In this document: in pieces, positions 1 to 64,000 of the stretch
How positions within the stretch are numbered: the stretch's first letter is position 1
Layout of the letters: each line of letters starts with the position of its first letter
NCBI GenBank assembly: GCA_965222225.1
Contig: CBDCTK010000002.1
Coordinates: 1,184,001 to 1,248,000 of the forward strand
Direction of reading: 5' to 3'
DNA from: Candidatus Poribacteria bacterium
GTDB lineage: Bacteria > Poribacteria > WGA-4E > JAJDTR01
Length of the DNA: 64,000 nucleotides
Notes under the pieces: generated by a model
Seen by the model: only the letters and a program-made list of their open reading frames with translations
Database searches by the model: none
What the model was told of the DNA's origin: nothing
Program-made: the position numbers and the translations under genes

Positions 1-148
1 AAACGTCATAATGGGCAGGCTGATTCCCGCAGGCAGTGGCGTGCCTAGTTTTCGAAAGATTGAAGTATATCCGGAATCCGGAGAATTGCCAAGCGCGGAT
101 GACGCGATACTACCTAGCGCGGACGAGGATGACCGAGCTGCAGATTAA
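1..148 (+). CDS. rpoC: RNA polymerase beta' subunit, C-terminal end (partial)
   Basis: Frame from base 2 reads NVIMGRLIPAGSG..., the conserved RpoC C-terminal motif; TAA at 146-148. Confidence 0.92.
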   Translation, partial: NVIMGRLIPAGSGVPSFRKIEVYPESGELPSADDAILPSADEDDRAAD

Positions 149-233
149 GATTTAAGTGCGGCGCGTTGTCGTTTTGGCAAGCACGTTTGGACCAATGTCC
201 CAACTCTCGCTAACTGTTCTCCGACTTTACTAT

Positions 234-1064
234 CTATGTTTGTTTCAGCAAATGGTTGACGGTCTCCCAAGAATCAGCGTGCAAAATGCGCTTATTCGTA
301 GCGCGTGTTTCCGAACAATTGACAACTCGACGAGTGGCTTCAGTAACACGCTTCATCGGGATTTGAAATCGATTTATTGTCCTTAAGCACGTCGTGTTTT
401 CGCCTACGAGTAGGCCTACGTCGGCTTCGAGTATCGCGCGTAGATCTGATACTGAATCGCCGACGTAGCCAGTTAGTCCGGTCTTCGATCGTCGAGATTT
501 GAAGTATGTCCACTTGTTGCGAGCGGAGGCAACTCGCAACTCAATTTCGCCAGTGGAGTATCCTCGTTCATCAAATAGCAAGCGGTTTGCCACCACCGCA
601 TCACAGAACCCTTTCACCGCTTCCTCAACAAAAATCTGCGACCAATTGGCGGACAGTATCTCAACAGTAACTCCCGCAGAACGCATCTCTGATAGACATG
701 TTTTCGCGCCTTCTCGTTTCTGAACCTGCCTTCCCGCTTTTCGCAACTGCTCTTGTCTTAGCCCCGCTAAGAATCTTTTCTTCATGACCCTGGCGATTGA
801 AGCCATTTCCAGAGACTCAATTTCGCTTAGGAAGTCGGCAACGGTTCCTTGATAATACTCACGAGGGACGTTTAGCCATTTATTGCATCTATGGGAATAA
901 CGGGTTCTATACCCTTCGACCGTCTGTTTCCATTCTTCTATAGTTGGTAATTCATTGACAGCGCGATTTTGCATCGCAGCATTAACCAACGTCTGGATTG
1001 TGTCCTTCTGCGAGATGGTTTCATCAAAGTCAGAGATGAGTTTATCAACGCGGTAGATTGGCAT
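234..1064 (-). CDS. HAD-superfamily hydrolase/phosphatase
   Basis: Motif I DFDET, motif II ILSANWS, motif IV YVGDSVSDL..ILEADVG. Confidence 0.8.
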   Translation of the reverse strand: MPIYRVDKLISDFDETISQKDTIQTLVNAAMQNRAVNELPTIEEWKQTVEGYRTRYSHRCNKWLNVPREYYQGTVADFLSEIESLEMASIARVMKKRFLAGLRQEQLRKAGRQVQKREGAKTCLSEMRSAGVTVEILSANWSQIFVEEAVKGFCDAVVANRLLFDERGYSTGEIELRVASARNKWTYFKSRRSKTGLTGYVGDSVSDLRAILEADVGLLVGENTTCLRTINRFQIPMKRVTEATRRVVNCSETRATNKRILHADSWETVNHLLKQT

Positions 1065-1120
1065 AAGGAATGGCTAAAATGAGTAAGGAGCCTGAAGTCA
1101 ATGGACGAACTCTTAGCCCT

Positions 1121-2518
1121 TTAACCTACGTTCGGTCCAAGCATCTTTCCTGGGACAACAATTCGGTCGAATTCCGCTTCCGTTAGAAGTTCTAGTTCGA
1201 TCGCAGATTGGCGCAAGGTCTTTCCTTCACTGTGCGCCTTCTTGGCGACTCGAGCTGCGTTGTCATAACCGATATGGGGATTTAGTGCTGTTACCAACAT
1301 TAAGGATTCGCTCAGATACTGTTCGATTCGCTTCCGATTTGGTTCAATACCGACGATGCAGTTCTTGCGGAATGAACGACATGCATCTCCAAGGAGACGC
1401 ACGGATTGCAACGCATTGAGCGCAATAACCGGCATGAACACATTCAGTTCGAAGTTACCCGACGCTCCCGAAAATGCAATTGTTGTATCATTACCAATCA
1501 CTTGGGCACACACCATTAACATTGCCTCACACTGCGTCGGATTGACTTTCCCCGGCATGATTGAACTTCCGGGCTCGTTCTCAGGCAAGAAAAGCTCCCC
1601 AAGCCCGCAACGGGGACCACTACCCAACCAACGGATGTCATTGGCAATTTTGAAAAGCGAACTTGCTAATACCTTAAATGCGCCGCTGGCTTCAACAACT
1701 GCGTCGCGTGCGCCTAAGGCTTCAAACTTATTTGGCGCCGATACAAATCGAATTCCCGTGCGTTGACTTATCGCAGCAACAGCACGATTGGCGTATTCCG
1801 GATGGGCATTTAAGCCGGTTCCAACGGCTGTGCCACCAATAGGCAGCTCATGCAGGTGTGGCAATACCTGATCGATGGCTCGTAAGGCGTTGGTCAACTG
1901 CTGAGTATACCCGCCAAATTCTTGCCCCAAGGTCAGAGGAGTGGCGTCCATTAGATGTGTTCGCCCAATTTTCACAATATCGGAAAATGCTTCCGCTTTA
2001 TCGGAAAAGGCATCCCGTAGTGCTGTCACTTGTGGAACTAGGTGGTGACAAATCCGATCAACAATTGCCACATGAATAGCCGTTGGGAAGACATCATTAG
2101 TGGATTGAGATTTGTTAATGTGATCATTGGGGTGGATAGGTTCTTTGCTGCCCAGAACACCACCAAGCATTTCAACTGCTCGGTTTGCAATTACCTCATT
2201 TGTATTCATGTTGGTCTGCGTGCCGCTGCCGGTTTGCCAGACAACCAGTGGAAAATGGTCGTCCAATTCGCCATCTATCACTTCTTGAGCTGCCTGCAAA
2301 ATTACTTCCGCTTTATCCGGGTCAAGCAGCTCAAGGTCCGAATTGACTTGAGCAACCGACTGTTTCACAATCCCAAGCGCCCATAACATTTCACGCGGGA
2401 AGCGTTCTCTGCCGATTTCAAAGTTCTGCAACGACCTCTGTGTTTGCGCTCCCCAATACCGATTGACGGAAACCTCAATTTCGCCCATACTGTCTTTTTC
2501 GATTCTTGTTTTCATCAC
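1121..2518 (-). CDS. fumC: Class II fumarate hydratase
   Basis: [15 protein letters not shown] signature, [22 protein letters not shown]. Confidence 0.97.
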
Positions 2519-2694
2519 TATTTTGCTCCGATTTATCCCTCAATGAAGTTAATAACTACGAAGTTAATAACTACCGCGTATTATAGCACTTCCGACTGCC
2601 GCCGCTCAACCGAATTTGGAGAGAATTTAGGTTGATAAAACCTCGTCCAGCATGATATATTCTTTGACTAAGAACCGTTACGTATCAAGGAGAA

Positions 2695-3750
2695 ATGGTC
2701 ATGAGTAACTTATCCTTGGCTAACCCTTACCTTACCAGGGACTTATCGCCCCCACCACCGCGGAGTTTTCGTGCCCGCCAATGGTGTGTGCGAGGGTATC
2801 AGCCAAGTTTGAGGCCTATTTCTCCTGATAGTGAACTCGGAGTACTCATTGGCCAGATGGGATGGGTGGGTAGCCATGCGCATGCCCACGGATATCTGTG
2901 GGGATCTGCGGGAAACTTGGGTGCTCTGCTTGATGAATCCATTGATCCCGATTGCCTACTGCCGTACATTGAATCACCGCGCTATGCGTTACCACGCGCA
3001 ATTTCCGTACCTGGTTTGGCCGGACGACGTGTGCTCTTAACCAAATCGGGAGCAAGACTGGACATGATTTCGCTGGAGCATCCAGCGCTGAATTTGGCGA
3101 TCGTCGAAGTAGAAGTCGACGGAATCCATTACCGCATGCGCTTCGGCACGCAGTCGGCGTCTCAGCTAAAAACGGAGCAACAAAACGCACCCAAACCTAC
3201 AAGCGAAATGTTCCACTACATGTTAGTCTTCGATCAGCTAGAATCATACGGATTCAAGGCTTTGGTTCATCTACAGCCGAAGTTCCTGAATCTCATCTCT
3301 CGGACCGAGCACGGACATCCATCACGCTTCTATGATTTTCTAAAAGGCTATGAGCCGGAAACTCCAATAATGTACGAAGACTGTGGAGGAATCGGATTCG
3401 TCCAGGAACGGGCTCCCGGAATCCCGGAACTATCCTACGAAAGCCTACGTCTCTTCAAAACGGAGGATTTGCCTTCTCAACCGGCTAACGCAATGCGTCA
3501 CATTCTTTACTGGGTTGGACATGGGACCTTCTCCAGAGGTGTTGATTTGTTGGATGCCTACAAGCATGGCGAATATTTCGAGGCGGCAGCACGCATGGCA
3601 TGGGAGGCGAACCAAGGAAAGATTGACGCACAGCCCTATAGCGATGAAATCGTGAATTGTATTCTACGCGAATTTCACGCCAACCAAAATCCAGCAAATT
3701 CGCTGGCGCCAGGAGAAGGAGAAGAACACGGTGTTTATAACTATCCATGA
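2695..3750 (+). CDS. Class II aldolase/adducin-like protein (RhaD-like, divergent)
   Basis: GSAGNLG, KPTSEM, ALVHLQP, WVGHGTFSRG motifs. Confidence 0.6.
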   Translation: MVMSNLSLANPYLTRDLSPPPPRSFRARQWCVRGYQPSLRPISPDSELGVLIGQMGWVGSHAHAHGYLWGSAGNLGALLDESIDPDCLLPYIESPRYALPRAISVPGLAGRRVLLTKSGARLDMISLEHPALNLAIVEVEVDGIHYRMRFGTQSASQLKTEQQNAPKPTSEMFHYMLVFDQLESYGFKALVHLQPKFLNLISRTEHGHPSRFYDFLKGYEPETPIMYEDCGGIGFVQERAPGIPELSYESLRLFKTEDLPSQPANAMRHILYWVGHGTFSRGVDLLDAYKHGEYFEAAARMAWEANQGKIDAQPYSDEIVNCILREFHANQNPANSLAPGEGEEHGVYNYP

Positions 3751-3835
3751 TTGGGTTACGAAGTAAACACCGAGCCAATTACATTGTAGATTCAGTCTGC
3801 CAACGTCTAGAGTTCTTAGCGTCAATCACAATAAC

Positions 3836-4669
3836 ATGGATAGAACACACGACGACCCGTTCTTCTCAATTGCACAATGCAACGATGCGGAGATTGACCT
3901 TGGCTTAGGTGCACTCCTAATCGCCAAAGACGCCTATCCAGAGCTCGACACGAGTACCTACATGGAACAGTTGAATCGAATGGCACAGGAAGTAAAGGAA
4001 CAGATTGGCGAAACTACTGAGCCGAGTAGGCAAATCGCACAGTTAAATCACTACCTGTTTGAAGAGAAAGAATTTAAAGGCAATCAAGGCGACTATTACA
4101 ACCCACGAAATAGCTATCTTAACGATGTGCTTGAGCGAAAACTCGGTATCCCGATTACCCTCTCAGTTGTGTACATCGAAACGAGCCAGCGAATCGGATT
4201 GCCAATCGCCGGCGTTGGTTTCCCGGGACATTTTATCGTCAAACATCAAGGGGATCATCTTGAAACATATATTGACCCGTTCCACGACGGACGAATTCTG
4301 TCTGATGATACATTGCGAGAACAATTGGAAACAGTTTTCCAACAGCCCACCCCGCTACAACCGGAATTTTTGAGGCAAGTCGGTAATAGGGAGATTTTGG
4401 CGAGAATCCTGCGTAATCTCAAACAAATTTACTTCAAGGATAAAGCATATGCTCGTGCAATCTCGGCTAGTGAGCGAATTACTTGGCTCCTTCCAGATTT
4501 CGCGCAAGAACATCAAGATCTTGGCTATCTCTATTATAAAACTCATGCTTACGGCAAGTCGCTAAAATCTTTTCAGGAGTATCTGCGGATTTCAGGCAAT
4601 GCTCCTGATCGAGAGGAAATTGAGGAAAACATGGGATTATTGAGAAAACAAGTGGCAAGGTTGAATTAG
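3836..4669 (+). CDS. SirB1/transglutaminase-like protein with C-terminal TPR
   Basis: YYNPRNSYLNDVLERKLGIPITL, GFPGHF, YIDPF, ILARILRNLK. Confidence 0.9.
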   Translation: MDRTHDDPFFSIAQCNDAEIDLGLGALLIAKDAYPELDTSTYMEQLNRMAQEVKEQIGETTEPSRQIAQLNHYLFEEKEFKGNQGDYYNPRNSYLNDVLERKLGIPITLSVVYIETSQRIGLPIAGVGFPGHFIVKHQGDHLETYIDPFHDGRILSDDTLREQLETVFQQPTPLQPEFLRQVGNREILARILRNLKQIYFKDKAYARAISASERITWLLPDFAQEHQDLGYLYYKTHAYGKSLKSFQEYLRISGNAPDREEIEENMGLLRKQVARLN

Positions 4670-4907
4670 AATACAGCCGAAGAACCCGTATGATTGAATC
4701 GTTTCTTCAATGTAATATAATGTACAGAATGATGCCGCATGCGGAAACGGAAAAAGTGTTGCTTTTCTAATCCCCGATGTGTTAACTTAGGGCTTTCTGA
4801 GTCTTGTGAGAATTGACCATTGCACGCCGTGTTCGCAATGATAAATAAAATTCTGTATTAGCCTATATCTGCGAAGACATAAGGATAATTTGGAGGAATA
4901 ACTGTTT

Positions 4908-5705
4908 ATGACGCATCCCGAATTAACGTTGGCAGATCGCCGGTTTGGCCAGACGACACGCCGAGATGCTTGGTGGCTACAGCCTTTAGTCGTGTTGATC
5001 GGATTGACTACGTTTGGAATTTATTCTGCCTGGGCAGCTTTTCAGAACGTCCATTATACGTTCGGACCGTATCTATCTCCATTTTATTCGCCGGAGTTCT
5101 TTGGGAGTTCAGAACACAGTTGGTTCGGGGACAAGCCGGGTTGGTGGCCGCTTTGGCTGCCGTTCTCACCTGCGTTTCTCATTCTGTGGGCGCCTCTTGG
5201 TTTCCGCCTGACGTGCTATTACTACCGTGGCGCCTATTACAAGGCATTTTGGGCGGACCCACCCTCATGTACCATTGGCGAACCTCGAAAGGGGTATCGT
5301 GGCGAACATTCATTCCCGCTAATAATCCAGAATGTGCATCGTTATTTTCTTTATTTCGCCTTACTCTTCTTAATCTTTCTTTCCCATGATGCGTGGAAGG
5401 GCTTATGGTTCAAAGACGAGAGTGGTACGACATTCGGGGTTGGTATCGGTTCTCTCGTACTCGTCGGTAACGTATTCTTTCTCGGCGGATACACACTTGG
5501 CTGTCACTCGCTTCGCCACCTCGTAGGTGGTTTTCTCGATCGACTTTCGAGCGCACCGGTGCGCCTGTCCACCTACAATTGCGTCAGTTGCCTGAATCGT
5601 CGACACATGTTGTGGGCATGGATGAGCCTCAGCTGGGTGGGATTTTCGGACATCTATGTTCGATTGTGCTCTATGGGAATCTTGACTGACTGGAGAATTT
5701 TGTAA
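4908..5705 (+). CDS. Succinate dehydrogenase membrane anchor (mycobacterial Sdh1/Rv0249c-like)
   Basis: Multi-TM protein with RLTCYYYR and GCHSLRH motifs; TAATG overlap with sdhA. Confidence 0.85.
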   Translation: MTHPELTLADRRFGQTTRRDAWWLQPLVVLIGLTTFGIYSAWAAFQNVHYTFGPYLSPFYSPEFFGSSEHSWFGDKPGWWPLWLPFSPAFLILWAPLGFRLTCYYYRGAYYKAFWADPPSCTIGEPRKGYRGEHSFPLIIQNVHRYFLYFALLFLIFLSHDAWKGLWFKDESGTTFGVGIGSLVLVGNVFFLGGYTLGCHSLRHLVGGFLDRLSSAPVRLSTYNCVSCLNRRHMLWAWMSLSWVGFSDIYVRLCSMGILTDWRIL

Positions 5706-7528
5706 TGAGCCAATACGAAACACACACGTATGATGTTTTGGTGATTGGTGCCGGTGGCGCAGGGCTACGTGCTGCAATTGAAGTCTCTGCGGCAGGAGTA
5801 TCCGTGGGATTGGTGTGCAAGTCTCTATTGGGTAAGGCACATACCGTGATGGCTGAGGGCGGCGTCGCTGCGGCGTTGGCTAATGTCGATGAGAGGGATA
5901 GTTGGAAAGTTCACTTTGCAGACACCATGCGGGGTGGACAGTATCTCAACAATTGGCGTATGGCTGAAATTCACGCTAAGGAGGCACCGGATCGGGTTCG
6001 TGAATTGGAAGCTTGGGGAGCGCTTTTCGATCGGACTGCCGATGGTCGCATTCTCCAACGCAATTTCGGTGGACATCAATATCCGAGACTCGCCCACGTC
6101 GGGGACCGGACGGGATTGGAGATGATTCGAGTATTACAAGATCACGGCGTTCACCAAGGGGTCGATGTGCACATGGAATGTACGGTCGTTTCCATTCATA
6201 AAGACGGCGATCGCATTGCAGGGGCGTTTGGTTACGAGCGAGAGAAGGGACGATTCAAAGTGTTTCGTGCGAAAGCAATCGTACTCGCGACCGGTGGTGT
6301 GGGCAAAGCCTACAAGATTACGAGCAATAGTTGGGAATATACCGGCGACGGTCATTCGCTTGCCTACCATACGGGTGCCGAACTTATCGACATGGAGTTT
6401 GTTCAGTTTCATCCGACCGGCATGGTATGGCCTCCGAGTGTACGTGGAATACTGGTTACAGAAGGAGTACGCGGAGAAGGGGGCGTTCTGAAAAACAAGT
6501 TGGGAGAACGGTTTATGTTCAACCATATTCCCGAACTCTATGTCAACCAGACATCTGACGATCCCGAGGAAGGCTGGCGATACACGCAAGGCGATCGAAA
6601 TGCCCGAAGACCTCCTGAACTTCTCACCCGCGATCATGTGGCGAGATGCATTGTTGGTGAAGTTCAAGAAGGACGCGGTAGCCCGCACGGCGGTGTTTTT
6701 CTTGATATTGCATGGATTAAGGAGAAGTTACCAAATGCTGAAGACCACATTAAGCGAAAATTGCCGAGTATGTACCATCAATTCATGCAATTAGCCGATC
6801 TTGATATCACGAAAGAACCAATGGAAGTTGGGCCTACAACTCATTACATCATGGGCGGTATACGAGTCGACGGAGATTCGCAGATGACATGCGTGCCGGG
6901 GCTCTTTGCCAGCGGCGAATGCGGCGCCGGTTTACACGGAGCCAATCGACTTGGAGGAAACTCGCTCTCCGATCTCCTAGTTCTAGGTAAACGCGCCGGG
7001 GAGTATGCGGCAAAGTTTGCTAGAGAAAACGGTGAAGGCACGGTCGACGACACGGAAATCGAATCAGCGGCAAGTTGGGCATTACGGCTTTTCAATAATG
7101 ACGCTGGTTCCAATGGCGAAAACCCGTACCAAATTCAGTACAACCTCCAAGATTTGATGCAGGAACTTGTGGGCATCGCTCGGAGCGAGGAGGGCCTAAA
7201 CAGGGCAGAAGTTGAGATTCAGAAATTAAAAGAGCAGGCGGAGCAGATAAGCATTGGAGGGAATCGAGAGTACAATCCCGGATGGCATACAGCACTTGAT
7301 TTGCATAGTCTGATGACCGTGTCTGAAGCTATTGCTCTTGCGGCTTTAGAACGAAAAGCAAGCATCGGTGCACATTCACGCGACGACCATCCCGAGAAAG
7401 AGGAACCAGGCGCGGGAAAATACAACACGGTCGTGCGAAAAAGTGAAGATGGCACTATGCAGGTCAGACGCGAACAGATTCCACCAATTCGCGATGATCT
7501 TGAGGAGATAATAGAGGAGATGGGTTAA
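5705..7528 (+). CDS. sdhA: Succinate dehydrogenase/fumarate reductase flavoprotein subunit
   Basis: GAGGAGLRAA, AHTVMAEGG, QFHPTG, HYIMGG, LHGANRLGGNSL. Confidence 0.96.
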   Translation: MSQYETHTYDVLVIGAGGAGLRAAIEVSAAGVSVGLVCKSLLGKAHTVMAEGGVAAALANVDERDSWKVHFADTMRGGQYLNNWRMAEIHAKEAPDRVRELEAWGALFDRTADGRILQRNFGGHQYPRLAHVGDRTGLEMIRVLQDHGVHQGVDVHMECTVVSIHKDGDRIAGAFGYEREKGRFKVFRAKAIVLATGGVGKAYKITSNSWEYTGDGHSLAYHTGAELIDMEFVQFHPTGMVWPPSVRGILVTEGVRGEGGVLKNKLGERFMFNHIPELYVNQTSDDPEEGWRYTQGDRNARRPPELLTRDHVARCIVGEVQEGRGSPHGGVFLDIAWIKEKLPNAEDHIKRKLPSMYHQFMQLADLDITKEPMEVGPTTHYIMGGIRVDGDSQMTCVPGLFASGECGAGLHGANRLGGNSLSDLLVLGKRAGEYAAKFARENGEGTVDDTEIESAASWALRLFNNDAGSNGENPYQIQYNLQDLMQELVGIARSEEGLNRAEVEIQKLKEQAEQISIGGNREYNPGWHTALDLHSLMTVSEAIALAALERKASIGAHSRDDHPEKEEPGAGKYNTVVRKSEDGTMQVRREQIPPIRDDLEEIIEEMG

Positions 7529-8274
7529 TGGCAACAGCAACGTTTAAGATTTGGCGGGGTGACGCTAACAAGGCGGGGTTCGTCGATTATGAAAGCGAGG
7601 TCTCCGAAGGGATGGTAGTGCTTGATGCGGTTCATCAGATCCAGGCACAGCAGGCAAATGATCTCGCCGTACGTTGGAACTGCAAGGCCGGAAAATGCGG
7701 ATCCTGTTCTGCCGAAGTCAATGGCCATCCAAAATTGATGTGCATGACTCGATTGAACGATCTTCCGCTAGACCAACCAATTACCATTGAGCCCATGCGC
7801 GCTTTTCCGCTGATTAAAGACTTGGTCACGGACGTTTCATGGAATTTTGAAGTTAAAAAGAAAATAAAAACATTCAACCCGCGCTCGCCTGACGCCGAAG
7901 ACGGTACTTGGCGAATGGCGCAGGAAGATATAGACAGAGTACAAGAATTCCGTAAATGTATTGAGTGTTTTCTGTGTCAGGATGTGTGCCATGTACTCCG
8001 CGATCATCACCTCCACAAGGAGTTCATCGGACCTCGATATTTTGTTCACATTGCAGCCTTGGAAATGCACCCACTCGACACCGAGAATCGCCTTGAAGAC
8101 CTGAAGAGTGCGGATGGAATCGGCTATTGCAACATTACGAAATGCTGCACGAAGGTCTGCCCGGAAAACATTACAATTACGGATAACGCGATTATTCCTC
8201 TCAAGGAACGCGTAGTAGATCAGTTTTACGATCCGCTAAAAAAACTTTTCCGGATTTTTCGTCCTCGAACCTGA
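7528..8274 (+). CDS. sdhB: Succinate dehydrogenase/fumarate reductase iron-sulfur subunit
   Basis: CKAGKCGSC, CIECFLCQDVC, CNITKCCTKVCP clusters; TAATG overlap. Confidence 0.95.
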   Translation: MATATFKIWRGDANKAGFVDYESEVSEGMVVLDAVHQIQAQQANDLAVRWNCKAGKCGSCSAEVNGHPKLMCMTRLNDLPLDQPITIEPMRAFPLIKDLVTDVSWNFEVKKKIKTFNPRSPDAEDGTWRMAQEDIDRVQEFRKCIECFLCQDVCHVLRDHHLHKEFIGPRYFVHIAALEMHPLDTENRLEDLKSADGIGYCNITKCCTKVCPENITITDNAIIPLKERVVDQFYDPLKKLFRIFRPRT

Positions 8275-8518
8275 GTTTGTTGCCAACCGAGCGTCAATGG
8301 CTAACGTTAGGCTAGGGTTAGACTCCAAAAGGCATTAAACTCACCGACTGTAGCTTTTCGTTAGGCGTTTAACCCGTTCGTCAATCCACCCGCTCTTTCT
8401 GCCCCGCGTTATGGTGATAACCAACGTTGTTTGAAATCTTTATAATAGACCTCGACGCCAATTCGGATGAACATAAGTCAGGATAAAGTGTATTTATAGG
8501 ACAAAGGAGGAGACAGAC

Positions 8519-10687
8519 ATGAAATTTGCGAAACGCTGTAGTTTAATTCTAAGCTGCTTAGTCATCGTATCGCACGCCGCCTGCTTGTCGGGAGGTGTAT
8601 CGAACAAAACCGACAAATTGATCGAAGCGAAGGATTACCACGGAGCAATTGAAGTCTATCAAACCGTTGCCGATACAAAACCCGGAACATCCGAAGCCCG
8701 TGAGGCCCAACTTGAGATGGCTACGCTTTACATCAAAAAGTTGAATAAACCGGATCAAGGAGTGAAATTGTATCAGGAGGTCATCTCATCCGCGCCAGAC
8801 AGTCAAGAAGCTGCAAACGCCCATTATGAATTGGGCATGCATTATTTTCGATCTAAGGAATATGAATCTGCGCAAGAACAGTTTGATACGGTTGTGAATA
8901 GCTTCTCCGAATTAGAACTTAGCAACAACGCCCAACTCATGCTTGCCAAGAGTTTCGAAGAGGCCAAGGACTATAAGCAGGCAGCAGAAATTTATGACAA
9001 TTTCGCAAATCGACATCCTACGAGCAACCGCGCAGCTCTGGCACTTGTCAATAAAGCTCGAATTCAGAAAAATTACCTTCAGAACCAACCCGAAGCCAAA
9101 CGCACGTATCAGTCAATTGTAAAGAGGTACGGTAGAATTGAAGGAGCGGAAGATCAAATCAGCGAAGCAAAAAAGGTGCTGACCGAGATTGGCGCGAGTA
9201 TCCCCAAACCTGACGACCCCTTGGCAACACAAATGGGGCGTTCCGTAGAGCGACAAAACACCCGTCGCGAAATGGATCGCCCGCGTGGGGGCGTTGAGAG
9301 AAGCCGCGCAATGGGCACTACCGCCCAAATGCCGGATTCCGGCTTCGGCATTAGTGCACAAGAGGTCATGAGAAATTTTGGTGCTCAGCGCGGCGTACAA
9401 GGTGATGAAGATGGTACTTACTACGACGCAGAACTTATGATTGCGGAGTTTCTTTATGGTGATGAATATTATCGTGATGCGGGGTCGATTTTATTCGACG
9501 CCATCTATCGGGCGAAAGCCGAAAATGCTAAAATTGATCCGTACTCCTATGTGCGCCTGTCAGTCTGCTATCGCAAATTGGGCATGCACAAACGAGCTCG
9601 AGAAATGCTCAAAGAGGCGGTAAAAAGGGACCGCCGCGTTCTTGATGCAGTCATCACTACGGGACAGAATCATTACAGTGATGCAAAGATTATGGATTCA
9701 GAGGACGATAAGCAAGCCGCATGTGAAAAAGCAATAGCAATCTATAACTCCGTACTAGGTTTCAATCAAAGCAAGGATGCCGAAATCTATTTTCGGCTTG
9801 GTCTAGTGTATCAAAAAATGGGGAACCTAGACATGGAGCGAGAATCCTTTGAGCGTGCTGTTGCTGTCAAACCAGACTTCATGGACGCGCTTGAATGGCT
9901 GCCGGATGTTTACAAACGAATGAAAAACCGGTCACGGGCAACAACCTTTCAGAACATCGTTGTGGGCAAGGGCGATCTCTATGTGAATAAAATAGCGATT
10001 GCTGACCTCTGCTATGTCCACGAAAATTATAGAACGGCTAAATCAAACTATTCTGCAGCATTGCGAAACGCCGAACGGGGCGGCAAAGTCGACATTAATA
10101 TGGACTCTGTAGAACGCCTGGCACATTTGCCCGGGATTGGCTCTACTTTGGCAAATGCCATTATTGCCGGTCGACCGTATGAAAGAGTTGATGATTTGCT
10201 TCGTGTTGAGGGAATTAATGAGCGAAGGCTAGGACCTCTTCGAGATAGAATAGCGGTGCAAAGGGGCGTAGCACGGGAAGAAAAGCGCCAGCGGGAAAAC
10301 AGAATCGTTCATTCGACGATTCGTACAGCGATGGCAGCTCATAAACTGGAACAAGTAGATCGAGCACGGGAACTAATGGATGAATTGGCAGTAAGATATC
10401 CTGAACACCCTCTTCTCCCCTACGGACAGGGGGAAATCGCTTTGATTGAGGGTGATGCAGACAAAGCCATTGAATCCTTCAAGAAAGCAATTGAGAAAGC
10501 CCCGCACTCCGACTTTGCGCCAGTGGCTCTCGGCGAGTATTATCTCTCGCAAGGTTACGATGATGAGGCACTAGCGGTTTGGGAGACATTTATTGAAGGA
10601 AACAGACACAATAGAAACATTATTGAGCGACTCAAGAAGCTAAAATCCAGAATTAACGATACAAGCTCAAGGCCGGAACTGGAATAA
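8519..10687 (+). CDS. Exported TPR protein (possible lipoprotein) with inserted ComEA-like helix-hairpin-helix domain
   Basis: AAGGAGGAG RBS, signal peptide with Cys, many TPRs, KVDIN..S.E.L..LPGIG..LA..II..RPY..VDDLLRVEGI. Confidence 0.85.
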   Translation: MKFAKRCSLILSCLVIVSHAACLSGGVSNKTDKLIEAKDYHGAIEVYQTVADTKPGTSEAREAQLEMATLYIKKLNKPDQGVKLYQEVISSAPDSQEAANAHYELGMHYFRSKEYESAQEQFDTVVNSFSELELSNNAQLMLAKSFEEAKDYKQAAEIYDNFANRHPTSNRAALALVNKARIQKNYLQNQPEAKRTYQSIVKRYGRIEGAEDQISEAKKVLTEIGASIPKPDDPLATQMGRSVERQNTRREMDRPRGGVERSRAMGTTAQMPDSGFGISAQEVMRNFGAQRGVQGDEDGTYYDAELMIAEFLYGDEYYRDAGSILFDAIYRAKAENAKIDPYSYVRLSVCYRKLGMHKRAREMLKEAVKRDRRVLDAVITTGQNHYSDAKIMDSEDDKQAACEKAIAIYNSVLGFNQSKDAEIYFRLGLVYQKMGNLDMERESFERAVAVKPDFMDALEWLPDVYKRMKNRSRATTFQNIVVGKGDLYVNKIAIADLCYVHENYRTAKSNYSAALRNAERGGKVDINMDSVERLAHLPGIGSTLANAIIAGRPYERVDDLLRVEGINERRLGPLRDRIAVQRGVAREEKRQRENRIVHSTIRTAMAAHKLEQVDRARELMDELAVRYPEHPLLPYGQGEIALIEGDADKAIESFKKAIEKAPHSDFAPVALGEYYLSQGYDDEALAVWETFIEGNRHNRNIIERLKKLKSRINDTSSRPELE

Positions 10688-10772
10688 TTCGGAGAATGGC
10701 TTGACGCTACGAGTAGGAAATCTATCCCTCTTGGCAAAACGAACGAATTTGCACCGGAAAGAGGCTGGACTA

Positions 10773-11585
10773 TTGACAAACAATCCTGTGGAAATGCTAG
10801 GCTCGGTTGAGAAGATAGCACGGGAAGCGGGCGAAATCTTGATGGACTATTTCGGCAGGATTGTCCAAGTGGAGTATAAGGGCATCGGCGATATTGTGAC
10901 GGAGGCGGACAAAACCTCTGAACAGTTCATCAAAACGAGCCTTGAGTCTCTATTCCCCAATGACTCTACACTTGGTGAGGAGTTTGGATTGTCCGACCTG
11001 CAGTCCGACAATTGTTGGGTTACCGATCCCCTAGACGGAACTGCCAATTATGCGGCTGGATTACCCATCTTTTCGATTGCTATAGGCCTGTTGTGCAACG
11101 GAAGCCCAATCCTAGGTGTTGTCTTTGACCCCAATACGGACCGGATGTTCAGCGCAGTGAAAGAGCAAACTGCGACGCTAAATGGCACTGCTATCCACGC
11201 GAACCGACGAGAAAAATTGGATGCTATCGGGCTATTTGGATTTTCCTCTGAGGTTATGAAAACTCTAAATCCCTTCTTGCAGAATCTTGCAAAGGGACGT
11301 TCGCTTGGCTCTGCTGCTCTCCACATCTGCGGCGTCGCTACCGGACATTTTGATGGTAGTCTCGATTATAATACAAAACTCTGGGATGTAACCGCTGCGG
11401 CAGCCATATTGGAAGCGGCAGGCGGGAGTATGACGTACCCATCCGGTGAAGCTATTTTTCCATTGCCGGCAGGTTCCCCCGCGTATCGCGGTGCTAATGT
11501 ACCTTTTTTGGCAACCAATGGAAAACTTCATGTGGAATGTGTGAACGAGCTAGTTCAAATCAGCCCTAACAGCGATAAGAATTAG
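10773..11585 (+). CDS. Inositol monophosphatase family protein
   Basis: DIVTEAD, LGEE, WVTDPLDGTANY, WDVTAA; TTG start chosen after GAGG (start uncertain). Confidence 0.9.
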   Translation: MTNNPVEMLGSVEKIAREAGEILMDYFGRIVQVEYKGIGDIVTEADKTSEQFIKTSLESLFPNDSTLGEEFGLSDLQSDNCWVTDPLDGTANYAAGLPIFSIAIGLLCNGSPILGVVFDPNTDRMFSAVKEQTATLNGTAIHANRREKLDAIGLFGFSSEVMKTLNPFLQNLAKGRSLGSAALHICGVATGHFDGSLDYNTKLWDVTAAAAILEAAGGSMTYPSGEAIFPLPAGSPAYRGANVPFLATNGKLHVECVNELVQISPNSDKN

Positions 11586-11798
11586 GGCAGGTATCATATA
11601 GATATTGTAGAACCCGCATTGTCTCGCAATCTATTTCGGATTTCTCGGTCAGCTCCACAGCGCTCCTAGAATCGGGATGTCCTGTTTTTCACATTTGGAC
11701 CGGAAACCACAAAGATGTCTGCGATTCGGGATACCATGGTCGTGGTAATTTTCCCAATTCGTACGACTCTGACAACCTTTACTACTGAGGAGATCTTT

Positions 11799-12326
11799 AT
11801 GGGAAATGTCATCTTACTAAATCCACTCGATCAAGGCGATATATCTGCCAAGTATCTCGCGCCGCGTCTAGATACCCTCAACGGTAAAACGATGGGGCTG
11901 CTCAACATCGGGAAGAATGGTAGCGATGTCTTTCTCCAACGCGTCGAAGAACTGATGTGTGAAGAATTTGATGTCGCGGAAGTTCTTCATGTCAACAAAC
12001 CGACATTCACACGACCGGCGCCCGAAGAGCTGATTATCCAACTTGCCAACCAGTGCGACTTTGTTGTTGAAGGCCTTGCTGATTGAGGTTCGTGCATATC
12101 GTGTAGTGTACACGACGGAGCAGCCTTGGAAGAACGCGGTATCCCATCCGTTGCCATCTGTTCGGAAGTATTCTTCGCGGCTGGTAAGGTCCAAGCAAAA
12201 GCACTCGGTTATAACGACCTTGAACCAATAACTGTCGGACACCCAATCCAAAGTTTGACCACAGACCAAATTCGGGGGCGGGCTGTCGGCATCGTTGAGA
12301 AAATCACCGCTGCATTGACAAGATAG
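11799..12326 (+). CDS. UGSC-family selenoprotein (in-frame UGA at 12084-12086 read as Sec)
   Basis: GAGGAG RBS + ATG; ...EGLAD-TGA-GSCISCSVHDG... continues in frame into ORF 12126-12326, giving 175 aa. Confidence 0.85.
12099..12115 (+). promoter_or_regulatory. Candidate bacterial SECIS hairpin
   Basis: TCGTGT-AGTGT-ACACGA perfect 6-bp stem starting 13 nt after the UGA. Confidence 0.55.
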
Positions 12327-12581
12327 CCGGGCTGAATCTGCGGCTCCTGAGCCAAACAATCTTAAACTCAGGAGTCCGGTGAACGGACAGACCACAAATG
12401 AACAGAAAGGCCAGTGTTTGAACCAATCTTGGCAATACAAATAAGCCACGACCAAAACAGTACCTTTTCTCGCCAATAAACACGACAACGCACATCCGAT
12501 ATGAAGATTGGTAATTTTTCGTAGTGGGCCAGTTTTGGAGATTGTATAAGCAACTGAGCGCGGAAGAGGAATGAATCGAGG

Positions 12582-13508
12582 ATGGCTAGCCAATATAAAC
12601 CAACGCTATTGGTCACCGGCGCTAGCGGTTTCGTCGGGAGGTCACTATGCAGTTCGGCGGCTGAAAATGGACATGGTGTTGTCGCATTGTCCCGTACACC
12701 GGACACTGCTAGCGCCCTACTCCCTCATGTGAAGAGGGTGGAAGCTTGGCGACCAAATACAGAGCTCGTCCCGCCTTCAACCTTATCCGACATCGGAGCT
12801 GTCGTTCATCTAGCTGGAGAAACCATCGGAGCAAGATGGAATCCTGATAAGAAACAGCGGATTCGAGAAAGTCGCGTAAACTCGACCAATCGGCTTGTAG
12901 AATCCCTATCGAAAGTTGAGCCAAAACCTGAGGTGTTGGTGTGCGCCTCAGCGATTGGATTTTATGGTGAAGGTGGTGACGAGGAATTCACAGAGGATTC
13001 CCCTCCGGGCAATGACTTCCTCGCTGAAGTCTGCCAGGATTGGGAGTTGGCGGCACAAAAGGCGGAAGCTTTGGGAATCCGTGTCGTCCGAATCCGGTTA
13101 GGCCATGTCCTTGGAAAAGATGGTGGCTTGCTTAGAACAATGCTTCCCCCATTTTACATGGGTGTGGGAGGCAGGCTAGGAAGTGGGACACAATGGATGT
13201 CATGGATTCATATTGATGATGTAGCGGGAATTTTACTATATGCCATCGAAAATCAAAACGTAAACGGCGTACTCAATGCCACGGCGCCAATCCCTATCAG
13301 AAACATTGAGTTCACAAAGACCCTTGGTCGCGTTATCCGGCGTCCAACCCTTTTTCCTGTACCCACTTTTGCGCTGAAGATGCGCTTTGGCGAGTTCACC
13401 GATTTTGTGCTCATGAGTCAGCGTGTTCTCCCGGAGAAAACCTTGTCAATGGGTTATGAATTCCGCTATGCAGATCTCGAATCGGCTTTACGGACATCTT
13501 TGGGTTGA
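12582..13508 (+). CDS. TIGR01777-family NAD-dependent epimerase (YfcH-like)
   Basis: TGASGFVG, VHLAGE, ASAIGFYG, GSGTQWMSWIHIDD, SQRVLP. Confidence 0.92.
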   Translation: MASQYKPTLLVTGASGFVGRSLCSSAAENGHGVVALSRTPDTASALLPHVKRVEAWRPNTELVPPSTLSDIGAVVHLAGETIGARWNPDKKQRIRESRVNSTNRLVESLSKVEPKPEVLVCASAIGFYGEGGDEEFTEDSPPGNDFLAEVCQDWELAAQKAEALGIRVVRIRLGHVLGKDGGLLRTMLPPFYMGVGGRLGSGTQWMSWIHIDDVAGILLYAIENQNVNGVLNATAPIPIRNIEFTKTLGRVIRRPTLFPVPTFALKMRFGEFTDFVLMSQRVLPEKTLSMGYEFRYADLESALRTSLG

Positions 13509-13589
13509 AAATCTAACAGGCAAAGTATGTGGTTAGTAAGTTGACATAGCAATGGGCTAACCCGACAGTGTCCGACCGCTCCTCGTATG

Positions 13590-14495
13590 TTAATGATGGG
13601 GCACGAGCATGTGCAATCTTATCGCAGCCTCTTGACCAATCTCCCCGCCAGTCTGAAGTTTAGTCGCCATCTCATAATCAGAGCGTGCTTGCTCAATATG
13701 TCTCAGACACTGGTAGGCAACGCCCCTGCGATAATAGACCAGTCCCAGAATCGGATGATTTTCCTCCCACATCTGAATCTCGGCAGTTGCGAGTTCAATG
13801 ACTTTGAGATAGTCTGATTCTGCATTTTGTCGCTGATCTAAGCGTTCATAAGTTTCTCCACGGTGAAGGTACGCCTCCGCAAACTCTGGCTCTATCTCTA
13901 TCCCCCTGTTAAAATCATCAAGTGCTAGTTCGTTCTCTTGTAGCCGCATAAAGGCTCGTCCCCGCTGGTAATATCCGGCCGCACCGCCATCTTTGCGCTG
14001 GATAACTGCGGTATAATCTGAAAGCGCACGCTGCTCTTCGCCAATCTGCAGATATACTTCTGCCCTTTTCCATATGACAAACGCCGCCCATCTTTCCTCA
14101 ATTGATGCTGTGTAATCTGTGATGGCTTGATGATAATCTCTTAACTCTCGATAGGCATCGCCACGACTATAATACGCTTCTGCTTCGTATCGCTTTAACT
14201 TAAGCACCTGATCGTAATCTGCAATTGCTTTACGGTATTCCCCAAGGCGGTAGTATGCGAGGCCCCTTCGGATTACGGCAAGAGCATGTTTCGGATTCTT
14301 CTCAATCGCGCGTGTAAAGGCGTGGACTGCGCCTTGATAATCATGATTCGAACCTTGCAGCAGGGAGGTTCCCTCGTTGACATATTCTACGACCATTGGG
14401 TCCTCCCCTTTGAGGCGCCCCCAACTGACAAACCGCGAGGCGAGCAGCATGCAGATAATCAACAGGGGCGTCATTATCCAAATCAGCGCGCGCAT
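13590..14495 (-). CDS. Membrane-anchored TPR protein
   Basis: AAGGAG RBS, N-terminal hydrophobic segment, repeated A.YY.RG..Y..L.....A..DY units. Confidence 0.88.
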   Translation of the reverse strand: MRALIWIMTPLLIICMLLASRFVSWGRLKGEDPMVVEYVNEGTSLLQGSNHDYQGAVHAFTRAIEKNPKHALAVIRRGLAYYRLGEYRKAIADYDQVLKLKRYEAEAYYSRGDAYRELRDYHQAITDYTASIEERWAAFVIWKRAEVYLQIGEEQRALSDYTAVIQRKDGGAAGYYQRGRAFMRLQENELALDDFNRGIEIEPEFAEAYLHRGETYERLDQRQNAESDYLKVIELATAEIQMWEENHPILGLVYYRRGVAYQCLRHIEQARSDYEMATKLQTGGEIGQEAAIRLHMLVPHH

Positions 14496-14907
14496 CCGTT
14501 CTCCTTTTGCGACATATAGTGTGAGGGAATTCAACGTGAGCATTCGCCTGGAAATTGGGTTGCTGTGTTATCGGGCAACTGCATCCGTTCAACCGAAAAT
14601 GCCCACCGCTCACCGCATGCGAACTTATCTTATGATACTCTATCTATAGTCGAACAAACAATTGGAATCGGATGGCTACAGCCATCCTTCAAATTCCAAA
14701 TCCGCAAAAGATCTCTGGAGATTTTAGCAAGAACGAATCTCTTTATGAACGCATCGTCTTAGAACTCTACATCGATCCACATCGGGATTGCACCGCCTGT
14801 GTGAGAATTAACCCGGCGCTTGATTCGCTCCATCCGAAATTACCGGTTTGACTTCTTATCGCGTTTGATGTATTATTGTTAGGCGAAATCTTCTCAGGAA
14901 TTCAATC

Positions 14908-15444
14908 GTGACCGACACAAATCAAGACAATTCTCATGCCCATGATGATGCTGGGACCCAGTTTCGTTTTTGCCCAAAATGCGCAGCGCGACTCGAAGAT
15001 CGGTTCATAGAACAGCGCCGTCGCCAAGCATGCACGGCATGTGATTTTATCTTCTATCGAGATCCCAAGCCGGTAGCGGGAATATTAGCGCTGAAAGACG
15101 GGAAGATTCTGCTGATTCAACGTGGAAACGAACCTAAACGCGGTTTCTGGAGTTTTCCAACCGGTTTCATTGACATCGGCGACACGCCGGAAGAGACTGC
15201 AATTCGTGAAGCCAAAGAAGAAGCGGACGTTGAGGTAGAACTAGACCGGCTTTTGGGTGTTTACTCCGACATGGAGCGGACAGTCGTGTTAATTGTGTAT
15301 GTCGGCAGGATTGTTTCCGGTGCCCCAAAGGGAAGTGCAGAAGCGCTTGACGCTAGTTTGTTTGATTTCCAATCCCTACCAGAACTCGCATTTGACCATG
15401 ATTATCGGATTCTGGGGGACTTGTTTGACGCGATGATGAAATGA
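14908..15444 (+). CDS. NUDIX hydrolase with N-terminal zinc ribbon
   Basis: FCPKC...CTAC and Nudix box GFIDIGDTPEETAIREAKEEAD. Confidence 0.92.
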   Translation: MTDTNQDNSHAHDDAGTQFRFCPKCAARLEDRFIEQRRRQACTACDFIFYRDPKPVAGILALKDGKILLIQRGNEPKRGFWSFPTGFIDIGDTPEETAIREAKEEADVEVELDRLLGVYSDMERTVVLIVYVGRIVSGAPKGSAEALDASLFDFQSLPELAFDHDYRILGDLFDAMMK

Positions 15445-15537
15445 CGCAAAACTACGTTCTCAGTGGTGAAAAACCGCTGGCAGCATGCCGGAAGAATGAC
15501 CATTAGGCAAAATATCTTCTGTGTAAGGAGACAGTGA

Positions 15538-16887
15538 ATGCCAACAATTCTGGAAAAATATGCGGAAGCGTTTCAGAGGCACGAAGAATTGTCGCGCCAA
15601 GCGAGTCAGATTTTTCCTGACGGTGTCACACATGACAGTCGGCACGCAGATCCATTTCCTATTTATATTGATCGAGCAGAGGGATCGAAGAAGTGGGGTG
15701 TTGACGGGACAGAGTTCATCGATTACTGGGCTGGCCATGGCGCCCTACTGTTAGGTCATGGTCATCCCGCAATTGTCAACGCGGTGAAACACCAGATGGA
15801 ACGAGGCACTCACTACGGTGCATGTCATCCGCTTGAACTCGAGTGGGCAGGCTTGGTGAAGGAGCTCATCCCGTCCGCCGAGCGCGTGCGTTTTGTAAGT
15901 TCAGGCACGGAAGCCACTTTGATGGGGTTACGTCTGTCGCGTACTTTTACCGGAAAAAACAAGCTGTTAAAATTTGCGGGACATTTTCACGGTTGGCACG
16001 ATTTTGTCATTCAGGATGCGCAGCCACCCTTTGGGAAAGCCGTCCCTGGTATTCCGCCAGAAGTTCTAGACACAACCGTGATTTGCCCGCCAAACGACAT
16101 CGCCGCGGTTGATAGGTGTTTGCAAACGGATTCGGACATTGCTTGTATTATTTTAGAGCCGACAGGTGGTTCCTCTGGAACAATTCCGACCAAAGGCGAG
16201 TTCTTACGACAACTGCGCGAAGTCACTCATCATTATGGCGTTGTCTTGATCTTTGACGAGGTGATTACCGGTTTTCGAGTGGCGCCCGGAGGGGCGCAAG
16301 ATTACTACGGCGTTACCCCGGATTTAACGAGTCTAGCCAAAATCGTGGCGGGGGGGCTGCCCGGCGGCGCTCTCGTCGGCAAGAAGGAAATCTTAAACCT
16401 GATATCGATTAGAGAGCAGGACGCCTCCGACGAGCGCAAGAAAATGCCCCACCCTGGAACTTTCAACGCCAATCCCCTAACTGCATCCGCCGCAATCGCA
16501 ATGTTAAACATTGTTAAAACAGGCGAACCCCACCGACACGTAAATCGTACGGCTGCCGACTTGCGAGACGGATTCAACGATGTCATAGACAGACACGGTC
16601 TCGATTGGGCATCTTACGGCGATTTTTCGTGCATCAAGATGCTTCTCGGACACGGGGAGAAGGTCCGTGCCAAAGACTTCAACCCACATGAATGGGACTA
16701 TCGTAGATTGAAAACCGCGAGTCAGCCTGACCTGATGATGAATCTACGCTGTGGCATGTTACTTAATGGAATTGATTTCCCCGGTAACGGTATGACAACG
16801 GCGGCTCACTCTGACGAAGATATCCAACAAACAGTCGCTGCGCTCGATCAAACCATCAACTGGATGAAAGAAGACGGACTGATATAA
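15538..16887 (+). CDS. Class III PLP aminotransferase (glutamate-1-semialdehyde aminomutase-like)
   Basis: SSGTEAT, FHGWHD, LIFDEVITGFR, AKIVAGG, HPGTFNANP. Confidence 0.9.
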   Translation: MPTILEKYAEAFQRHEELSRQASQIFPDGVTHDSRHADPFPIYIDRAEGSKKWGVDGTEFIDYWAGHGALLLGHGHPAIVNAVKHQMERGTHYGACHPLELEWAGLVKELIPSAERVRFVSSGTEATLMGLRLSRTFTGKNKLLKFAGHFHGWHDFVIQDAQPPFGKAVPGIPPEVLDTTVICPPNDIAAVDRCLQTDSDIACIILEPTGGSSGTIPTKGEFLRQLREVTHHYGVVLIFDEVITGFRVAPGGAQDYYGVTPDLTSLAKIVAGGLPGGALVGKKEILNLISIREQDASDERKKMPHPGTFNANPLTASAAIAMLNIVKTGEPHRHVNRTAADLRDGFNDVIDRHGLDWASYGDFSCIKMLLGHGEKVRAKDFNPHEWDYRRLKTASQPDLMMNLRCGMLLNGIDFPGNGMTTAAHSDEDIQQTVAALDQTINWMKEDGLI

Positions 16888-17028
16888 TGTGAAACCAACC
16901 ACCAATTGGCGAGAACCGGGTTTATACCATTTCCTTTGAATAATATTGCGTATGATGTTTTTCAAATATACTGTTATGAAAAGACCGATACCAACCATTA
17001 CCCAGCACACCAAATCCCGTAGGCGGGG

Positions 17029-17062
17029 ATCAAGCGAACGGATAGTGAGTGCGATAGAGATC
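17029..17062 (+). repeat. 34-bp variable-slot unit inside a GTAG-type hairpin
   Basis: ATCAA GC GA AC GGAT A GT GA GT GCGATAG AG ATC between GTAGGCGGGG and CCCCGC. Confidence 0.85.
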
Positions 17063-17342
17063 TTCTTGCCCCGCATTGGTAAGATTTGATTAACGCTATT
17101 AATGCACTTCAAATATAGAGAAATGGCATTAATAACCTAGAAAACCGTTACTAAATACGTGGCTTCCCGAATTGACATAGCGGGCTCAAGGCCTAGAGTT
17201 GCGATTTAATCCTAAGTTGCCCGGTATTTTTCATCAGACCTTCAAAGCCCAGTGTGTTGATAAATACGAAATGGCACTTCGGGGTTACAATCTCAGTCTT
17301 CCCTCGTTTCCCCTATGTACAAATTGAGCTAATAAGAGAGAA

Positions 17343-17843
17343 TTGTATCAGATGAACGCGGATGAAAAACAGGCAAAAGAGGAGGCACTGTTGTATTGGC
17401 AGGAGGCGCTAGAGTATCAAATGCGCGGGGAATTAGCCGATGCAATTGAGCTATACCTGAAATCTATCCAACTTCATCCCACTGCCGAAGCACACACCTA
17501 TCTCGGTTGGGCGTATTCTATGATGGGACGAATCCATGACGCGATTGATGAGTGCAAAGAAGCCATCGCAATCGATCCCGATTTCGGCAACCCATACAAC
17601 GACATCGGCGCATCTCTGATAGAACTCGGTGAACACGATGCGGCGATACCTTGGCTTGAGAAAGCGATTGTCGCTCCCCGGTATGAGGCACGGGCGCACC
17701 CCTTCATGAACCTTGGGCGGGTTTTTGAACACCGATTCGAGTGGTCGAAAGCCATTGCAAGTTACAGACGGGCGTTGGAGGAAAGTCCCGATTACAAAAT
17801 AGCGCTTGTAGCGATGAAGAAACTGCAAGCGAAGCTGAATTGA
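17343..17843 (+). CDS. TPR protein
   Basis: PTAEAHTYLGWAYS..G....AI.EC..AI.IDPDFGNPYNDIG. Confidence 0.9.
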   Translation: MYQMNADEKQAKEEALLYWQEALEYQMRGELADAIELYLKSIQLHPTAEAHTYLGWAYSMMGRIHDAIDECKEAIAIDPDFGNPYNDIGASLIELGEHDAAIPWLEKAIVAPRYEARAHPFMNLGRVFEHRFEWSKAIASYRRALEESPDYKIALVAMKKLQAKLN

Positions 17844-18037
17844 ACCCGCCTCTAGAACTCACCGCTAATAGCTTCTGACAGAATCAGTTTAAGTCTGAGA
17901 GCAGGGCAACCAATACTTCGTCCCAGAAGTGTCGTACAACTAATTATATTCCCACCATAGCACAGGTTAACGTGACCCCGTTGCACGGTGCCACCGCATC
18001 GCCAAATAATACTTTTTCCCCACGAAGAGACAACGCC

Positions 18038-19621
18038 ATGAACGCAAAAATAAAGGGTTGTGCCGATGCTCCCAAAACTCGGGCGTTTGCCGACCGTAAG
18101 CGAGAGCGCCATCCTACTTTCGAGCCAGAGGCATTCCGCCAACTAACCGGCACCGACCTAATTGCGTCGAAGATTGGCTACGGCTCCTACCGCGTTGACC
18201 ACCGATTCGATGAACATACAGCAACCCTTCACAAAGCGATTCAAGCCGGCTGTAATCTAATTGATACTTCAAGCAACTACACCGATGGAGGCAGCGAAAC
18301 GTTGATTGGGAATGTCTTGAGCGAACAGATTTCGGCAGGGAAAATTGAGCGAAGCGAGATTGTCGTTGTTTCGAAGGTTGGCTACATTCAGGGGCAGAAT
18401 CTAGACGAAGCAATGCGGCGTGAAGGAGATGGAGAACCTTGGGAAGAGGTTGTCAAGTACATGGATGGGTGTTGGCATTGTATTCACCCCGATTTCCTTG
18501 CGGATCAGTGGAGGCGTAGTTCGGACCGGCTGCAGCTCGAGACTATCGACATTTACCTGCTGCATAATCCGGAATACTTTCTCTCGGATTCGCACAAACG
18601 AAGCCCTCGCGCTAATCTTGATGAGATTCGGGACATCTTTTATGATCGTATTTGCCGTGCATTCGTACAAATGGAACAATTCGTGGAGGAGGGTAAAATT
18701 CGTTACTATGGCATATCATCCAACACCTTCCCTTCGCCAAAAGGGGACTTTGAACACGTTTCCCTCCAGCGCTGTTATGACGCCGCTTGCGACGCGGCGA
18801 GAAGGGCACATGGTACTCAAGGTGAGAACTACTTCAAAATTCTCCAACTCCCGTATAATCTTTTTGAACATACCGCGTTATCGGAGTTCAACAACACAAT
18901 CAATGGAAATGATATGACGGTGCTTGAGGGGGCAAAAGCACTTGGGATTGGTGTGTTGGTGAATCGTCCACTCAATGCTGTGAAAGGCAATCAGATGGTA
19001 CGTCTAGCACAGTATCCTCACAATCCTGAGCTTGATTATCAGGATGCAATTGACAATGAGGTCCGAGCGCTTGATAAGACGGAAAATCGGTTGCAAATGA
19101 CGTTGAAGGATTGGGGGATTTTTTCTCAATTGAGCACGTCGGCTAACTCGACGCTGTTTTATGACCTCGCACAAAAGCTGCCTAGATTCATGCCCCAAAT
19201 TCAAAACCGAGACCACTGGGAGCAAATTGCTCAACAATACCTGATTCCCCTGATTCACACCTATCTGGGCCAAACGATTGAAGCATGCCCAGATACTCGT
19301 CAAGCCGAGTGGCGAGACATGCAGGGGGAATATGTCGGAGCAATTAATAGGTTGCTTTCACTCGTCTCGGGTAATTTCAATCGCATGGCATCAGTGCAGA
19401 TGGAACCGATCTCAAAGGCATTGAATCAATTGCTGGCAAACCAAGAAAGAAAGCTAACCTTATCGCAAAAAGCGCTGAACTTTGTCACTTCATCGCCAGG
19501 GGTGTCGGTGGTGTTGAACGGGATGAAACGCGGCGAATATGTCGCCGATGCCATGGGGTTACTGAGCATTCCGGCTTTTACACAGTCAGTCGAGAACCTG
19601 ATAAAAGCCATTGAAGAATGA
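18038..19621 (+). CDS. Aldo/keto reductase family protein with helical insertion
   Basis: IGYGSYR, LIDTSSNYTDGGSE, VVVSKVGY, IYLLHNPE, GKIRYYGISSN. Confidence 0.88.
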   Translation: MNAKIKGCADAPKTRAFADRKRERHPTFEPEAFRQLTGTDLIASKIGYGSYRVDHRFDEHTATLHKAIQAGCNLIDTSSNYTDGGSETLIGNVLSEQISAGKIERSEIVVVSKVGYIQGQNLDEAMRREGDGEPWEEVVKYMDGCWHCIHPDFLADQWRRSSDRLQLETIDIYLLHNPEYFLSDSHKRSPRANLDEIRDIFYDRICRAFVQMEQFVEEGKIRYYGISSNTFPSPKGDFEHVSLQRCYDAACDAARRAHGTQGENYFKILQLPYNLFEHTALSEFNNTINGNDMTVLEGAKALGIGVLVNRPLNAVKGNQMVRLAQYPHNPELDYQDAIDNEVRALDKTENRLQMTLKDWGIFSQLSTSANSTLFYDLAQKLPRFMPQIQNRDHWEQIAQQYLIPLIHTYLGQTIEACPDTRQAEWRDMQGEYVGAINRLLSLVSGNFNRMASVQMEPISKALNQLLANQERKLTLSQKALNFVTSSPGVSVVLNGMKRGEYVADAMGLLSIPAFTQSVENLIKAIEE

Positions 19622-19900
19622 GACGTTAGCTCACCACCATCAGCTTGTCGTCTTTGATGTTTCAATGGGCGTCTACGAGATTCATTTCCTAATCAACATT
19701 CTGAAGAGCGGACTGAAAAATAAAGTATCAATCAAATTAGACGAGATGTTTACGCCGACAATAGAACGGGGATGCCTCCAGACCGTGCGATGAACACTGG
19801 AAACACGGCGGTAGCACTCACTGACGCGATGAAATACGGGTTGAAACTTGATTGATGAGGCATCCAATCTTAATGAAAATCAAGAAAGATAAAAACATTA

Positions 19901-21149
19901 GGGACTTAGTAGTTAACTGCTTTTTGGTCGATTTGCTTGCTTTTCTCTTCTTAATGTACAATCATTTTAGACAGTGTTCGGAATCTTGATTCACACTAAA
20001 ATACATCTCTATAAGAGAGAAATGGAGGCATATCATGTTGACCAAGCGTTTGTACATGCTCGCGGGAGCATTGCGGGTTATCTGCGGGATTTTAATTTCC
20101 AACACTATGGGATTTTCAGCACACCATGATGTTGTCGTTGACAGAATATACCGATAGCCAAACAATTCATGTGGCTCAGGTGAAGCATTCATCAAAAAAT
20201 CTTATGAAAATCTCATCATCTTTTCTGCGATTATATTTCCAGCAAGACTCCATGATATACAGTGGCAGCCACTTCTTGCTGTAGTGATGATGCGTTCCGT
20301 AGAATGACCTCTTGACACAAGCCCAAAACGACTCGATGGTGTTGGTGTGAGTTACGCCGTCCTCAGAAACATATCTCTCTTGGTGATGGATAACATGTCT
20401 TTCGATATCTTCGTCCAGACTATTGTAAGAGCGAAATTCATCAGTCATAAGAATAGACTCATCGGGTGAGACATTGCTAAGGATGAATTCTCTGATATTT
20501 TCACCAGATAGAACCTTCATGAATTTAGCAACCACCCGACCGCCTCTCTCGACTACGCCGATGACGGGAGATTTATTTGTGCCTCTACCTCTCTTAGATT
20601 TTGCTCTGGGTTTGCCGCCGACATAGGTTTCGTCCGCTTCAACTATCCCTTTCAGCAATTCATCACTATCACTCATTTTCTCACGGAGGCGCATTGCCAT
20701 ATACCAAGCGGACTTTTGATTCATGTCCAAGTCACGAGCAAGCTGACAACTCGATATGCTTTTCTTGGCATTGGAAAGAATTGAGATAGCCAAAAACCAT
20801 TTCTGGAGAGGTATCTTGGTACCATGGAAGATGGTTCCTGCTGTAGCCGAAAAGCTAGATTCACAATCGTAGCAATTCCAACCAGTAGTAATGTCGTTTT
20901 TGTTCTTGCGTCCAACTTTTTCACTGCCACAGTGGATACAGCAAACACCGTCCTTCCAACGTTTTTCCTCTATAAATCTGAGACAAGATTCTTGATTTGG
21001 AAACTCTTTCATAAGATTCAAAATGTCCATAGCAAACTCCTACGAGAAGAATAGTCACTATGGACATCTACGTGTGACGAAAAGATTTACGACAGGGTAC
21101 CAAGTTTTATGTTTGTCGTCAGTCTAAAAGCTACAAGCTACTAATTCCG
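19901..21149 (-). mobile_element. IS1595-family insertion sequence, complete
   Basis: Imperfect 24-bp terminal IRs; 8-bp TSD AAACATTA at 19893-19900 and 21150-21157. Confidence 0.92.
20176..21030 (-). CDS. IS1595-family DDE transposase
   Basis: Zn ribbon CIHC..CYDC, HTH, VEADETYVGG, LMTDE, HTNTIESFW. Confidence 0.95.
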   Translation of the reverse strand: MDILNLMKEFPNQESCLRFIEEKRWKDGVCCIHCGSEKVGRKNKNDITTGWNCYDCESSFSATAGTIFHGTKIPLQKWFLAISILSNAKKSISSCQLARDLDMNQKSAWYMAMRLREKMSDSDELLKGIVEADETYVGGKPRAKSKRGRGTNKSPVIGVVERGGRVVAKFMKVLSGENIREFILSNVSPDESILMTDEFRSYNSLDEDIERHVIHHQERYVSEDGVTHTNTIESFWACVKRSFYGTHHHYSKKWLPLYIMESCWKYNRRKDDEIFIRFFDECFT

Positions 21150-21975
21150 AAACATTATTAAGCAATTCGCGGCGTATCTGCGAGAAAACGGGTATTCAGA
21201 TCTTAAGATCGATCGATGGCCGGATGAAGAGAATTCGACAACCCCCGACATTGACGCAGTTGCCGGGCCGTTTGCGATTGAGCACACAAGCATTGATACA
21301 TACTCGAATCAACGCAAATATGAGGATTGGTTCTTGCAAGCCATTGACAATCTTAAATCAGAATTGGCTGGACAACTCACATTTAACCTGTTGGTAACTT
21401 TTAGGCATGAAGAATTTACCCAACGCCAAAACTGGCTAACAATTCGTAACGCACTAAAGCGTTTTATTCTTGAAGATGTCCCCCACCTCGGGTCGGGAGA
21501 CCACGAGTTCGACGACATTCCAAGTATTCCCTTCACTGTTCGTGTGAAAAAGTGTAGCCAACCTCCGTTCTGTCTTTGGTTTCAGCGGTCTTGTCCCGAA
21601 GAATTGAGTCCTGGATTACCCCCGAGTCAAGTCAATACGCGACCGCCTGTTACTGGTAACTTTAGGGCACAGCTTGAAAAAAAGGCGGAGAAACTCGCTC
21701 CGTACAAGATTTGTGCGAAGACTACGGTATCCTCATTGAGAGCGGTGATTACGCCTTCATGACCCGTCGGATAATGCTGAGTTGGATAAAGGGGGAATTC
21801 CCCAACGATCTTCCTGATGGAGTAGAACAGATATGGTACGCCGCTAGATATAATGACTCGGACTTCGACTTTAAGGATTTCACTTCGGATATAAGGCGCA
21901 GTTATTGACGCGATGCAAAAGCGGATTGAAAAACAAGCCTTTGGATAGGCCACAGCATGTGAGGAGAATTAAAAG

Positions 21976-23883
21976 GTGCAAACGACGAATGTTCAAGTAA
22001 ACTCCATGTTTGGTAATGATGTGCAGTACATAATTCCTCTTTTTCAGCGACACTACGTCTGGGGTCAGGCAGGACAGTGGACACCTTTGTGGAAGGATAT
22101 AAAGGACAAGGCTTACCATAGGCTGTCTGAATCTCAAAGAGATCAGTTCTCTCATTTTACGGGTGCTATCGTCATACAGCAAAAACAGACTAATGTGGAC
22201 GAAGTACAAAAATACGAAATTATTGACGGACAGCAGCGCCTAACAACCTTTCAGGTCATCCTTTGCGCTATCAGAGATGTATGCAATTCATGCGGATTTG
22301 AGAAAATTGGGGCGGAGGCAGTTCGACACATGCTAAATCAAGGAACACTGTTAGACAACTCAGACAGTGAGAAATACAAACTTCTCCCGACAGAGTTTGA
22401 TAGGGCTCCATTCATCTCATTGACTGATGGGCGTGTAGATGAGAGCAGCGGACGAATTTGTATAGCCTATAATTATTTTAAGAAAGAAATCGAAGATTAT
22501 GTGAACCGTGATAGGAACAAGACGCTTGCCCTGTTTCGCTCTATCTTAAACGACTTTGGTTTTGTCCAGATACTGCTTGATGCAGGGGACGAGCCCGAGA
22601 GAATTTTTGAATCGCTCAATGCAAGGGCTAAACCTCTACTTCAATTTGATTTGCTCAGGAACAATCTGTTTCTAAGGGCTCGAATTGAAGAAGGTAGAGA
22701 TAGGCTATATGAAGACTATTGGAAGCATTTCGAAAGTACGTACTGGGAAAAAGAAGTAACGGTTGGGAGAGAGAAGATGATGCTTTCTGAACGATTTTTC
22801 CAACACTATCTTATGGCAAGACTCGGTGAGGTGAGCGTTAGCCCACTGTTTAGTGTATATCAAGAACGGCTTGCACAAAACGAGGGAGTCGAACAAGAAC
22901 TGTCAGCGCTAAAACAATATTCAGAGATTTATCAAGAAATGACAGATTGCTCCCCTGATTCCGAAATTGGGCAGGCGATGTCATTTTACAATACCTTTGA
23001 TATTACCTCTTTGCACCCATTTATACTTTTCGCGATAAATGAGTTAAGAGTGTCTGGCTCAGATCTCTCCTTAGTTTTCCAGATTTTAGAGTCTTATACC
23101 ATGCGTCGTCTACTGTGTAACACATCAGGCGCTAAGAACTATAACAGACTCTTTTCTAAATTGATTCAGAGGCTGAAAGGAAGGCGTTTTGACGTGGGGC
23201 AATTCTTAAAGTTGCTATCTGATGAAAAGGCACACTCGAATTGGTGGCCGAGTAATCGTGAGGTTTCCAATACTATGTGCTGGATTACGGATACAAAGGC
23301 TAATCGTTACATTTTGTATCGGATTGAATTAAAGAAACGAGTAGAGAACCAATCGCTTGAAAGCAACGAGTTGGACTTTAACAACCCGCTGAGTTTAGAA
23401 CATATAATGCCCCAAAAATGGGAGAACACATGGTCTTTACCGCTGCTGGCGGATGGCGACCCTCCTGACTTGAATCCTCTGTATGATTGCAAGGAGAGAA
23501 TTCTTTACAAGAACTTATTTCATAATGAATACCGCGAGAATAACCCAGAATGGAAAACGAACCCGTTAGAGGAGGGATTGGCTGACGAATCGTACAAATC
23601 AGCACTGATGGTCGCAGGATTCAGACGTGAGGATTTACACCACTTTGGTAACCTAACGCTTGTCACAGGATCACTTAATTCCAGTCTGTCAAACAGACCA
23701 TTTTCTGAGAAGAAATCGGGGTTATTTCAAAACTCACTGCTGGTTTTGAACAGAGAAATTTGTGAGTACGATACCTGGGATATTCCGCAAATCGCACATC
23801 GTACGAGCGACTTGTGTAACTATTTCTACTCAATATGGCCATCTGCGGAGAGTTTTGCGGAAAGCATTGGAGAACCATTATAG
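21976..23883 (+). CDS. DUF262+DUF1524 GmrSD-like type IV restriction endonuclease
   Basis: IPLFQRHYVW, IIDGQQRLTT, IFESLNARAKPL, SLEHIMPQ, GNLTLV..SLNSSLSN. Confidence 0.9.
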   Translation: MQTTNVQVNSMFGNDVQYIIPLFQRHYVWGQAGQWTPLWKDIKDKAYHRLSESQRDQFSHFTGAIVIQQKQTNVDEVQKYEIIDGQQRLTTFQVILCAIRDVCNSCGFEKIGAEAVRHMLNQGTLLDNSDSEKYKLLPTEFDRAPFISLTDGRVDESSGRICIAYNYFKKEIEDYVNRDRNKTLALFRSILNDFGFVQILLDAGDEPERIFESLNARAKPLLQFDLLRNNLFLRARIEEGRDRLYEDYWKHFESTYWEKEVTVGREKMMLSERFFQHYLMARLGEVSVSPLFSVYQERLAQNEGVEQELSALKQYSEIYQEMTDCSPDSEIGQAMSFYNTFDITSLHPFILFAINELRVSGSDLSLVFQILESYTMRRLLCNTSGAKNYNRLFSKLIQRLKGRRFDVGQFLKLLSDEKAHSNWWPSNREVSNTMCWITDTKANRYILYRIELKKRVENQSLESNELDFNNPLSLEHIMPQKWENTWSLPLLADGDPPDLNPLYDCKERILYKNLFHNEYRENNPEWKTNPLEEGLADESYKSALMVAGFRREDLHHFGNLTLVTGSLNSSLSNRPFSEKKSGLFQNSLLVLNREICEYDTWDIPQIAHRTSDLCNYFYSIWPSAESFAESIGEPL

Positions 23884-24125
23884 CCTTTAAGTTCAAAACT
23901 GGCAGCATCTCCTTAGCCAAAGGAAGAAATCAGGTCGGCTCACAAACAGATGATTTAGTCTGTGAAGTACGGCGGAAATACTCACCACACGAACTACCAC
24001 TCCTAAGAAAGTGAGCGATCAGCCGACGGGATGATGAAAAGCGGACCGAAAGATGCCTGGAAAGGAGACTCACAAATAGGAAACAGCCACGCGCCGTTCC
24101 CCCAACCCCAAAAAGGGAAACACTT

Positions 24126-24614
24126 ATGTTCATTCACATCGCAGCCGGCAGCGCAACCGAAACTTTAATCAATCTTAACTTTGCTCTATCCATCACACTC
24201 CAATCCTATGAAAGCGGCTATCAACTTGTGGCAGATTTCACTAATAATTGCAAGCCGTTAAAGCATCTAGCATCTGAAGGTGAAAGAATCGTCATTCTGA
24301 GAGGACCTTGCACCAAAGAATATGCCGATATTCAACGAAACAAACTCTTGGCCCAAAGCCCGGAATACGACAGGTTTGCACGCAGCGTGGATGGCGTTTG
24401 TTTTGACCTACACGACATCGCTAGTGTCGTAAAATGGTACGACGATAGGAAGTGTGCTTTTCGTGTTACAGCCTACTTCGCATCTGACGTACGGAAATCA
24501 CCGTCCGCCCGCGCCAGCGCGGATTTGGAATGTCTTAGCAGCAAATGTGTTGCCAATGAGTTTTTTGGTGTTTTTGCAATTAAGTGCAGCGCAATCCGGT
24601 TAGAAGACGATTAA
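24126..24614 (+). CDS. Hypothetical protein
   Basis: 162-aa ORF with purine-rich RBS; N-terminus (MFI..TL.NLN) resembles 41714. Confidence 0.6.
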   Translation: MFIHIAAGSATETLINLNFALSITLQSYESGYQLVADFTNNCKPLKHLASEGERIVILRGPCTKEYADIQRNKLLAQSPEYDRFARSVDGVCFDLHDIASVVKWYDDRKCAFRVTAYFASDVRKSPSARASADLECLSSKCVANEFFGVFAIKCSAIRLEDD

Positions 24615-24837
24615 CCCGCGACGCAGCTCCACCGGTAATCTCTCATAATCGGTCGCCATGCGTGACATCTTAGTCCGTATACCTCACTGGGCAGTAACCA
24701 TTTTTATTTGCACTATGTGCTTTCTCGGCATTGACCAAGCCAGCGAAAACGGGTACACACCTTGCCATAATCTGTTACGGCACACTAATTCTTGAGCGTT
24801 TCACATCATCTCTTAACCAAAAACAACAAGACACCGA

Positions 24838-25179
24838 ATGAACTTACGTTCTCAAACTAACCCCTGTCCTATGAACGCCGGCACCGTCGTCATAGTCATG
24901 GGCATCGCCACTTTCATCTCCATGCCAGGCAGTGAATTGATACGGGCATACGGGGGGTTCTGGTCTCTTTACATTTGGGGCATTATTGCCTGCATTTTCG
25001 CATTCGGCGGGATACTATTCATGCTGATACTCCGGGGCAAACGCTACAAATACAAACACGAAGCCATCTACGCCACAATCTTCACAATTCCCACAATCAT
25101 CGCGATGACCGGCTTACACCTATTAGCAAGCCATTACTTAAAACCATCATTAGCCCAATTGCTAGACCATATGATATAG
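24838..25179 (+). CDS. Small membrane protein (about 3 TM)
   Basis: Three hydrophobic segments. Confidence 0.6.
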   Translation: MNLRSQTNPCPMNAGTVVIVMGIATFISMPGSELIRAYGGFWSLYIWGIIACIFAFGGILFMLILRGKRYKYKHEAIYATIFTIPTIIAMTGLHLLASHYLKPSLAQLLDHMI

Positions 25180-25210
25180 CCTAAAAATCGAAGGCATAAG
25201 GAGAATAATC

Positions 25211-26664
25211 ATGGAGCAACTCGGCTATATCGCCCTCGGCTGTGTTCTGGTATTAGTCGTGCTGGGACTGCGGCGCGTGGACTGGTCGAATATCAGGTTG
25301 CCGACATTTGGGTGGGGTAAGTTGGCACCCAGAACGAAGAACTCACTGCTATTGAGTGTCGCGTTTCGCGCTGTGCTGGCGTTGATTGGTGCGTTATTCA
25401 TTGTTACGAAGGACATCGAACACGACGCTATCAACGTGGAATGGGTGAAGATACCGCGGACACCGCGGCGCCTAAAGACACCTGAAGTCAAACCTGTCCA
25501 ACCTCGAATTATACCGCCTCGTGATTTGGCGACGCATCGAGTAACGCCGACGGCAAAACCGGTCGATGCCAGTGGTCGAAAAGAGTATTGATTTATCGAT
25601 AGACGCTTCGGAGGCGAAGGTGGGTGATGTAAAGACTGAGACGAGACAAGCGACTAATCCGCGTGAGGTTACGCTTGCTCGGAGTGCCGGTGATACGGGT
25701 ACAGGGAGGAAGGGGACGATTACAGGGCGAGTCAATGCGCCGGCGGGGACGGGCTAGGGTGAGGGAAAAGGGCGATTGGGAAAAACAATGGTTGAATCAA
25801 CCGGGACGGCGGACTCGACGAGTTTGGAGGGAGGGGACTTTTCACATCTTGAATCAGTTCCTGATGACGAGCTCGGCACAATTCTCACGGGCGAAGGCAA
25901 GGACATCTCCGGCCATATTCGCATGATTCGTCTGAAACACTCGCTTTCGGACTGGTGGCAAGACCCGACGGCTCTTCCTAGCTTTATGAAGTGGCTTTCC
26001 GAGAACACCCGGGTTCGGGCGGATATGAAGTATAAGGGCGGGTCGCTTCGATTAACCGAGCCGGAGATTCAAGACGCTCCGTTGGTTTTCATGACCGGAC
26101 ACGACAAGGATATAACCGTCGGTCGCGGTCTGGCTAAAGACGGCCCCCCTATCGGACGGGTTTACCGCCGAGGAACGCGCAGCCCTGCGGAAGTATATCA
26201 TCGACCGCGACGGGCTGCTTTTCTTCGATGATTGCGGGTTCAACGGACTCTTTGCTCAACAAGTCGCCGTCGAGCTAGGCAAAGTCTTTCCGGAGTATCC
26301 GCTCAAGGATATTCCACATAACCATGAAATCTACAAATGTTACTACACTTTGCCGCGACCACCTCGAGGCGGCGACGTGTTTTGGAGTGCTCCGGGCGCA
26401 GCCCAAGGCACGGGAGGCGTCTATCGACCAATCTCGTCTAAGTTCGCGTACCAGAAAGGAATCTCGATTGGCAGCAGATTAGCCGTCGTCTATAACCGCA
26501 AAGATTACATGTGCTCGATGGAGACCGCGGAAGTCGATAGTCGTGCGAGACTTCGAGACAGGCGATCGCCCGACGTTCACCGATTCATGACCAACCTGTT
26601 GGTCTACGCCATGAAATACGGCGGCAACACCAACCGAACCAACTACCAATCACTTAGTCAATAA
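25211..26664 (+). pseudogene. DUF4159-domain membrane-anchored protein, copy 1 (disrupted)
   Basis: Aligns to 47124-48587; 26-bp deletion near 25567 between CGGTCGAT microhomologies, TAG at 25755, extra C near 26145. Confidence 0.85.
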
Positions 26665-26674
26665 GGAGATACAA

Positions 26675-27142
26675 GTGAACTTCAAACAAAAGATCTGCTA
26701 CACCACCCTCGGCGCTGGCATCATGCTCATGGGCATGCTCGCGTCTCATCTTATCGCACCCCTCACCGCCCAAAACGACACGTTCGACGAAATTATTTGT
26801 CGTTCGTTAAAGGTTGTAGATACTGACGGTAGAATGACAGCACATCTAAAAACCGGTGCTGATGACGACGGATCTCATGGAGTGTTAAAATTGATGGGAA
26901 ACAAAGAGGCAAACGGTATACTTTTAGAGCCTCGTATCTTTGCTTTCGTACACAATAATAAGCTGGCTGTTACGCTATCGATAGATTCCTCAGATTTTAT
27001 AACTAACGCCCGCGAATTAAAGTTTTATAAACCTGATGGTAGGAACACCTGTTTTTACATCGTTGGTAGTCCGACTGGTGGGCAGATAGGAATCACAGAA
27101 GCAGACGGTAAAAGGCACATATTTCCGAGTTGGAAAGACTAA
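26675..27142 (+). CDS. Exported hypothetical protein ('FDEI.C..L.VV' family)
   Basis: AAGGAG RBS, signal peptide; paralogous N-termini at 27951, 48609 and 58273. Confidence 0.75.
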   Translation: MNFKQKICYTTLGAGIMLMGMLASHLIAPLTAQNDTFDEIICRSLKVVDTDGRMTAHLKTGADDDGSHGVLKLMGNKEANGILLEPRIFAFVHNNKLAVTLSIDSSDFITNARELKFYKPDGRNTCFYIVGSPTGGQIGITEADGKRHIFPSWKD

Positions 27143-27266
27143 GAAGAATAAGCTATGGCGATCCAACGGTGGAAATACGGACAGGACAAACTATCAATGC
27201 TAAGCTAGTGAATAGGCACTTAGCCAATCCTATCAAACCAAAATTCGGGGAGGAAAAAAACGGATT

Positions 27267-27721
27267 ATGGAAACCTACTGCATGAACACTAACTTGAAGT
27301 ACACCGAGGACGATCAGCATCAGGTCTGGATCGACAACAATCTTGCCTTTATACACGCGGCTGAACCTGAACCGCCGGGCTTGCTTGACCCCAAGCCCGG
27401 CGACCAGATGCTCATGTGGATTAACTCTCGAGGAGTTGGTGCTATAGGCTGTGTCCAAGACACTTGGGACAGTGTCCCTTAACTGATTGCATGATCCGAA
27501 TTAAGCCGTCCGCACGAGACGATAATAGGTTCGAACATCGGCTCGCTGTCAATTGGTATTTACTACTTGCACAACCTATCACCTACAACGAAACCAGAAG
27601 CCAATATCAGATTCCACTGGTAACTGCCCCAACGATTCAACGCATCGATAAACATAGGGCAAAAGCCCTTGAGCTTATTGTCCGGCAATTCACCGAACGA
27701 AATTGGTACAGGTGTGCTTAA
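27267..27721 (+). pseudogene. EVE/PUA-like domain protein split by a 1-nt frameshift (possibly a sequencing error)
   Basis: PGDQMLMW..RGVGAIG.V and RLAVNW pattern; ORFs 27267 and 27464 join with one added base near 27478. Confidence 0.45.
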
Positions 27722-27838
27722 TTCACGACCTTCTTGATGAAAGAAATCGGTCGATTCATCCTCATTTTTATACCGTCATTCTGCGTCGGCTAATTGTTGC
27801 CCGACGAATGGATGACGGTTTCACTTTGGAAATAGGGA

Positions 27839-27872
27839 ATCAACCGAGCGGATAGCGAGGGCGATAGTCATC
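27839..27872 (+). repeat. 34-bp variable-slot unit
   Basis: ATCAA CC GA GC GGAT A GC GA GG GCGATAG TC ATC. Confidence 0.85.
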
Positions 27873-27950
27873 CTTGAGCTGGTGACACAACGTGCGGCGG
27901 GAATACTGACAGGTCAAACTGCCAATCGCTTAGCCAATAAGGAGATACAA

Positions 27951-28585
27951 GTGAACTTCAAACAAAACTCGGCTACACCGCTTTCGGCGCTGCCATAATG
28001 CTCATCGGCGTGCTTGCCGCAAACAATCTAACCCCCATTGCCGCCCAAAATAATGGTGTCTTTGATGAAATCACCTGCAAGAGGTTGGTTGTGTCTAATA
28101 ACTGGAAAATGAATGTGGTTTTAGCTGGCACTGAAAATGGCGGATACATAAGCGTACTCGATAAAGATGAAAATGACAGAATACAATTATCAATACAACA
28201 GAGGGAGACCGATTCATCTATTCTCCAACCTTCGTTGGTATTTACTGGCGGTAACGGAGAGATAAGAATGAACAATAGCAGCAACGACAAGGTTGCAATT
28301 AGATTGGCGACCAGTGAAAACCCTTCGACGTCAAACCTACTATTACGTGATAACACGGGAAAGAACACTGCTGCTTTGTGGAGTATTTCACAAGGTCCAC
28401 AACTCGCGCTCTACGGCCCACAGCAATCTTTCACAGAAGATATACAGAATCCTTTTGTTAGACTTCGAGCAACCAAGAGTGGCGGTCTACTAACTCTTTC
28501 ACATGGCACGGATACGCCTCCTGGTGCTTTTCTAATTGATGAGTCGGATAAAAGCATCTTAATCTGTGACAAAGTACTTGACTAA
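27951..28585 (+). CDS. Exported hypothetical protein ('FDEI.C..L.VV' family), 1-nt frameshift near codon 6
   Basis: AAGGAGATACAA-GTG AAC TTC AAA CAA matches 26675; an A is missing in CAAAACTC; preceded by a 46-bp copy of the DUF4159 gene 3' end. Confidence 0.7.
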
Positions 28586-28820
28586 ACCCATGATCCCACT
28601 AACCACTAGTCCTATAAGGGGGCCATCCCAATGGAAGTTAAAGGCGCACGTGCAAAAATCAACACTTGGCCCTACAGAAACCCCTATGGCTGGTAGAACA
28701 AAGCCGTCCAGAAAATCGCCGACCTTACCTTGAAAGGGAGAACCAACGATTGATGAGAGAACTGATAAGTGTTTAGTGGCTAGTAGTTAGTGATTAATAA
28801 AACGCCTGCAGCCTAAAATG

Positions 28821-28841
28821 CGCAATGAATTGCACTACTAC
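28821..28841 (-). repeat. GTAG-type REP-like palindrome
   Basis: GTAGTAGTGCAATTCATTGCG on the minus strand. Confidence 0.5.
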
Positions 28842-29079
28842 GAATCTGAAACCAGTGACTAATTCCACTAGGGGTGCTTCTACAATAACAAAATATGGCA
28901 AGCGCTGGTCGATCCTTATACCCTTAAAATTATGAGCGGTTGCCCTGCATTCGACCTAGAAATCAATAGACTAAACAATTACCAAAAAAGAATAACAGGC
29001 AGGGGCCGCATCAACACTGTTCAATTTTACGCGCTGGCGGAAGAACAACAGTAATTCTGATCGGATTTTCTGTGCAGCG

Positions 29080-30369
29080 TTACTTTGGTATCTCTGCGGT
29101 GATTACGCGCGGTCCGCTCGCAGTAATCAGCACATTATCCTCTATTCGAATACCCGCGACAGATCTCCAGGCGTCGAGCGATTCCCAAGCTACGCTGTTG
29201 CGGAAACGCTCACGCTTCGCCGGATCATCAAGGATTGCGGGCACAAAGTAGATTCCGGGCTCCAGCGTCATCAGGAAGTTTTCTTCCAGTGGAAAATTTA
29301 TTCTCACGCGCACACCGCAGCACGGCTGAATTTCGTCGCGTCCCGGGGAATGTCCGCCAACATCGCGCACCCCGAGTCCCGTCATGTGACCGATGCCGTG
29401 CGGAAAGAATAGGGCAATCGCTCCCGAATCGAGAAGACCTTCTACATCGCCTTTGAGGATTCCTATATCTCGCAATCCATGTGCAAGGACGCTCGCCGCT
29501 GCACGGTGTACATCGTGCCACTCCGTGCCAACGCAGCATTTTGAAATCCCCTCAGACTCTGCGGCAAGTACTAGGTCGTAGATGGCTTGCTGTCTCGGCG
29601 TAAACCTATCCCTCGCTGGATAAGTGCGTGTCACATCTGCCGTGTAGCCGGATATCGCCCCCCCAGCATCTATAAGCACCAGATCGTCGGGCTTCACAAT
29701 CCGTTCGCCAGGTTCGAAGTGGAGCACTGCCGCATGAGAACCGACTCCCACAATTGTGCCGTACCCCACGGCATCTGCCCCTTGGCGAAACATTTCCGCT
29801 TCCAGCTCAATTTGGATATGACGCTCACTTATTCCTGGCTGAATCACCTCGCGTGCTTTCGCATGTCCCGCCGCCGTGGCTTTGACTGCACGTCCAAGAA
29901 GCTCTATTTCGGCAGAATCTTTTCGCCTTCGTACCGCGTCAAGACGTACTCGCATATCCCGGTTGAGTTCTTTGTCACTTCCGATGTCGCTTGCGACGCA
30001 ATGAACCGGTGAACCAAGCATTGCTATCTCCGAATCGCTATATCGCTTTAACCTGTCGGAGAGCCCAGCAACATCTTCTCCTTCAGGGGCGTCGGCGTTT
30101 CCTTCCCATAACCGCTCTGATGGCGTGACTGGACGTACGAAGTGGGTCCAGCCCTCCTGCTGATTGAACGCAAGAACCCCGCCAGATCGTTGTGAGCCAG
30201 TCAGCCAGTAATATTCCGGATGCGCCGTAAACGGATAGGTTTGGTCAAGCCCGCCAGGTTTGGGAATTGGTTCTCCCGCACCAATTAGAACAGTCGGCAC
30301 CCGGCTTCCGAACGCTTCCGCAGCGCGACGCCTTCTTCCTTCCAGAATGTCCCTTTCAAATATCGCCAT
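29080..30369 (-). CDS. Xaa-Pro aminopeptidase (M24B)
   Basis: LIDAG..Y.ADVTRT, PHGIGH.GL.V.D, TLEPGIYF, IRIEDNV. Confidence 0.93.
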   Translation of the reverse strand: MAIFERDILEGRRRRAAEAFGSRVPTVLIGAGEPIPKPGGLDQTYPFTAHPEYYWLTGSQRSGGVLAFNQQEGWTHFVRPVTPSERLWEGNADAPEGEDVAGLSDRLKRYSDSEIAMLGSPVHCVASDIGSDKELNRDMRVRLDAVRRRKDSAEIELLGRAVKATAAGHAKAREVIQPGISERHIQIELEAEMFRQGADAVGYGTIVGVGSHAAVLHFEPGERIVKPDDLVLIDAGGAISGYTADVTRTYPARDRFTPRQQAIYDLVLAAESEGISKCCVGTEWHDVHRAAASVLAHGLRDIGILKGDVEGLLDSGAIALFFPHGIGHMTGLGVRDVGGHSPGRDEIQPCCGVRVRINFPLEENFLMTLEPGIYFVPAILDDPAKRERFRNSVAWESLDAWRSVAGIRIEDNVLITASGPRVITAEIPK

Positions 30370-30434
30370 TTTCTACCTCTCGACTCCGTGCGTTTTGACT
30401 CGTTTACACATCGAAAAATGTTGGCTCTTACCGT

Positions 30435-32987
30435 CTATCCACCTAATAAACCGTTAAACAGCAACTTGAACGTTCCGTGGGTTGTAGCGCGGAACTGAAC
30501 ACGGAACCCATACAAAATAACCCTTCCCTTGCCATATGTGACTGATACTACAGCCGCGCGACTAGAAAGATGCTCCTCGCCAACAAGCCAGCCGCTTTGC
30601 AAGATGTCGCGCTCCGGATAGGACACCGCCACATGATACCGGTCGTTGAAATAAGAACTGTCGATCGAAAATACGGGGCTGTCCCAAAATAGAGCCAACG
30701 CGCCGGATGGCATACCGTAACCGAGTGGATGGGACGAGTCGACCTCAACGCGCAATGTGGAGCCCGGGCAGAAGAACTCTTTGCTCGGTTTGTTCTTCAC
30801 GACGTTTTTTATTTGCAGCCCCAGTTTTTCTATAGCGAATCCACATGCGCGGTTTATCGTTATCAGCGTGCCGCCGTTCTCAACAAAAGCCTTGATATTC
30901 TCTACCCCAATGTCACCGATTCCACTCCGGTACTTCTCAGGCACGGGCGTGTTTCGGAGCCGCTTCTCAATCTCTTCGTCTCCACCCACAATCATTTCCG
31001 TCGAATCATCAGGAAAGATAATGACTTCGTACCCCTCGTTAAGATTCCCCGCCACAATTCCCTCATCCCGCAAAGTTTCATACGAGAAACCGAATTGCTC
31101 TAGAGTCAGGCGCGTCCACCCCTCGTCAATGTTGCCTCCCCAATAGCGATTGTAAATACCGATGCGCCGGGCTTTGATTAAGCCCATTTCGCTGTTTAGG
31201 GAGCGATTCAGACCGGAGAACGACACTCCTGACGTGCTTGCCAATGTGTTCAAATCTTGCACCCCTATATCCTTAATCAGGAAACTGCCGACAGGTAAAA
31301 GTTCACTGCCCACCTCGATCTCCGTTGTCACCCGATAAATCTCCGAACCATTAGCAAGAAGTTGATTCACAACACGATACGCTTCGTTGAGACGCGAATC
31401 GATTACATAACCGTGTTTGCCAGTACCAATGACTTTGCCGTCAGGTGCTATCGGCTCGGTTACCCCGGTAAACGCGCGCCTCCTTGACGCAAGCACAGTG
31501 CAATCCGCCGGGACCGGTTCGGCGGTTACTCCCATCATTTCTGCCATCGTGTCTGTTACGGTATCGTATGGCCGATTCGGTGTGCCATCCTGAAAGCGCG
31601 TCCAGGCGTCGTCCGGGAAAAAAGTACGCTCTAGCAACGACTTGATTACGCCGCGTTTCGGTTGGTTGATTGGGAGAAAGAATGTACCTGCCGGATAAGT
31701 TATATTGCCCAGCCTCACTTGATGGCGCATTTTCTGAATTTCAATGCCTTGGAGCAGCAGCTTGTTGATTAGTGTATTGACCGTCAACGGGTCATGCTGG
31801 TCTTTCCTAATTAGGAATCCGGCGGAAGGCTCTTTTTCGCCCCGCTCAGTTTGTCGTAGTGCTTTCTGCACCGCGTTATTCAATACGGTTTCTCGATACT
31901 GCGCAGCGAGATGTAAAACTGCCTTTGATGCGATAAGTTGCTGCTCAATCATATCGCGAAGACTCCACCAACCTCCACGCCACGGGTTAGGAAAGTTGGT
32001 CTGCGCTTTGTAGTGGGGCATTCCGCGGAGCGTACCACCATCTCCTGCAAGTTGGTGAGGATGGATATAGATTGGAGTTGCCAGTCTAGCCTGCGCCGTT
32101 TCCGTCAGCATGCTGGCAACATTGTGATAGTTGCCCATCCAATGAAACCCAAGATGTGCCCAGCCGCCGAAAAGCGCGCCGTTGACCACCCCTTGAATAC
32201 CAGCTTCTTCAAGCTTGTACGCCATGTGACTCCCGTACCAACCGAGTTCGCGCCATACGAGTGGGTCGGCGTGCGGGTGAATCGGCTCGCAATATGGAAC
32301 GACAAATAACCGTGGGCCATATGCACCCATTTCATGATGGTCCTGAAACACCTGCGGATGCCACTCTTGAAACATGATACGCGCCATGTATTGCGATTCG
32401 ACCAGATTAAGCATGAACGCGTCTCGGTTATTATCGTGTCCGCAATATTTGTGATATAACCACGGCAACGGCGTTCCTTCGTATTCCGTACCAACGTATT
32501 CGTTGTACCAGTCAGTGACCATAATCTGGCCATCGGGGTTAAAACAGGGAATCATCAGAAAAATCGTGTTTTCTAAGATTTCTGTTGTTTCCCTGTCCGT
32601 ACCGCAGACCAAGTCGTAGGCTAACTCTGCCGACATTTGCGTCGCGGCAATCTCGCTCGCGTGTAGACTCATGCTCTGGCACACCACCGCGCGACCATTC
32701 TTGATTAAGCGGCTAATTCTTGCCTGAGACAATCCCCTCGGATCGGCAATCTGTGCATTGATTCTCTTCAGCTCATCCAGGCGCGCAAGATTGCTGGCAG
32801 ACGAGATAATTGCCAGTAAGAAAGGGTTCCCTTCCGTCGTTGCGCCCATATTGATCACTTGGATCTTTTCACTTCGATCATCCATTAGATTGAAGTAATC
32901 AACAATTTTGTCCCAGCGGGCAATATTACGGTCACTCCCGAGACGGAATCCGAAATACGATTCCGGCCTCGGAATGGTGTTGGACAT
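30435..32987 (-). CDS. M14 zinc carboxypeptidase family protein with C-terminal GATase-like domain
   Basis: HASE, NPDG, DNNRD, DHHEMG; DEGWTR in the C-terminal domain. Confidence 0.9.
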   Translation of the reverse strand: MSNTIPRPESYFGFRLGSDRNIARWDKIVDYFNLMDDRSEKIQVINMGATTEGNPFLLAIISSASNLARLDELKRINAQIADPRGLSQARISRLIKNGRAVVCQSMSLHASEIAATQMSAELAYDLVCGTDRETTEILENTIFLMIPCFNPDGQIMVTDWYNEYVGTEYEGTPLPWLYHKYCGHDNNRDAFMLNLVESQYMARIMFQEWHPQVFQDHHEMGAYGPRLFVVPYCEPIHPHADPLVWRELGWYGSHMAYKLEEAGIQGVVNGALFGGWAHLGFHWMGNYHNVASMLTETAQARLATPIYIHPHQLAGDGGTLRGMPHYKAQTNFPNPWRGGWWSLRDMIEQQLIASKAVLHLAAQYRETVLNNAVQKALRQTERGEKEPSAGFLIRKDQHDPLTVNTLINKLLLQGIEIQKMRHQVRLGNITYPAGTFFLPINQPKRGVIKSLLERTFFPDDAWTRFQDGTPNRPYDTVTDTMAEMMGVTAEPVPADCTVLASRRRAFTGVTEPIAPDGKVIGTGKHGYVIDSRLNEAYRVVNQLLANGSEIYRVTTEIEVGSELLPVGSFLIKDIGVQDLNTLASTSGVSFSGLNRSLNSEMGLIKARRIGIYNRYWGGNIDEGWTRLTLEQFGFSYETLRDEGIVAGNLNEGYEVIIFPDDSTEMIVGGDEEIEKRLRNTPVPEKYRSGIGDIGVENIKAFVENGGTLITINRACGFAIEKLGLQIKNVVKNKPSKEFFCPGSTLRVEVDSSHPLGYGMPSGALALFWDSPVFSIDSSYFNDRYHVAVSYPERDILQSGWLVGEEHLSSRAAVVSVTYGKGRVILYGFRVQFRATTHGTFKLLFNGLLGG

Positions 32988-33335
32988 AACACGGCTCCTT
33001 TTTTCCTAATAGAAAGGTTGAATACGTATCATCCTACGATTATTGTCGCTCTTCACAGGCTAAAATTATTCCACAATTCACTGCTTAGACACGTCTCATT
33101 TGCGCCAAGACAATCGTACCCGATTCTAGAAGATTGACAAGTCGTCTTTTTTCGATAGTAGGAGAATGCTTATGAAGTTGGTTCCGTAACGACGATAGCG
33201 GCGGAGATTTTGGTGAGGAGTTCGTTGAATCAATGAAATGATGGATGGGTTTACAAATTGCAACTACGGTAGAACAAACCTTGTCGTAGAATTGGACCAA
33301 TTCTATGGACGGCACGGGGGCTGTTACAGTCGAAA

Positions 33336-34628
33336 CTAAGAATTTGGAGGATTAATCGGTTCCCCGAGGGTTGCCAAGACATCAAGAAAATTTGGGAAGG
33401 TCTTGCTAACACAGTCCGGATTCTTGATTCGAATCCCCGGCGCTTTCAGGCCAATTAAGGAAAAACTCATTGCCACTCGATGGTCATCGTAGGTATCAAT
33501 CTCGGCCGGCTTGATTTTCGAGGGATAGATTTCGACCCCGTCTTGATGCTCAACTACATTTACGCCGAGTTTCCGCAACGCCGTGACCATCGCATGAATC
33601 CGATCTGTTTCTTGCCAGCGCGTCTGTTCAATATTACGAATAACCACGCGGTCCTCTGCGAACGGGGCGATGGCAGCGAGGGTAAGTGCCGTATCGGAAA
33701 TCGCGTTCATGTCCACATCGATCCCCTTGAGGTTTTTGGGGCCCATGACTTCAATTCCGCTAGAATGTCGATTCACATGGCAACCCATCTTTTCAAGCAC
33801 ATTAACGAATCGAATATCCCCTTGAGTAGAATCCGTCGTCAAATCCTTCACGCGCACACGGCCGCCTGTTAAGGCGGCAGCGGCAAAAAAGTAGGATGCG
33901 CTGGACGCATCCGGTTCAATGGCATACTCGCGAGGCTCATATCGCTGTCCGGCAGGGATATGAAAGTAGCGGTAGTTCTTGTTGATTACCTGCACACCGA
34001 ATGCCTTCATCACCGACATCGTGATATCAATGTACGGTTTCTTCAGCTTATCCACAATTTCAATCTCTAAGCCATTGACCGCATACGGGGCAACTAGCAT
34101 TAACGAAGTCAAGAATTGGCTGCTTTTACTCGCGTTCAATCGTGCACGTCCGCCTTGAAGTCCATTTGCACATACGACTACAGGCAGATAGTCGTTATTG
34201 TATTGCGAGCGAGCGTCCACCCCAATCTGCCTCAGACTATCCAGCAAATCCGAGATTGGGCGGCTGTGGCGCATAGGTACATCGCCATCAATGATGAATT
34301 CGCCTTTCCCGAGTCCAACATAACTGACTAGCGATCTTGTTGTTGTCCCGGAATTTCCGACATAGAGATTCGCGTGATTCACGGGAATTCTGCCACCGTT
34401 GCCAATGACTTCAAACGAGCATCGATCTTCATTAGCGGCAATAGCCACGCCTAGCTGTCTTAGCGCCTCATACATATAGCGGGTGTCATCGCTGAATAAG
34501 GCGCCTGTCAGTCTTGAATGTCCTTTGGCAAGCGAAGCAATAAGTAACGCGCGATTTGTATAGCTCTTGGACCCCGGAACAGTTACAATAGCATCGACTG
34601 GATTCTGAATCGGTTCAATTTTAAGCAT
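33336..34628 (-). CDS. aroA: 3-phosphoshikimate 1-carboxyvinyltransferase (EPSP synthase)
   Basis: PGSKSYTNR, GNSGTT.R, SSQFLTSL, ETDRI, DDHRVAM, KTFP. Confidence 0.96.
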   Translation of the reverse strand: MLKIEPIQNPVDAIVTVPGSKSYTNRALLIASLAKGHSRLTGALFSDDTRYMYEALRQLGVAIAANEDRCSFEVIGNGGRIPVNHANLYVGNSGTTTRSLVSYVGLGKGEFIIDGDVPMRHSRPISDLLDSLRQIGVDARSQYNNDYLPVVVCANGLQGGRARLNASKSSQFLTSLMLVAPYAVNGLEIEIVDKLKKPYIDITMSVMKAFGVQVINKNYRYFHIPAGQRYEPREYAIEPDASSASYFFAAAALTGGRVRVKDLTTDSTQGDIRFVNVLEKMGCHVNRHSSGIEVMGPKNLKGIDVDMNAISDTALTLAAIAPFAEDRVVIRNIEQTRWQETDRIHAMVTALRKLGVNVVEHQDGVEIYPSKIKPAEIDTYDDHRVAMSFSLIGLKAPGIRIKNPDCVSKTFPNFLDVLATLGEPINPPNS

Positions 34629-34865
34629 TGATATTGCGAATCTGGAATGAGATTTGATAACCTAGCTGGCGGCTCTCCTTCGCCGCCGCAGATAGCTTTC
34701 CGCCTCAGCTTGGGAGGAAATTCCAGTTTAGCAGAATCAAATTTGCATGTCAACAGATAGTTTCTTGTCCTCTCATCGGTTTTTAGGCAAAAAAGAGCCC
34801 TATGCACGGTGCATAGGGCTGTAATCGCGGCAATGCTCCAAGAATGATTAAGCTGACAACTCGGT

Positions 34866-35687
34866 TTAGAAGCGCGTACGTAAAATGAGTTGACTTTCAA
34901 CGCCATCAGGTAAGACCGTCGTCTGAAAATCCAAATCTATTGGTTTGAACGACATCAAACGAGAATTCTTCTTCTTGTTATGTTTTTTGGCAACGATACG
35001 GGCTTCAACCGCGCTGATTGCATGATTTAAAATAACCCCGCCCAAGAGAGTTCGCGCCAACTCGAATTTGTCGTTAGCCTCGTATCTTAAACGCAAGGCT
35101 TCTTCACGGCTAGGCGAATCGCTGTCCCCCTTCCGGTCTTCATCCTTAAACGCGCGGCGGTCATCCCAGTACCATGGTCCTGTCCGGCTGAGGGGTTCAC
35201 CGTTATTCTCCGTATAAACATTATGCCAGTTATCAAAGAGCGTAGCGTGTTCAAAATCCTCAATCGGGTCCCACGTTTCAAAGGTGCCGGGGCCGTCAGA
35301 TATGACATGTTCCCTGACCAGATTGCGGTAGTCATCACGTGAGTTTTCGGCATCGCTGTGTGCAATGAAATAACCCACTAAAAGCGCAATGTCGGCGGCA
35401 AGAAATAAATAGCCTCGTTTTGCTCCAACATAAAGTTGACCCGATCCCGGTACAACGAGTGAAGACAGAAACGCGCGATTAGGCGATTTCATCGGTTCCC
35501 TCGGACGTAAACCTTCCAATTGCGCCCCCAATGTCCTCGTGCCAACCACAGATGCCATGAGAAAAGCAGTGAGTTCGGAATTAGGAGTCTCAGCTTCCTT
35601 GCTTGATGCAATACATAAAAAAGCGCATGAGAACAACATGCAACTCATCAATATAGTTGAGGCCCCTCGCCTCATTCCCCAAGTCAT
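34866..35687 (-). CDS. Exported/outer-membrane-associated hypothetical protein
   Basis: KSP..AFL.SLVVPGSGQLY motif, C-terminal aromatic residue; the ORF-track start (35849) lies inside the MITE. Confidence 0.7.
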   Translation of the reverse strand: MTWGMRRGASTILMSCMLFSCAFLCIASSKEAETPNSELTAFLMASVVGTRTLGAQLEGLRPREPMKSPNRAFLSSLVVPGSGQLYVGAKRGYLFLAADIALLVGYFIAHSDAENSRDDYRNLVREHVISDGPGTFETWDPIEDFEHATLFDNWHNVYTENNGEPLSRTGPWYWDDRRAFKDEDRKGDSDSPSREEALRLRYEANDKFELARTLLGGVILNHAISAVEARIVAKKHNKKKNSRLMSFKPIDLDFQTTVLPDGVESQLILRTRF

Positions 35688-35788
35688 TATTGTGCCGTCT
35701 CCATTCGATTCATTCTGTCTCCAAAGAGACCTAAAACTACTGTCTACCGCAGAGGTGATAACTTGCGTTGTACTCTCCTCTCGACTTA

Positions 35789-36111
35789 GAGCCTGTTTGA
35801 ATAATCGGTGGCAAAGCCATTTTTGGTCATTTGTAGAAAGTTTTTTCATGTTTTCATTGTTGGCTGCTACATACCTGTCACTATTCTATCGCACTCACTA
35901 TTCGCTCCCTTGATCCCACGCTGGGGCTTTTAGAGGCTGGTAGGATTTCTATCGCGCTCCCTAGAAGATCTCTATCAGGATTTACTATCGCCTTCGCTAT
36001 TCGCTCAGTTGATCCCTCGCTGTTCACTCGGTTGATCGCAGGGGATCTCTATCGCAGTCATTTTTCATTCCTTTGATCGCACCCTACAAACTGTACTTTT
36101 CAAACAGGCTC
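35789..36111. mobile_element. MITE copy 1, IS5-family-like (IS1031-type ends), 323 bp
   Basis: 13-bp TIR GAGCCTGTTTGAA/TTCAAACAGGCTC; TTA duplicated (35786-35788, 36112-36114); sits at the stop codon of the porV-like gene. Confidence 0.9.
35881..36077 (-). repeat. Cluster of variable-slot units inside MITE 1 (3 full, several partial)
   Basis: Full units 35881-35914, 35979-36013, 36044-36077; partial 35944-35962, 36015-36036. Confidence 0.85.
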
Positions 36112-37200
36112 TTAGAACCGAAGCATTAACTCAAAAACATTTAACCGTTTTCCTTCGGGACCCCGCGGCACTTCTACAGCGTAGTCAAATTGGTAGTCAA
36201 GCAATCTCACACCTAGACCATACGTTAGATGGTCCGAAAAATTCAGCAAGTCTATCCCCGGTTCCGTTTTGTAACCAACGCGCAATGCAAGGAGATTACC
36301 AAGCCAATACTCGGCGCCGATACTTTTCCGTAGATGCCTCCATTCAAGGGCGCGAATGCCAACACCCCGATTCGAAAGCACATCACTACGCGTTTCGTCA
36401 GGAAAGTCAGCCAAGCGTCTTTCTATCTCCTCTTCATCCTCTGTCAATTTATGGATAGATGCCGTCAAATCTCCAATGAGGTTGACCCGATGATTCGTTT
36501 CTTCGTAGAGTACCACTGCCGTCCCCATCTTGAATTTGCGAGGAAGAGGGTCGCTCTGATTCTCATCTATGAAGTGCAGACGCGTGCCCCAGTTCTGGAG
36601 GGCAGCGCCAATCTTGACTGGCACAAATGCATTCAACAAATCGTACTGCAATCCGAAATCAACGGCGTAAGCGCCCCCGCTCTCCCGTCCTAACTTCTGT
36701 CTGATAATCTTGCCATTCATGCCAGCAGAAAGCCGATCTGTCACTTGGTCTGCGTATGAAAACGTCAATACCCAATTCGTCCCGAGGTTTTCCTCTCTAA
36801 TCGGATTGGGAGAATCTGTTGTCACCAAGATGGTTCCTTGTCCTTCAAGCTGAAGCGTCGCTCCAAGGATGCCGACATCGCTAATCGGCATAGCTCCGGC
36901 AAAAAATGCATAGTACAATCCTTCGCCAGCTTCGCCGAAAATGTCCCCTTGGTTTTTGTACGAAATAGCCACCTGTTTCTCTTGAATAATTCCCAATCCA
37001 CTGGGATTCCATAAAGCGCTAGTCACATCGCCATCAACAGCAGTGAAGGCATCGCCCAATGCTGTCGCACGCGTCCCGCCGCCGAGATCGAGAATTTGAG
37101 AGCCTTGGGTGCCCGGTCCCGCCAATCCTGATGGTGGAGGCGAGATTATCGCCACAACCAAGACTATGTTAATTGCCAATATTAGGTTTACTCGCTGCAT
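36112..37200 (-). CDS. PorV/PorQ-family outer-membrane beta-barrel
   Basis: Signal peptide, GTRATALGDAFTAV..D...LWNPSGL, SDPLP, GAEYW..LALRVGY, terminal F. Confidence 0.85.
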   Translation of the reverse strand: MQRVNLILAINIVLVVAIISPPPSGLAGPGTQGSQILDLGGGTRATALGDAFTAVDGDVTSALWNPSGLGIIQEKQVAISYKNQGDIFGEAGEGLYYAFFAGAMPISDVGILGATLQLEGQGTILVTTDSPNPIREENLGTNWVLTFSYADQVTDRLSAGMNGKIIRQKLGRESGGAYAVDFGLQYDLLNAFVPVKIGAALQNWGTRLHFIDENQSDPLPRKFKMGTAVVLYEETNHRVNLIGDLTASIHKLTEDEEEIERRLADFPDETRSDVLSNRGVGIRALEWRHLRKSIGAEYWLGNLLALRVGYKTEPGIDLLNFSDHLTYGLGVRLLDYQFDYAVEVPRGPEGKRLNVFELMLRF

Positions 37201-37579
37201 TCATTAATCTCCTAGCACAAGCTCGTTGAAGTGAACCGTTTCCGCTACTTGCTAGAAAAAACGGGTAGAGTGCTGAACGGGTTTACAAACCGATGAGGTC
37301 GCGCTATACTACAGAGGTTGATTTCAACTGATTTTCGCGCCGCCGTCAATCTATTATGGAATACAATCGTATTGCACTTCAAAACGCTTAATGGATTGGA
37401 TTTTGAAATGATAGCCTACTACGGGAATAACTACAATGGAAAAGGATATTGTTTGAATGCACCTTAACATAAAGACTCGTTTCCCGCGTATTGAGCCAAC
37501 CCCGCAAGAGACCATCTAATTCATGCAAATTTAGAAAATAAGTTTCGCATTTTGAGCGAGGCGTGGAAAGGATAAAACT

Positions 37580-37624
37580 GGAAGATTGGAAGGGAATCTT
37601 CCAGCCTTCCAATCCTATTCTTCC
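37580..37624. repeat. GGAAGATTGG/CTTCCAATCC inverted intergenic repeat (second copy 63285-63376)
   Basis: Both share GGAAGATTGGA and the 19-mer CTTCCAATCCTATTCTTCC. Confidence 0.6.
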
Positions 37625-37682
37625 AAGTCGCGTCACAAGATGAACTTTAATACTGAAACCTGCTTATAGACAACCAAAAGAC

Positions 37683-39791
37683 ATGAAAAAGAATATAGCG
37701 GCGGGGGTTTTCCTAACTCTCTGGATGTGTAGCGTATGCCATCCCGCGGCGCCAATCCTCAGAGAGATTGAAGCCGTTCCGACCGATTCCCCGCCGAAGA
37801 TTGATGGCGCGCTCAATGACATCTGCTGGCAAAAAGCGGCTCAGTCGGGAAGTTTCGTCCAATACGATCCGCTATCGGGCGAGCCAGCGACTCAGCCAAC
37901 CAAAGTCTACCTTGCCTATGATCGGAATCGACTTTATGTCGGTTTTGAATGCTTCAAAGATGATATGAACAGACTCGCCGCAAATTCGACACGCCGGGAT
38001 GCTCGGTTCTTTTCCGATGATTATGTCGAGGTTTTCCTAGATACATACCTAGACAAACGAAACTGCTATGCCTTCGCATTGAATCCACTCGGGACACAAA
38101 GAGATCGTCGTATCACCAATGAAGGCTCAAACGTGAGACGCAGCGGATCCGGCTCGGGTTCTGCATTACCCTGGGACTGTGATTGGGATGGTCGCGCCGC
38201 AATCTATAAGAACAGGTGGACCGCCGAATTTTCTATCCCCTTTGCCGAACTCCGTTTTCCGAAATCTCAGAATCCTTCTGTAGCCTGGGGTGTCAATTTT
38301 TGGCGGCACGATGAATCACGTGAAGAAGATCAATCTTGGGTAAACCTTGGAAGCCGCCGATACGCCGTTTCGCGTTATGGTCACTTGACGAATCTGCCCG
38401 TGAATACGCTTGCGACCAAACGACTGTTGGAGATAAAGCCGTATGGCGTTGCCAAACCGCAACAACTAAACGCCCAAAGCCCGGAAATGAAAGCCGATAT
38501 GGGTCTCGATTTGCGTTACCCGTTCTCGAACATGTCGGTAGATTTCACGATAAACCCCGACTTCGCGCAAATTGAGGCAGATCCGGATCGGATCAATCTG
38601 ACGGATATTCCGTTACGTTTCCCGGAAAAGCGTCCCTTCTTTCTGGAAGGAAATGAAATTTTTCAGATGCCGGTCGAATTGTTCTATAGCCGGCGTGTAG
38701 GAGATTTGTCAGGCGGTGCGAAGATGGCTGGCAAGGTTGGTGGATACAATCTTGCTGCCCTTAGTGCGCAGGCAGGCCCAGAGTATCCGGATGAAGAGAT
38801 TGAAGAAGGGCACCTACCCTTAGACGAATATAACTACTCCGTCTTCCGTCTCCAGCGAGAGTTGGGAAGGACATCGTCAGTCGGGTTCTTGGGAGTCAAC
38901 AAGCAGCGCGGGGGTTTGTACGATAGGGCATCCGGAGCGGATGCTCGATTTACACTGCCGGGCAACATAGATCTTAATCTCGAATATGCGAGAGAATGGA
39001 AATCCGGCGTCAAGAGCGACGATCTGGTTTTTGCCCAACTTACTCGCCAAACCAATCGCTTCTCATTTGATGTGCGTTATACCGACATCGGCGAACACTT
39101 TGATTTGGAGACCGGCTTTATTCCACGCATCGATCGCCGTGGGATTTTCCTTTCCACGCAGTACACCAAGCACTACGAGGGATTAATAAAACGCTTTCGC
39201 GGCCGTGTCAGATATGAACTCCTGGAAAATCATGCCGGACAACGCACCAACGAAAACCGGGACGTTAATGGATCAATCAGAATCCAAGATTTTTCCCTTT
39301 GGCTTGCGCCCCAATGGTATTTTCACGTGACTGAAGACGATATCGCCTATACAGATAAGCTCCTCAGGTTCTACCTTGGCTGGTCACCACCAAAATGGGT
39401 GTCAATTCGGAACTTCGGGTCAGTGGGAGTTCGAGATGATAAGGATAGTTTTTTCATTAGACCCGAGATTACCCTGCGTCCGACCTCGAAGCTCAATTTT
39501 GAAATCACCCTACAACGTCTGATTGAAGATCGCGAACTTGTAGAATGGACTCGGCGGATCACAGTCAACTACCAATTCGCACAGCGCATGTACGCAAGGA
39601 CTAGTGCGGAAGTTACCATAGAAATGGAACGACGTGTATTCGTCCTATTTGCCTACGAATATCGACCCGAAAGCACCTTTTTTGTTGTCTATAACGACAA
39701 CCGAGACGAAGAGGCGATACTGAGCGTATTTTATTTGTCAAAATCTCACATCTGTTTAAGTTGGGGATGTGGTAAGGCCTATTTTGATTAG
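37683..39791 (+). CDS. CBM9-like/DUF5916 exported protein; probable 1-nt frameshift near the C-terminus
   Basis: PKIDG.L.D..W, W.AEF.IPF.ELRF, NPDFAQIEAD, EKRPFFLEG; adding one G near 39713 gives ...GDTERILFVKISHLFKLGMW*. Confidence 0.85.
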   Translation: MKKNIAAGVFLTLWMCSVCHPAAPILREIEAVPTDSPPKIDGALNDICWQKAAQSGSFVQYDPLSGEPATQPTKVYLAYDRNRLYVGFECFKDDMNRLAANSTRRDARFFSDDYVEVFLDTYLDKRNCYAFALNPLGTQRDRRITNEGSNVRRSGSGSGSALPWDCDWDGRAAIYKNRWTAEFSIPFAELRFPKSQNPSVAWGVNFWRHDESREEDQSWVNLGSRRYAVSRYGHLTNLPVNTLATKRLLEIKPYGVAKPQQLNAQSPEMKADMGLDLRYPFSNMSVDFTINPDFAQIEADPDRINLTDIPLRFPEKRPFFLEGNEIFQMPVELFYSRRVGDLSGGAKMAGKVGGYNLAALSAQAGPEYPDEEIEEGHLPLDEYNYSVFRLQRELGRTSSVGFLGVNKQRGGLYDRASGADARFTLPGNIDLNLEYAREWKSGVKSDDLVFAQLTRQTNRFSFDVRYTDIGEHFDLETGFIPRIDRRGIFLSTQYTKHYEGLIKRFRGRVRYELLENHAGQRTNENRDVNGSIRIQDFSLWLAPQWYFHVTEDDIAYTDKLLRFYLGWSPPKWVSIRNFGSVGVRDDKDSFFIRPEITLRPTSKLNFEITLQRLIEDRELVEWTRRITVNYQFAQRMYARTSAEVTIEMERRVFVLFAYEYRPESTFFVVYNDNRDEEAILSVFYLSKSHICLSWGCGKAYFD

Positions 39792-40009
39792 CGGAGTGAT
39801 TTGGAAACTTTATCGTGCCTGAATCAATCGACCCGGCAGATCGGGATTCGCTTGTCGGCTTCTTTGACATTGACACGCCTCCTCCCCGTTGGTTAGAATT
39901 CCCCGATTGATAAGATTCATGGCATCAAATCGTTGAACGAGAACGTCCTAGTTCTATGCCCTAGGCATGGGGCTTTTCAGCGCCCATCTTAATTCGTGCG
40001 GACGGATTT

Positions 40010-41551
40010 ATGAAACATTATCGAAATAATATTCTCGCAGTTGTTTCCGGGATTTTGCTAGTCTTGAGTCACCCCAGTTTTAACCTGTTCCCGCTCGCAT
40101 GGGTAGGATTGGTGCCGCTGTTAATAGCCATAAAGTCTGTCTCAAACGCGAAATCTGCCTTCCGGATAGGATATATTTCGGGATTGACGTTCTTCGCGGG
40201 GCTCCTCTACTGGATTGTCCTGCTCTATCCGTTTGCACACATCTTTGTAACCGTGCTGGGCTATGTCGCTCTCGTCGCTTACGCCGCCCTTTACTTTGCC
40301 GTCTTTGCCCTAGTTGTGCACCAATTGCCGCGTAAATCCGGGATATCCTTCATTTTTCCGACAGCACTGTTTTGGACGGGGTTGGAGTGGATTAGGAGTT
40401 GGCTACTGACAGGCTTCCCATGGGGCAGTATGGGATACTCGCAGTGGAACAATCATGCCGGAATTCAAATTGCCTCGATTACCGGAGTTTACGGCGTCAG
40501 CTTTGTTGTCGTGCTCTTCAACGCGGCAATCGCATATCTAATCATCTCGTCTTCCAACTGGCGAAGAGCAACCAAGAGTGTTGCATTTCCAATCGCCATT
40601 GTGGCACTCACGTTCGTTTACGGTGCATTTTGTTTGTCCGATTCCGGAAACTCGGTAGCGCACGTTAAACTCGCGCTTGTTCCCGGCAATGTCTCGCAAG
40701 CCGAGAAGTGGAAATCGGAACACGCCCCGAAGATTTTCAGGCGATATATCAGTTTAACCGAACAGACGAATGCCGCTAACCCGGATATAATTGTCTGGCC
40801 CGAAACTGCGATTCACCCCCAAATACTATCCGGGCAGGCGGAATCCTACAGGCAGCGTTTATTCGAGATGCTGCGAGAGCATCAAACCTATCTGCTCGCC
40901 GGTGCCGCCGTGCGAGAGGCTGATAAGAAGTTCTATAATAGCGTTTTTCTTCTCTCCCCGGCGGGTGAGAAGCTTGGCAGCTATTCCAAGATGCACCTCG
41001 TGCCCTTCGGGGAATACGTGCCGTTCTCCAGCGCTCTCCCAAACTTCATCCAATTTGAGACCTTCGCACCCGGGAAGTCAATTAACCTACTACCGCTCGC
41101 CAGCATAAAGGATGCCAAAGTCGGTATTGCGATCTGTTTCGAGTCCGTGTTCCCCAATCTCTTTCGCAAGTTCGTAGCGAAAGGCGCGGACATCATGGGA
41201 ATCTTGACCAACGATGCTTGGTTTGTAGGCACAACGGCGCCTGCCCAACACCTATCCGCCGCGCCGTTCCGTGCCGTCGAAAACCGCATCTCCGTTTTCC
41301 GCTGCGCCAACGGAGGAATCTCCTGCATAATAGATCCGTTCGGGAGGATAGTGAGCCAGACTATCACCCCGACCCAACCTGATGGCGTTCTGGTAGAAGA
41401 CGTCCCTTTGAAAAATCATCAGAACACGAAACAAACGCTATACACCCGCTACGGCGATTGGTTTCCAATCCTATGTCTGCTGGCAAGCCTCGTACTAATT
41501 GGTCATAGGAACCGAACGCGGATCCACTCCAAACTCAGGCGGTACACCTGA
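40010..41551 (+). CDS. lnt: Apolipoprotein N-acyltransferase
   Basis: GFPWG..GYSQ, VWPETA, KMHLVPFGEYVP, ICFES, TNDAWF, RAVEN, TLYTRYGDW. Confidence 0.96.
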   Translation: MKHYRNNILAVVSGILLVLSHPSFNLFPLAWVGLVPLLIAIKSVSNAKSAFRIGYISGLTFFAGLLYWIVLLYPFAHIFVTVLGYVALVAYAALYFAVFALVVHQLPRKSGISFIFPTALFWTGLEWIRSWLLTGFPWGSMGYSQWNNHAGIQIASITGVYGVSFVVVLFNAAIAYLIISSSNWRRATKSVAFPIAIVALTFVYGAFCLSDSGNSVAHVKLALVPGNVSQAEKWKSEHAPKIFRRYISLTEQTNAANPDIIVWPETAIHPQILSGQAESYRQRLFEMLREHQTYLLAGAAVREADKKFYNSVFLLSPAGEKLGSYSKMHLVPFGEYVPFSSALPNFIQFETFAPGKSINLLPLASIKDAKVGIAICFESVFPNLFRKFVAKGADIMGILTNDAWFVGTTAPAQHLSAAPFRAVENRISVFRCANGGISCIIDPFGRIVSQTITPTQPDGVLVEDVPLKNHQNTKQTLYTRYGDWFPILCLLASLVLIGHRNRTRIHSKLRRYT

Positions 41552-41713
41552 AGCATCACTGGATTCCCCGCACACATGTAAGAGCCCTCGCCTGATGGCG
41601 CACTTCATTTTGCTCTTTTATTTGCACATCAACACTTTTTTGCGTTACAATTCCCATGATGTTTCACAAGACAGTACTCTTCAATTCCGAATAACAAAAG
41701 GACGTTTCTCGCC

Positions 41714-42016
41714 ATGTTTATCCAAACCCCAGACGGTACGCTTGTGAACCTAAATCAAGTAGGCGGAATCAAAATTATCAAAGAGGAAGCAGCTCGTACT
41801 TATCCTACCAGATTTGGACACAGCCTCTATGCTATCCTTCCAGCCGGTATGGGTATAGTTGCACCTGAACCCCTTGAACAACACCATATACTTTTGGTAA
41901 GCGGACGGGATTACGACCAATGCATTTACGTCCTTAACGACATAAAAAAACATCTTGAATCGAAAGATTCGTTTATGGTGTTAAAGTGTCCTGATCCACA
42001 ACAATCGACACCTTAA
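41714..42016 (+). CDS. Hypothetical protein
   Basis: 100-aa ORF preceded by a TTGCAC..TACAAT promoter-like sequence and AAGGA. Confidence 0.6.
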   Translation: MFIQTPDGTLVNLNQVGGIKIIKEEAARTYPTRFGHSLYAILPAGMGIVAPEPLEQHHILLVSGRDYDQCIYVLNDIKKHLESKDSFMVLKCPDPQQSTP

Positions 42017-42106
42017 AACAGGGCACGGATAACATTTCTGCAATAATCCTTTTCGGAAGCACAAGGAATTTATGTAACTCCAATCGAAATGAAAGGACAT
42101 CGGACA

Positions 42107-42517
42107 ATGAAAGAAACTTTGGAGTTGTTCCTAACACCGGGAGTATTGGCCCTCGGAATAGCGATGCTGGCAATCATGTTCCGCATGACTCACAAACGAA
42201 TTGATGATTTGCGCTCCCAGATGGTGTCCGACCATAACCATCTTTCCGAAAAACTGGAAGTTATCGATCACAGGTTGTCTGAAAAGATTGACGCTGTCGA
42301 TAAGAGGCTGTTTGAAAAGATTGACGCCGTTGATAAGAGGCTGTCTGACAAGATTGACGCTGCTGATAAGAGGCTGTCAGGAATGATTAATACCCTTGAC
42401 CAGCAAATACACGGTATGAATCAAAGAATTGACACATTCAACAATCAGTTTGCCGCACATTTGGAATCGCACCGTTTTACCAACACACATAATCGCGCTA
42501 ACGGCGTTCGTCAATGA
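42107..42517 (+). CDS. Membrane-anchored coiled-coil protein with 11-aa tandem repeats
   Basis: N-terminal TM; about 4.5 copies of LSEKIDAVDKR (33-bp period, 42242-42390). Confidence 0.8.
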   Translation: MKETLELFLTPGVLALGIAMLAIMFRMTHKRIDDLRSQMVSDHNHLSEKLEVIDHRLSEKIDAVDKRLFEKIDAVDKRLSDKIDAADKRLSGMINTLDQQIHGMNQRIDTFNNQFAAHLESHRFTNTHNRANGVRQ

Positions 42518-42639
42518 ACGCAGCACGATAGACGAGATTCCATAAGCAGAAAAATTTTACTAACTACTTCCCAGAGAAGAACCGTTCCACCGCGCCCCGT
42601 TCCGCCAGTTCTGCTTTCGTATAATGAGCCGGCATAGCG

Positions 42640-42986
42640 GGCACCTTCCCAACACCTATCCGCCGCGCCCTTCCGTGCCGTCGAAAACCGTATCTCCGTT
42701 TTCCGCTGTGCGAACTGAGGCATCTCCTGCATAATCGATCCGTTCGGGAGGATAGTAAGCCAGACTATCACCCCGACCCAACCTGATGGCGTTCTGGTAG
42801 AAGACGTACCGTTGAAAAATCATCATAGCGCGAAACAAACGCTATACACCCGCTACGGCGATTGGTTTCCAATCCTATGTCTGCTGGCAGGCCTCGTACT
42901 AATTGGTCATAGAGGAACCGAACGTGGATCCACTCCAAACTCAGGCGGTACACCTGAAGCATCACTGGATTCCCCACACACATGTA
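42640..42986 (+). pseudogene. Duplicated, inactivated 3' end of lnt
   Basis: Direct repeat of 41236-41580 with GGA>TGA and a 2-nt insertion. Confidence 0.9.
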
Positions 42987-43142
42987 GGAGCGATCTCCTG
43001 ATCGTGGACAAGTCAATTCGAGACCTGAAACTCTCCGATTTTACCTTCTCTTTTAGTTATTGAACCGGTCTCTAATCGTCCACTTGCAAGCGACGCCCTG
43101 CACCGTCTTTTTACAGAACACTTCCTTCAATACCAAGACGGA

Positions 43143-43176
43143 ATCAAGCGAACAGGCAGTGAATGCGATAGTGACT
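43143..43176 (+). repeat. 34-bp variable-slot unit
   Basis: ATCAA GC GA AC AGGC A GT GA AT GCGATAG TG ACT. Confidence 0.75.
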
Positions 43177-43559
43177 CCCGTGCGAGATTGTCAGTCTCTC
43201 ATCAACGATTAGTCTTGTCCTAATATTGACGAATTTGGGGAATCAAACATGTGTTCTGCGCTTTAGAAGGTATTACACAAACGTATCTCAATTCCCTCTC
43301 GTGTCAGGCGCAAGATACGGATGCGATTGCCGCATCCGGTACCCGAGAAAAAGTTGCGAAAACGGGGCGGCAATGTTAACATTCTATCAATGATTAACGT
43401 TTCAGAGTTTTCAGAGTAGGCGTGAGAAATATAGCTAGACAGAAAACGGCGAAAGTCCATGCCAGGACTGATGTCTCGGCGGTTTCACAAGACGGGTACT
43501 CGGAATGATACTCTGAAACGGGGGCGATTTTTAATGCTGGTTCTGGCGTAATACGGAGG

Positions 43560-44498
43560 ATGACCATGACGGCAAAGAAGACTAATGCTTCACTTCAAAA
43601 CGCGCTTCAAGGTAGGGCGATGAGCAAGGGACGCACAGAACTTGGATCGGATATAAGGAAGTTGCTAGATACGTTAGATGGGGATGAGCGTGTTGAGGCG
43701 GTTATTGAGCGGGTGCAACGATATACGGTCGAGGCAGCGGGTAGAACCGTAGACTCCGACTTTCGCCTGATGGGGAAACATCTAGCCGATGAGATTAAGG
43801 AGATAATCTGCAAAGAATTGGCGCCATACGTATCGTCCTATATCTCAGATGCACACCGGGAATTGGTCGTCCACGCTCATGCGCGCGGGTTATCTACCGC
43901 CGATGCGGTTCGGACGTTGATATTGGAAGACCGTACGATGAATCGGCTGGCGCAAGAGGACGCTGTGGGCGTGGAAGATTTACGCACAATCTTGATTCAT
44001 CGGTTATCGTATCTTAAGCCGGGGACGGCGCGATGGCCCGAAGCGAAGTACGGTTCGGTGTGGCGCGAAGCGCGGGAAGAGTATAGGCAACAAGTCAGTG
44101 ATATTCCGTTCACCTCTCAAGCGGAGCAGGCTGCGCTTTTAGCCAAGAATGCGGAGCGGATAAACCGTGCTTTAGACAATGAAAAAAATTCCGTCAAAGA
44201 TATTCAAATGCTGACAAATTCGCTGACCAAAACCTTGGAGAGTCTGCGAAAGCTATCGGCGGTTGACGAGCCGATGCCTGCGAGTCTGTCCGGGGTTCAG
44301 CTTGTCGGCGTGCTGGAGCGGTTGACGCTTGCCTTGGGAGCACCCGAACAGAAACAGCTTGGTGGCGATGCGAAGGAACTGGTTGGAGTTTTGGAGCACT
44401 TAACGCTTGCATTGAAAGCGCCGCAGCGAGAGCGGACGGGCAACGGAGTTAAGGCACTGCCTTCGGAGGCGGACGCGGACGACGGCAAAGCAGAATAA
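43560..44498 (+). CDS. Hypothetical protein with DUF2280-like (phage small terminase-like) segment
   Basis: GGAGG RBS; KY..VW.EARE.Y....SDIPF resembles DUF2280 by eye. Confidence 0.55.
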   Translation: MTMTAKKTNASLQNALQGRAMSKGRTELGSDIRKLLDTLDGDERVEAVIERVQRYTVEAAGRTVDSDFRLMGKHLADEIKEIICKELAPYVSSYISDAHRELVVHAHARGLSTADAVRTLILEDRTMNRLAQEDAVGVEDLRTILIHRLSYLKPGTARWPEAKYGSVWREAREEYRQQVSDIPFTSQAEQAALLAKNAERINRALDNEKNSVKDIQMLTNSLTKTLESLRKLSAVDEPMPASLSGVQLVGVLERLTLALGAPEQKQLGGDAKELVGVLEHLTLALKAPQRERTGNGVKALPSEADADDGKAE

Positions 44499-44683
44499 TA
44501 CGGCAGAAACGACGAGTCGTCTTTTTTTCGAGGCGTTGACGTGGCGACTTTCACACTCATCCCTTGTTTTATCATCAAGCATTTTAGCCTGACCGAGTAG
44601 GTCGGCTTTTTCCCCTTGAATCTCCCTCATTTATGTCTAAAGGATAGTGGGAAAGTTTAATGACAGTCGACTGTCTTTTTTGA

Positions 44684-44712
44684 TTGACAACTACTCATAT
44701 GTATAGTATAAT
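44684..44712 (+). promoter_or_regulatory. Consensus sigma70 promoter
   Basis: TTGACA-N17-TATAAT; palindrome GACAGTCGACTGTC (44662-44675) just upstream. Confidence 0.8.
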
Positions 44713-44802
44713 GTGGACGTGGCCCGATGGAATGGGAATGGTAGCTCCCCAATTTGTTTTAATGCTCGGATTACATCTTACTTGAAAGGAGACATTCCAC
44801 GA

Positions 44803-45606
44803 ATGAAAGTAAGAATTCTAGTCACGCTTGAGGTAATTGACAACGGCTGGCTCGACCCTGCACGTAGGGCGTCAACGTGCACCGTGGCGCAGGCGCTGGT
44901 AAACGCGAAGATTGTGAGGGATACGCTCGGAGTCGACGTTTTGAACGACACAGTCTTGCTGCGGTTGCCGAATGATGGAGATCAATCCGTGTTTACCGTG
45001 TCACTGGCGTTTTCGGAATGGATTCGTAAGTTTGATCGATGGACAGCCGTCCGGAGCAATTATCAAAAATGGCGCAAAGAATGCGCAGACTTACGACGAC
45101 TTGGAAAGACGGACTTGCCGCCAATGCCAGCAATCAAGGGAAAAGCGGCGACGCCCGTTACAGTCATCATGGACACTGAAGAACAACACGTCTCTATCGA
45201 AGGCGATCCAGCATCCAAGAGCGAGAGGGTTGTGCTCCCGCCATCCTATCGCGATAGGTATCTTCTAAGTATCCGTGACAATTTTGAGTCACTACTGCGA
45301 TTAGACACAGAACGCTTCAATTCACTCTGCAGTTATCTTCACGTAGTGGCGGGAGGACAATTGTCGAGTTCTGTCCGGAGGATGGGTCCCCCGGGGAAGA
45401 GCAAGGCGTACCCACAAACCGTGGTCAAGCCTGTATCGAATTACAGCGGCAACTCTGGCGATGTCCAGGCACACTCTCCGGAAAAATACAGCATGTCAAC
45501 CCAGCGCGACAAAATGTCAAAGAACCAGAATGGTTCAAAATGCCCAAAATCGCCGTCCGTTTATCCGTCTGAATACCAGAACCCCCAACTCGATCTAAAA
45601 TCGTGA
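44803..45606 (+). CDS. Hypothetical phage-like protein
   Basis: AAAGGAG RBS; I.VT..VID.G...C.VA.AL...WI.KFDR pattern shared with 55978. Confidence 0.65.
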   Translation: MKVRILVTLEVIDNGWLDPARRASTCTVAQALVNAKIVRDTLGVDVLNDTVLLRLPNDGDQSVFTVSLAFSEWIRKFDRWTAVRSNYQKWRKECADLRRLGKTDLPPMPAIKGKAATPVTVIMDTEEQHVSIEGDPASKSERVVLPPSYRDRYLLSIRDNFESLLRLDTERFNSLCSYLHVVAGGQLSSSVRRMGPPGKSKAYPQTVVKPVSNYSGNSGDVQAHSPEKYSMSTQRDKMSKNQNGSKCPKSPSVYPSEYQNPQLDLKS

Positions 45607-45656
45607 ATGTGACGGCAAAGCGTAGTCATCCGAGGTGACAGTCGTACATAACCTAA

Positions 45657-45890
45657 GAGCCTGTTTGAATAATCGGTGGTAAAGCCATTTTTGGTCATTT
45701 GTAGAAAGTTTTTTCATGTTTTCATTGTTGGCTGCTACATACCTGTCACTATTCTATCGCACTCACTATTCGATCGCTTGATCCCACGCTGGGGCTTTTA
45801 GCGGCTGGTAGGATTTCTATGGGATTTCTATCGCACTCGTTATCCACTCGTTTGATCGCACCCTACAAACTGTACTTTTCAAACAGGCTC
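45657..45890. mobile_element. MITE copy 2 (same family as 35789-36111), 234 bp
   Basis: Same TIRs; TAA duplicated (45654-45656, 45891-45893); variable-slot units at 45749-45782 and 45823-45856. Confidence 0.9.
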
Positions 45891-46773
45891 TAAGAATGAG
45901 ACACAACTACAAGTTGGCGTGATTTGGTGCGTTGGAATAGCATTATCCTGAAGGATATCGTGGTAGCCGCTGAAACCTATGTCGGCGAGAGTCTCGCAAG
46001 CGGACCAGGCGACCTTACAACGAGAATAGCGAAGATAAACCTAAGCGTGGTAGTGGAAAGACGTACCTTCAGTCGCAGCCACAAGAGGTAACTAACATTC
46101 GGGTGATAAAACCATGAGCCACCGAAAAACCTATGCCAATGCCCCAAATGGTATGTGGTTGTTTCCGCAGAGTTCCTGCGAGACATATTAACCGAGTATT
46201 TGAATCATCCAGAATACGGCAAGGACTTCAGTATCCATCAGCACTGTTTCATGTGTGCCAATGATGACCGAACTGAATCCTATACTATAAGATGGCCTGA
46301 TAACACCTGAGAGCGGTCCTGAAGAATTGTTCGGGGACCTACCTCACCCAAACATGTTGAATGCCCTGTTTGTTGGATCGCGAGACGGCACTCTGACGAT
46401 TCCGTCGAGATTCTCAAACACCGACAACTAACAACAAACTGGGAAGACTGGGGGACCTTGCCCGCAGGGTAGAAGTAAAAGCTAATTGTCGGCGTGCAAG
46501 AGGCAATCTTACTAGCATAACTTCGACAAGAGAAGACTTCGGCGCGGGGCGGTTGACATTGCGACTCATGATGTGGATGATTTTAATGATGATGTAAAAG
46601 GCGTGCGTTCCCACTTGGCTAACCCCCTGTCCGCCTCCCGCATCGCCTTAGGAGCTACTCACTTAGGCCGATGCCCTTCCACAAGTGAGAAGGGGAGTTC
46701 AGCGAGGCGTGCATCGTCGTGGCTTTTGCAACTCCACTAAACGCAATAGAGATATGCAATACCTGGCGGCGTT

Positions 46774-47121
46774 ATGACAGTCGTACAGAGCCTAAAGATG
46801 AAATCCAAACTTCCCACTCTCCGCCTCGGCTACATTCTCGTGTGCTTGGCGGTTTCCATCGCTATTCCCATCCCGCCAACCGGCGCCTCACTCAAACACG
46901 CCGCGGTCGTCGGCTTCGAGTCCCCGCGCTCCTTGGCAGGGTTTCTAATACTGTGGTTTATTTTGAGCCAGCTAAACATCATTCCAAGAAGTTGGAACAG
47001 GACAAAAACGAATCCCCGGAAACGACTTCAGCTCATCGAACCCTTCGACAAAATGCGGCATTGGAATCCATCAGATCGTGTCTCACTCCAAATGAGCGCT
47101 GACGTGAACAAAGGAGAATAA
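46774..47121 (+). CDS. Small membrane protein
   Basis: Two hydrophobic segments; ends at the RBS of the next gene. Confidence 0.5.
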   Translation: MTVVQSLKMKSKLPTLRLGYILVCLAVSIAIPIPPTGASLKHAAVVGFESPRSLAGFLILWFILSQLNIIPRSWNRTKTNPRKRLQLIEPFDKMRHWNPSDRVSLQMSADVNKGE

Positions 47122-47123
47122 TC

Positions 47124-48587
47124 ATGGAGCAACTCGGATATATCGCCCTCGGCTGTGTTCTGATATTAGTCGTGCTGGGACTGCGGCGCGTGGACTGGTC
47201 GAAGATTAGGTTGCCGAAATTTGGACGGGCGGGTGTCGGCGTGGGCGCCAGAACGAAGAACTCGGTGCTATTGAGCATCGCGTTTCACGCTGTGCTGGCG
47301 TTGATTGGTGCGTTATTCATTGTTACGAAGGACATCGAACACGACGCTATCAACGTGGAGTGGGTGAAGATACCGCGGACACCGCGGCGCCTAAAGACAC
47401 CTGAAGTCAAACCTGTCCAACCCCGGATTATACCCCCTCGTAATCTGGCGACGCATCAAGCAACGCCGAATACAAAGCCGGTCGATGTGAAGGTGGCGGC
47501 GAGACGGTCGATTTCTCTGGTCGAAAGGAATTTTGATTTGTCCGTAGACACGAGCTAGGGGAGCGTGGGCGACATTGAAACCAAAGCTGAATTCGTCCCC
47601 AAGCCTCGCGAGATTACGCTGTCTTCACGTTCCGGGAAGGCCGGAACGGGTATGGTTACCGGAAGCGCCGACGCCCCCGGCAGAGGCAAAGGGAAAACTG
47701 CGGGCAGGGGCGGATTGGGCGCAACGATAGAATCGACGGGCACGGCGGATTCAGCCAGCCTAGAAGATTCCGACTTCACCCATCTGGAGACTGTACCTGA
47801 TGGCGAACTGGGCGCAATTCTCACGGGCGAGGGCAAGGACATATCCGGGCATATCCGGATGATACGATTGAAACATTCGCTTTCGGACTGGTGGCAGGAC
47901 CCGACGGCTATGCCTAGCTTTATGAAGTGGCTAAAGGATAATACGCGCATTCGGGCGGATATGAAATATAAGGGTGGATCACTTCGATTAACCGAGCCGG
48001 ATATTCAGGACGCCCCGCTAATCTTCATGACCGGGCACGACAAGGATATAACCGTGGGACGCGGACTCGCTAAAGACGGACCGTTATTGGACGGGTTTAG
48101 CACGGAAGAACGTGCAGCCTTGAGGAGATATATCGTAGAACGGGGCGGGATGCTTTTCTTTGACGATTGCGGTTTCAACGGACTCTTTGCCCAACAGGTC
48201 GCCCTCGAGCTCGGCAAAGTCTTTCCGGAGTATCCGCTCAAGGATATTCCGCACAACCACGAGATTTACAAACTCTATTACCAGCTCCCCCGGCCTCCCA
48301 CAGGGGGCGACGTGTTTTGGGCTGCTCCGGGCGCAGGCCAGCGCGCGGGAGGCGCCTATCGAGCTATCTCGTCGAAGTTCGCGTACCAGAAAGGCATCTC
48401 GATTGGCAGCAGATTATCCGTCGTCTATAACCGCAAAGATTACCTGTGCTCAATGGAGACCGCGGAAGTCGATAGTCGCGCTAGGCTGCGAGATAGGCGA
48501 TCGCCCGACGTTCACCGATTCATGACCAACCTCTTGGTCTATGCCATGAAATACGGCGGGAACACTGACAGGAGTAACTACCAATAG
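47124..48587 (+). pseudogene. DUF4159-domain membrane-anchored protein, copy 2 (single in-frame TAG)
   Basis: Continuous frame except TAG at 47556-47558 (GAG in copy 1); DWWQDP, FMTGH, GGMLFFDDC motifs. Confidence 0.8.
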
Positions 48588-48713
48588 CTTAGCCAATAAG
48601 GAGCTATCATGAACTTCACACAAAACTCCGTTACGCCACCCTCGGCATCGTAATCCCTTTGCCACGCTCGTCAGCAGATTTGTACTCTACGATCAAAAAA
48701 GTCCCACGACTCC

Positions 48714-48744
48714 GTAGGTTGGGTTGAGCACAGCGAAACCCAAC
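48714..48744 (+). repeat. GTAG-type REP-like hairpin ('empty' form)
   Basis: GTAG GTTGGGTT GAGCACAGCGA AACCCAAC. Confidence 0.75.
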
Positions 48745-48905
48745 TCCCCGCAAATTCACCCGAATATCTTCCATCCGGCTCCCCATTCAATCGCTCTCTT
48801 CCATTCTTCCGCCCTTCCCCTCCCCTTGCCACTTGCGATTAAGTCTGCTATACTATATCAACCACAGAAATGATCGCCACAAATCCTTATTGAAAAAATC
48901 GTCCT

Positions 48906-50180
48906 ATGCGCATCCAAAGACCCCGCTTCCCCTGCTCTCCACTCATCGCCGCCGCCATCGTTATCCTACTTACCATTGGCTTCACCGTTCCGTGCGCCCA
49001 CGCTTCGGGCCCGTGGGTCGAGGTTAAATCACCGGGCGAATTGGATGTCGGAATCATTCATTTTATCGATGCCGAAATCGGTTGGGCTGTGGGGTCAGAT
49101 TTTATACTCCGCACCGCAGATGGGGGACACAATTGGCACCGGCATGAAAGGCCTGACGACCTTCCTCGCTGGACGAAGGATTTTTCTTCTCCGACGACGG
49201 GATGGAGCCTAACCGAGTGGCGCCATCAGAATTCCCCCATGTTGCTTGAAGACATCGAGTTCATTCAAACTACCGATGGCGGCTTAACATGGCAACCAAA
49301 GCGCGGGAAGGTTACCGAGTTGGTTCTCATTGGAGATGAGACGCCTCACCCTGACCGACCCCTTGCGGACAACGTAAGGCTTAAACAAGTCGGAATCTAT
49401 TTTTTTGATGATCAGTTTGGGTGGATTGTCGGACCCACGGGCAATTGGGTCTGGCGCCACGACTGGCTTGGGGATCCGATCGGGAATTTATTAGCAGGCA
49501 ATTACCTATGTTCTACTCGTGACGGCGGCGAGTCGTGGAAGTGCCAGATTCATATCTATCTCTCGCGCAAACAAGGACACTTCAATATTGATGAATATTT
49601 GAGAATGCCCGAACATGTATATTTTCTCAATCCTCAGGTAGGGTGGATCGCGCCAGCCACCGGTTGGATGTATCACACAACGAATGACGGCACGGATTGG
49701 GAAGTGGTAGGTCACCCACTTGCGGGAGTCATGCCGGTCCTGCCCCGTGAGCGCTTTCTTACTAAACTCAAATTCGTTGATGAATCTCGCGGCTGGGCGG
49801 GCACTACATGGGCTGGCACTCCAGAAAGTGCATGGTTCACCGCAGACGGAGGACGGACATGGAGCATAAAATTTAGAGGCCTGAGTGGTGTCCTTTATGC
49901 CAACAAAGATGGTGTGTGGCTGCCAGGCTATAGGTGGTCTCCTACTGGCGAGACAATTCGAGGGATTTTCTATTCGGCGGATGATGGAGACACCTGGGAA
50001 CTGGAATGGGAAGGTCCCCAACGCATATATGTCATCGTATACAATGAAGCGACGCAATCCCTCTGGGCGGGCGGAGAAGGCATAATTCTTCATAAGAACT
50101 TGCAAACAGCCGTCGCGCCGCAAGGTAAACTGACTACTCTCTGGGGAAAACTCAAAGACGCTCCCGACTCCAACCCGTAG
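48906..50180 (+). CDS. Exported BNR/YCF48-like beta-propeller protein with C-terminal TxWGxLK motif
   Basis: Repeated F.D...GW and T.DGG.TW units; ends AVAPQGKLTTLWGKLK. Confidence 0.88.
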   Translation: MRIQRPRFPCSPLIAAAIVILLTIGFTVPCAHASGPWVEVKSPGELDVGIIHFIDAEIGWAVGSDFILRTADGGHNWHRHERPDDLPRWTKDFSSPTTGWSLTEWRHQNSPMLLEDIEFIQTTDGGLTWQPKRGKVTELVLIGDETPHPDRPLADNVRLKQVGIYFFDDQFGWIVGPTGNWVWRHDWLGDPIGNLLAGNYLCSTRDGGESWKCQIHIYLSRKQGHFNIDEYLRMPEHVYFLNPQVGWIAPATGWMYHTTNDGTDWEVVGHPLAGVMPVLPRERFLTKLKFVDESRGWAGTTWAGTPESAWFTADGGRTWSIKFRGLSGVLYANKDGVWLPGYRWSPTGETIRGIFYSADDGDTWELEWEGPQRIYVIVYNEATQSLWAGGEGIILHKNLQTAVAPQGKLTTLWGKLKDAPDSNP

Positions 50181-50244
50181 GTTAGGATCAAGCGACTGAT
50201 TAAGGAGCGCGATAGAAATCTCAGAGAGCACAGCGAAACCCAAC
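50177..50244 (+). repeat. Same REP as 48714 with a variable-slot unit (50187-50220) inside; partial unit at 50339-50361
   Basis: GTAGGTTAGG[ATCAA...ATC]TCAGA-GAGCACAGCGAAACCCAAC. Confidence 0.85.
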
Positions 50245-50552
50245 TTCATTGGGCTCCGCAGCATATCCATAGGGTGAGATTGGGTATCGTCTAATCCCCG
50301 ATTTCCGCCCCTACTGACCCTCATCCCCTGTAGGAGCGATCAACTGAATGGACAGTGAAGGATTTGTTGCGGTACTCACTGGGAAATAAAGACCGATCTC
50401 CCGAACGCTATTAGTGTACGAGATTCTTATCTCGCGCACAATCCCAACATGATTTTTCTAGTTGGATTACCCTGGCTTTTCGTCGATCTGGACACTTACC
50501 CTAGTGATTCACCCTATTGGCTGAGAGATGCACATGGACAAATCGCCATGGG

Positions 50553-51263
50553 CTATGGCTTGGCCAGGGCAAACACTTCAACCTTTTTTATGAGGCCCAA
50601 AGCATGGGTTTTGGGGATAACTCGAACCGCGTCTCCTTCAGCTCGAATATCAACCGACGTAACCCCTTCTATCCAGCCCTTGAATTGCTTGACATGAACC
50701 CACCTGTCTTCTCCCGTCCGGACATAAATATCCGTGTTTCGCATTCGGTCAATCGAATGAATCACGACTCGTCGGATATGACGCTGTTCGCGCAACTTAA
50801 CGGCATGTGCGCTAGGCAGAGATGCGGACATGGGGTCGTAAAAGAACGTCGCATCAATGCGTTCCAATTCTTCCGGCACCTCGAGTAGCTTGGCGCAGCC
50901 AGTCATTGTTCCGAAACTTATCGCTACGAGTGCGACGACAAGCTGGCCGTACCTGTTTGTGCCGCGCGTACCTTTGACAAAGGGCATGATTCTCAAATTC
51001 CAGTAAGGCACGAACATCCACCAACCAGGTTTGTTGAGATCATGACAACGTTTGACCGAGGCTGCCCCTGCTACCCAAACGTAAAAACCCAATAGGGCGT
51101 ATCTAACGATAGACATGACAATCCAAAACGTTTTTGAAACTACGAGAACTCCAGCAGCGCATGAGGCAACAGTCAGTAGTATGAGCGCACCGCCTCCAAT
51201 GCCGAAGACATGCCAATAGTCTTTTGTTGTGGATCGACCTTTGAATGAAAAGAGTTCGTTCAT
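50553..51263 (-). CDS. DUF805 (YhaH-like) membrane protein fused to a lipoprotein-like domain
   Basis: FSFKGR....YW, VKRCHDLNKPGWW, G..GTNRYG, then a hydrophobic stretch ending MTGC. Confidence 0.75.
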   Translation of the reverse strand: MNELFSFKGRSTTKDYWHVFGIGGGALILLTVASCAAGVLVVSKTFWIVMSIVRYALLGFYVWVAGAASVKRCHDLNKPGWWMFVPYWNLRIMPFVKGTRGTNRYGQLVVALVAISFGTMTGCAKLLEVPEELERIDATFFYDPMSASLPSAHAVKLREQRHIRRVVIHSIDRMRNTDIYVRTGEDRWVHVKQFKGWIEGVTSVDIRAEGDAVRVIPKTHALGLIKKVEVFALAKP

Positions 51264-51334
51264 AGGATGAAGTATAGTAAAGCATTGAGGCAGCGTCAAC
51301 CATAAAGGGCTGCGAAAGAGCCACTTCGAGCGTG

Positions 51335-51435
51335 GGCTCTCGGAAACGACGGTACGCCATCGGATACGGGCGATATTTCATCTTTGGCCAGAATGGTTTT
51401 TACTCCGGAGACGAAGCGAGCAGCAAGTGTTGATT
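51335..51435 (+). pseudogene. Deleted remnant of the HTH gene at 55366
   Basis: GLSETTVR and RYFI.GQNG codons retained, intervening ~30 bp missing. Confidence 0.65.
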
Positions 51436-51889
51436 GACCGCCTTACTTCCGAAGTTGACTATTTGCGCACAGACGCAACTCCTGGCAGTCTTGACCGCAC
51501 AGAACAGTGACATGGTGGCGAAGTTGAATCCCCCTCCTCAACCGTCATGGGTTGAGAGGATTCGCGCGAAGTTTCTCACGATACGCACCAAAGGCGACAC
51601 AGAGGCTTGATAGCCTATCTGTGAGACATTAACCTCGTACCAACACACAAACGCACGAGAATCAAGCGAATACGAAAGGACATTCAATTTCAGTACAATC
51701 ACTTGCGCCGCTCTATTTACGGCACTCATTGTGGGGCTTTGCGGCGTGAACTGAGGAATCATCATCCGAAATGGTTAGCTCATCTTCAGTTTCAGTTAAG
51801 GGATCAATCAAGTTGACTGGAGATGAGGTTGCAGTGTCCAGAAGGCTTGGTTGAGATGGTGGTAAGAACAACATGTTTCCTGCGCATGG

Positions 51890-52207
51890 CTAGTCGTCTC
51901 CTTCCTGTTCTTCCTGGACGGCGGCTTCTGCCGCGGCCTGTTCGGCTTCCAACCTCGCAATTTCAGCGTTCGTATTGGAGATGGCGGAATTAGAATCCGC
52001 TATCCGACGTTCTAAGTCGTCGATTTTAGCTGCACGAGCGGCTGCCTCGGCCTTGGAATCATGAAAATGTTGCATGGCGTCGGCTGCTTGACGCTGTAGG
52101 TCGGCGTTATCATCCGCAAACCAGACTTCTGTAACCAGCCAGAACACGCCACTTACAAACATGATCCCGGCAACAATGGTGGCAAGAGCAACATGTTTCC
52201 TGCGCAT
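51890..52207 (-). CDS. Membrane-anchored coiled-coil protein flanked by 48-bp direct repeats
   Basis: AAGGAG RBS; repeats 51856-51903 and 52176-52223. Confidence 0.75.
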   Translation of the reverse strand: MRRKHVALATIVAGIMFVSGVFWLVTEVWFADDNADLQRQAADAMQHFHDSKAEAAARAAKIDDLERRIADSNSAISNTNAEIARLEAEQAAAEAAVQEEQEGDD

Positions 52208-52378
52208 GGCTAGTCGTCTCCTTTGGTAGCGTGCAATTGCGTCATTATAGCCGGCAATGGTTTCTAGGATTGAGGTTAATTGTCCTTCAAGCTCCTCAAC
52301 AGTGTGTAAGATAGCGTCGCGTACACCTACTAAATAACGGATGGTGGGATTGGCAGTTGTACGGTTTCATAAACTCTT

Positions 52379-53082
52379 CGGAATTAGTAGCTTGTAGCTT
52401 TTAGACTGACGACAAACATAAAACTTGGTACCCTGTCGTAAATCTTTTCGTCACACGTAGATGTCCATAGTGACTATTCTTCTCGTAGGAGTTTGCTATG
52501 GACATTTTGAATCTTATGAAAGAGTTTCCAAATCAAGAATCTTGTCTCAGATTTATAGAGGAAAAACGTTGGAAGGACGGTGTCTGCTGTATCCACTGTG
52601 GCAGTGAAAAAGTTGGACGCAAGAACAAAAACGACATTACTGCTGGTTGGAATTGCTACGATTGTGGATCTAGCTTTTCGGCTATAGCAGGAACAATCTT
52701 CCATGGTGCCAAGATACCTCTCCAGAAATGGTTTTTGGCTATCTCAATCCTTTCCAATGCCAAGAAAAGCATATCGAGTTGTCAGCTTGCTCGTGACTTG
52801 GACATGAATCAAAAGTCCGCTTGGTATATGGCAATGCGCCTCCGTGAGAAAATGAGTGATAGTGATGAATTGCTGAAAGGGATAGTTGAAGCGGACGAAA
52901 CCTATGTCGGCGGCAAACCCAGAGCAAAATCTAAGAGAGGTAGAGGCACAAATAAATCTCCCGTCATCGGAGTAGTCGAGAGAGGCGGTCGGGTGGTTGC
53001 TAAATTCATGAAGGTTCTATCTGGTGAAAATATCAGAGAATTCATCCTTAGCAATGTCTCACCCGATGAGTCTATTCTTATG
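52379..53082 (+). mobile_element. Truncated IS1595 copy (inverted relative to 19901-21149)
   Basis: Same left end and near-identical transposase 5' part (52498 onward); homology stops at ...ESILM; no right IR seen. Confidence 0.92.
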
Positions 53083-53103
53083 TTTGAAGTGAAAATAAGC
53101 CGT

Positions 53104-53391
53104 TCAGCTATCTCGACTTTTTTTTGAATACACTCTTTTTGCTACAACTCGAATCAGAATTGTAAGTGTCAATAAGATACCGAGTTCAATTAACCAAGCA
53201 GTAATGCCGTAAGTTGATATTAGAAACTCACCGACACCTACTCCGACCACGGCTGTTACTGATGCTATGACAACTAGGAAGGTGCCGTGCCGTTTCTGTG
53301 CTGCTCTTATCACTAATGGAGCAATAGCTACTAGCAAAATTATAGCTACTGCTGTTAGGATTGCAACGGTCATGGTAGCAATTTCTTTCAA
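53104..53391 (-). CDS. Small membrane protein (3 TM)
   Basis: Hydrophobic 95-aa ORF abutting the IS breakpoint. Confidence 0.6.
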   Translation of the reverse strand: MKEIATMTVAILTAVAIILLVAIAPLVIRAAQKRHGTFLVVIASVTAVVGVGVGEFLISTYGITAWLIELGILLTLTILIRVVAKRVYSKKSRDS

Positions 53392-53484
53392 TTACAACTA
53401 TAGTCATTTCAAATAAGAATTATACATTTTGATAATATCGTCAATTTTTTTGTGTTTCGGTGCATATTGCCACCGTTTCTTGAT

Positions 53485-53653
53485 AATGGCATTGATACGC
53501 CGGAAATGCGACCTTCAAAGAAAACTGCCGATGGTGCGGGACGTATTGTGGCGGATGTGGAAATCGGTGGAGTAGACCTCGGTGACCACTTGGTTGAGCT
53601 TGGCAAAACCGTATGACGGTAGGAAAAAGCCAACTTGGAATTTCGATAAATAA
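53485..53653 (+). pseudogene. Thermonuclease (SNase) family remnant
   Basis: NGIDTPE..GRIVADV.I.GVDL..LV.LG, then shifted AKPYDGRKKPTW. Confidence 0.65.
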
Positions 53654-53664
53654 GGAGATTTATC

Positions 53665-53988
53665 ATGTTTGGACCTAAGCATCAGTGGAAATGGCGAATA
53701 CCACTATTCATTGCGACTATATCAGTGCTTCTAGTGTCTGTTTACAAGATGACCACCCACAAGGCAACAGTCCCACAGCCAGTAGTTTATACAATGCCTG
53801 ATCTGGCATACCCGTATAAGCCACGTAATATTAACACAGGAAGGATTCGATTTTCCGACCCGATAGCACGTGCTAACAACAAACCAACCAGCACAACAAA
53901 TTTCGAATCCGAGAAAACAGACTCGGTAGCGATAGTCAATGGGGCGGGGAGCCGCCGGGGCGGGAGATTTGGGATTCTAAAGAACTGA
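53665..53988 (+). CDS. Hypothetical membrane-anchored protein (probably truncated)
   Basis: AAGGAG RBS, N-terminal TM. Confidence 0.5.
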   Translation: MFGPKHQWKWRIPLFIATISVLLVSVYKMTTHKATVPQPVVYTMPDLAYPYKPRNINTGRIRFSDPIARANNKPTSTTNFESEKTDSVAIVNGAGSRRGGRFGILKN

Positions 53989-54260
53989 TGAGTATGGGTG
54001 GAAGGCTGGGGCAAGATCTCATACACTTGATTGACACTGCCAATTACGCCCAAGCGAAATCGAAATGCCTGAACGTGTATCGTGCTATCGACAGGTTCGC
54101 TAGGCGCACAAATCGTAACGCTACGGGGGTAAATTGACGATTTTGGAGGGGTGGGAAGGTGGTCCTGGTACTCGGAAGGGCGAAAAAAACGGCTAATTTG
54201 GAGCATGAGGAACGGATTATTCGCCACCGCGGAAGAATTCGATCGTGAAAGGAGCTGAAT

Positions 54261-54509
54261 ATGAAATTCCTTGCATCGTATCGCGTGGGCTGCGCATTAG
54301 CTTCAACGATTTTGTGTTCGTTGGTGTTAATCGCTTTGCTTGTGGTGCTTGCCAATTTTCTTGCGCCATACGTTGACGGGAACACTGACTATCCAGCAAT
54401 AATGCAACACCAAATTACTGGCTTACCTGCGGCGAAAGAATGCAATAATCCACAAATGGTGTTGCGACAAGAACTAACAACGCTATCCCACGAATCAAAA
54501 GCCTCCTGA
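54261..54509 (+). CDS. Hypothetical membrane-anchored protein
   Basis: AAGGAG RBS, TM segment. Confidence 0.45.
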   Translation: MKFLASYRVGCALASTILCSLVLIALLVVLANFLAPYVDGNTDYPAIMQHQITGLPAAKECNNPQMVLRQELTTLSHESKAS

Positions 54510-54718
54510 AGAACACAAAAAATATTGCAGCAACTATGCCCATGTTTGTACATTGATCCTTCTTCATAATATAACTGTCAGTTATATCACGATCCATATA
54601 GCAACTGGTCACAGAAAAAACTAGAGGATTTCTGCCGGATAGGCACTCCAATGGTATAGAAAATGATGTCCATATCCTGTAGTCAAAGCCCTTATCTACT
54701 CATTGCACAATAAAGTGG

Positions 54719-54976
54719 CTACTTATATGCTTTGTCCCTCGCTTTAATGTCCGTCAAAAAGCAAATTTTCTCTTTCCTATTTATTCGGTATTTATATAGT
54801 CCGCGAAACCGCTTCTCTCTTAGCTTTTCTCCTACGAAAGGATTCACGGCAATTGTGTCTATTGCCTCCTCTATATCCTCCGACATTTCATGAAGTTTGG
54901 AACACCTCCTTTCAAATGTGCTTGTATATTCAACTTCATAAGGCTTGGAAGCCTTTCCACTTCTTTGTTTTCCCAT
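54719..54976 (-). CDS. RelE/ParE-family toxin (C-terminus possibly degenerate)
   Basis: YEVEYT..F.R...L....I..I..NPFVGEKL...GLYKYRI. Confidence 0.75.
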   Translation of the reverse strand: MGKQRSGKASKPYEVEYTSTFERRCSKLHEMSEDIEEAIDTIAVNPFVGEKLREKRFRGLYKYRINRKEKICFLTDIKARDKAYK

Positions 54977-55196
54977 TTGCTATTTCCCATTCCGACCGTT
55001 CAAGGTCACTCATAAACTCTGAGTCACTAAGCAACTCAACATCCTCCAAATCAATAAGCGGAGGGTTTTCTGCTATAGCGGCAGGGGCAGGGCGTGTAAC
55101 AGCAGTCTCTCGTATGGCAGCGGAAGAACTTTGTTGTACTGTTCCACTTGAAGGACGTCGGCACACTGCTTCGTCTGCCTTATTTCGATTTTTCAT
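54936..55196 (-). CDS. Putative antitoxin
   Basis: Acidic C-terminus ELLSD.EFM.DL.RS..EI..GKT; overlaps the toxin start. Confidence 0.65.
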   Translation of the reverse strand: MKNRNKADEAVCRRPSSGTVQQSSSAAIRETAVTRPAPAAIAENPPLIDLEDVELLSDSEFMSDLERSEWEIANGKTKKWKGFQAL

Positions 55197-55365
55197 TTTT
55201 TTCTCCGGTTGTCGTCTGTCAACGTTTTATAGAACCCCATTGAGCATTTACAAGTATAACTGAATGACTTAGCAAAAACAACAAAAAGCCGTAAAGAGGG
55301 GACGCCATTGCCGCAATGAGTAGGGAGATTGAAACGATGGGCGATTCGCTTCGTTGAGTGTATAC

Positions 55366-55590
55366 ATGACTACTCAAATGAACAAACCATTGACCATCAA
55401 GGAATATGCAGTTAGCCAGGGACTTTCGGAGACGACGGTGCGCCGTCGGATACGGGCTGGCGGGCTTGATGCTCGGATCGAACACGGTCGATATTTCATC
55501 TATGGACAGAACGGTGTCCATTCCGAAGAGGAAGCGAATATGCAAACCCGATCGGGGATTGCACCCATGAGTTTTGGCATTTCGTCGTAA
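55366..55590 (+). CDS. Excisionase-like HTH DNA-binding protein
   Basis: LTIKEYA...GLSETTVRRRIRAG.L.A....GRYFI. Confidence 0.75.
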   Translation: MTTQMNKPLTIKEYAVSQGLSETTVRRRIRAGGLDARIEHGRYFIYGQNGVHSEEEANMQTRSGIAPMSFGISS

Positions 55591-55642
55591 GGATACCTCG
55601 TGTGTCGCGGGTGTGTTTGCCCTTGTATTCCGTTTGCATCCG

Positions 55643-55738
55643 ATTAAGCGAGTGGATAGCAATCAAGGGAACGGATAGTGACCGATCAACTGAGTGGATA
55701 ACGAAGGCGTTAGGGATCTTATAGCGACTGCGATAGAG
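55643..55738 (+). repeat. Head-to-tail array of partial and full variable-slot units
   Basis: Truncated units at 55643 and 55662, full unit 55685-55718, 3'-half unit 55721-55738. Confidence 0.8.
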
Positions 55739-55977
55739 CACCCCCTCCCATAGAAGTTTCATCGCTCCGATAGCCCCAAAATAAAACCATCCAAACGACC
55801 GCCCTGCAATCTCGACTGGCAAAATGGGCCTCCGTTATGTTACAATACGCCACGTTGAAATCCTGTCGACCTGACCGTATTCCTCAGATATTCTACCTCA
55901 AATCCCCAATCTGAGCGATAGCGGAAGTTCAATCACCTCGCCATCAAACGTATCATCTCACTAAAGGAGGTATAACT

Positions 55978-56415
55978 GTGATCGAGTCAATCTGGGTAGA
56001 ACAGCGTCACATAGACGAAGGTGTCCCTCGCAACCTAAGCGACTGCGCAATCGCCCGTGCATTCTACGAAGCCACCGGTCTCCCGACAGTGGCGCATCCC
56101 AACATCATACGGATATTCTACGCCAAGGAGTTAATGGACCATTATCTCGCGGGTAACGAGGAGATGCGTCCGTATTGGCTAAAAGATTCCTGCGCCTACA
56201 ATGCGTCCCCTGCGGTAGGGAGCTGGATAAAGTCGTTCGATAGAAACAAGCCTTCTGTGCCTCCGCTCTATTTATGGTACGATTATCGGACCGGTAGATT
56301 AGAGACTGATTACATTCCACCAGCTATGAGGCGTTTTGAGAATGAGAAGGAAATGCTCAAGGGCACCGAGATAACCAAATCGGTCAAAGCCGGTACCAAT
56401 GCCGAATTGACCTAG
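55978..56415 (+). CDS. Hypothetical phage-like protein
   Basis: AAAGGAGG RBS; I.V...HIDEG....C.IA.A...WI.SFDR pattern. Confidence 0.7.
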   Translation: MIESIWVEQRHIDEGVPRNLSDCAIARAFYEATGLPTVAHPNIIRIFYAKELMDHYLAGNEEMRPYWLKDSCAYNASPAVGSWIKSFDRNKPSVPPLYLWYDYRTGRLETDYIPPAMRRFENEKEMLKGTEITKSVKAGTNAELT

Positions 56416-56433
56416 AAATCTTCTGTTTAAGTC

Positions 56434-56652
56434 GTAGGGTGCTATCAGTCGGCCGAATAGTGATTAGGATTTTCTATCCTAACCTATCCGCTCAGTTAAT
56501 CGATAGCGAACCCAACTCAATAGGAAATTCAGTCGATAGTTGTAGGTGCGCATTGCAATCAAACGACTGGACAGGGAGTAAGATTTCCTATCGCCTTCGC
56601 TCAGTTGATCGATAGAGTTCCCATAGAGATCCCACCAGCCTTTGAAAACCCT
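56434..56652. repeat. Mixed-orientation cluster of degenerate variable-slot units within GTAG repeats
   Basis: Units at 56444(+), about 56468-56500(-), 56558-56579(+), 56582-56609(-); flanks GTAGGGTGC and ACCAGCC match the MITE interior. Confidence 0.7.
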
Positions 56653-56815
56653 AACGCCAGAACAGGATAGGGGTGTAAAACCAGAAACCACCTCGCTCCG
56701 CATTGGGTTATTCGACTCCGGTTGAACTTGGGCAGCAGAACTTGCCTTGGTTTTCCTTATTTGTGATCTAGAGTAGCGTTAGCGCTTCATCGTGACATGG
56801 AAAGGAGTTTATACC

Positions 56816-57433
56816 GTGAAGATACTGGTTATCAGTTCTTGCACAAGCGATAAGCTAGATTGTGAAGCCTCCGCTGCAAAGATGTATACCGGACTTCAAC
56901 ATAGGTATTTAATGGAAGGATTGGAAAAGGTGCGGAACAGCTTTGGAGAACAAGCTATTGATTTAGCAATTATCTCCGCGAAGTATGGTTTGCTCAGTGA
57001 ATGCGATGTTATAGCTCCTTACAATTGTACATTTCCAGGTCTTAAGAAAAAGGAAGTCTTGGAGCGCAGTGACAGCCTTCATCTTCATGAACGGACGAAG
57101 GCGTTAATTACGCGCTATGATTTGGTTTTCTTTTTATTGGGTAAAGAGTACGTCCAAGCGTTGCAACTCCCTTTTGATGTTCCGGATACGGTTGCTCAGA
57201 TTTTTCTGCTCGGCCCAATAAATAGGAAGCTGATTCCTAATTTGCCAAATGTCTATTTTATTCCAGCTGGCAGAGATTTAGCGAAAACACTCGGTGTCAT
57301 GATAACTGCCCTTAAAGGAGTCATGTTTAAAAAATTGTGTTGCGTTGTATGTCGTGAGGGATTAGAGGTCTTTGAAATGATTAGGCAGGATCCACAGCTA
57401 GTCCTTGAGTTGGTGCATGATGGAGAGGGGTAA
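56816..57433 (+). CDS. DUF6884-like (YaaA-related) protein
   Basis: LVISSCT..K....A..MYTG, IISAKYGLL....I.PYN; AAGGAG RBS. Confidence 0.75.
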   Translation: MKILVISSCTSDKLDCEASAAKMYTGLQHRYLMEGLEKVRNSFGEQAIDLAIISAKYGLLSECDVIAPYNCTFPGLKKKEVLERSDSLHLHERTKALITRYDLVFFLLGKEYVQALQLPFDVPDTVAQIFLLGPINRKLIPNLPNVYFIPAGRDLAKTLGVMITALKGVMFKKLCCVVCREGLEVFEMIRQDPQLVLELVHDGEG

Positions 57434-57805
57434 AGCGTTGGGCTTTACTTGGTAACGCTTGATAGCCACGCAATGAAAGCGAAGTTTGTCTTAACTTCGA
57501 TGGTACTTGAGAATACATACATTAATCCACCGTCCATGACAACACCCATCGGGGTCTTGTTCTCGCTAATGGTTCGGTTGCCCCGTCATCCCCAAAGCCC
57601 ATTTCTACTACGAACGCGCAGGTCTTTAGAACCGAGAGCTCACCCACTGTTGGGCGGTGTACAACCACTGCGACACGCCACTGGTAATAGCGCTGCCTCG
57701 GGAGGTACAAGGCTTTGCCTTCGAGTCCGCACGCGGCCTGGCAGGGTTGCTCACAATTTAGTTTATTTTTGAGCCGACTAGACATTATTCCAAGAGGTGG
57801 TACTC

Positions 57806-58276
57806 ATGACTGAAGACCAATCCCAAAGCCGGTTATCCTACGGTAGAAGGCACGAATATATTGTAATAGCGGAATTGCTGCGACACGGATTTGATGTTTA
57901 CATACCTTTGGTGGATGACCGGCAGATTGACTGTATCATCCGGCGTGGCGACGACCACTATATTGACTTGCAACTTAAAGCGAGATCTAGGGATGGTAAC
58001 TTCGCTGCGATGAACATTGCCTGCCCTAGAAAAAATTACTTCTTCGTCTTCTATGTTGAGAGCATAAAAACTCGCTGGATTTTCCCCTCTCGCGATCTTG
58101 TTGAGGCAGCGAACCAAGACCGGACGGGAAGAAATACAGGAAAATTTAACATTTACCTCACTAGTCGTAGTGGTGGGGAAGTACGCCCCTCGCAAACATT
58201 CGACGAGTATATAGACTTCTCCGAATACTTAGGCATAGACAGAGAATTTGAACGCCTGCGAGGCCCCAAAGAATGA
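57806..58276 (+). CDS. PD-(D/E)xK endonuclease-fold protein
   Basis: E.IVIAELL..G.DVY.P.VDD..ID.I...IDLQLKAR. Confidence 0.8.
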   Translation: MTEDQSQSRLSYGRRHEYIVIAELLRHGFDVYIPLVDDRQIDCIIRRGDDHYIDLQLKARSRDGNFAAMNIACPRKNYFFVFYVESIKTRWIFPSRDLVEAANQDRTGRNTGKFNIYLTSRSGGEVRPSQTFDEYIDFSEYLGIDREFERLRGPKE

Positions 58277-58545
58277 ATACAGGAGAACGTTTGTATGCAG
58301 TAATAAGCGGCTGCGTTTGCGTCATACTCGCCCTTGTCCTCTGCTCCTTCTTACCTCTCGGCGTTCAAAGCCAATCCGATAAATTAAGCGAAATCACATG
58401 TACTGCGCTTAGGGTGGTCAATAATCGGGGGGATGAAGTGGTTCGACTGCTGGCTGGCGAATACGGAGGACTCATAGGGATCTACGAGGAAAATGGGCAA
58501 CACGCACAAACAGCATTGGTAACTAAAGAAGGCGAGTCATTTTGA
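58273..58545 (+). CDS. Truncated exported protein of the 'EI.C..L.VV' family
   Basis: Signal peptide then SEITCTALRVV; overlaps a convergent gene. Confidence 0.55.
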   Translation: MNTGERLYAVISGCVCVILALVLCSFLPLGVQSQSDKLSEITCTALRVVNNRGDEVVRLLAGEYGGLIGIYEENGQHAQTALVTKEGESF

Positions 58546-58731
58546 AGATAGATTTTTCTCAATTAGACCATTTACAGAGTTTATCAATGCGGTAAGCGCA
58601 GGAGTTACCGCGACTTGATGAAGACGGATTTCGGAAATTTCTTCCCCTATATTGGCAATATTAGTTTCGATGGTTTTAAGACGCTTATCAAGTTCTTCGC
58701 CGACAATGCGACGCAGACTTTCTTCGTTCAT
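58537..58731 (-). CDS. Small coiled-coil hypothetical protein
   Basis: AAGGA RBS; ATGA overlap with the upstream ORF. Confidence 0.6.
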   Translation of the reverse strand: MNEESLRRIVGEELDKRLKTIETNIANIGEEISEIRLHQVAVTPALTALINSVNGLIEKNLSSK

Positions 58732-58997
58732 GGTGAATGTCCTTTGCCCTTTTGCGTAGGTGGTGGGGCCGTCGTTGGATACTCCAGTAGGAAATAATTG
58801 CTATTTATAACTAGCCCGCGTTGTTTAAACAGAGCGCCCTGGAAAACGCCCTCTGTTTTTAGAACACGGGTAGCTTTTTCCAAATCGTCAAAAAAAGCAT
58901 TTCCACTCAACAACTTGGATTCAAACTCAAGGATTACCCCCTCGCGCTTACGGAGATACTCGTTCACGCGATGGAATTGTTCTAAAGCTGTATTCAA
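58728..58997 (-). CDS. Hypothetical protein
   Basis: AAGGAG RBS before TTG. Confidence 0.55.
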   Translation of the reverse strand: MNTALEQFHRVNEYLRKREGVILEFESKLLSGNAFFDDLEKATRVLKTEGVFQGALFKQRGLVINSNYFLLEYPTTAPPPTQKGKGHSP

Positions 58998-59187
58998 GCT
59001 ACTCCTTTGACGAGTTTCAGGATTTGATTATCACAATAGCGTTTTTTATAAGAAAACTTCGCGACAGAAAACCGACTTGTACCATTTCTCTAAAATTCAA
59101 GTGCATTGATTACAGTGGATCAAGTAAAGAAATCTGTGCGGAGAGAAGTAAGAAGCCGTATCTCCGCGCAAAGCAGGCGGGCAGGGG

Positions 59188-59221
59188 AATCTCTATCGCA
59201 CTCCCTGTTCGGTCATTTGAT
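59188..59221 (-). repeat. 34-bp variable-slot unit inside a GTAG hairpin downstream of katG
   Basis: Minus strand GTAGGGCAG...ATCAA AT GA CC GAAC A GG GA GT GCGATAG AG ATT...CTGCCC. Confidence 0.85.
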
Positions 59222-59248
59222 CGCTCCCACTGCCCTACCTCGCCGAAA

Positions 59249-61543
<2,295 letters not shown>

Positions 61544-61968
61544 TCAATAACTACAATTTCGGCTAACGTTGCCGCAATCGCTCAGGTTAAGAAATAGTGC
61601 AAAGACATTGAGTTTTCAAGAAAAAACTCGGTTTCTCTGAGCTGCCCTGCACTTTCTTATGAAGGGAATTTCCGCAATTTGTGAACCCGCAATGCGGGTT
61701 ACCCAAAGCAAATATGGCGTAGCCTGCATGTTCTCACAATACCGAGCTATTGTCAAGTATAAGTGTCGAATCGTCAATGCCAATTGTGCCATAATCCATA
61801 TAGCCGAATGAGCTATCTATCGGACTGGCAAATCCGTCCTCAGCCGGGCTATACTATTGAGTCGGGAAGTTTCTTCAACTGTCCAGATTCGTTAGATTGC
61901 CTAACCTAAATCTCCCCAATTTTTGTCTAAAGACTGTGGGTAAATTCACACCACCCACTGTCTTTCGA

Positions 61969-61997
61969 TTGACAACTTTACATAGGTCAAGTATAAT
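61969..61997 (+). promoter_or_regulatory. Consensus sigma70 promoter
   Basis: TTGACA-N17-TATAAT; flanks resemble those at 44684. Confidence 0.7.
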
Positions 61998-62461
61998 TTG
62001 GATGTAATGAATGCGTAGTGCCAGAGAAAGTGCGAACCTCTCAAATCTGTAGGCTCAAAAACGGCCCCGAAACGCAAACTTTTTTCTCCGTTAACATTTT
62101 GTTCACATCCATGACGCCACAAACCCACACCAGCAAAGGAAACCTTAATCTCGGAACATGTGAACACCCCCTCCAAATCGGCGCCTTGTTCACATTCTTG
62201 TACCTATTTTTTGCCCCTATTTTTCAAATGAAATGTGAACAAACCATACCTAAACCTTCAAAAAAGTGCGATGAGTATACATTATTTCACGCCAGCCGCA
62301 CCTTCATACAGTCATTCTTGAGACACATTGGTCGCATATTTATGCGCGAAATCCCCAATTTCCCTTCTCTCCATTCACGGGGGTTCGATTATAATCACAT
62401 ATGAAATTAGTCATCTGCTTCTGGAACTCAAACGTCTATCAAAGCGTAATATAACAGCCTT

Positions 62462-62482
62462 GTAGGGTGGGCACTGCCCACC
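62462..62482 (+). repeat. GTAG-type REP-like palindrome
   Basis: GTAG GGTGGGCA C TGCCCACC. Confidence 0.75.
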
Positions 62483-62702
62483 ATTTTATCTTCATTCGAA
62501 CGCTGTGCCACCCTCCAAATACCGCGCCTCCCCGTTTGGAGGGCGTCGCGCTGGGGAGGTACCCAAAGATTAATCTTGGATTGGCGATTTCCGTTTTTTG
62601 CGGAACGAACCCAAACTGCCCAAGTAGGTTGGGATTGTTGAAACCCTCCCGTGCACACAGACACAAAACTCAGAAAGTAAGGCAGGCCGACACGGTGGGG
62701 TA

Positions 62703-62990
62703 ATGTCACAGCGACGATTCACATGGGATCCCCAAAAAAACCAAATCAATATCGGAAAACATCACATCAGTTTCCCCAGAGCGGCGAAGATTTTTGATGC
62801 ACCCCGAGTGGAAAAAGAAGATACGCGTCAAGACCATGGTGAAGAACGAATAATTGCGTTGGGACAAAGTGAAGGAAGAATCCTACGAGTAGTTTATACA
62901 CGGCGCAATTCGGTCATCCGAGTCATTTCGGCAAGGAGGGCGAAAAAGCATGAAAGAGCAGAATACATACGTCGAGTACACGCGTTCTGA
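62703..62990 (+). CDS. BrnT-family toxin
   Basis: FTWD..KN..N..KH.ISF..A..IF, EER...G, VVYT.R...IRVISARRA...ER..Y. Confidence 0.92.
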   Translation: MSQRRFTWDPQKNQINIGKHHISFPRAAKIFDAPRVEKEDTRQDHGEERIIALGQSEGRILRVVYTRRNSVIRVISARRAKKHERAEYIRRVHAF

Positions 62991-63225
62991 ACTGGACGCA
63001 ATCCCTGACGAGACCGACTGGGATCGTGTCGATGAACTGACCGATAAGGACATTGACGCGGCAGCGCGATCGGATGCGGACGATCCGCCAACAGAAGAAT
63101 CCTTCTGGAAGGATTCAACGGTCGTCGAGTCAGAAAACGCTGCGGGCCACACTCCCAGTTCAGGAGATGAGAAACCGAAATTGTCCGAGTTGAACCCAAA
63201 AGCGGACACGCTTGCTCAGTCCTAG
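62950..63225 (+). CDS. BrnA-like antitoxin, N-terminal part only
   Basis: TDWDRVD.LTD.DI..A..SD.D.PP...FW; no recognisable C-terminal RHH. Confidence 0.7.
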   Translation: MKEQNTYVEYTRSELDAIPDETDWDRVDELTDKDIDAAARSDADDPPTEESFWKDSTVVESENAAGHTPSSGDEKPKLSELNPKADTLAQS

Positions 63226-63444
63226 TAAGCAACATAATTCAAGAGAAGTTACGCTCAAATATCATGATAAAAGAATGCAAGGAGGGAAGATTGGACGAGA
63301 AGCCCCCACTCTCCCGCTCCAGAGGATTGAGGGTGGCGTGGGAAGAAATCTTCCACTCTTCCAATCCTATTCTTCCCACGTCTATGCTGAAGATAAACTT
63401 TTATATTGAAGCTTGTTAATCCCAGATACGAAAGGAAACACATT

Positions 63445-64000
63445 ATGATTGCAGATCTTAAATCCGAAGTTGATACCATGAACACTCGACTCGTTGAACT
63501 CCGGAGGTATCTTTGACCTAGAAAACAAAGAGAATGAACTGGCAACGCTTGAGGAAGAGCATTCAAAACCCGATTTTTGGAACAATCCACAGCAAGCTCA
63601 GAAAACCAGCCAGCGGATGGCGCAACTCCGCAATGAGGTGACAACGTACAAAGACATAGAATCGGAATTGCAGAATCTCCAAGTGTTAGTCGATCTCGCT
63701 ATTGAGGAAGACGATGAAAGTTTCAATGACGAAATCACTACCGGATTAAAGGAGATTGCGACGCAAATTGAAGGCATTGAGTTCAAGTTGATGCTTGATG
63801 GGAAACATGATGTCAATAATGCGATTCTGTATATCCGTCCCGGCGCGGGGGGGACAGAGTCTCAAGATTGGGCAGCAATGCTCATGCGCATGTATCTTCG
63901 TTGGTGTGAACGGAGTGATTACGACACAGAAACGCTAGAATTGACGCCTGGCGATGAAGCGGGAATCAAAAGCGCTACCATTCTCGTCACAGGCGAGTAC
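63445..64000 (+). CDS. prfB: Peptide chain release factor 2 (partial; programmed +1 frameshift)
   Basis: GGAGG-TAT-CTT-TGA-C at 63503-63517; shifted frame gives PDFWN and GAGGTESQDWAAMLMRMY. Confidence 0.96.

Follow-up and report, generated by a model that had tools for sequence, protein, structure and literature searches.

The window analysed here is a 64,000-nt stretch of the genome of a Candidatus Poribacteria bacterium, a sponge symbiont. It carries 11 dispersed copies of a 35-nt unit (Table 1), against 0.04 expected for the pattern with up to two mismatches, and none of 100 shuffles attained 11. All of them had been located in an earlier, sequence-only reading and are present at the positions it gave, except that its minus-strand starts fall 5-6 nt below the 29-nt core because part of the 3' tail was included. 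All 11 are mutually distinct, as that reading had observed. Its description of the copies as intergenic holds against credible genes: several window copies overlap ORFs of 100-130 aa, which are probably spurious, and of the 1093 copies on contig C2, 896 lie outside an ORF-based gene proxy covering 81% of the contig, with 157 within it and 40 overlapping. The composite block that contains three units is absent from the orthologous site in four congeners, where 20-45 bp separates the same genes, and its 150-330-bp modules occur more than 60 times genome-wide.

Table 1. Units and associated repeat features in the window (^, insertion point).
Feature	Position	Strand	Remarks
35-nt unit	17029..17063	+	29-nt core and 6-nt tail AGATCT; lies between the arms (GTAGGCGGGG and CTTGCCCCGC) of a different GTAG-tagged hairpin
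35-nt unit	27839..27873	+	nearest-neighbour minimum-energy fold is the inferred structure
35-nt unit	35880..35914	-	at foot of REP-A hairpin (GCCCCAGCGTGGG^...^GACAGGTATGTAG); exact empty counterpart in a congener
35-nt unit	35979..36013	-	nested within another unit
23-nt 5' part of host unit (ATCAA..nnG)	36014..36036	-	split by the nested insertion
3' remainder of the same host unit	~35964-35975		TGATAGAGATCT
35-nt unit	36043..36077	-	within REP-D hairpin (GTAGGGTGCG^...)
35-nt unit	43143..43177	+	loop degenerate (AGGCA)
35-nt unit	45748..45782	-	REP-A context; in a ~170-bp module with 97% identity to 35785-35952
35-nt unit	45822..45856	-	
35-nt unit	50187..50221	+	starts 7 nt past the stop of ORF 48906-50180
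35-nt unit	55685..55719	+	single scaffold mismatch (GCGTTAG)
35-nt unit	59187..59221	-	adjoins congener-conserved block (from 59222, catalase-peroxidase gene)
Composite repeat block, ~325 bp	35787..36111	.	three units with REP-A and REP-D pieces; inverted ends tagagcctgtttgaa / ttcaaacaggctc

The genome contains 949 matches to the pattern, compared with none for the reversed pattern, and 1096 copies in a relaxed scan. The unit is present in all ten genomes of the same genus, representing ten species (688-1401 copies each), and in all four genomes of a second genus (219-231 copies each). Among 176 genomes of the phylum, those outside these two genera that have any match contain at most 21 copies, and the element is specific to two genera of Candidatus Poribacteria. 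Rfam 15 covariance models gave no match over the window at the gathering score, and none at positions 35700-36200 at E up to 1. The proposal of an undescribed dispersed family is supported by these results; with about a thousand copies, the family is real and very abundant.

Base pairing and strand preference

Conservation of the scaffold was measured on copies detected through their two end anchors alone (812 matches, against one with reversed anchors). In this set, the internal scaffold bases G8, A9, G12, A16, G19 and A20 show 94.5-98.6% conservation and the entropy of the dinucleotide slots is 1.05-1.58 bits, the slots thus being more variable than the scaffold. The rule noticed in the window, that slots read not-T then not-A (43 of 44), extends to the whole genome (4262 of 4384), and reduces to a single rule: A very rarely stands immediately 5' of a mismatched G (at positions 7, 11, 18 and 22), and T is consequently very rare at the position paired with it.

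The slots had been described as variable, within a unit taken to be not palindromic, whose A-nn-GA-nn-G motif recurs at 11 bp, interpreted as one helical turn. A test of slot independence contradicts this picture. The two outer slots (1 and 4) pair with each other as reverse complements, as do the two inner ones (2 and 3); the unit is an imperfect palindrome, and the recurring motif represents its two hairpin arms. Mutual information is 0.77, 0.96, 1.15 and 0.43 bits at 6:22, 7:21, 10:18 and 11:17 (at most 0.26 for other slot pairs), and these positions are Watson-Crick pairs in 748, 959, 987 and 879 of 1096 copies, respectively. Within the window, the 44 pairs comprise 35 Watson-Crick, 6 wobble and 3 other combinations. 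In a cross-genome test of 58 copies, taken from six genomes of genus 1 and three of genus 4, 95.0% of cells were paired, compared with 76.1% after shuffling (none of 500 shuffles was as high) and at most 47% in slid controls, and double-sided changes numbered 85, compared with 26.5.

There is very little doubt that the unit forms an imperfect hairpin. Its stem consists of 2-bp Watson-Crick steps separated by purine-purine mismatches that do not vary (A.G, G.A/A.G, G.A). In the proposed fold, the lower stem would comprise A1-T27, T2-A26 and C3-G25, then A4.C24 and A5.G23, and the upper stem N6-N22 and N7-N21, G8.A20 and A9.G19, N10-N18 and N11-N17, and G12.A16. The last of these would close an R-A-T loop, and AG followed by the 6-nt tail (ARATCC) would lie 3' of the stem. 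The G.A mismatches may adopt a sheared geometry. Among the slot pairs of the 1096 copies, G:T and T:G together number 477, compared with 106 for A:C and C:A, which argues for selection to fold on the ATCAA...GCGATAG strand only. With RNA parameters, the model structure has an energy of -2.64 kcal/mol for the top strand, whereas the bottom strand gives +2.05 and chimeras +2.68; 709 of the 1096 copies have this structure as their minimum-energy fold. Folding with DNA nearest-neighbour parameters gives only -0.9 to -2.0 kcal/mol, not better than shuffles, and the hairpin may therefore depend on a protein or on G.A stacking that the model omits.

Unit boundaries, host repeats and orientation

The element is very likely a mobile unit with discrete 35-nt boundaries. 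Exact empty counterparts of 35-nt insertions include GTAGGGTGCGCACTGCG^CACCAGCC (36 empty copies), GTAGGTCGGG^CTTC.., GTAGGGGCGAGG^TCCC.. and GCCCCAGCGGGGC^GACAGG, and are found for nested copies too. Identical units occur in unrelated contexts, with 38 distinct 35-mers each found in at least two unrelated flanks, and conservation in the family logo is confined to positions -4 to +37. Insertion is precise, without target duplication or terminal inverted repeats, and takes place 3' of G, which is the preceding base in 953 of 1096 copies. The unit has entered REP-type hairpins of four or more other families as well as its own copies, in the latter case after G23 or A20. Other REP hairpins are preferentially entered on the GTAG strand, close to the top or foot: 285 of the 1096 copies have GTAGG in the 28 nt upstream, and 34 have CCTAC downstream. 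GTAGG directly adjoins the unit in 25 copies and, where present, the tag is that of the host REP. Boundaries vary, with removal classes of 23, 25, 35, 36, 38 and 41 nt, and some of these classes could result from slippage or recombination among repeats.

Units also occur in larger assemblies, including one type of REP-D+unit composite in 72 copies and arrays with 23-, 38- and 41-nt periods; 471 of 1093 copies have no second copy within 500 bp. Neighbours within 200 bp form 240 pairs in the same orientation and 56 in opposite orientation, with neither a preferred inverted spacing nor inverted doublets seen. Unit positions differ between species at syntenic loci, and between species the intergenic DNA is too diverged for any individual unit to be shown present in one and absent from another at strictly orthologous positions.

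Orientation follows GC skew (replication), not transcription. Where local skew is positive, 191 copies are on the plus and 330 on the minus strand, and where it is negative, 418 and 154, giving an odds ratio of 0.21, or 0.28 with one copy per 2-kb cluster (n = 540); the strand bias that had been suggested for examination thus exists. It is common to all four REP families tested in the genome. In about 63-73% of copies it is the C-rich strand (leading-strand template) that carries the fold, the leading strand being assigned from GC skew and gene-strand bias rather than from a mapped origin. Relative to co-directional genes, 326 copies are sense and 279 antisense, which is near neutral. Unit density is 0.98/kb in convergent and 0.71/kb in divergent intergenic regions.

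Relation to known repeat systems

According to published accounts (PMC3333891, PMC6006769, PMC3733652), the REPs of REP/RAYT REPtrons (E. coli, Pseudomonas and others) resemble the unit in being imperfect palindromes of 20-40 nt, with hundreds of copies and a mostly extragenic location; the unit is likewise foldable as a single strand, with 949-1096 copies. The same accounts describe conserved stem mismatches, needed for binding in E. coli, variable stem positions that keep complementarity, and a strand-specific single-strand chemistry such as is proposed for the unit. Insertion of REPs within other palindromes and GA mismatches in their stems are also reported (PMC3733652). By contrast, most copies of the unit lack a GTAG tag of their own at the hairpin foot, the stem consists of 2-bp steps split by fixed purine-purine mismatches, and the unit colonises other REP families. 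Unlike a REPtron, it has no transposase gene that it flanks as that gene's own repeat or that shares its phyletic distribution, and unlike a REPIN, it forms no inverted doublet of two REPs at a fixed short spacing.

The IS200/IS605 family and its miniature derivatives (PATEs) are similarly without terminal inverted repeats or target duplication and use a short adjacent target; in both cases a hairpin would be recognised on one strand, and orientation is tied to replication. The unit differs in being only 35 nt long, with a single hairpin rather than distinct left and right hairpins, and neither a full-length parent IS with its ends nor TnpB was found. Its orientation bias is opposite to that described for IS608/ISDra2 (PMC3333891), the active strand not lying on the lagging-strand template. 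The lack of terminal inverted repeats and target-site duplication also separates it from classical MITEs, which depend on a DDE transposase. It differs from CRISPR arrays in that the units are mutually different and the arrays, at 23-41-nt periods, carry no spacers, in agreement with the sequence-only reading. The SDR elements of Nostocaceae, described in part in PMC5861425, are also very small, dispersed and noncoding, with a mover that is not known, and are reported to insert into the iterated palindrome HIP1, much as the unit inserts into other palindromes; phylum and sequence differ. The Ssn-related motifs (NTS/dRS3) share with the unit a hairpin fold and a copy number in the hundreds, and are recognised as ssDNA by a dedicated protein, the GIY-YIG nuclease Ssn, much as is proposed for the unit; NTS, however, is described as a CGTC-tagged near-perfect palindrome flanking its nuclease gene (PMC11893778), whereas the unit flanks no GIY-YIG gene in this way.

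Candidate enzymes and alternative explanations

It is almost certain that the scaffold is recognised by a protein whose gene lies elsewhere, as proposed, with RAYT/HUH among the candidates, when no RT or RAYT gene was seen in the window. The genome (G000) contains at least seven HUH Y1-transposase loci. Five of the seven have their own flanking repeat, each other than this element, and no flanking repeat was characterised for L010 and L012; none of the seven has the element as its own flanking repeat. Units beside three Y1 loci are explained by nesting in those loci's own other repeats, and the IS200-like gene is flanked by REP-A. The IS200-like type is present in 9/9 genomes of genus 1 (several with stop codons), 2/4 of genus 4 and 7/7 of the copy-free genus 6, and other Y1 types are sporadic across genomes, so that no Y1 type has the phyletic distribution of the element. 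There are five GIY-YIG matches, none with close units on both sides. A Y2 search gave no matches, but its control gave none either. Another 20 genes tightly flanked by units either have ordinary metabolic functions or lack a Pfam domain. A single weak RT-like ORF (27.5 bits) lies ~2.5 kb from the nearest copy.

The unit is, on balance, probably an orphan REP-class, non-autonomous ssDNA mobile element mobilised in trans by a Y1 transposase. Recognition by the protein would rest on the fixed bases, in the mismatches, loop and ends, while the four Watson-Crick steps would be needed for shape alone, would therefore drift by compensatory change via G:T intermediates over a long copying history, and would hence give the element its look of a fixed scaffold with variable slots. 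An HUH Y1 (RAYT/IS200-like) transposase would act by single-strand 'peel-and-paste' or strand transfer at replication forks, through single-strand DNA intermediates, and the manner of insertion is that expected of such chemistry. Taken by itself, a Y1 enzyme as the driver is tentative, with slightly less than an even chance. It is favoured by the Y1 genes in the genome and, by analogy, by E. coli TnpAREP, described in PMC3333891 as acting only on ssDNA, requiring a stem mismatch, cleaving with low specificity and catalyzing strand transfer. Against it stand the lack of a Y1 gene that has the element for its own flanking repeat, the lack of a matching Y1 distribution, and a folded-strand orientation opposite to the IS608/ISDra2 rule given there. 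A bolder and rather unlikely possibility is that REP-RAYT systems carry the unit as a hyperparasite, which would be among the smallest self-defined mobile DNAs, recognised by its G.A-zipper fold, not its sequence, and inserting into extruded hairpins of other REPs and itself, the mover being an enzyme family new to hairpin repeats or several non-cognate RAYTs acting promiscuously. If so, the genus, with its ~10,000 natural variants of the unit, would offer a ready-made deep mutational scan of the enzyme's recognition code.

The same anatomy and mobility could also reflect an unrecognised ssDNA nuclease or recombinase, not a PF01797-type Y1, common to both carrier genera. This is unlikely: although the missing Y1 co-occurrence and flanking and the reversed replication orientation agree with it, and GIY-YIG Ssn is another family known to be paired with hairpin repeats (PMC11893778), none of the GIY-YIG matches, TnpB searches or tightly flanked genes provided a candidate, and insertion on the GTAG strand of REPs fits RAYT chemistry. 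Polymerase-based writing, in which an error-prone RT or polymerase places randomised dinucleotides into a fixed template, was one of two origins offered by the sequence-only reading and is highly improbable. High slot entropy and the RT-like ORF are in its favour, but the slots are paired, not random, no copy lies near that ORF, an A-specific mutation pattern is absent, and at each of three positions three of the four pair types are found alongside G:T intermediates, the picture that stepwise compensatory change would give. The other proposed origin, a duplex protein-binding site excluding thymine methyls, leaves the reverse-complement covariation and the G:T excess unexplained.

Retention for host benefit, as a DNA or RNA structural motif (nucleoid or replication protein site, terminator or mRNA stabiliser) with spread being secondary, is improbable. 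The strong scaffold conservation, the slightly higher density in convergent regions and the presence of the repeats in an RNA library, where DNA carry-over is possible, are consistent with it. However, gene orientation is near neutral for a strand-specific fold, making a family-wide RNA role unlikely; Rfam gave no match, positions differ between species, and a functional site would not need to be nested in other repeats and in its own copies. Slightly less probable again is an immobile unit that multiplies as a passenger in other REPs and composites, or by slippage or unequal recombination in arrays. The recurrence of the unit-bearing composite blocks, the REP-D+unit composite and the arrays would be accounted for in this way, but not the many isolated copies, the confined logo, the identical 35-mers in unrelated flanks, or the identical 35-nt boundaries in four unrelated host repeats.

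Base pairing between the variable slots

All 11 copies of the 35-nt unit (a 29-nt core, ATCAA...GCGATAG, followed by a 6-nt tail) that had been listed in a sequence-only reading of the window were recovered with its pattern at ≤2 mismatches, where 0.04 were expected and 0 of 100 shuffles reached 11. In the window's own genome, G000 (5.70 Mb, 2 contigs), the same pattern gives 949 matches at ≤1 mismatch and the reversed pattern none, while a relaxed scan, allowing 2 substitutions among the 21 fixed positions of the unit, gives 1096 copies, with 0, 1 and 2 mismatches in 727, 234 and 135 of them. The rule proposed for the variable dinucleotide slots (not T, then not A) had been counted exactly, at 43 of 44 window slots, and holds for 4262 of 4384 slots genome-wide. 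For an unbiased check of conservation, copies were detected by their end anchors alone (ATCAA, 17 free bases, GCGATAG), which give 812 matches versus 1 for the reversed anchors. In this set G8, A9, G12, A16, G19 and A20 are conserved at 94.5-98.6%, and the eight slot positions have entropies of 1.05-1.58 bits. A search of the window against Rfam returned no match to the unit.

The sequence-only reading had raised the question of slot independence, and the test found the slots to be dependent: slots 1 and 4 are reverse complements of each other, as are slots 2 and 3. Across the 1096 copies, mutual information is 0.77, 0.96, 1.15 and 0.43 bits at position pairs 6:22, 7:21, 10:18 and 11:17, which are Watson-Crick in 748, 959, 987 and 879 copies respectively, and it is ≤0.26 bits at all other pairs of slot positions. 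An independent covariation test was made on 58 copies from the window, the rest of G000, five congeners (other species of the window's genus) and a second copy-rich genus of a different family. Paired cells amounted to 95.0%, whereas shuffles gave 76.1% and none of the 500 reached the observed value; double-sided changes amounted to 85 versus 26.5, and the covariation score to 0.58 versus 0.20; when the 3' partners were slid by 1-3 columns, pairing dropped to 17-47% and the score was ≤0.12.

The unit is a 27-nt hairpin closed by ATC(1-3)/GAT(25-27), in which 2-bp Watson-Crick steps alternate with fixed non-canonical oppositions, namely A4.C24, A5.G23, the tandem G8.A20/A9.G19, and G12.A16 closing an R-A-T loop. 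This contradicts the earlier description of the element as not palindromic, and the recurrence of A-nn-GA-nn-G at 11 nt, then taken for a helical turn, is simply the two arms of the hairpin. The not-T, not-A pattern itself stands, reduced to one rule in place of two: A is seldom found immediately 5' of a mismatched G (at positions 7, 11, 18 and 22 in 7, 28, 13 and 34 of the 1096 copies), and therefore the partner of that base is almost never T. The context preferred by tandem sheared G.A pairs is 5'-pyrimidine-GA-purine-3', and we infer a corresponding G.A geometry in the unit stem.

Slot pairs that are not Watson-Crick bear on which strand folds. On the top (ATCAA...GCGATAG) strand, G:T or T:G pairs number 477 versus 106 A:C or C:A pairs, the latter being the would-be wobbles of the opposite strand. 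Because units occur in both chromosome orientations, this asymmetry amounts to selection for one-strand folding. Under RNA nearest-neighbour parameters, mean energies of the model structure are -2.64 kcal/mol for the top strand, +2.05 for the bottom strand and +2.68 for chimeras joining arms of different copies, and 709 of the 1096 copies have this structure as their minimum-energy fold. With DNA parameters, applied to three copies, the top strand reaches -0.9 to -2.0 kcal/mol, shuffles are equally good, and one of the three copies has precisely the model as its minimum-energy fold. The fold is thus marginal by standard energies, and stabilization must therefore come from unmodelled G.A stacking or from a protein.

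Boundaries, distribution and orientation

In the family logo (1096 copies), the base before position 1 is G in 953 copies, and GCGATAG is followed by the tail A-R-A-T-C-C, where conservation ends. Empty sites were sought by closing up each copy's flanks at every plausible boundary and searching the rest of G000 for the resulting 22-mer. Exact empty counterparts were recovered, and in the cleanest class 35 nt, core plus tail, are removed. The flanks in this class, joined at ^, are GTAGGGTGCGCACTGCG^CACCAGCC (36 empty copies), GTAGGTCGGG^CTTCYAGCCCGACC, GTAGGGGCGAGG^TCCCCTCGCCC and, found with a congener, GCCCCAGCGGGGC^GACAGG. The four host palindromes are all different and share the same inserted length, without duplication and without inverted ends. 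Units are also nested in other units, after G23 or after A20, the former yielding 23-nt truncated heads, and arrays with 23-, 38- and 41-nt periods are present in G000. Since the removal classes comprise 23, 25, 35, 36, 38 and 41 nt, slippage or recombination may lie behind some of the events. Candidate orthologous empty sites between species were discarded, as 13 of 13 joined-flank matches were paralogous repeats; between species, genes are ~82-90% identical and intergenic DNA does not align.

In G000, 38 distinct 35-mers each occur identically in at least two unrelated flank contexts, and 471 of 1093 copies have no second copy within 500 bp. Neighbours <200 bp apart comprise 240 pairs in the same orientation and 56 in opposite orientation, with no preferred inverted spacing, so the units are not REPIN doublets. 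GTAGG lies ≤28 nt upstream of 285 of the 1096 copies, versus 34 with CCTAC downstream and 6-30 for control pentamers; within host REPs, the unit occupies the GTAG strand. Copies are spread very unevenly along C2, the large contig of G000, each 250 kb holding between 14 and 89 of them. Larger composites also carry units, for example the block at window 35787-36111, which is missing at the orthologous site of four congeners, with 20-45 bp between the same genes there.

Among 176 genomes of the phylum scanned, high copy numbers are confined to the window's genus (688-1401 copies, 10/10 genomes) and one genus of another family (219-231 copies, 4/4 genomes); beyond these, one genome has 21 copies and all others ≤5. 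The 21 copies of that genome (G066) and the 4 of another (G010) lie on four small contigs each, and such low counts were set aside as evidence of presence, the few small contigs suggesting possible binning carry-over. A viral contig collection held 0 exact matches to the unit. A cyanobacterial origin from HIP1, considered on account of GCGATC-like ends, was rejected, HIP1 not being enriched (120 vs ~87 expected) and relatives being recorded as Poribacteria. The nearest public relatives of a G000 Y1 gene (Y1 being the HUH transposase type of RAYT and IS200-like proteins) are recorded as Candidatus Poribacteria.

Relative to co-directional neighbouring genes, approximated by an ORF proxy, 326 copies have the folded strand in sense and 279 in antisense orientation, a near-even split that argues against a transcript-level role of the strand-specific fold. 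The strand or replichore bias envisaged in the sequence-only reading is strong when measured against GC skew computed locally, in 50-kb windows with units masked. Regions of skew >0 hold 191 plus and 330 minus copies, and regions of skew <0 hold 418 plus and 154 minus, giving an odds ratio of 0.21, or 0.28 when each 2-kb cluster contributes a single copy (n=540), with p-values that overstate the bias because copies are not independent. Skew sign follows gene-strand bias, as expected of leading strands. On that reading, with the leading strand assigned from skew and not from a mapped origin, the folded strand is mostly on lagging-strand sequence, that is, the leading-strand template. Four REP families tested in G000 all have the same skew bias (odds ratios 0.11-0.32). 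The orientation rule of IS608/ISDra2, as stated in excerpts of PMC3333891, is the reverse. Hairpins may be counter-selected on the lagging-strand template, they may be preferentially lost from it, or the chemistry may differ. Along the 5.6-Mb C2, GC skew flips sign ~8 times (250-kb bins), through either many rearrangements or assembly joins.

Candidate driver enzymes

G000 contains five matches to the Y1 family PF01797, and protein search adds two more Y1-like loci. The best match is an intact 157-aa IS200-like gene (NCBIfam transpos_IS200, 65.8 bits, cut-off 55; REP_Tyr_transpos, 30.6 bits, cut-off 80), which in G000 is flanked by inverted units. That the unit is the gene's own repeat was rejected: homologues in ~40 Poribacteria loci bear a different classical repeat, GCCCCAGMGGGGCGACAGGTGTATAG, a unit lies ≤1.5 kb from a homologue in only 4 of 80 loci, and the downstream unit at the G000 gene is an insertion inside a GCCCCAGMGGGGCGACAGGTGTATAG-type repeat. 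Together, the IS200-like gene and GCCCCAGMGGGGCGACAGGTGTATAG make up a REPtron-like system, previously undescribed, within the IS200-like clade. Repeats of their own, GTAG-tagged or other, were characterised at four other Y1 loci (all but L010 and L012). The IS200-like type occurs in 9/9 congeners (several with stops), 2/4 genomes of the second genus and 7/7 genomes of a copy-free genus, and other Y1 types are sporadic among the genomes compared; these distributions do not fit that of the unit.

Other enzyme families were searched in G000. TnpB (PF07282) has 0 matches, as does Y2 (PF04986), for which the control was also without any match, making that zero uninformative, and five GIY-YIG matches are none of them flanked by units. 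Guilt by flanking was tried and abandoned: of the 68 gene sets between inverted units, the Pfam scan covered 20 of the 26 tightest, which encode PhyH, SDR, GFO/IDH, rhodanese and similar proteins or are domainless. The sequence-only reading had suggested looking for a master copy near an RT or HUH gene; this search found no cognate Y1 gene and, with RVT_1, one weak RT-like ORF that is not adjacent to units. With Y1 types bearing other repeats, distributions that do not fit, and no other family, the unit is thus an orphan.

Features of the window and of G000 with their coordinates
Feature	Location	Observation
IS200-like Y1 gene	G000 C2:3080255-3080728	Conserved across Poribacteria (loci L014-L058); GCCCCAGMGGGGCGACAGGTGTATAG upstream, often in several tandem copies, and its reverse complement on the downstream side; flanking hairpin covaries in distant homologues, e.g. 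GCTCCAGCGGAGCGATATGTTTATAG
At least four further Y1/RAYT types	G000 C2:3088793-3089350; 1545570-1545977; 3560265-3560543; 3836069-3836929	Loci L137-L150; own repeats GTAGGAGCGATCTCYAGGTCGCGA, GTAGGTTGGGTTGAACG, GTAGGGTGCGCACYGCGCACCAGCC and CAAACTGTTAGTTTGCG-type hairpin; several genes broken in G000 (stop codon; truncated N-terminus; truncated where a unit lies)
247-aa RAYT-like protein	G000 C2:2563965-2564705; G005 C1:3780663-3781403	99% identical between these two species, housekeeping genes ~85%; full-length in no other genome of 41; 85-residue C-terminal fragment in the genome G009, 93% identical; by sequence identity, looks like a recent transfer
PhyH (phytanoyl-CoA dioxygenase) paralogues	G000 C2:2038980-2043238; 2254155-2255006	Several, each between inverted units
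GmrSD-type (DUF262/DUF1524) restriction endonuclease gene	window 21976-23883	Lower-GC stretch (0.43); this part absent from syntenic blocks of 4/5 congeners
Repeated stretches	window 41042-43041	Two or three matching sites each in the syntenic part of congener G005, suggestive of a gene fragment duplicated locally
MITE-like composite repeat	window 35787-36111; 45653-45820	Inverted ends tagagcctgtttgaa/ttcaaacaggctc; 170-bp module 97% identical at both sites, >60 occurrences in G000
Truncated 23-nt head	window 36014-36036	Example of nesting after G23

Relation to REP elements

The unit shares its anatomy and copy number with REPs; like them, it is extragenic in habit, conserves mismatches in its stem, has stem pairs that covary freely and is specific to the single strand. 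According to excerpts of PMC3333891, E. coli TnpAREP needs a stem mismatch, acts on single-stranded DNA only, and catalyzes low-specificity cleavage and strand transfer. Some Y1 classes are described in part of PMC6006769 as having atypical, weakly structured repeats without GTAG, and similar weak-stem repeats might be present in classes 2.6 and 3, which are among the atypical ones; REPs within other palindromes and GA mismatches in stems are reported in passages of PMC3733652. Unusually, the unit has a stem of 2-bp steps split by fixed purine-purine mismatches, is precisely bounded at 35 nt, systematically colonizes other REP families and itself, and is without any cognate transposase gene. 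We file it as a variant of the REP kind, and keep it out of REPtrons, REPINs and IS200/IS605 derivatives because each of these has defining features that tests did not find in the unit. A polymerase writing randomized units, one of the origins put forward in the sequence-only reading, is not needed, as the slots covary as pairs and copying under a recognition rule would suffice; long-term copying under a rule of shape plus contacts would yield the contrast between scaffold (the fixed bases) and slots. Such copying presumably involves a driver enzyme and a single-strand intermediate. The unit was not found described in literature on Poribacteria repeats, REP/RAYT or hairpin topics.

REP spread and transposase recognition are still argued from a few proteobacterial models. 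The present case belongs to an uncultivated phylum of sponge symbionts, the DNA repeats of which are without description in the literature searched, and several REP/Y1 pairs and one orphan element are found in a single genome. The ~1000 copies show for each position whether it must stay fixed, as in the mismatches, the loop and the ends, or only has to pair. Oligonucleotides for binding and cleavage assays can be designed explicitly from this, and the repeat-in-repeat insertions are a natural record of target choice. Assembly and binning call for practical caution as well, in that public pre-assembled contigs end at these repeats. The contig joints listed (e.g. 35877>35967) have short sides and are cross-repeat matches; these contigs yielded neither locus-specific insertions or excisions nor RNA ends. 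The repeats are covered in RNA run X16, which may be DNA carry-over. The genes of the window include DUF5916, a catalase-peroxidase-type peroxidase and the GmrSD endonuclease, together with a weak, sub-threshold PorV-like match.

Follow-up and report, generated by a model that had tools for sequence, protein, structure and literature searches.

The repeat units that distinguish two sister MITEs in a 64,000-nt window of a Candidatus Poribacteria genome (contig CBDCTK010000002.1, positions 1,184,001 to 1,248,000) are probably independent insertional hairpin elements of 35-36 nt, and on this reading, the best explanation of the data, MITE1 and MITE2 came to differ by the gain and loss of whole units. 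The evidence comes from the alignment of the two MITEs, the covariation of a unit family with about a thousand copies in this genome, empty and filled insertion sites, and the orientation of units relative to GC skew.

Two sister MITEs with different unit arrays

MITE1 and MITE2 (Table 1) belong to an IS5-family MITE and are sister copies of recent date, with the termini GAGCCTGTTTGAA and TTCAAACAGGCTC in common. Each is the other's best match across the first 164 nt (97.6%); in pairwise alignment they differ outside the units by two substitutions (35812, C/T; 35934, A/C), and the 89 bp by which MITE1 exceeds MITE2 are composed of units, as a first-pass annotation of the window had noted. The IS5 derivation follows from ends shared with an IS that encodes a DDE transposase and from the TTA or TAA duplications: an autonomous IS of 887 bp (e.g. 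C2:822152-823038; five copies, and one of 873 bp) has ends identical to the MITE ends, and its 263-aa ORF matches both DUF4096 (87 bits) and DDE_Tnp_1 (85 bits). The 3-nt flanks on the two sides agree in 56 of 80 MITE-size pairs, and in 54 of these they are TTA or TAA. The window contains five matches to the terminal 13-mer with at most two mismatches, versus 1.6 expected. The orthologous site of MITE1 is empty in five genomes of the same genus (G001, G002, G005, G007 and G009), and that of MITE2 in G005, where the flanking matches abut; contigs of four public runs enter both ends of MITE1 from its flanks.

The first unit common to both MITEs differs at two slot bases (35905 and 35908), and the unit adjoining CACCCTAC at seven positions (36047, 36057, 36060, 36063, 36065, 36068 and 36071), the same counts as in the first-pass annotation, which had assigned all seven to variable positions. 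Four of them are paired slots, two belong to the loop and one to the leader; these two units occupy equivalent positions but are non-homologous. The arrays do change faster than the backbone, with several unit-level indels against 2-4 substitutions in MITEs that are both absent from same-genus orthologous sites, and simple slippage of identical neighbouring copies indeed fails to explain their differences. The further suggestion that units are added or rewritten faster than background divergence holds for changes of whole units, but not for rewriting of slots in place: among units abutting the right arm of MITE copies with arm divergence below 0.2, there are no slot differences in 21 pairs, 4-7 in 23 pairs and 1-3 in none, a bimodality that implies replacement by a different element rather than diversification, and the slots themselves are covarying pairs. 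Two array blocks have exact copies elsewhere, which by the first-pass annotation's own standard counts against its inference: 35967-36016 of MITE1 and 45811-45859 of MITE2, the latter with its 49-nt copy in the MITE C2:2721168-2721554 (at C2:2721347), where three further units come after it. Slots are abbreviated here as four-part signatures, of which AG/AT/AT/CT is the commonest beside the MITE right arm (29 of 63 such units); AG/GC/GC/CC accounts for 14 of 49 units beside the left arm. The differences between MITE1 and MITE2 are whole-unit gains and losses in a hotspot, not slot editing, and require no new mechanism of diversification; what appear to be variable-slot arrays in MITEs can be layers of nested mobile hairpins.

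Table 1. MITEs and unit copies in the window (positions from the first nucleotide of the window)
Feature	Position	Strand	Remarks
MITE1	35789..36111	+	323 bp, IS5-family-derived; 13-nt TIRs; TTA duplication at 35786-35788 and 36112-36114
Unit core, MITE1	35889..35913	+	TC form, slots AC/AC/GC/CC; also in MITE2; private leader CACTATTCTA
Truncated unit, MITE1	35942..35963	+	Leader and TCGC-GC-TC-CC-TA, ending inside the loop; interpreted as what a nested insertion or deletion left behind
Unit with compound leader, MITE1	35967..36016	+	Slots CT/GC/GC/AG; exact 50-nt copy at non-MITE locus C2:4541921
Half unit (3' half only), MITE1	36017..36039	+	TGT-TC-AC-TC-GG-TTGATCGC; tandem repeat 35994-36037
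Terminal unit, MITE1	36041..36077	+	Slots AG/AT/AT/CT; private TTT loop
MITE2, sister copy of MITE1	45657..45890	+	234 bp; TAA duplication at 45654-45656 and 45891-45893
Unit core, MITE2	45757..45781	+	Slots AC/AC/GA/GC; homologous to 35889-35913
Orphan leader and terminal unit, MITE2	45811..45859	+	Slots AC/GT/AC/GT
Non-MITE unit core	17030..17054	- (strand of TC form)	
Non-MITE unit core	27840..27864	- (strand of TC form)	
Non-MITE unit core	50188..50212	-	One scaffold mismatch
Non-MITE unit core	55686..55710	-	One scaffold mismatch
Non-MITE unit core	59196..59220	+	One scaffold mismatch

A covarying hairpin with a conserved tandem G.A mismatch

A scan with the 25-nt scaffold, allowing at most two mismatches at 17 fixed positions, identified 1,098 units in the genome; the reversed genome, scanned as a control, gave 3. 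On its structured strand, complementary to the strand of MITE1, the unit reads 5' (A)TCAA-NN-GA-NN-GRATA-NN-GA-NN-GCGA-TAGAGATCC(C). The eight slots make up the four NN/NN base pairs of a hairpin, on either side of a conserved tandem mismatch, G.A/A.G, and of a GRATA loop. The four column pairs of highest mutual information in this genome are the nested slot pairs (1.11, 0.94, 0.74 and 0.41); the 4,392 pair cells comprise 3,632 Watson-Crick pairs, 492 G.T wobbles on the GA strand, 93 wobbles on the other strand and 175 mismatches, and full pairing is seen in 894 of the 1,098 units. An independent sample of 73 units, drawn from other genomes, has 97.5% of 284 cells paired (72.5% in shuffles) and 75 double-change cells versus 12 expected, values that none of 500 shuffles reached; slid controls gave 16-63% pairing. 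RNAalifold recovers the same hairpin, with a consensus stem of 2 + 2 bp around the tandem G.A plus a 3-bp ATC/GAT helix. The many variants resemble a single scaffold with differing slots because the stems vary freely provided that pairing is kept; 276 distinct slot signatures occur among the 1,098 units, and the identities of inner and outer stems assort almost independently. Folding three units with DNA parameters did not predict the hairpin (minimum free energies of 0, -0.8 and -2.5 kcal/mol), and RNA parameters predicted it in two of the three (-2.7 and -3.7 kcal/mol), the third folding at -10.1 kcal/mol without the inner helix; Z-scores were non-significant for all of these folds except the last.

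Chromosomal units lie mostly outside the greedy ORFs that served as gene calls (959 of 1,095, or 88%), though those ORFs cover 81% of the DNA. Solo units make up 449 of the 702 clusters, and 243 of 1,094 gaps between units are shorter than 100 nt; neighbours less than 150 nt apart tend to be head-to-tail (226 in the same orientation versus 64 in opposite orientations). The unit has no match in Rfam at gathering thresholds. The family appears to be confined to two poribacterial genera, where at least 14 genomes have about a thousand copies each. All 105 public matches listed are in records titled Candidatus Poribacteria.

Insertion sites and turnover

Excision in silico of exactly 35-36 nt restores a 20-mer that is present elsewhere for 84 of the 1,098 units; the best offset classes gave 34, 22, 17 and 15 hits, most others 0-7, and shifted diagonals 9-13. 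The junctions include GA^TC (14), GA^GT (13), GA^AT (8) and CG^CA or CG^TA (16), and the 5' flanks of the 84 restored sites, as tallied from the junction list, are GA in 48 and CG or GG in 27. Where an empty paralogous site exists, units are inserted 3' of G or GA without target duplication, and the element boundary moves by one base with the target class (TCAA..GATCCC after GA, ATCAA..GATCC after G). The targets are hairpin-prone DNA: GTAG-type REPs, CRISPR repeats, the palindrome in the right arm of the MITE, and older units, which are entered at their loop or 3' GA. For one REP family, REP-B, there are 34 empty copies versus approximately 10 with unit-like inserts, as judged from the 16 longer inserts listed. 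Identical 37-mers in unrelated flanks form 38 groups (151 pairs). Nested insertion probably accounts for the mixture of full and partial units in the arrays. Units can break up REPs and CRISPR repeats, which matters for the annotation of repeats, the assembly of sponge-symbiont genomes and the reading of CRISPR arrays.

None of 13 syntenic intergenic gaps with units holds units in both of two species at approximately 86% identity (G000 and G005). No clean indel of a single unit was found between the same two genomes, where units lie within larger blocks of 170-420 nt, so the mobility of single units rests on paralogues within the genome. Complementarity between the sequences flanking units does not significantly exceed that of permuted pairs (66 versus 54).

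Orientation

The orientation of units is fixed relative to REPs, with GTAG within 18 nt upstream on the GA strand of 292 units and CTAC in 27. It also follows GC skew, which here is no more than a stand-in for the direction of replication: 425 of 653 clusters have the GA form on the C-rich strand (p = 1e-14), as do 79 of 123 solo units (p = 0.002), and unit orientation correlates with skew across 40 bins (Spearman 0.68). Relative to flanking co-directional genes, orientation is nearly even (348 versus 298), and across bins it is uncorrelated with gene strand (rho 0.15). That orientation follows GC skew may point to a single-strand, replication-linked process. The strand of the unit that has the conserved 5' flank lies on the C-rich strand, a polarity that appears opposite to the one reported for IS608 and ISDra2, and hence a simple mechanism of the IS200/IS605 type may not apply.

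Alternative explanations

Diversification in place, with units added and the slots of existing units rewritten faster than background mutation, would fit the concentration of variation in slots, the nearly independent assortment of the two stems into so many signatures, and an array of 38-nt period (C2:1578266-1578699) in which spacers are identical and slots differ. It is nevertheless largely refuted and now scarcely credible: homologous MITE units never differ at one to three slots, the two signatures typical of the MITE arms persist over diverged copies, array blocks have exact copies elsewhere, and the 38-nt array is explained by head-to-tail stacking of insertions, since a leader ending in GTAGGA regenerates the GA target. 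Recombination among immobile units, in which unequal crossing-over, gene conversion and slippage between scaffolds spread them without any insertion, has in its favour that the MITE2 array is what remains of the array in the MITE at C2:2721168 once the units lying between two GCGATCAA/TTGATCGC repeats are taken away, that one unit of the C2:1578266 array is a mispaired chimera of its neighbours' halves, and that units are clustered; recombination probably does account for deletions. As a complete account it is still quite unlikely, given that nearly two-thirds of the clusters are solo, that the 84 clean insertions of 35-36 nt lie in intact, unrelated repeat families without homology at the site, that identical elements have unrelated flanks, and that units keep a fixed orientation to GTAG as well as a bias with GC skew that solo units also show.

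Template switching by a polymerase differs from insertion of mobile units in mechanism alone: a nascent strand stalled in a hairpin repeat and ending in ...G or ...GA would re-anneal on another unit, copy approximately 35 nt and return. The targets are indeed hairpin-prone repeats; the 5' junction, always G^ATCAA or GA^TCAA, resembles microhomology, with its one-base boundary shift according to the target; the GA form is commoner on the C-rich strand, whose sequence is that of the lagging strand; and no cognate transposase was found in the genome. Against this, the insert stops sharply on its 3' side, at 35 or 36 nt, and the return junction lacks visible microhomology (downstream dinucleotides TC, GT, AT, AC and CA). 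Both points make template switching improbable, as do the tandem G.A, the loop and the strict stem pairing, which copying would not need and which together imply recognition of a folded strand. Maintenance by host selection, whether as RNA hairpins (terminators, stabilisers or protein-binding sites) or as DNA sites of nucleoid proteins, might be read from the intergenic location of 88% of units, from the tolerance of G.U-type wobble on one strand only, and from the hairpin being the RNA minimum-free-energy fold in two of three units; Di Nocera et al. 2013 (PMC3733652) take complementary stem variants as an argument that many REPs may act as RNA. It is very unlikely for the present units, which are oriented almost evenly relative to co-directional genes and independently of gene strand, are never in both species at the syntenic gaps, interrupt CRISPR repeats and REPs, and have no Rfam match at gathering thresholds.

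Candidate mechanism and enzyme

Under the preferred reading of the units as independent insertional elements, there is somewhat less than an even chance that they move as single-stranded DNA in a replication-linked reaction catalysed in trans by an HUH/Y1-type enzyme, which would recognise the flanks and the shape of the hairpin together with its tandem G.A and loop. The genome has at least seven Y1 transposase genes, counting remnants, but a cognate enzyme for the unit was not found among the seven examined. Six adjoin REPs that belong to other families, and the seventh (L002) lacks both a REP and a unit in its vicinity; the units near Y1 genes are insertions into the REPs of those genes. Homologues of types L001, L003 and L005 in other genera carry the same kind of REP, and none of four Y1 types searched is distributed like the unit. 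L001, the only IS200-type gene (NF033573, 65.8 bits), is flanked by the TGTC-tagged REP-A and not by the unit at 14 loci in four genera.

A more specific proposal, which is offered tentatively, is that the units represent an undescribed class of mobile DNA: a single hairpin of 35-36 nt whose recognition may depend on a tandem sheared G.A motif set between 2-bp stems that covary freely, and which would live as a hyperparasite of other hairpin repeats and spread by a replication-coupled single-strand process, served by an enzyme other than a cognate RAYT and with a polarity that is not that of IS200/IS605. If so, the family would be the first tractable system for how very small repeats of the SDR type move, and a natural route by which CRISPR arrays are disrupted. 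It is in any case unusually clean material on the movement of repeats of a few dozen bases in bacterial genomes, with dozens of exact pairs of empty and filled sites, a structure defined by covariation, an invariant tandem G.A, and an orientation fixed relative to both REPs and GC skew.

Comparison with known small repeats

The closest known analogues of the units appear to be the SDR elements of cyanobacteria. SDR1-8 of Nostocaceae, said to have been described by Elhai et al. in 2008, are reportedly very small, high-copy dispersed repeats, nested in MITEs and in each other, with a secondary structure that has compensatory changes. They are 21-27 nt long; we know of no enzyme that mobilises them, and to our knowledge the movement of such repeats is still unsolved. 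The units are likewise very small and high in copy number, nested in MITEs and other repeats, and precisely inserted without duplication, and their hairpin too is supported by compensatory changes. They are nonetheless longer (35-36 nt), are hosted by a Poribacteria-type genome rather than a cyanobacterium, are defined by the tandem G.A hairpin and GRATA loop, target hairpin repeats generally (REPs, the MITE palindrome, CRISPR repeats and their own loop) and follow GC skew in orientation.

IS200/IS605 elements and their gene-less derivatives (PATEs) transpose as single strands without target duplication, insert 3' of a short specific sequence, and have hairpin-defined ends, one structured strand and an orientation linked to replication direction. 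The units resemble them in the absence of target duplication, in being inserted, as read on the structured strand, 3' of a short fixed sequence, in the hairpin-defined end and single structured strand, and in the presence of Y1 transposases in the genome. Unit orientation is strongly biased with GC skew, the proxy for replication direction, and the polarity seems opposite to the rule for IS608. They differ in being a single 17-nt hairpin instead of having separate left and right ends, and in a target of merely G or GA. No autonomous IS with the ends of the unit was found in the genome.

With REPs and REPINs the units share short length, extragenic location, a strand-specific hairpin and high copy number. 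They lack a GTAG or CGTC tag, the consensus being TCAA 5' and GCGATAGAGATCC 3' of the hairpin (the GTAG near 292 of the 1,098 units belongs to the invaded REP), no RAYT is specifically flanked by them, they are mostly solo or in head-to-tail arrays rather than in inverted doublets, and their very short stem is broken by the conserved tandem G.A. As they insert into REPs, their behaviour is that of a REP parasite and not of a REP. Several classical REP-RAYT pairs are found in the same genome.

SDR5 inserts between nucleotides 3 and 4 of GCGATCGC (PMC4390886), a short specific site with which the unit sites GCG^ATC.. and GCGA^TC may be compared. SDR-like repeats are reported not to have been found outside Nostocaceae among HIP1-rich cyanobacteria (PMC5861425); HIP1 is not enriched in the present genome (117 copies versus approximately 86 expected). 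REP sub-families have alternative complementary stem residues (PMC3733652), as are found among the unit variants. A Porphyromonas gingivalis MITE is described as carrying a minisatellite (PMC4596501), and resembles MITE1 and MITE2 in its derivation from an IS and in having copies that are told apart chiefly by an array of internal repeats; the internal repeats of the poribacterial MITEs are no minisatellite of the slippage type, but copies of an independently dispersed element that lies mostly outside MITEs.

Nested gain and loss of a hairpin element in two sister MITEs

MITE1 and MITE2, two sister copies of an IS5-derived MITE, differ because a distinct 35-36-nt hairpin element (the unit) has been gained and lost within them in nested fashion, not because its slots, the four covarying base pairs of the hairpin, were rewritten. 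Alignment of the two copies, which are reciprocal best matches across their first 164 nt (97.6% identity), agreed with the first-pass annotation on the positions of both elements, on two substitutions outside the units (35812 and 35934), on two slot differences in the shared first unit (35905 and 35908), on seven differences in the unit adjoining CACCCTAC, and on an 89-bp difference in length. The seven differences beside CACCCTAC separate two different elements and are not mutations of one. A 49-nt block of MITE2 and the sequence to its left have an exact counterpart within another MITE of the same genome, in which three more units come after the matching block; the last of these is the common AG/AT/AT/CT unit that also adjoins the right arm of MITE1. 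The order of that array therefore identifies the units adjoining CACCCTAC in MITE1 and MITE2 as different elements. A 50-nt block of MITE1 exactly matches a solo unit in an unrelated context.

A unit abuts the right arm in 14 of 45 MITE copies. Among pairs of copies with arm divergence below 0.2, the right-arm units have no slot differences in 21 pairs, four to seven in 23, and one to three in none. In the shared first unit, each of the two substitutions disrupts a pair, according to the slot signatures, and both resemble ordinary point mutations. Of the earlier proposal that units are added or rewritten faster than background divergence, the part that stands is that array change outpaces point mutation; what changes is the complement of whole nested elements, rather than the content of their slots.

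The surrounding genome is prokaryotic (5.70 Mb, 50% G+C) and contains approximately 58-80 copies of the MITE family (61-700 bp), with TTA or TAA duplications in 54 of 80 MITE-size pairs. The 887-bp parent insertion sequence has the same ends as the MITE and encodes a transposase of the IS4/IS5 type (DUF4096 + DDE_Tnp_1), while the MITE core is composed of other repeats: a doublet of REP-A (a TGTC-tagged hairpin, CCTGTCGCCCCKCTGGGGC) and a GTAG-type palindrome (GTAGGGTGCGCACTGCGCACC, complement strand). MITE1 and MITE2 are both lineage-specific: the MITE1 site is unoccupied in five other genomes (G001, G002, G005, G007 and G009) and the MITE2 site in G005. The MITE1/MITE2 locus is contained in 20 public sequencing runs from 11 studies; in contigs of four public runs, the flank contigs run approximately 25 nt into each MITE end before stopping, and sequence from all copies piles up in the interior. 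RNA-library contigs extend to the MITE ends, a reach that does not by itself demonstrate transcription. A solitary 13-mer (GAGGCTGTTTGAA) with one mismatch to the MITE end is also present in the window, with no partner end nearby.

Location and properties of the MITEs, units, unit targets and Y1 genes (C2, coordinates in the genome of the window, G000; ^, insertion point)
Feature	Position	Length	Description
MITE1	window 35789-36111	323 bp	ends GAGCCTGTTTGAA / TTCAAACAGGCTC; flanks TTA/TTA
MITE2	window 45657-45890	234 bp	ends GAGCCTGTTTGAA / TTCAAACAGGCTC; flanks TAA/TAA
Block of MITE1	window 35967-36016	50 nt	match at C2:4541921
Block of MITE2	window 45811-45859	49 nt	match in MITE at C2:2721168-2721554
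13-mer resembling MITE end	window 42304-42316		solitary
Parent IS of MITE, IS5-family	C2:822152-823038 and 5 further copies (outside window)	five 887 bp, one 873 bp
Unit array inside a MITE	C2:1578266-1578699 (outside window)		10 units in the same orientation
CRISPR array (locus L188, ~11500-13900)	C2:2705500-2707900 (outside window)		repeat GTAGCAACCATTGCCSCGAYGAAAAGSGGACTGAAAG; spacers ~35 nt
L001, IS200-type Y1 transposase	C2:3080255-3080728 (outside window)	157 aa	also loci L007-L019 in other genomes
L003, Y1 gene	C2:3088877-3089350 (outside window)		single in-frame stop
Further Y1/RAYT genes or remnants (at least six)	C2:2563962, 3088877, 3560268, 3727535, 3836069, 1545570 (outside window)		five adjoin distinct REP families (GTAGGAGCGAYCTCC.., GTAGGGAATAACGATCG.., GTAGGCAnACnCCGT.., GTACCGCAAACTGTTAG.., GTAGGCGATCGGGAG..); 2563962 without any
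Unit target in REP-B			GTAGGAGCGA^TCTCC; up to 43 empty copies
Unit target in another REP			GAATAACGA^TCGTTATTC
Unit target in MITE palindrome			CTGCG^CACC; up to 39 empty copies
Unit target in older units			loop (GA^ATA) and 3' tandem GA (GA^GT)

A hairpin repeat family with compensatory stem variants

The main interest lies in the family of unit elements itself rather than in the MITE pair. The unit scaffold (TCGC-NN-TC-NN-TAT-YC-NN-TC-NN-TTGA, with at most two mismatches over 17 fixed positions) is present at 1,098 places in the genome and at three in the reversed genome, and the units borne by MITEs are a minority of these copies. Solo units make up 449 of 702 clusters, and 959 of 1,095 chromosomal units lie outside greedy ORFs, though such ORFs account for 81% of the DNA. 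In an unbiased scan of 75 aligned columns, the top mutual-information signals were exactly the four nested slot pairs. The pair cells (n = 4,392, read on the MITE1 strand) comprise 3,632 Watson-Crick pairs, 492 A.C, 93 G.T and 175 mismatches; because an A.C cell corresponds to G.T on the opposite strand, the structure is maintained on the complementary GA strand (5' TCAA-NN-GA-NN-GRATA-NN-GA-NN-GCGA-TAGAGATCC). The fold consists of two 2-bp helices flanking tandem G.A/A.G, with a 5-nt closing loop. Since the slot pairs covary and 276 distinct slot signatures occur among the 1,098 units of one family, the "variable slots" are compensatory stem variants within a single repeat family.

Seventy-three units drawn independently from other genomes, by a pattern that left the slots free, gave 97.5% paired cells versus 72.5% in shuffles (16-63% in slid controls) and 75 double-change cells versus 12 expected, values reached in none of 500 shuffles. 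RNAalifold recovered the identical hairpin plus an outer ATC/GAT helix; for pairing between the leader and tail of the unit, no covariation was seen. DNA folding of three units gave 0, -0.8 and -2.5 kcal/mol with the hairpin absent from the prediction, and RNA folding placed it in two of the three (-2.7 and -3.7 kcal/mol). Thermodynamic folding alone does not support a stable hairpin, and the hairpin is weak; the pairing is therefore probably read inside a protein complex. An Rfam search of the window returned no family at the gathering threshold, and the matches within MITE1 were only snoRNAs at chance level (E >1).

Insertion of units as discrete elements

Candidate lengths were removed in silico from every unit and the rejoined 10 + 10-nt flank was sought elsewhere in the genome. 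Matches peaked at 35-36 nt (best classes 34, 22, 17 and 15, versus 0-7 at most other offsets and 9-13 on shifted diagonals). Excision restored 84 empty sites with no target duplication, the insertion point lying 3' of GA or G. REP-B, another REP family invaded by units, has 34 empty copies, and approximately ten of the 16 longer inserts listed hold units (by reading). Because units insert into older units and other hairpin repeats, partial units can be read as nested insertions and the remnants of such insertions. Identical 37-mers in unrelated flanks form 38 groups. A proposal that units lodge in the loops of flanking hairpins was rejected (flank complementarity 66 versus 54, not significant).

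The genomes G000 and G005 are approximately 86% identical across 400 kb of synteny, in which 13 gaps with units were found in one or the other genome and none in both. These gains sat within bigger inserted blocks, and the mobility of single units thus rests on within-genome evidence. The array of ten units inside a MITE includes a run with a 38-nt period, in which the spacer TCCTACAAGACTA is identical between units and the stems are different; one of the units, which is mispaired, is a chimera of those beside it.

Strand bias and the search for a cognate enzyme

Read on the GA strand, 292 units have GTAG in the 18 nt upstream and 27 have CTAC, indicating that units enter GTAG-type REPs in a single orientation. 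Unit orientation follows local GC skew (Spearman 0.68, p = 1.3e-6, 40 bins) and shows no such relation to gene strand (rho 0.15); where the flanking genes are co-directional, units lie in either orientation about equally often (348 versus 298). The C-rich strand carries the GA form in 425 of 653 clusters (p = 1e-14), and in 79 of 123 solo units without nearby GTAG or CTAC (p = 0.002). No replichore pattern was visible by position alone; it emerged only against local GC skew. These results favour a DNA process that is single-strand and replication-linked over an RNA function. The main mechanistic rival to movement by an HUH/Y1 enzyme is polymerase template switching at stalled forks. The strand polarity of the unit appears opposite to that reported for IS608 and ISDra2.

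PF01797 has five matches in the genome, to which two other RAYT-like genes or remnants can be added. By profile score, L001 is of the IS200 type (NF033573, 65.8 bits; RAYT model 30.6, below the cut-off of 80). Of the seven Y1 genes or remnants, six adjoin a REP from a different family; the seventh, L002, a type present in only three of 41 genomes, has no REP or unit close by. Homologues of the L001, L003 and L005 types in other genera bear the same kind of REP, and the units near Y1 genes are insertions into those genes' REPs. L001 and L005 were considered as RAYTs flanked by inverted units and rejected, after homologues in other genomes identified the flanking repeats proper as other REPs that units had invaded. 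The distributions of four Y1 types did not match that of the unit, and a scan of 101 unit-flanked ORFs (24 in inverted arrangement) gave no candidate apart from L001. Because no cognate enzyme was identified among the Y1 genes, their distributions or the unit-flanked ORFs, we infer the HUH/Y1 mechanism indirectly and hold it tentatively, as a possibility somewhat short of an even chance.

The complement of REP and RAYT sequences in this genome is unusually rich. L001-type genes of several genera are flanked on both sides by an inverted TGTC-tagged hairpin (CACCTGTCGCCCCKCTGGGGC, or CGCTCC..GGAGCG variants); in Table 1 of Di Nocera et al. 2013 (PMC3733652), CGTC-type REPs are listed without a transposase association. 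A single in-frame stop occurs in several Y1 genes (L003 and matches in G003, G004, G005, G007, G009, G020 and G033), mostly TAG (L003 and the matches in G009, G004, G005 and G033) and elsewhere TAA or TGA. These genes could be pseudogenes, or something else.

Distribution and relation to known repeats

In a phylum sample of 176 genomes, counts of 100 or more of the strict unit pattern were confined to the genus of the window (10 of 10 genomes) and one genus of another family (four of four); six genomes had one to 14 occurrences and 156 had none, and the reversed pattern, used as a control, was absent throughout. Matches to the unit in the named collection numbered at least 105, and all among the matches listed are titled Candidatus Poribacteria. 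A cyanobacterial origin or HIP1 context was rejected: GCGATCGC occurs 117 times versus approximately 86 expected, and the public matches listed are poribacterial.

The unit family belongs to the very small mobile repeats, and its structure, target rule and strand bias are well defined. Its closest known analogue, judged by description, is the SDR family of Nostocaceae. SDRs are nested, structured and inserted precisely. SDR5 is described as located between nucleotides 3 and 4 of HIP1 (PMC4390886), and among HIP1-rich cyanobacteria SDR-like repeats are reportedly absent outside Nostocaceae (PMC5861425). Unlike REP/RAYT systems, the unit has no tag, no cognate RAYT and no doublet organisation; REP sub-families with complementary stem variants have been described (PMC3733652). 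In the literature searched, we found no paper linking Poribacteria to REP, RAYT, REPIN, MITE or SDR repeats.

Units also occur in the CRISPR array of locus L188, downstream of type I cas genes (Pfam matches to Cas6, Cas3, Cas7/DevR, Cas5 and Cas1, of which Cas5 is below the Pfam cut-off at 20.8 versus 23 bits). This array contains 20 unit cores in total, and by reading, unit blocks split four of its 12 CRISPR repeats after ...GAYGAAAAG.

Follow-up and report, generated by a model that had tools for sequence, protein, structure and literature searches.

To our knowledge, REPs have a known transposase, and their movement has not been reconstituted. The "small dispersed repeats" of Nostocaceae (SDR1 to SDR8) are reportedly 21 to 27 nt long, and we know of no mechanism for their spread in cyanobacteria. 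Elements of the IS200/IS605 type insert precisely 3′ of a specific target of 4 to 5 nt and create no duplication. SDR5 inserts into the HIP1 octamer between its third and fourth bases (PMC4390886; SDRs are discussed also in PMC5861425). In REPs, a GT(A/G)G tetranucleotide is conserved on the 5′ side of the foot of the palindrome (PMC2817692, PMC3333891), single-stranded REPs are the substrate of TnpAREP, which requires GTAG (PMC3333891), and REP hairpins are preferred landing sites of insertion sequences (PMC1525189; ISPpu9, PMC12288879).

Here we analyze a repeat unit that interrupts REP-like hairpins in a 64,000-nt stretch of DNA from Candidatus Poribacteria, which we refer to as the window, and in further loci of this group. 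Judged by published descriptions, the unit appears to be closest to the SDRs. It is probably a non-autonomous mobile repeat of very small size that is found in Candidatus Poribacteria, a reading for which all of the evidence is comparative, and it appears to rank among the smallest mobile DNA elements described from bacteria. A literature search on repeats and mobile elements of Poribacteria returned nothing on these repeats; among the papers searched, a 12-mer of the unit is absent, and two 11-mers occur solely in unrelated papers.

RESULTS

Empty and filled copies of one hairpin in the window

The initial annotation had read 48714 to 48744 and 50177 to 50244 as one repeat, the second being 37 bp longer and carrying a unit, and this reading held (68 − 31 = 37). 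The empty copy (48714 to 48744, plus strand) is a 31-nt, GTAGG-headed REP-like hairpin, GTAGGTTGGGTTGAGCACAGCGAAACCCAAC, with the stem GTTGGGTT/AACCCAAC. The filled copy (50177 to 50244, plus strand) is 68 nt long, begins with GTAGGTT, and ends with the 19 nt GAGCACAGCGAAACCCAAC, identical in the empty copy. This 19-mer is present in exactly 2 copies in the window, compared with 0 in 100 shuffles, and the sequence CGACTCC upstream is likewise common to both hairpins. The left arm of the filled copy is shortened, with 42 nt that include the unit in place of 5 nt (GGGTT). In a 40-column frame the unit spans 50183 to 50222 (plus strand), with a 36-nt core at 50187 to 50222, and it was detected by nhmmer (E value of 2.8e-9) as well as by pattern match. 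As DNA, the empty copy (48710 to 48748) folds into a hairpin of −8.0 kcal/mol (z score of −2.7), and in the filled copy this host fold is lost (−3.0 kcal/mol; z score of +1.2). The TAG stop codon of the ORF at 48906 to 50180 falls within the GTAGG head of the filled copy. The same type of hairpin is also empty in loci L086 and L106 and filled in loci L026, L035, L126, L124, and L127.

Fold and covariation of the unit

Read on a single strand, the 36-nt core is ATCAA nn GA nn G-R-A-T-A nn GA nn GCGATAG AGATCYY. It folds as a short hairpin with two variable 2-bp helices, tandem G.A between them, a cap formed by a 5-nt loop, and an ATC/GAT closing helix. The four variable pairs make up a "barcode" that differs among copies with complementarity kept, and at least 43 different, internally complementary stem barcodes occur among the units. 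In a sample of 150 of the 194 distinct units from the matches listed, these pairs (10-26, 11-25, 14-22, and 15-21) were formed in 96.5% of cells versus 68.0% in shuffles, a value reached by 0 of 500 shuffles. Double-change cells numbered 186, against 35.5 in shuffles, and the covariation score was 0.967, against 0.370 in shuffles and at most 0.19 in slid controls. RNAalifold returned a fold identical to that deduced from covariation, and the RNA minimum-energy fold of the unit at 50183 to 50222 is the same. G.U or U.G occupied 87 of 600 cells and A.C or C.A only 7 of 600; since G.U is common and A.C is rare, one strand appears to be under selection. By nearest-neighbor energies the unit hairpin alone is marginal (−1 to −2.2 kcal/mol as DNA and −3.7 to −11.9 kcal/mol as RNA), and its energy z scores are not significant. 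An outer helix, GGGATC/GATCCC (positions 2 to 7 with 35 to 40), was dropped as a conserved feature, because only 72.6% of its cells are paired and it shows little covariation; this may be a point of difference from MITEs, which have terminal inverted repeats.

The covariation and the G.U bias, which point to selection on one strand, would also suit a functional cis-element, that is, a protein-binding RNA or DNA hairpin that lacks mobility of its own, travels only as a passenger of REP- and MITE-like elements, and is shuffled by recombination between repeats, as in the mosaic BIMEs of enterobacteria. The loop, of the form G-N-R-N-A, could be read in the same direction, as we take this form to be a class of protein-binding RNA loops (a candidate likeness). 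We nevertheless regard this explanation as quite unlikely. No Rfam family matches the unit: there were 0 matches in the window at the gathering score, 20 loci searched at E values of up to 1 gave two weak matches to eukaryote- or virus-type RNAs far below their gathering scores, and no family was found for the 101- to 102-nt elements. Further observations on both sides are given below with the hosts, the genes, and the orthologous loci.

Other units and hosts in the window

A search with nhmmer identified 11 full units in the window, and every additional example named in the initial annotation (17020, 59.2 kb, 50330 compared with 42984, 56542, and the MITEs) was recovered. Hairpin family A, GTAGGCGGGG..CTTGCCCCGC (17019 to 17074, plus strand), contains a unit at 17025 to 17064 near its apex. 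An empty relative in locus L124 shares with this copy about 100 nt of flanking sequence on the 5′ side and 45 nt on the 3′ side, and 5 empty copies of the family occur in the sampled loci. The hairpin GTAGGGCAG..CTGCCC (59179 to 59238, minus strand), whose GTAGG head lies at 59238 on the minus strand, contains a unit at 59186 to 59225; the composite folds with −10.7 kcal/mol and is located immediately downstream of a catalase-peroxidase ORF (59249 to 61543). Loci L041 and L056 were considered as orthologs of the 17.0- and 59.2-kb sites and rejected; because their neighboring genes differ, they are taken instead as further copies of the dispersed composite element to which the window sites belong.

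Family B, GTAGGAGCGATC.., is filled at 50330 to 50410 (plus strand), where a 57-nt insert (50342 to 50398) lies between two GATC sequences, with a half unit first and GATC last (partial nhmmer match at 50336 to 50360). It is empty at 42984 to 43009 (plus strand) and in about 20 copies in the sampled loci. An empty copy of family C (GTAGGGTGGGCACTGCCCACC) is located at 62462 to 62482 (plus strand), and its filled relatives are found in L012, L058, and L101. GTAGG heads are thus present at 48714, 50177, 17019, 42984, 50330, 62462, and 59238 (minus strand), and the REP-like hairpin copies of the window sit between ORFs.

Two MITE-like elements also contain units. The first (35785 to 36117, minus strand) includes units at 35879 to 35918, 35978 to 36017, and 36042 to 36081 together with partial units, and the second (45653 to 45896, minus strand) includes units at 45747 to 45786 and 45821 to 45860; CCCCAGCG.GGG followed by a unit is present in both (35.9 and 45.8 kb). 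The unit resembles MITEs in being non-autonomous, intergenic, and multicopy, and MITEs can carry it as a passenger; it differs from them in lacking a target duplication and in being several-fold smaller.

The remaining units lie in other surroundings. One at 27835 to 27874 (plus strand; nhmmer and pattern match) is located in otherwise unique intergenic DNA, and the comparison with paralogous regions is uninformative there because homology begins only downstream of the unit. A degenerate unit is found at 43139 to 43178 (plus strand; nhmmer E value of 3.6e-8), an array of nested and partial units (55641 to 55738, plus strand) surrounds a full unit at 55681 to 55720, and an array of degenerate units in both orientations (56434 to 56625) has GTAGG heads at 56434 and 56542, with GTAGGTGCGCATTGCA and a half unit at the latter position.

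Abundance and distribution

Loci labeled L are matches of a genome scan whose pattern fixed 17 bases and one purine position, and the "invariant" positions of the unit are therefore in part an effect of ascertainment. Of the 134 loci among the matches listed, 133 carry the unit, and these 133 come from 13 assemblies of Candidatus Poribacteria. The single match outside Poribacteria (L103, a Pseudomonas record) has stems that are not complementary and resembles a chance pattern match. The window and the 134 loci together contain at least 200 full units among the matches listed, and some of the records from which these derive, such as those of L001, L002, L011, and L053, are complete chromosomes. 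Chance similarity, low-complexity sequence, or an assembly artifact is an exceedingly improbable source of the unit, considering these copies in independent assemblies, a covariation far above that of the controls, and the 9 matches to a 29-nt degenerate unit pattern in the window compared with 0 in 100 shuffles. Maintenance of the unit across at least 13 assemblies would suit a functional cis-element as well.

Hosts and orientation

In at least 10 unrelated hosts the 36-nt unit is found with its ends unchanged, an observation that is difficult to reconcile with a cis-element shuffled by recombination between repeats. Forms with and without the unit occur for at least seven GTAGG-headed REP-like families, for MITE bodies, for one non-GTAG hairpin, and for the unit itself, and for families A to E as well as the family of the 48714 hairpin both empty and filled forms exist. 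Across the 267 kb sampled, these REP-like families have 5 to 25 copies each. Several families carry GTAGG heads, and stems can be read in families A to E; together with the fold of the 48714 hairpin, this gives the head and the imperfect palindrome of 20 to 40 nt, folding as a single strand, by which REPs are recognized. Composites of host and unit amplify as wholes, as seen for family A with its flanks and for the MITEs, and this behavior would be expected of a passenger cis-element.

Of 199 units among the matches listed, rule-based sorting assigned 58 to positions in or beside other units, 18 to MITE bodies, and 9 to the non-GTAG hairpin. A GTAGG ends 0 to 12 nt upstream of the core in 48 of these 199 units (24%), compared with a background rate of 1.3% of 17-nt windows; CCTAC, the opposite orientation, is upstream of the core in 0 of the 199. 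In GTAGG-headed hairpins the unit is situated a few bases before the apex, on the GTAGG strand. The claim that the unit interrupts GTAG REP-like hairpins was therefore correct in that both forms exist and too narrow in that such hairpins are one class of host.

Orientation relative to genes was also considered. Among the matches listed, 21 units are sense and 12 antisense when only Pfam-supported genes are counted (P = 0.16), and the figures are 35 against 14 when crude ORFs are used. The somewhat greater number of sense copies would be in line with a cis-element, but the bias, about 2:1 with Pfam-supported genes, is not significant and an orientation bias is not established. No pattern relative to the replication arms was discernible in four chromosomes among the matches listed.

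Junctions

Empty counterparts exist for 53 of the 199 units among the matches listed, which yields 43 junction types; most of these empty and filled pairs are paralogous members of a repeat family and not alleles. A host G immediately precedes the core in all 43 types. The number of host bases absent at the junction is 0 in 6 types, 1 in 11, 2 in 18, 3 in 5, and 4 in 3, with CG as the commonest lost string (12 of 43). No target duplication was seen in any of the 43 types, in agreement with the initial annotation. Its proposal of GATC/AAT microhomology at the junctions applies to some hosts (GGGGCATCTTG, GCGATCTCC) and not in general, the constant feature being the host G. The ends of the unit are constant throughout, the first bases being ATCAA.. 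and the last ..GATCYY.

The lack of target duplication and the small host losses (mode of 2 nt) are compatible with a cut-and-patch event. They could also arise if the unit were "written," as the initial annotation proposed, and not transposed: at a hairpin that stalls replication or is cleaved, a free 3′ end in G would pair by 1 to 2 bases with another unit copy or an RNA copy, copy about 36 nt, and return a few bases downstream. Such a repair patch or template switch would account for the variable loss of 0 to 4 host bases without duplication, for hosts that are hairpins and a unit that is itself one, and for the destruction of the host hairpin in the 50177 copy, a loss that speaks against a cis-element; the 43 barcodes would fit many possible donor lineages. 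We consider it unlikely, however. Untargeted switching should leave ragged ends, and the sharp ends observed in 43 of 43 junction types look more like ends defined by an enzyme than the products of untargeted repair. The orientation relative to GTAGG is strictly one-way (48 against 0 among the matches listed), the covariation would be unexplained unless the fold directed the switch, and a single template written out would not yield 43 barcodes. No observation pointed to primer extension or reverse transcription, and no reverse transcriptase (RT) domain was found in 51 ORFs of the window and 176 ORFs of the loci (227 in total).

Self-nesting and recent change

Among 25 nested pairs of units, the insertion point in the outer unit follows position 27 in 19 cases and position 21 in 6. 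The inner barcode is unlike the outer barcode in 24 of the 25 pairs, which indicates that nested units are not local duplications; nesting at fixed positions with unlike barcodes likewise argues against a shuffled cis-element.

Comparison of sister genomes at the level of single units was carried out for two pairs of loci. In orthologous loci L068 and L053, whose flanks are about 95% alike and whose source records show about 89% likeness, one nested unit is present in one and absent from the other. This is the empty orthologous allele whose detection had been suggested as a check, and a difference of one unit in otherwise retained surroundings is not what a cis-element would predict. In L025 and L034, also orthologous, several units differ. 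A search for gaps in BLAST alignments, aimed at additional empty sites in orthologous positions, gave few pairs, with three sister-genome locus pairs in the sample. Sister loci L079 and L080 contain larger unit-bearing inserts at sites that are empty in the window, L080 holding a relative of the 35785 MITE-like element, and the intergenic DNA there is too diverged for the junctions to be placed. Among the three tandem 330-nt repeats of L064, 5 of the 36 unit positions vary, each of them in the barcode or loop and with complementarity kept, and the flanks differ at few positions only.

DISCUSSION

Our results are best explained by a mobile unit, and this unit shares many properties with SDRs. 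Both are very short and noncoding, are embedded in other repeats or small transposons, and are nested in themselves; both keep a secondary structure by compensatory changes, differ between close genomes, and enter a short sequence of the host at an exact position. The unit differs from SDRs in its length (36 to 40 nt versus 21 to 27 nt), in its phylum, in having GTAGG-headed REP-like hairpins and not HIP1 as hosts, and in taking the place of 1 to 2 host bases. We rejected the possibility that the unit interrupts a HIP-like palindromic octamer in the way that SDR5 interrupts HIP1: GGGATCCC occurs once in the window, where no palindromic octamer is enriched.

The host hairpins, in turn, resemble REPs and BIMEs: they consist of a GT(A/G)G head and a palindrome (PMC2817692, PMC3333891), their structure is kept by complementary changes and they form mosaic elements (PMC2817692, PMC3333891, PMC3116915), and their stems are close to those of Coxiella, Haemophilus, and Xanthomonas REPs (PMC2817692). 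Such a closeness of Poribacteria stems to those of Gammaproteobacteria is itself unexpected. REPs are served by a single-strand-specific, hairpin-reading enzyme in the account of PMC3333891. The initial statement that GTAG REPs are substrates of RAYT is in keeping with that account of TnpAREP and with the REP architecture, matched by the host hairpins, in PMC2817692. The unit itself is no REP, since the GTAG head is near 24% of units and belongs to the host, and it lies inside one REP palindrome, whereas the BIME linker sits between two REPs. In contrast to the insertion sequences that target REPs, which are full elements with their own transposase, the unit encodes nothing.

With IS200/IS605 elements, as characterized partly in PMC3333891, the unit shares strand specificity, hairpin-defined ends, and the lack of target duplication, and in both systems mobilization in trans would be open to every copy whose hairpin is intact. 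The unit has one hairpin instead of two, a target consisting only of G, and a loss of 1 to 4 host bases in 37 of 43 junction types; at 36 nt, it is also much smaller than the known derivatives of these elements. Such losses and so weak a target are not the outcome of IS200/IS605-type transposition.

For a mobile unit, a pathway can be proposed in which the fold of the unit would be read as single-stranded DNA, during copying, by an enzyme supplied in trans. Preferred targets may be extruded or single-stranded hairpins. Copies of the unit are located directly 3′ of a host G, in place of about 1 to 2 host bases and without target duplication, and mostly in sequence that is able to form hairpins: GTAGG hairpins, hairpins of MITE-like elements, a non-GTAG family that also flanks an IS200-type Y1 gene, and two fixed positions of the unit itself; composites of host and unit then spread further as wholes. 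A further possibility, which we put forward tentatively, is an undescribed way of moving DNA: a 36-nt, structure-coded element without terminal repeats or target duplication, aimed at extruded hairpins (REPs, MITE hairpins, and its own fold), that replaces 1 to 2 bases 3′ of a G and is active as many barcoded lineages in parallel.

If this were so, the unit would be the first element akin to SDRs outside Nostocaceae, and it would offer a route to the long-missing enzyme of such elements, since there are now complete chromosomes of Poribacteria that have, and others that lack, particular insertions. The signature of the unit (sharp ends, a constant G in the host, about 2 host bases lost, fixed points of self-insertion, and a four-pair barcode that marks lineages) makes the mechanism testable. 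Units and the REP-like hairpins that they break, found after stop codons and between genes, could otherwise pass for regulatory RNA or CRISPR-like repeats.

An HUH/Y1-type transposase is the likeliest candidate for the enzyme, although it too is a tentative one. In the 227 ORFs of the window and loci no RAYT was found beside a unit, no RT domain was found as described above, and the 51 window ORFs contained no Y1 domain. The sole Y1 gene among the 176 locus ORFs is a Y1_Tnp gene in L010 (E value of 7.7e-28), which scores as IS200 (78.7 bits; cutoff of 55) and not as a REP-associated transposase (38.7 bits; cutoff of 80). This gene is flanked on both sides by inverted non-GTAG hairpins of a type that hosts units.

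An interrupted REP-like hairpin

The GTAGG-headed, REP-like hairpin at window positions 48714 to 48744 (31 nt) is present a second time, in interrupted form, at positions 50177 to 50244 (68 nt). The longer stretch has the GTAGGTT start and the last 19 nt of the 31-nt hairpin and carries 42 nt in place of 5 nt of the left arm, including the unit, a 36-nt core repeat (40-column frame) that starts with ATCAA and ends with GATCYY. The window has two occurrences of the common 19-mer; 100 shuffles gave none. As single-stranded DNA, the short copy folds well (-8.0 kcal/mol, z -2.7); in the long copy the host hairpin is gone (-3.0 kcal/mol, z +1.2). The initial annotation had taken the two copies for an empty and a filled site, and this pair, like all of its further filled and empty examples, was found in place. 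The copies flank a BNR/Ycf48-like ORF (48906-50180), the stop codon of which lies within the GTAGG of the second copy (TAG at 50178-50180). REP-like heads occur at or right behind stop codons at 50178-50180 and at 59238-59249, where the GTAGG head lies ~8 nt past the end of a katG-like ORF.

Unit copies and their hosts

Repeat finding and a profile built on window coordinates gave 24 unit matches on the two strands of the window, including 11 at full length. A degenerate 29-nt unit pattern, which matched 9 of the window units and nothing in 100 shuffles, was run once on a species-representative genome collection and retrieved at least 134 loci (designated L001 onward, with locus-relative coordinates). 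Among those listed, 133 are in 13 assemblies named Candidatus Poribacteria; the lone locus in a Pseudomonas record is without complementary stems and was rejected as a chance match. The genome of the window is absent among the matches listed, in which its nearest relatives are L079 and L080 (80-90% identity over 29.6-34.1 kb). A search of the loci and the window with nhmmer gave 245 hits and 200 full units, 199 with complete flanks and 194 distinct in sequence, a sample skewed to copies that match the scan pattern.

The hairpin type at 48714 is also empty in L086 and L106, and is filled at window 50177 and in L026, L035, L126, L124, and L127. At least seven GTAGG families were seen both empty and filled in the sampled DNA. 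In a three-way alignment, the filled copies at 17.0 kb of the window and in L041 share a 5' flank of ~100 nt and a 3' flank of 45 nt with the empty copy in L124. These hosts are built like REPs, with a GT(A/G)G head and a palindrome. Their stems resemble REPs that PMC2817692 lists for Coxiella, Haemophilus, and Xanthomonas, and those at window 48714, 62462, and 42984 and in the loci are near-identical to Coxiella, Haemophilus, and Xanthomonas/Pseudomonas REPs given there. That paper proposes that RAYT/REP systems arose within the Gammaproteobacteria. According to PMC3333891, TnpAREP binds the REP of Escherichia coli in single-stranded form, depends on GTAG and on a mismatch in the stem, and cleaves nearby at C^T.

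A GTAGG ends 0 to 12 nt upstream of the core in 48 of 199 units, against a background of 1.3% of 17-nt windows, and never in the opposite orientation relative to the unit. Association with GTAG hairpins, as initially proposed, holds for part of the units, and other hosts exist as well: by rule-based sorting, 58 units lie in or adjoin another unit, 48 have a GTAGG head within 12 nt, 18 are in MITE bodies, 9 are in a non-GTAG hairpin, and 66 have other contexts, among them degenerate heads, other hairpins, antisense units, and unique sequence.

Elements of a constant 101-102 nt are bounded by the head GTAGGTTGGGT and the tail GAAACCCAAC of the hairpin type at 48714; they are found in L058 (240-, 914-, 1257-), L059 (1289-), L067 (23+), L094 (227-), L017 (1172+), L026 (275+, 508-), L035 (898+), L046 (1132-), L087 (287-, 514-), and L097 (272-). 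Their ~70-nt interiors are very unlike across loci and genomes, and Rfam gave no match for them.

A strand-specific fold

Column pairs 10/26, 11/25, 14/22, and 15/21 of the unit stand out by mutual information. In 150 of the 194 distinct units, 96.5% of the cells of these pairs are paired, versus 68.0% across 500 shuffles, none of which attains the observed value, with 186 double-change cells against 35.5 in the control and a covariation score of 0.967 against 0.370, falling to 0.19 or less when partners are slid by 1 to 3 columns. RNAalifold returned the identical fold plus three invariant closing pairs. An invariant GA facing GA separates the two variable helices, and the loop is G-R-A-T-A. 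Many of these "invariant" bases were preset by the scan pattern, which left the covarying bases free. The hairpin is marginal by energy calculation, so that the evidence for it is covariation rather than stability. G.U or U.G occupies 87 of 600 cells and A.C or C.A only 7 of 600, so that the unit is a strand-specific hairpin whose fold is under selection on the ATCAA strand alone. Support was lacking for an outer helix of GGGATC with GATCCC (72.6% paired). Rfam contained no family matching the unit.

Junctions

Under the criterion that the host restart exactly past unit position 40, at least one empty counterpart, mostly paralogous, was found for 53 of 199 units, making 43 junction types. The host base right before the core is G in all 43. 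Missing host bases number 0 (6 types), 1 (11), 2 (18), 3 (5), or 4 (3), and CG is the most frequent lost string (12 types). No target duplication was found in any of the 43, in agreement with the initial annotation.

Self-nesting and turnover

Twenty-five nested pairs are strictly recognizable, in which a complete unit lies within an outer unit after position 27 (19 pairs) or 21 (6 pairs) and the outer halves still match one another. The barcodes (the four variable stem pairs) of inner and outer unit are unlike in 24 of 25 pairs, with a chance identity of 0.06; the nested units are thus insertions from elsewhere, and local duplication is ruled out as their source. Antisense units also hold inserted units. 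Across 199 units there are 43 distinct 5' barcodes.

Unit-level comparison of orthologous loci covers two sister-genome pairs. L068 and L053, with flanks ~95% alike, are set apart by a single unit lying inside another unit, the kind of empty allele for which a check had been proposed. L025 and L034 (flanks 92-95% alike) have unit arrays that are unlike by several units, and L079 and L080 hold larger inserts with units where the window is empty. Both the self-nesting and the single-unit difference make it unlikely that the unit is a purely functional cis-element, passively carried. Its orientation relative to genes has no significant bias (21 against 12, p 0.16). Three tandem 330-nt repeats in L064 (863-1876) each have a hairpin of GTAGG family A and a unit; 5 of the 36 positions of one unit are changed, each of them in the barcode or the loop, with complementarity kept, while the flanks are near-identical, which suggests exchange of a unit at a fixed site.

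L068 and L053 also differ by a MITE of ~160 nt; an element of that length with a family-B GTAGG hairpin lies at about 1180-1340 of L068 and is absent at the orthologous place. Another MITE-like element has two window copies (35785-36117 and 45653-45896, 89-97% alike) and one in a sister genome (L080 940-1160); the latter lies between the genes for an M14 peptidase and EPSP synthase, a place at which the window lacks the element.

Possible mechanism and known counterparts

A trans-acting enzyme would recognize the unit hairpin in single-stranded DNA. Such an enzyme fits the sharp ends, strand-specific fold, hairpin hosts, lack of duplication, many lineages, single orientation to the REP head, and recent change. 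HUH/Y1 transposases are the known class that reads hairpins in single-stranded DNA. Speaking against this class, Y1 transposition is precise, behind a 4-5-nt target, whereas at unit sites G alone is constant and 1 to 4 host bases are lost. These small losses are better explained by a repair patch or template switch that writes the unit into its host, as the initial annotation had it. We nevertheless consider this doubtful, since it accounts less well for sharp ends and fixed orientation, and a reverse transcriptase, for which a search had been advised, was absent from 227 ORFs sampled from the window and loci.

An IS200-type Y1 gene lies among these repeats in L010 (175-699), flanked by inverted copies of a unit-hosting hairpin type (140-230 and 740-820). 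On each side are two inverted hairpins CGCTCCAGnGGAGCG adjoining ATGTC; this type also makes small elements elsewhere and hosts units. The CGCTCCAGnGGAGCG hairpins and the L010 gene may be another REP-like system, served by a transposase of its own.

Among known elements, the unit comes closest to the small dispersed repeats of Nostocaceae. As described, these likewise nest in other repeats and in themselves, maintain their structure by compensation, and are placed precisely in a short host sequence; the unit differs in size, phylum, host sequences, and loss of host bases. No published account of these repeats in Poribacteria or of the unit sequence was found in the literature.

Other features of the window

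A complete IS1595-family transposase gene (20176-21030, minus strand) adjoins a GmrSD-type restriction endonuclease gene (21976-23883, plus strand); a truncated IS1595-family gene is at 52498-53127 (plus strand). A cluster of small ORFs and a DUF4159 protein gene is duplicated at 25198-26449 and 47111-48384 (79-94% identity), and a 73-nt segment comprising a ribosome-binding site and small-ORF start occurs three times (26619, 27895, and 48554).
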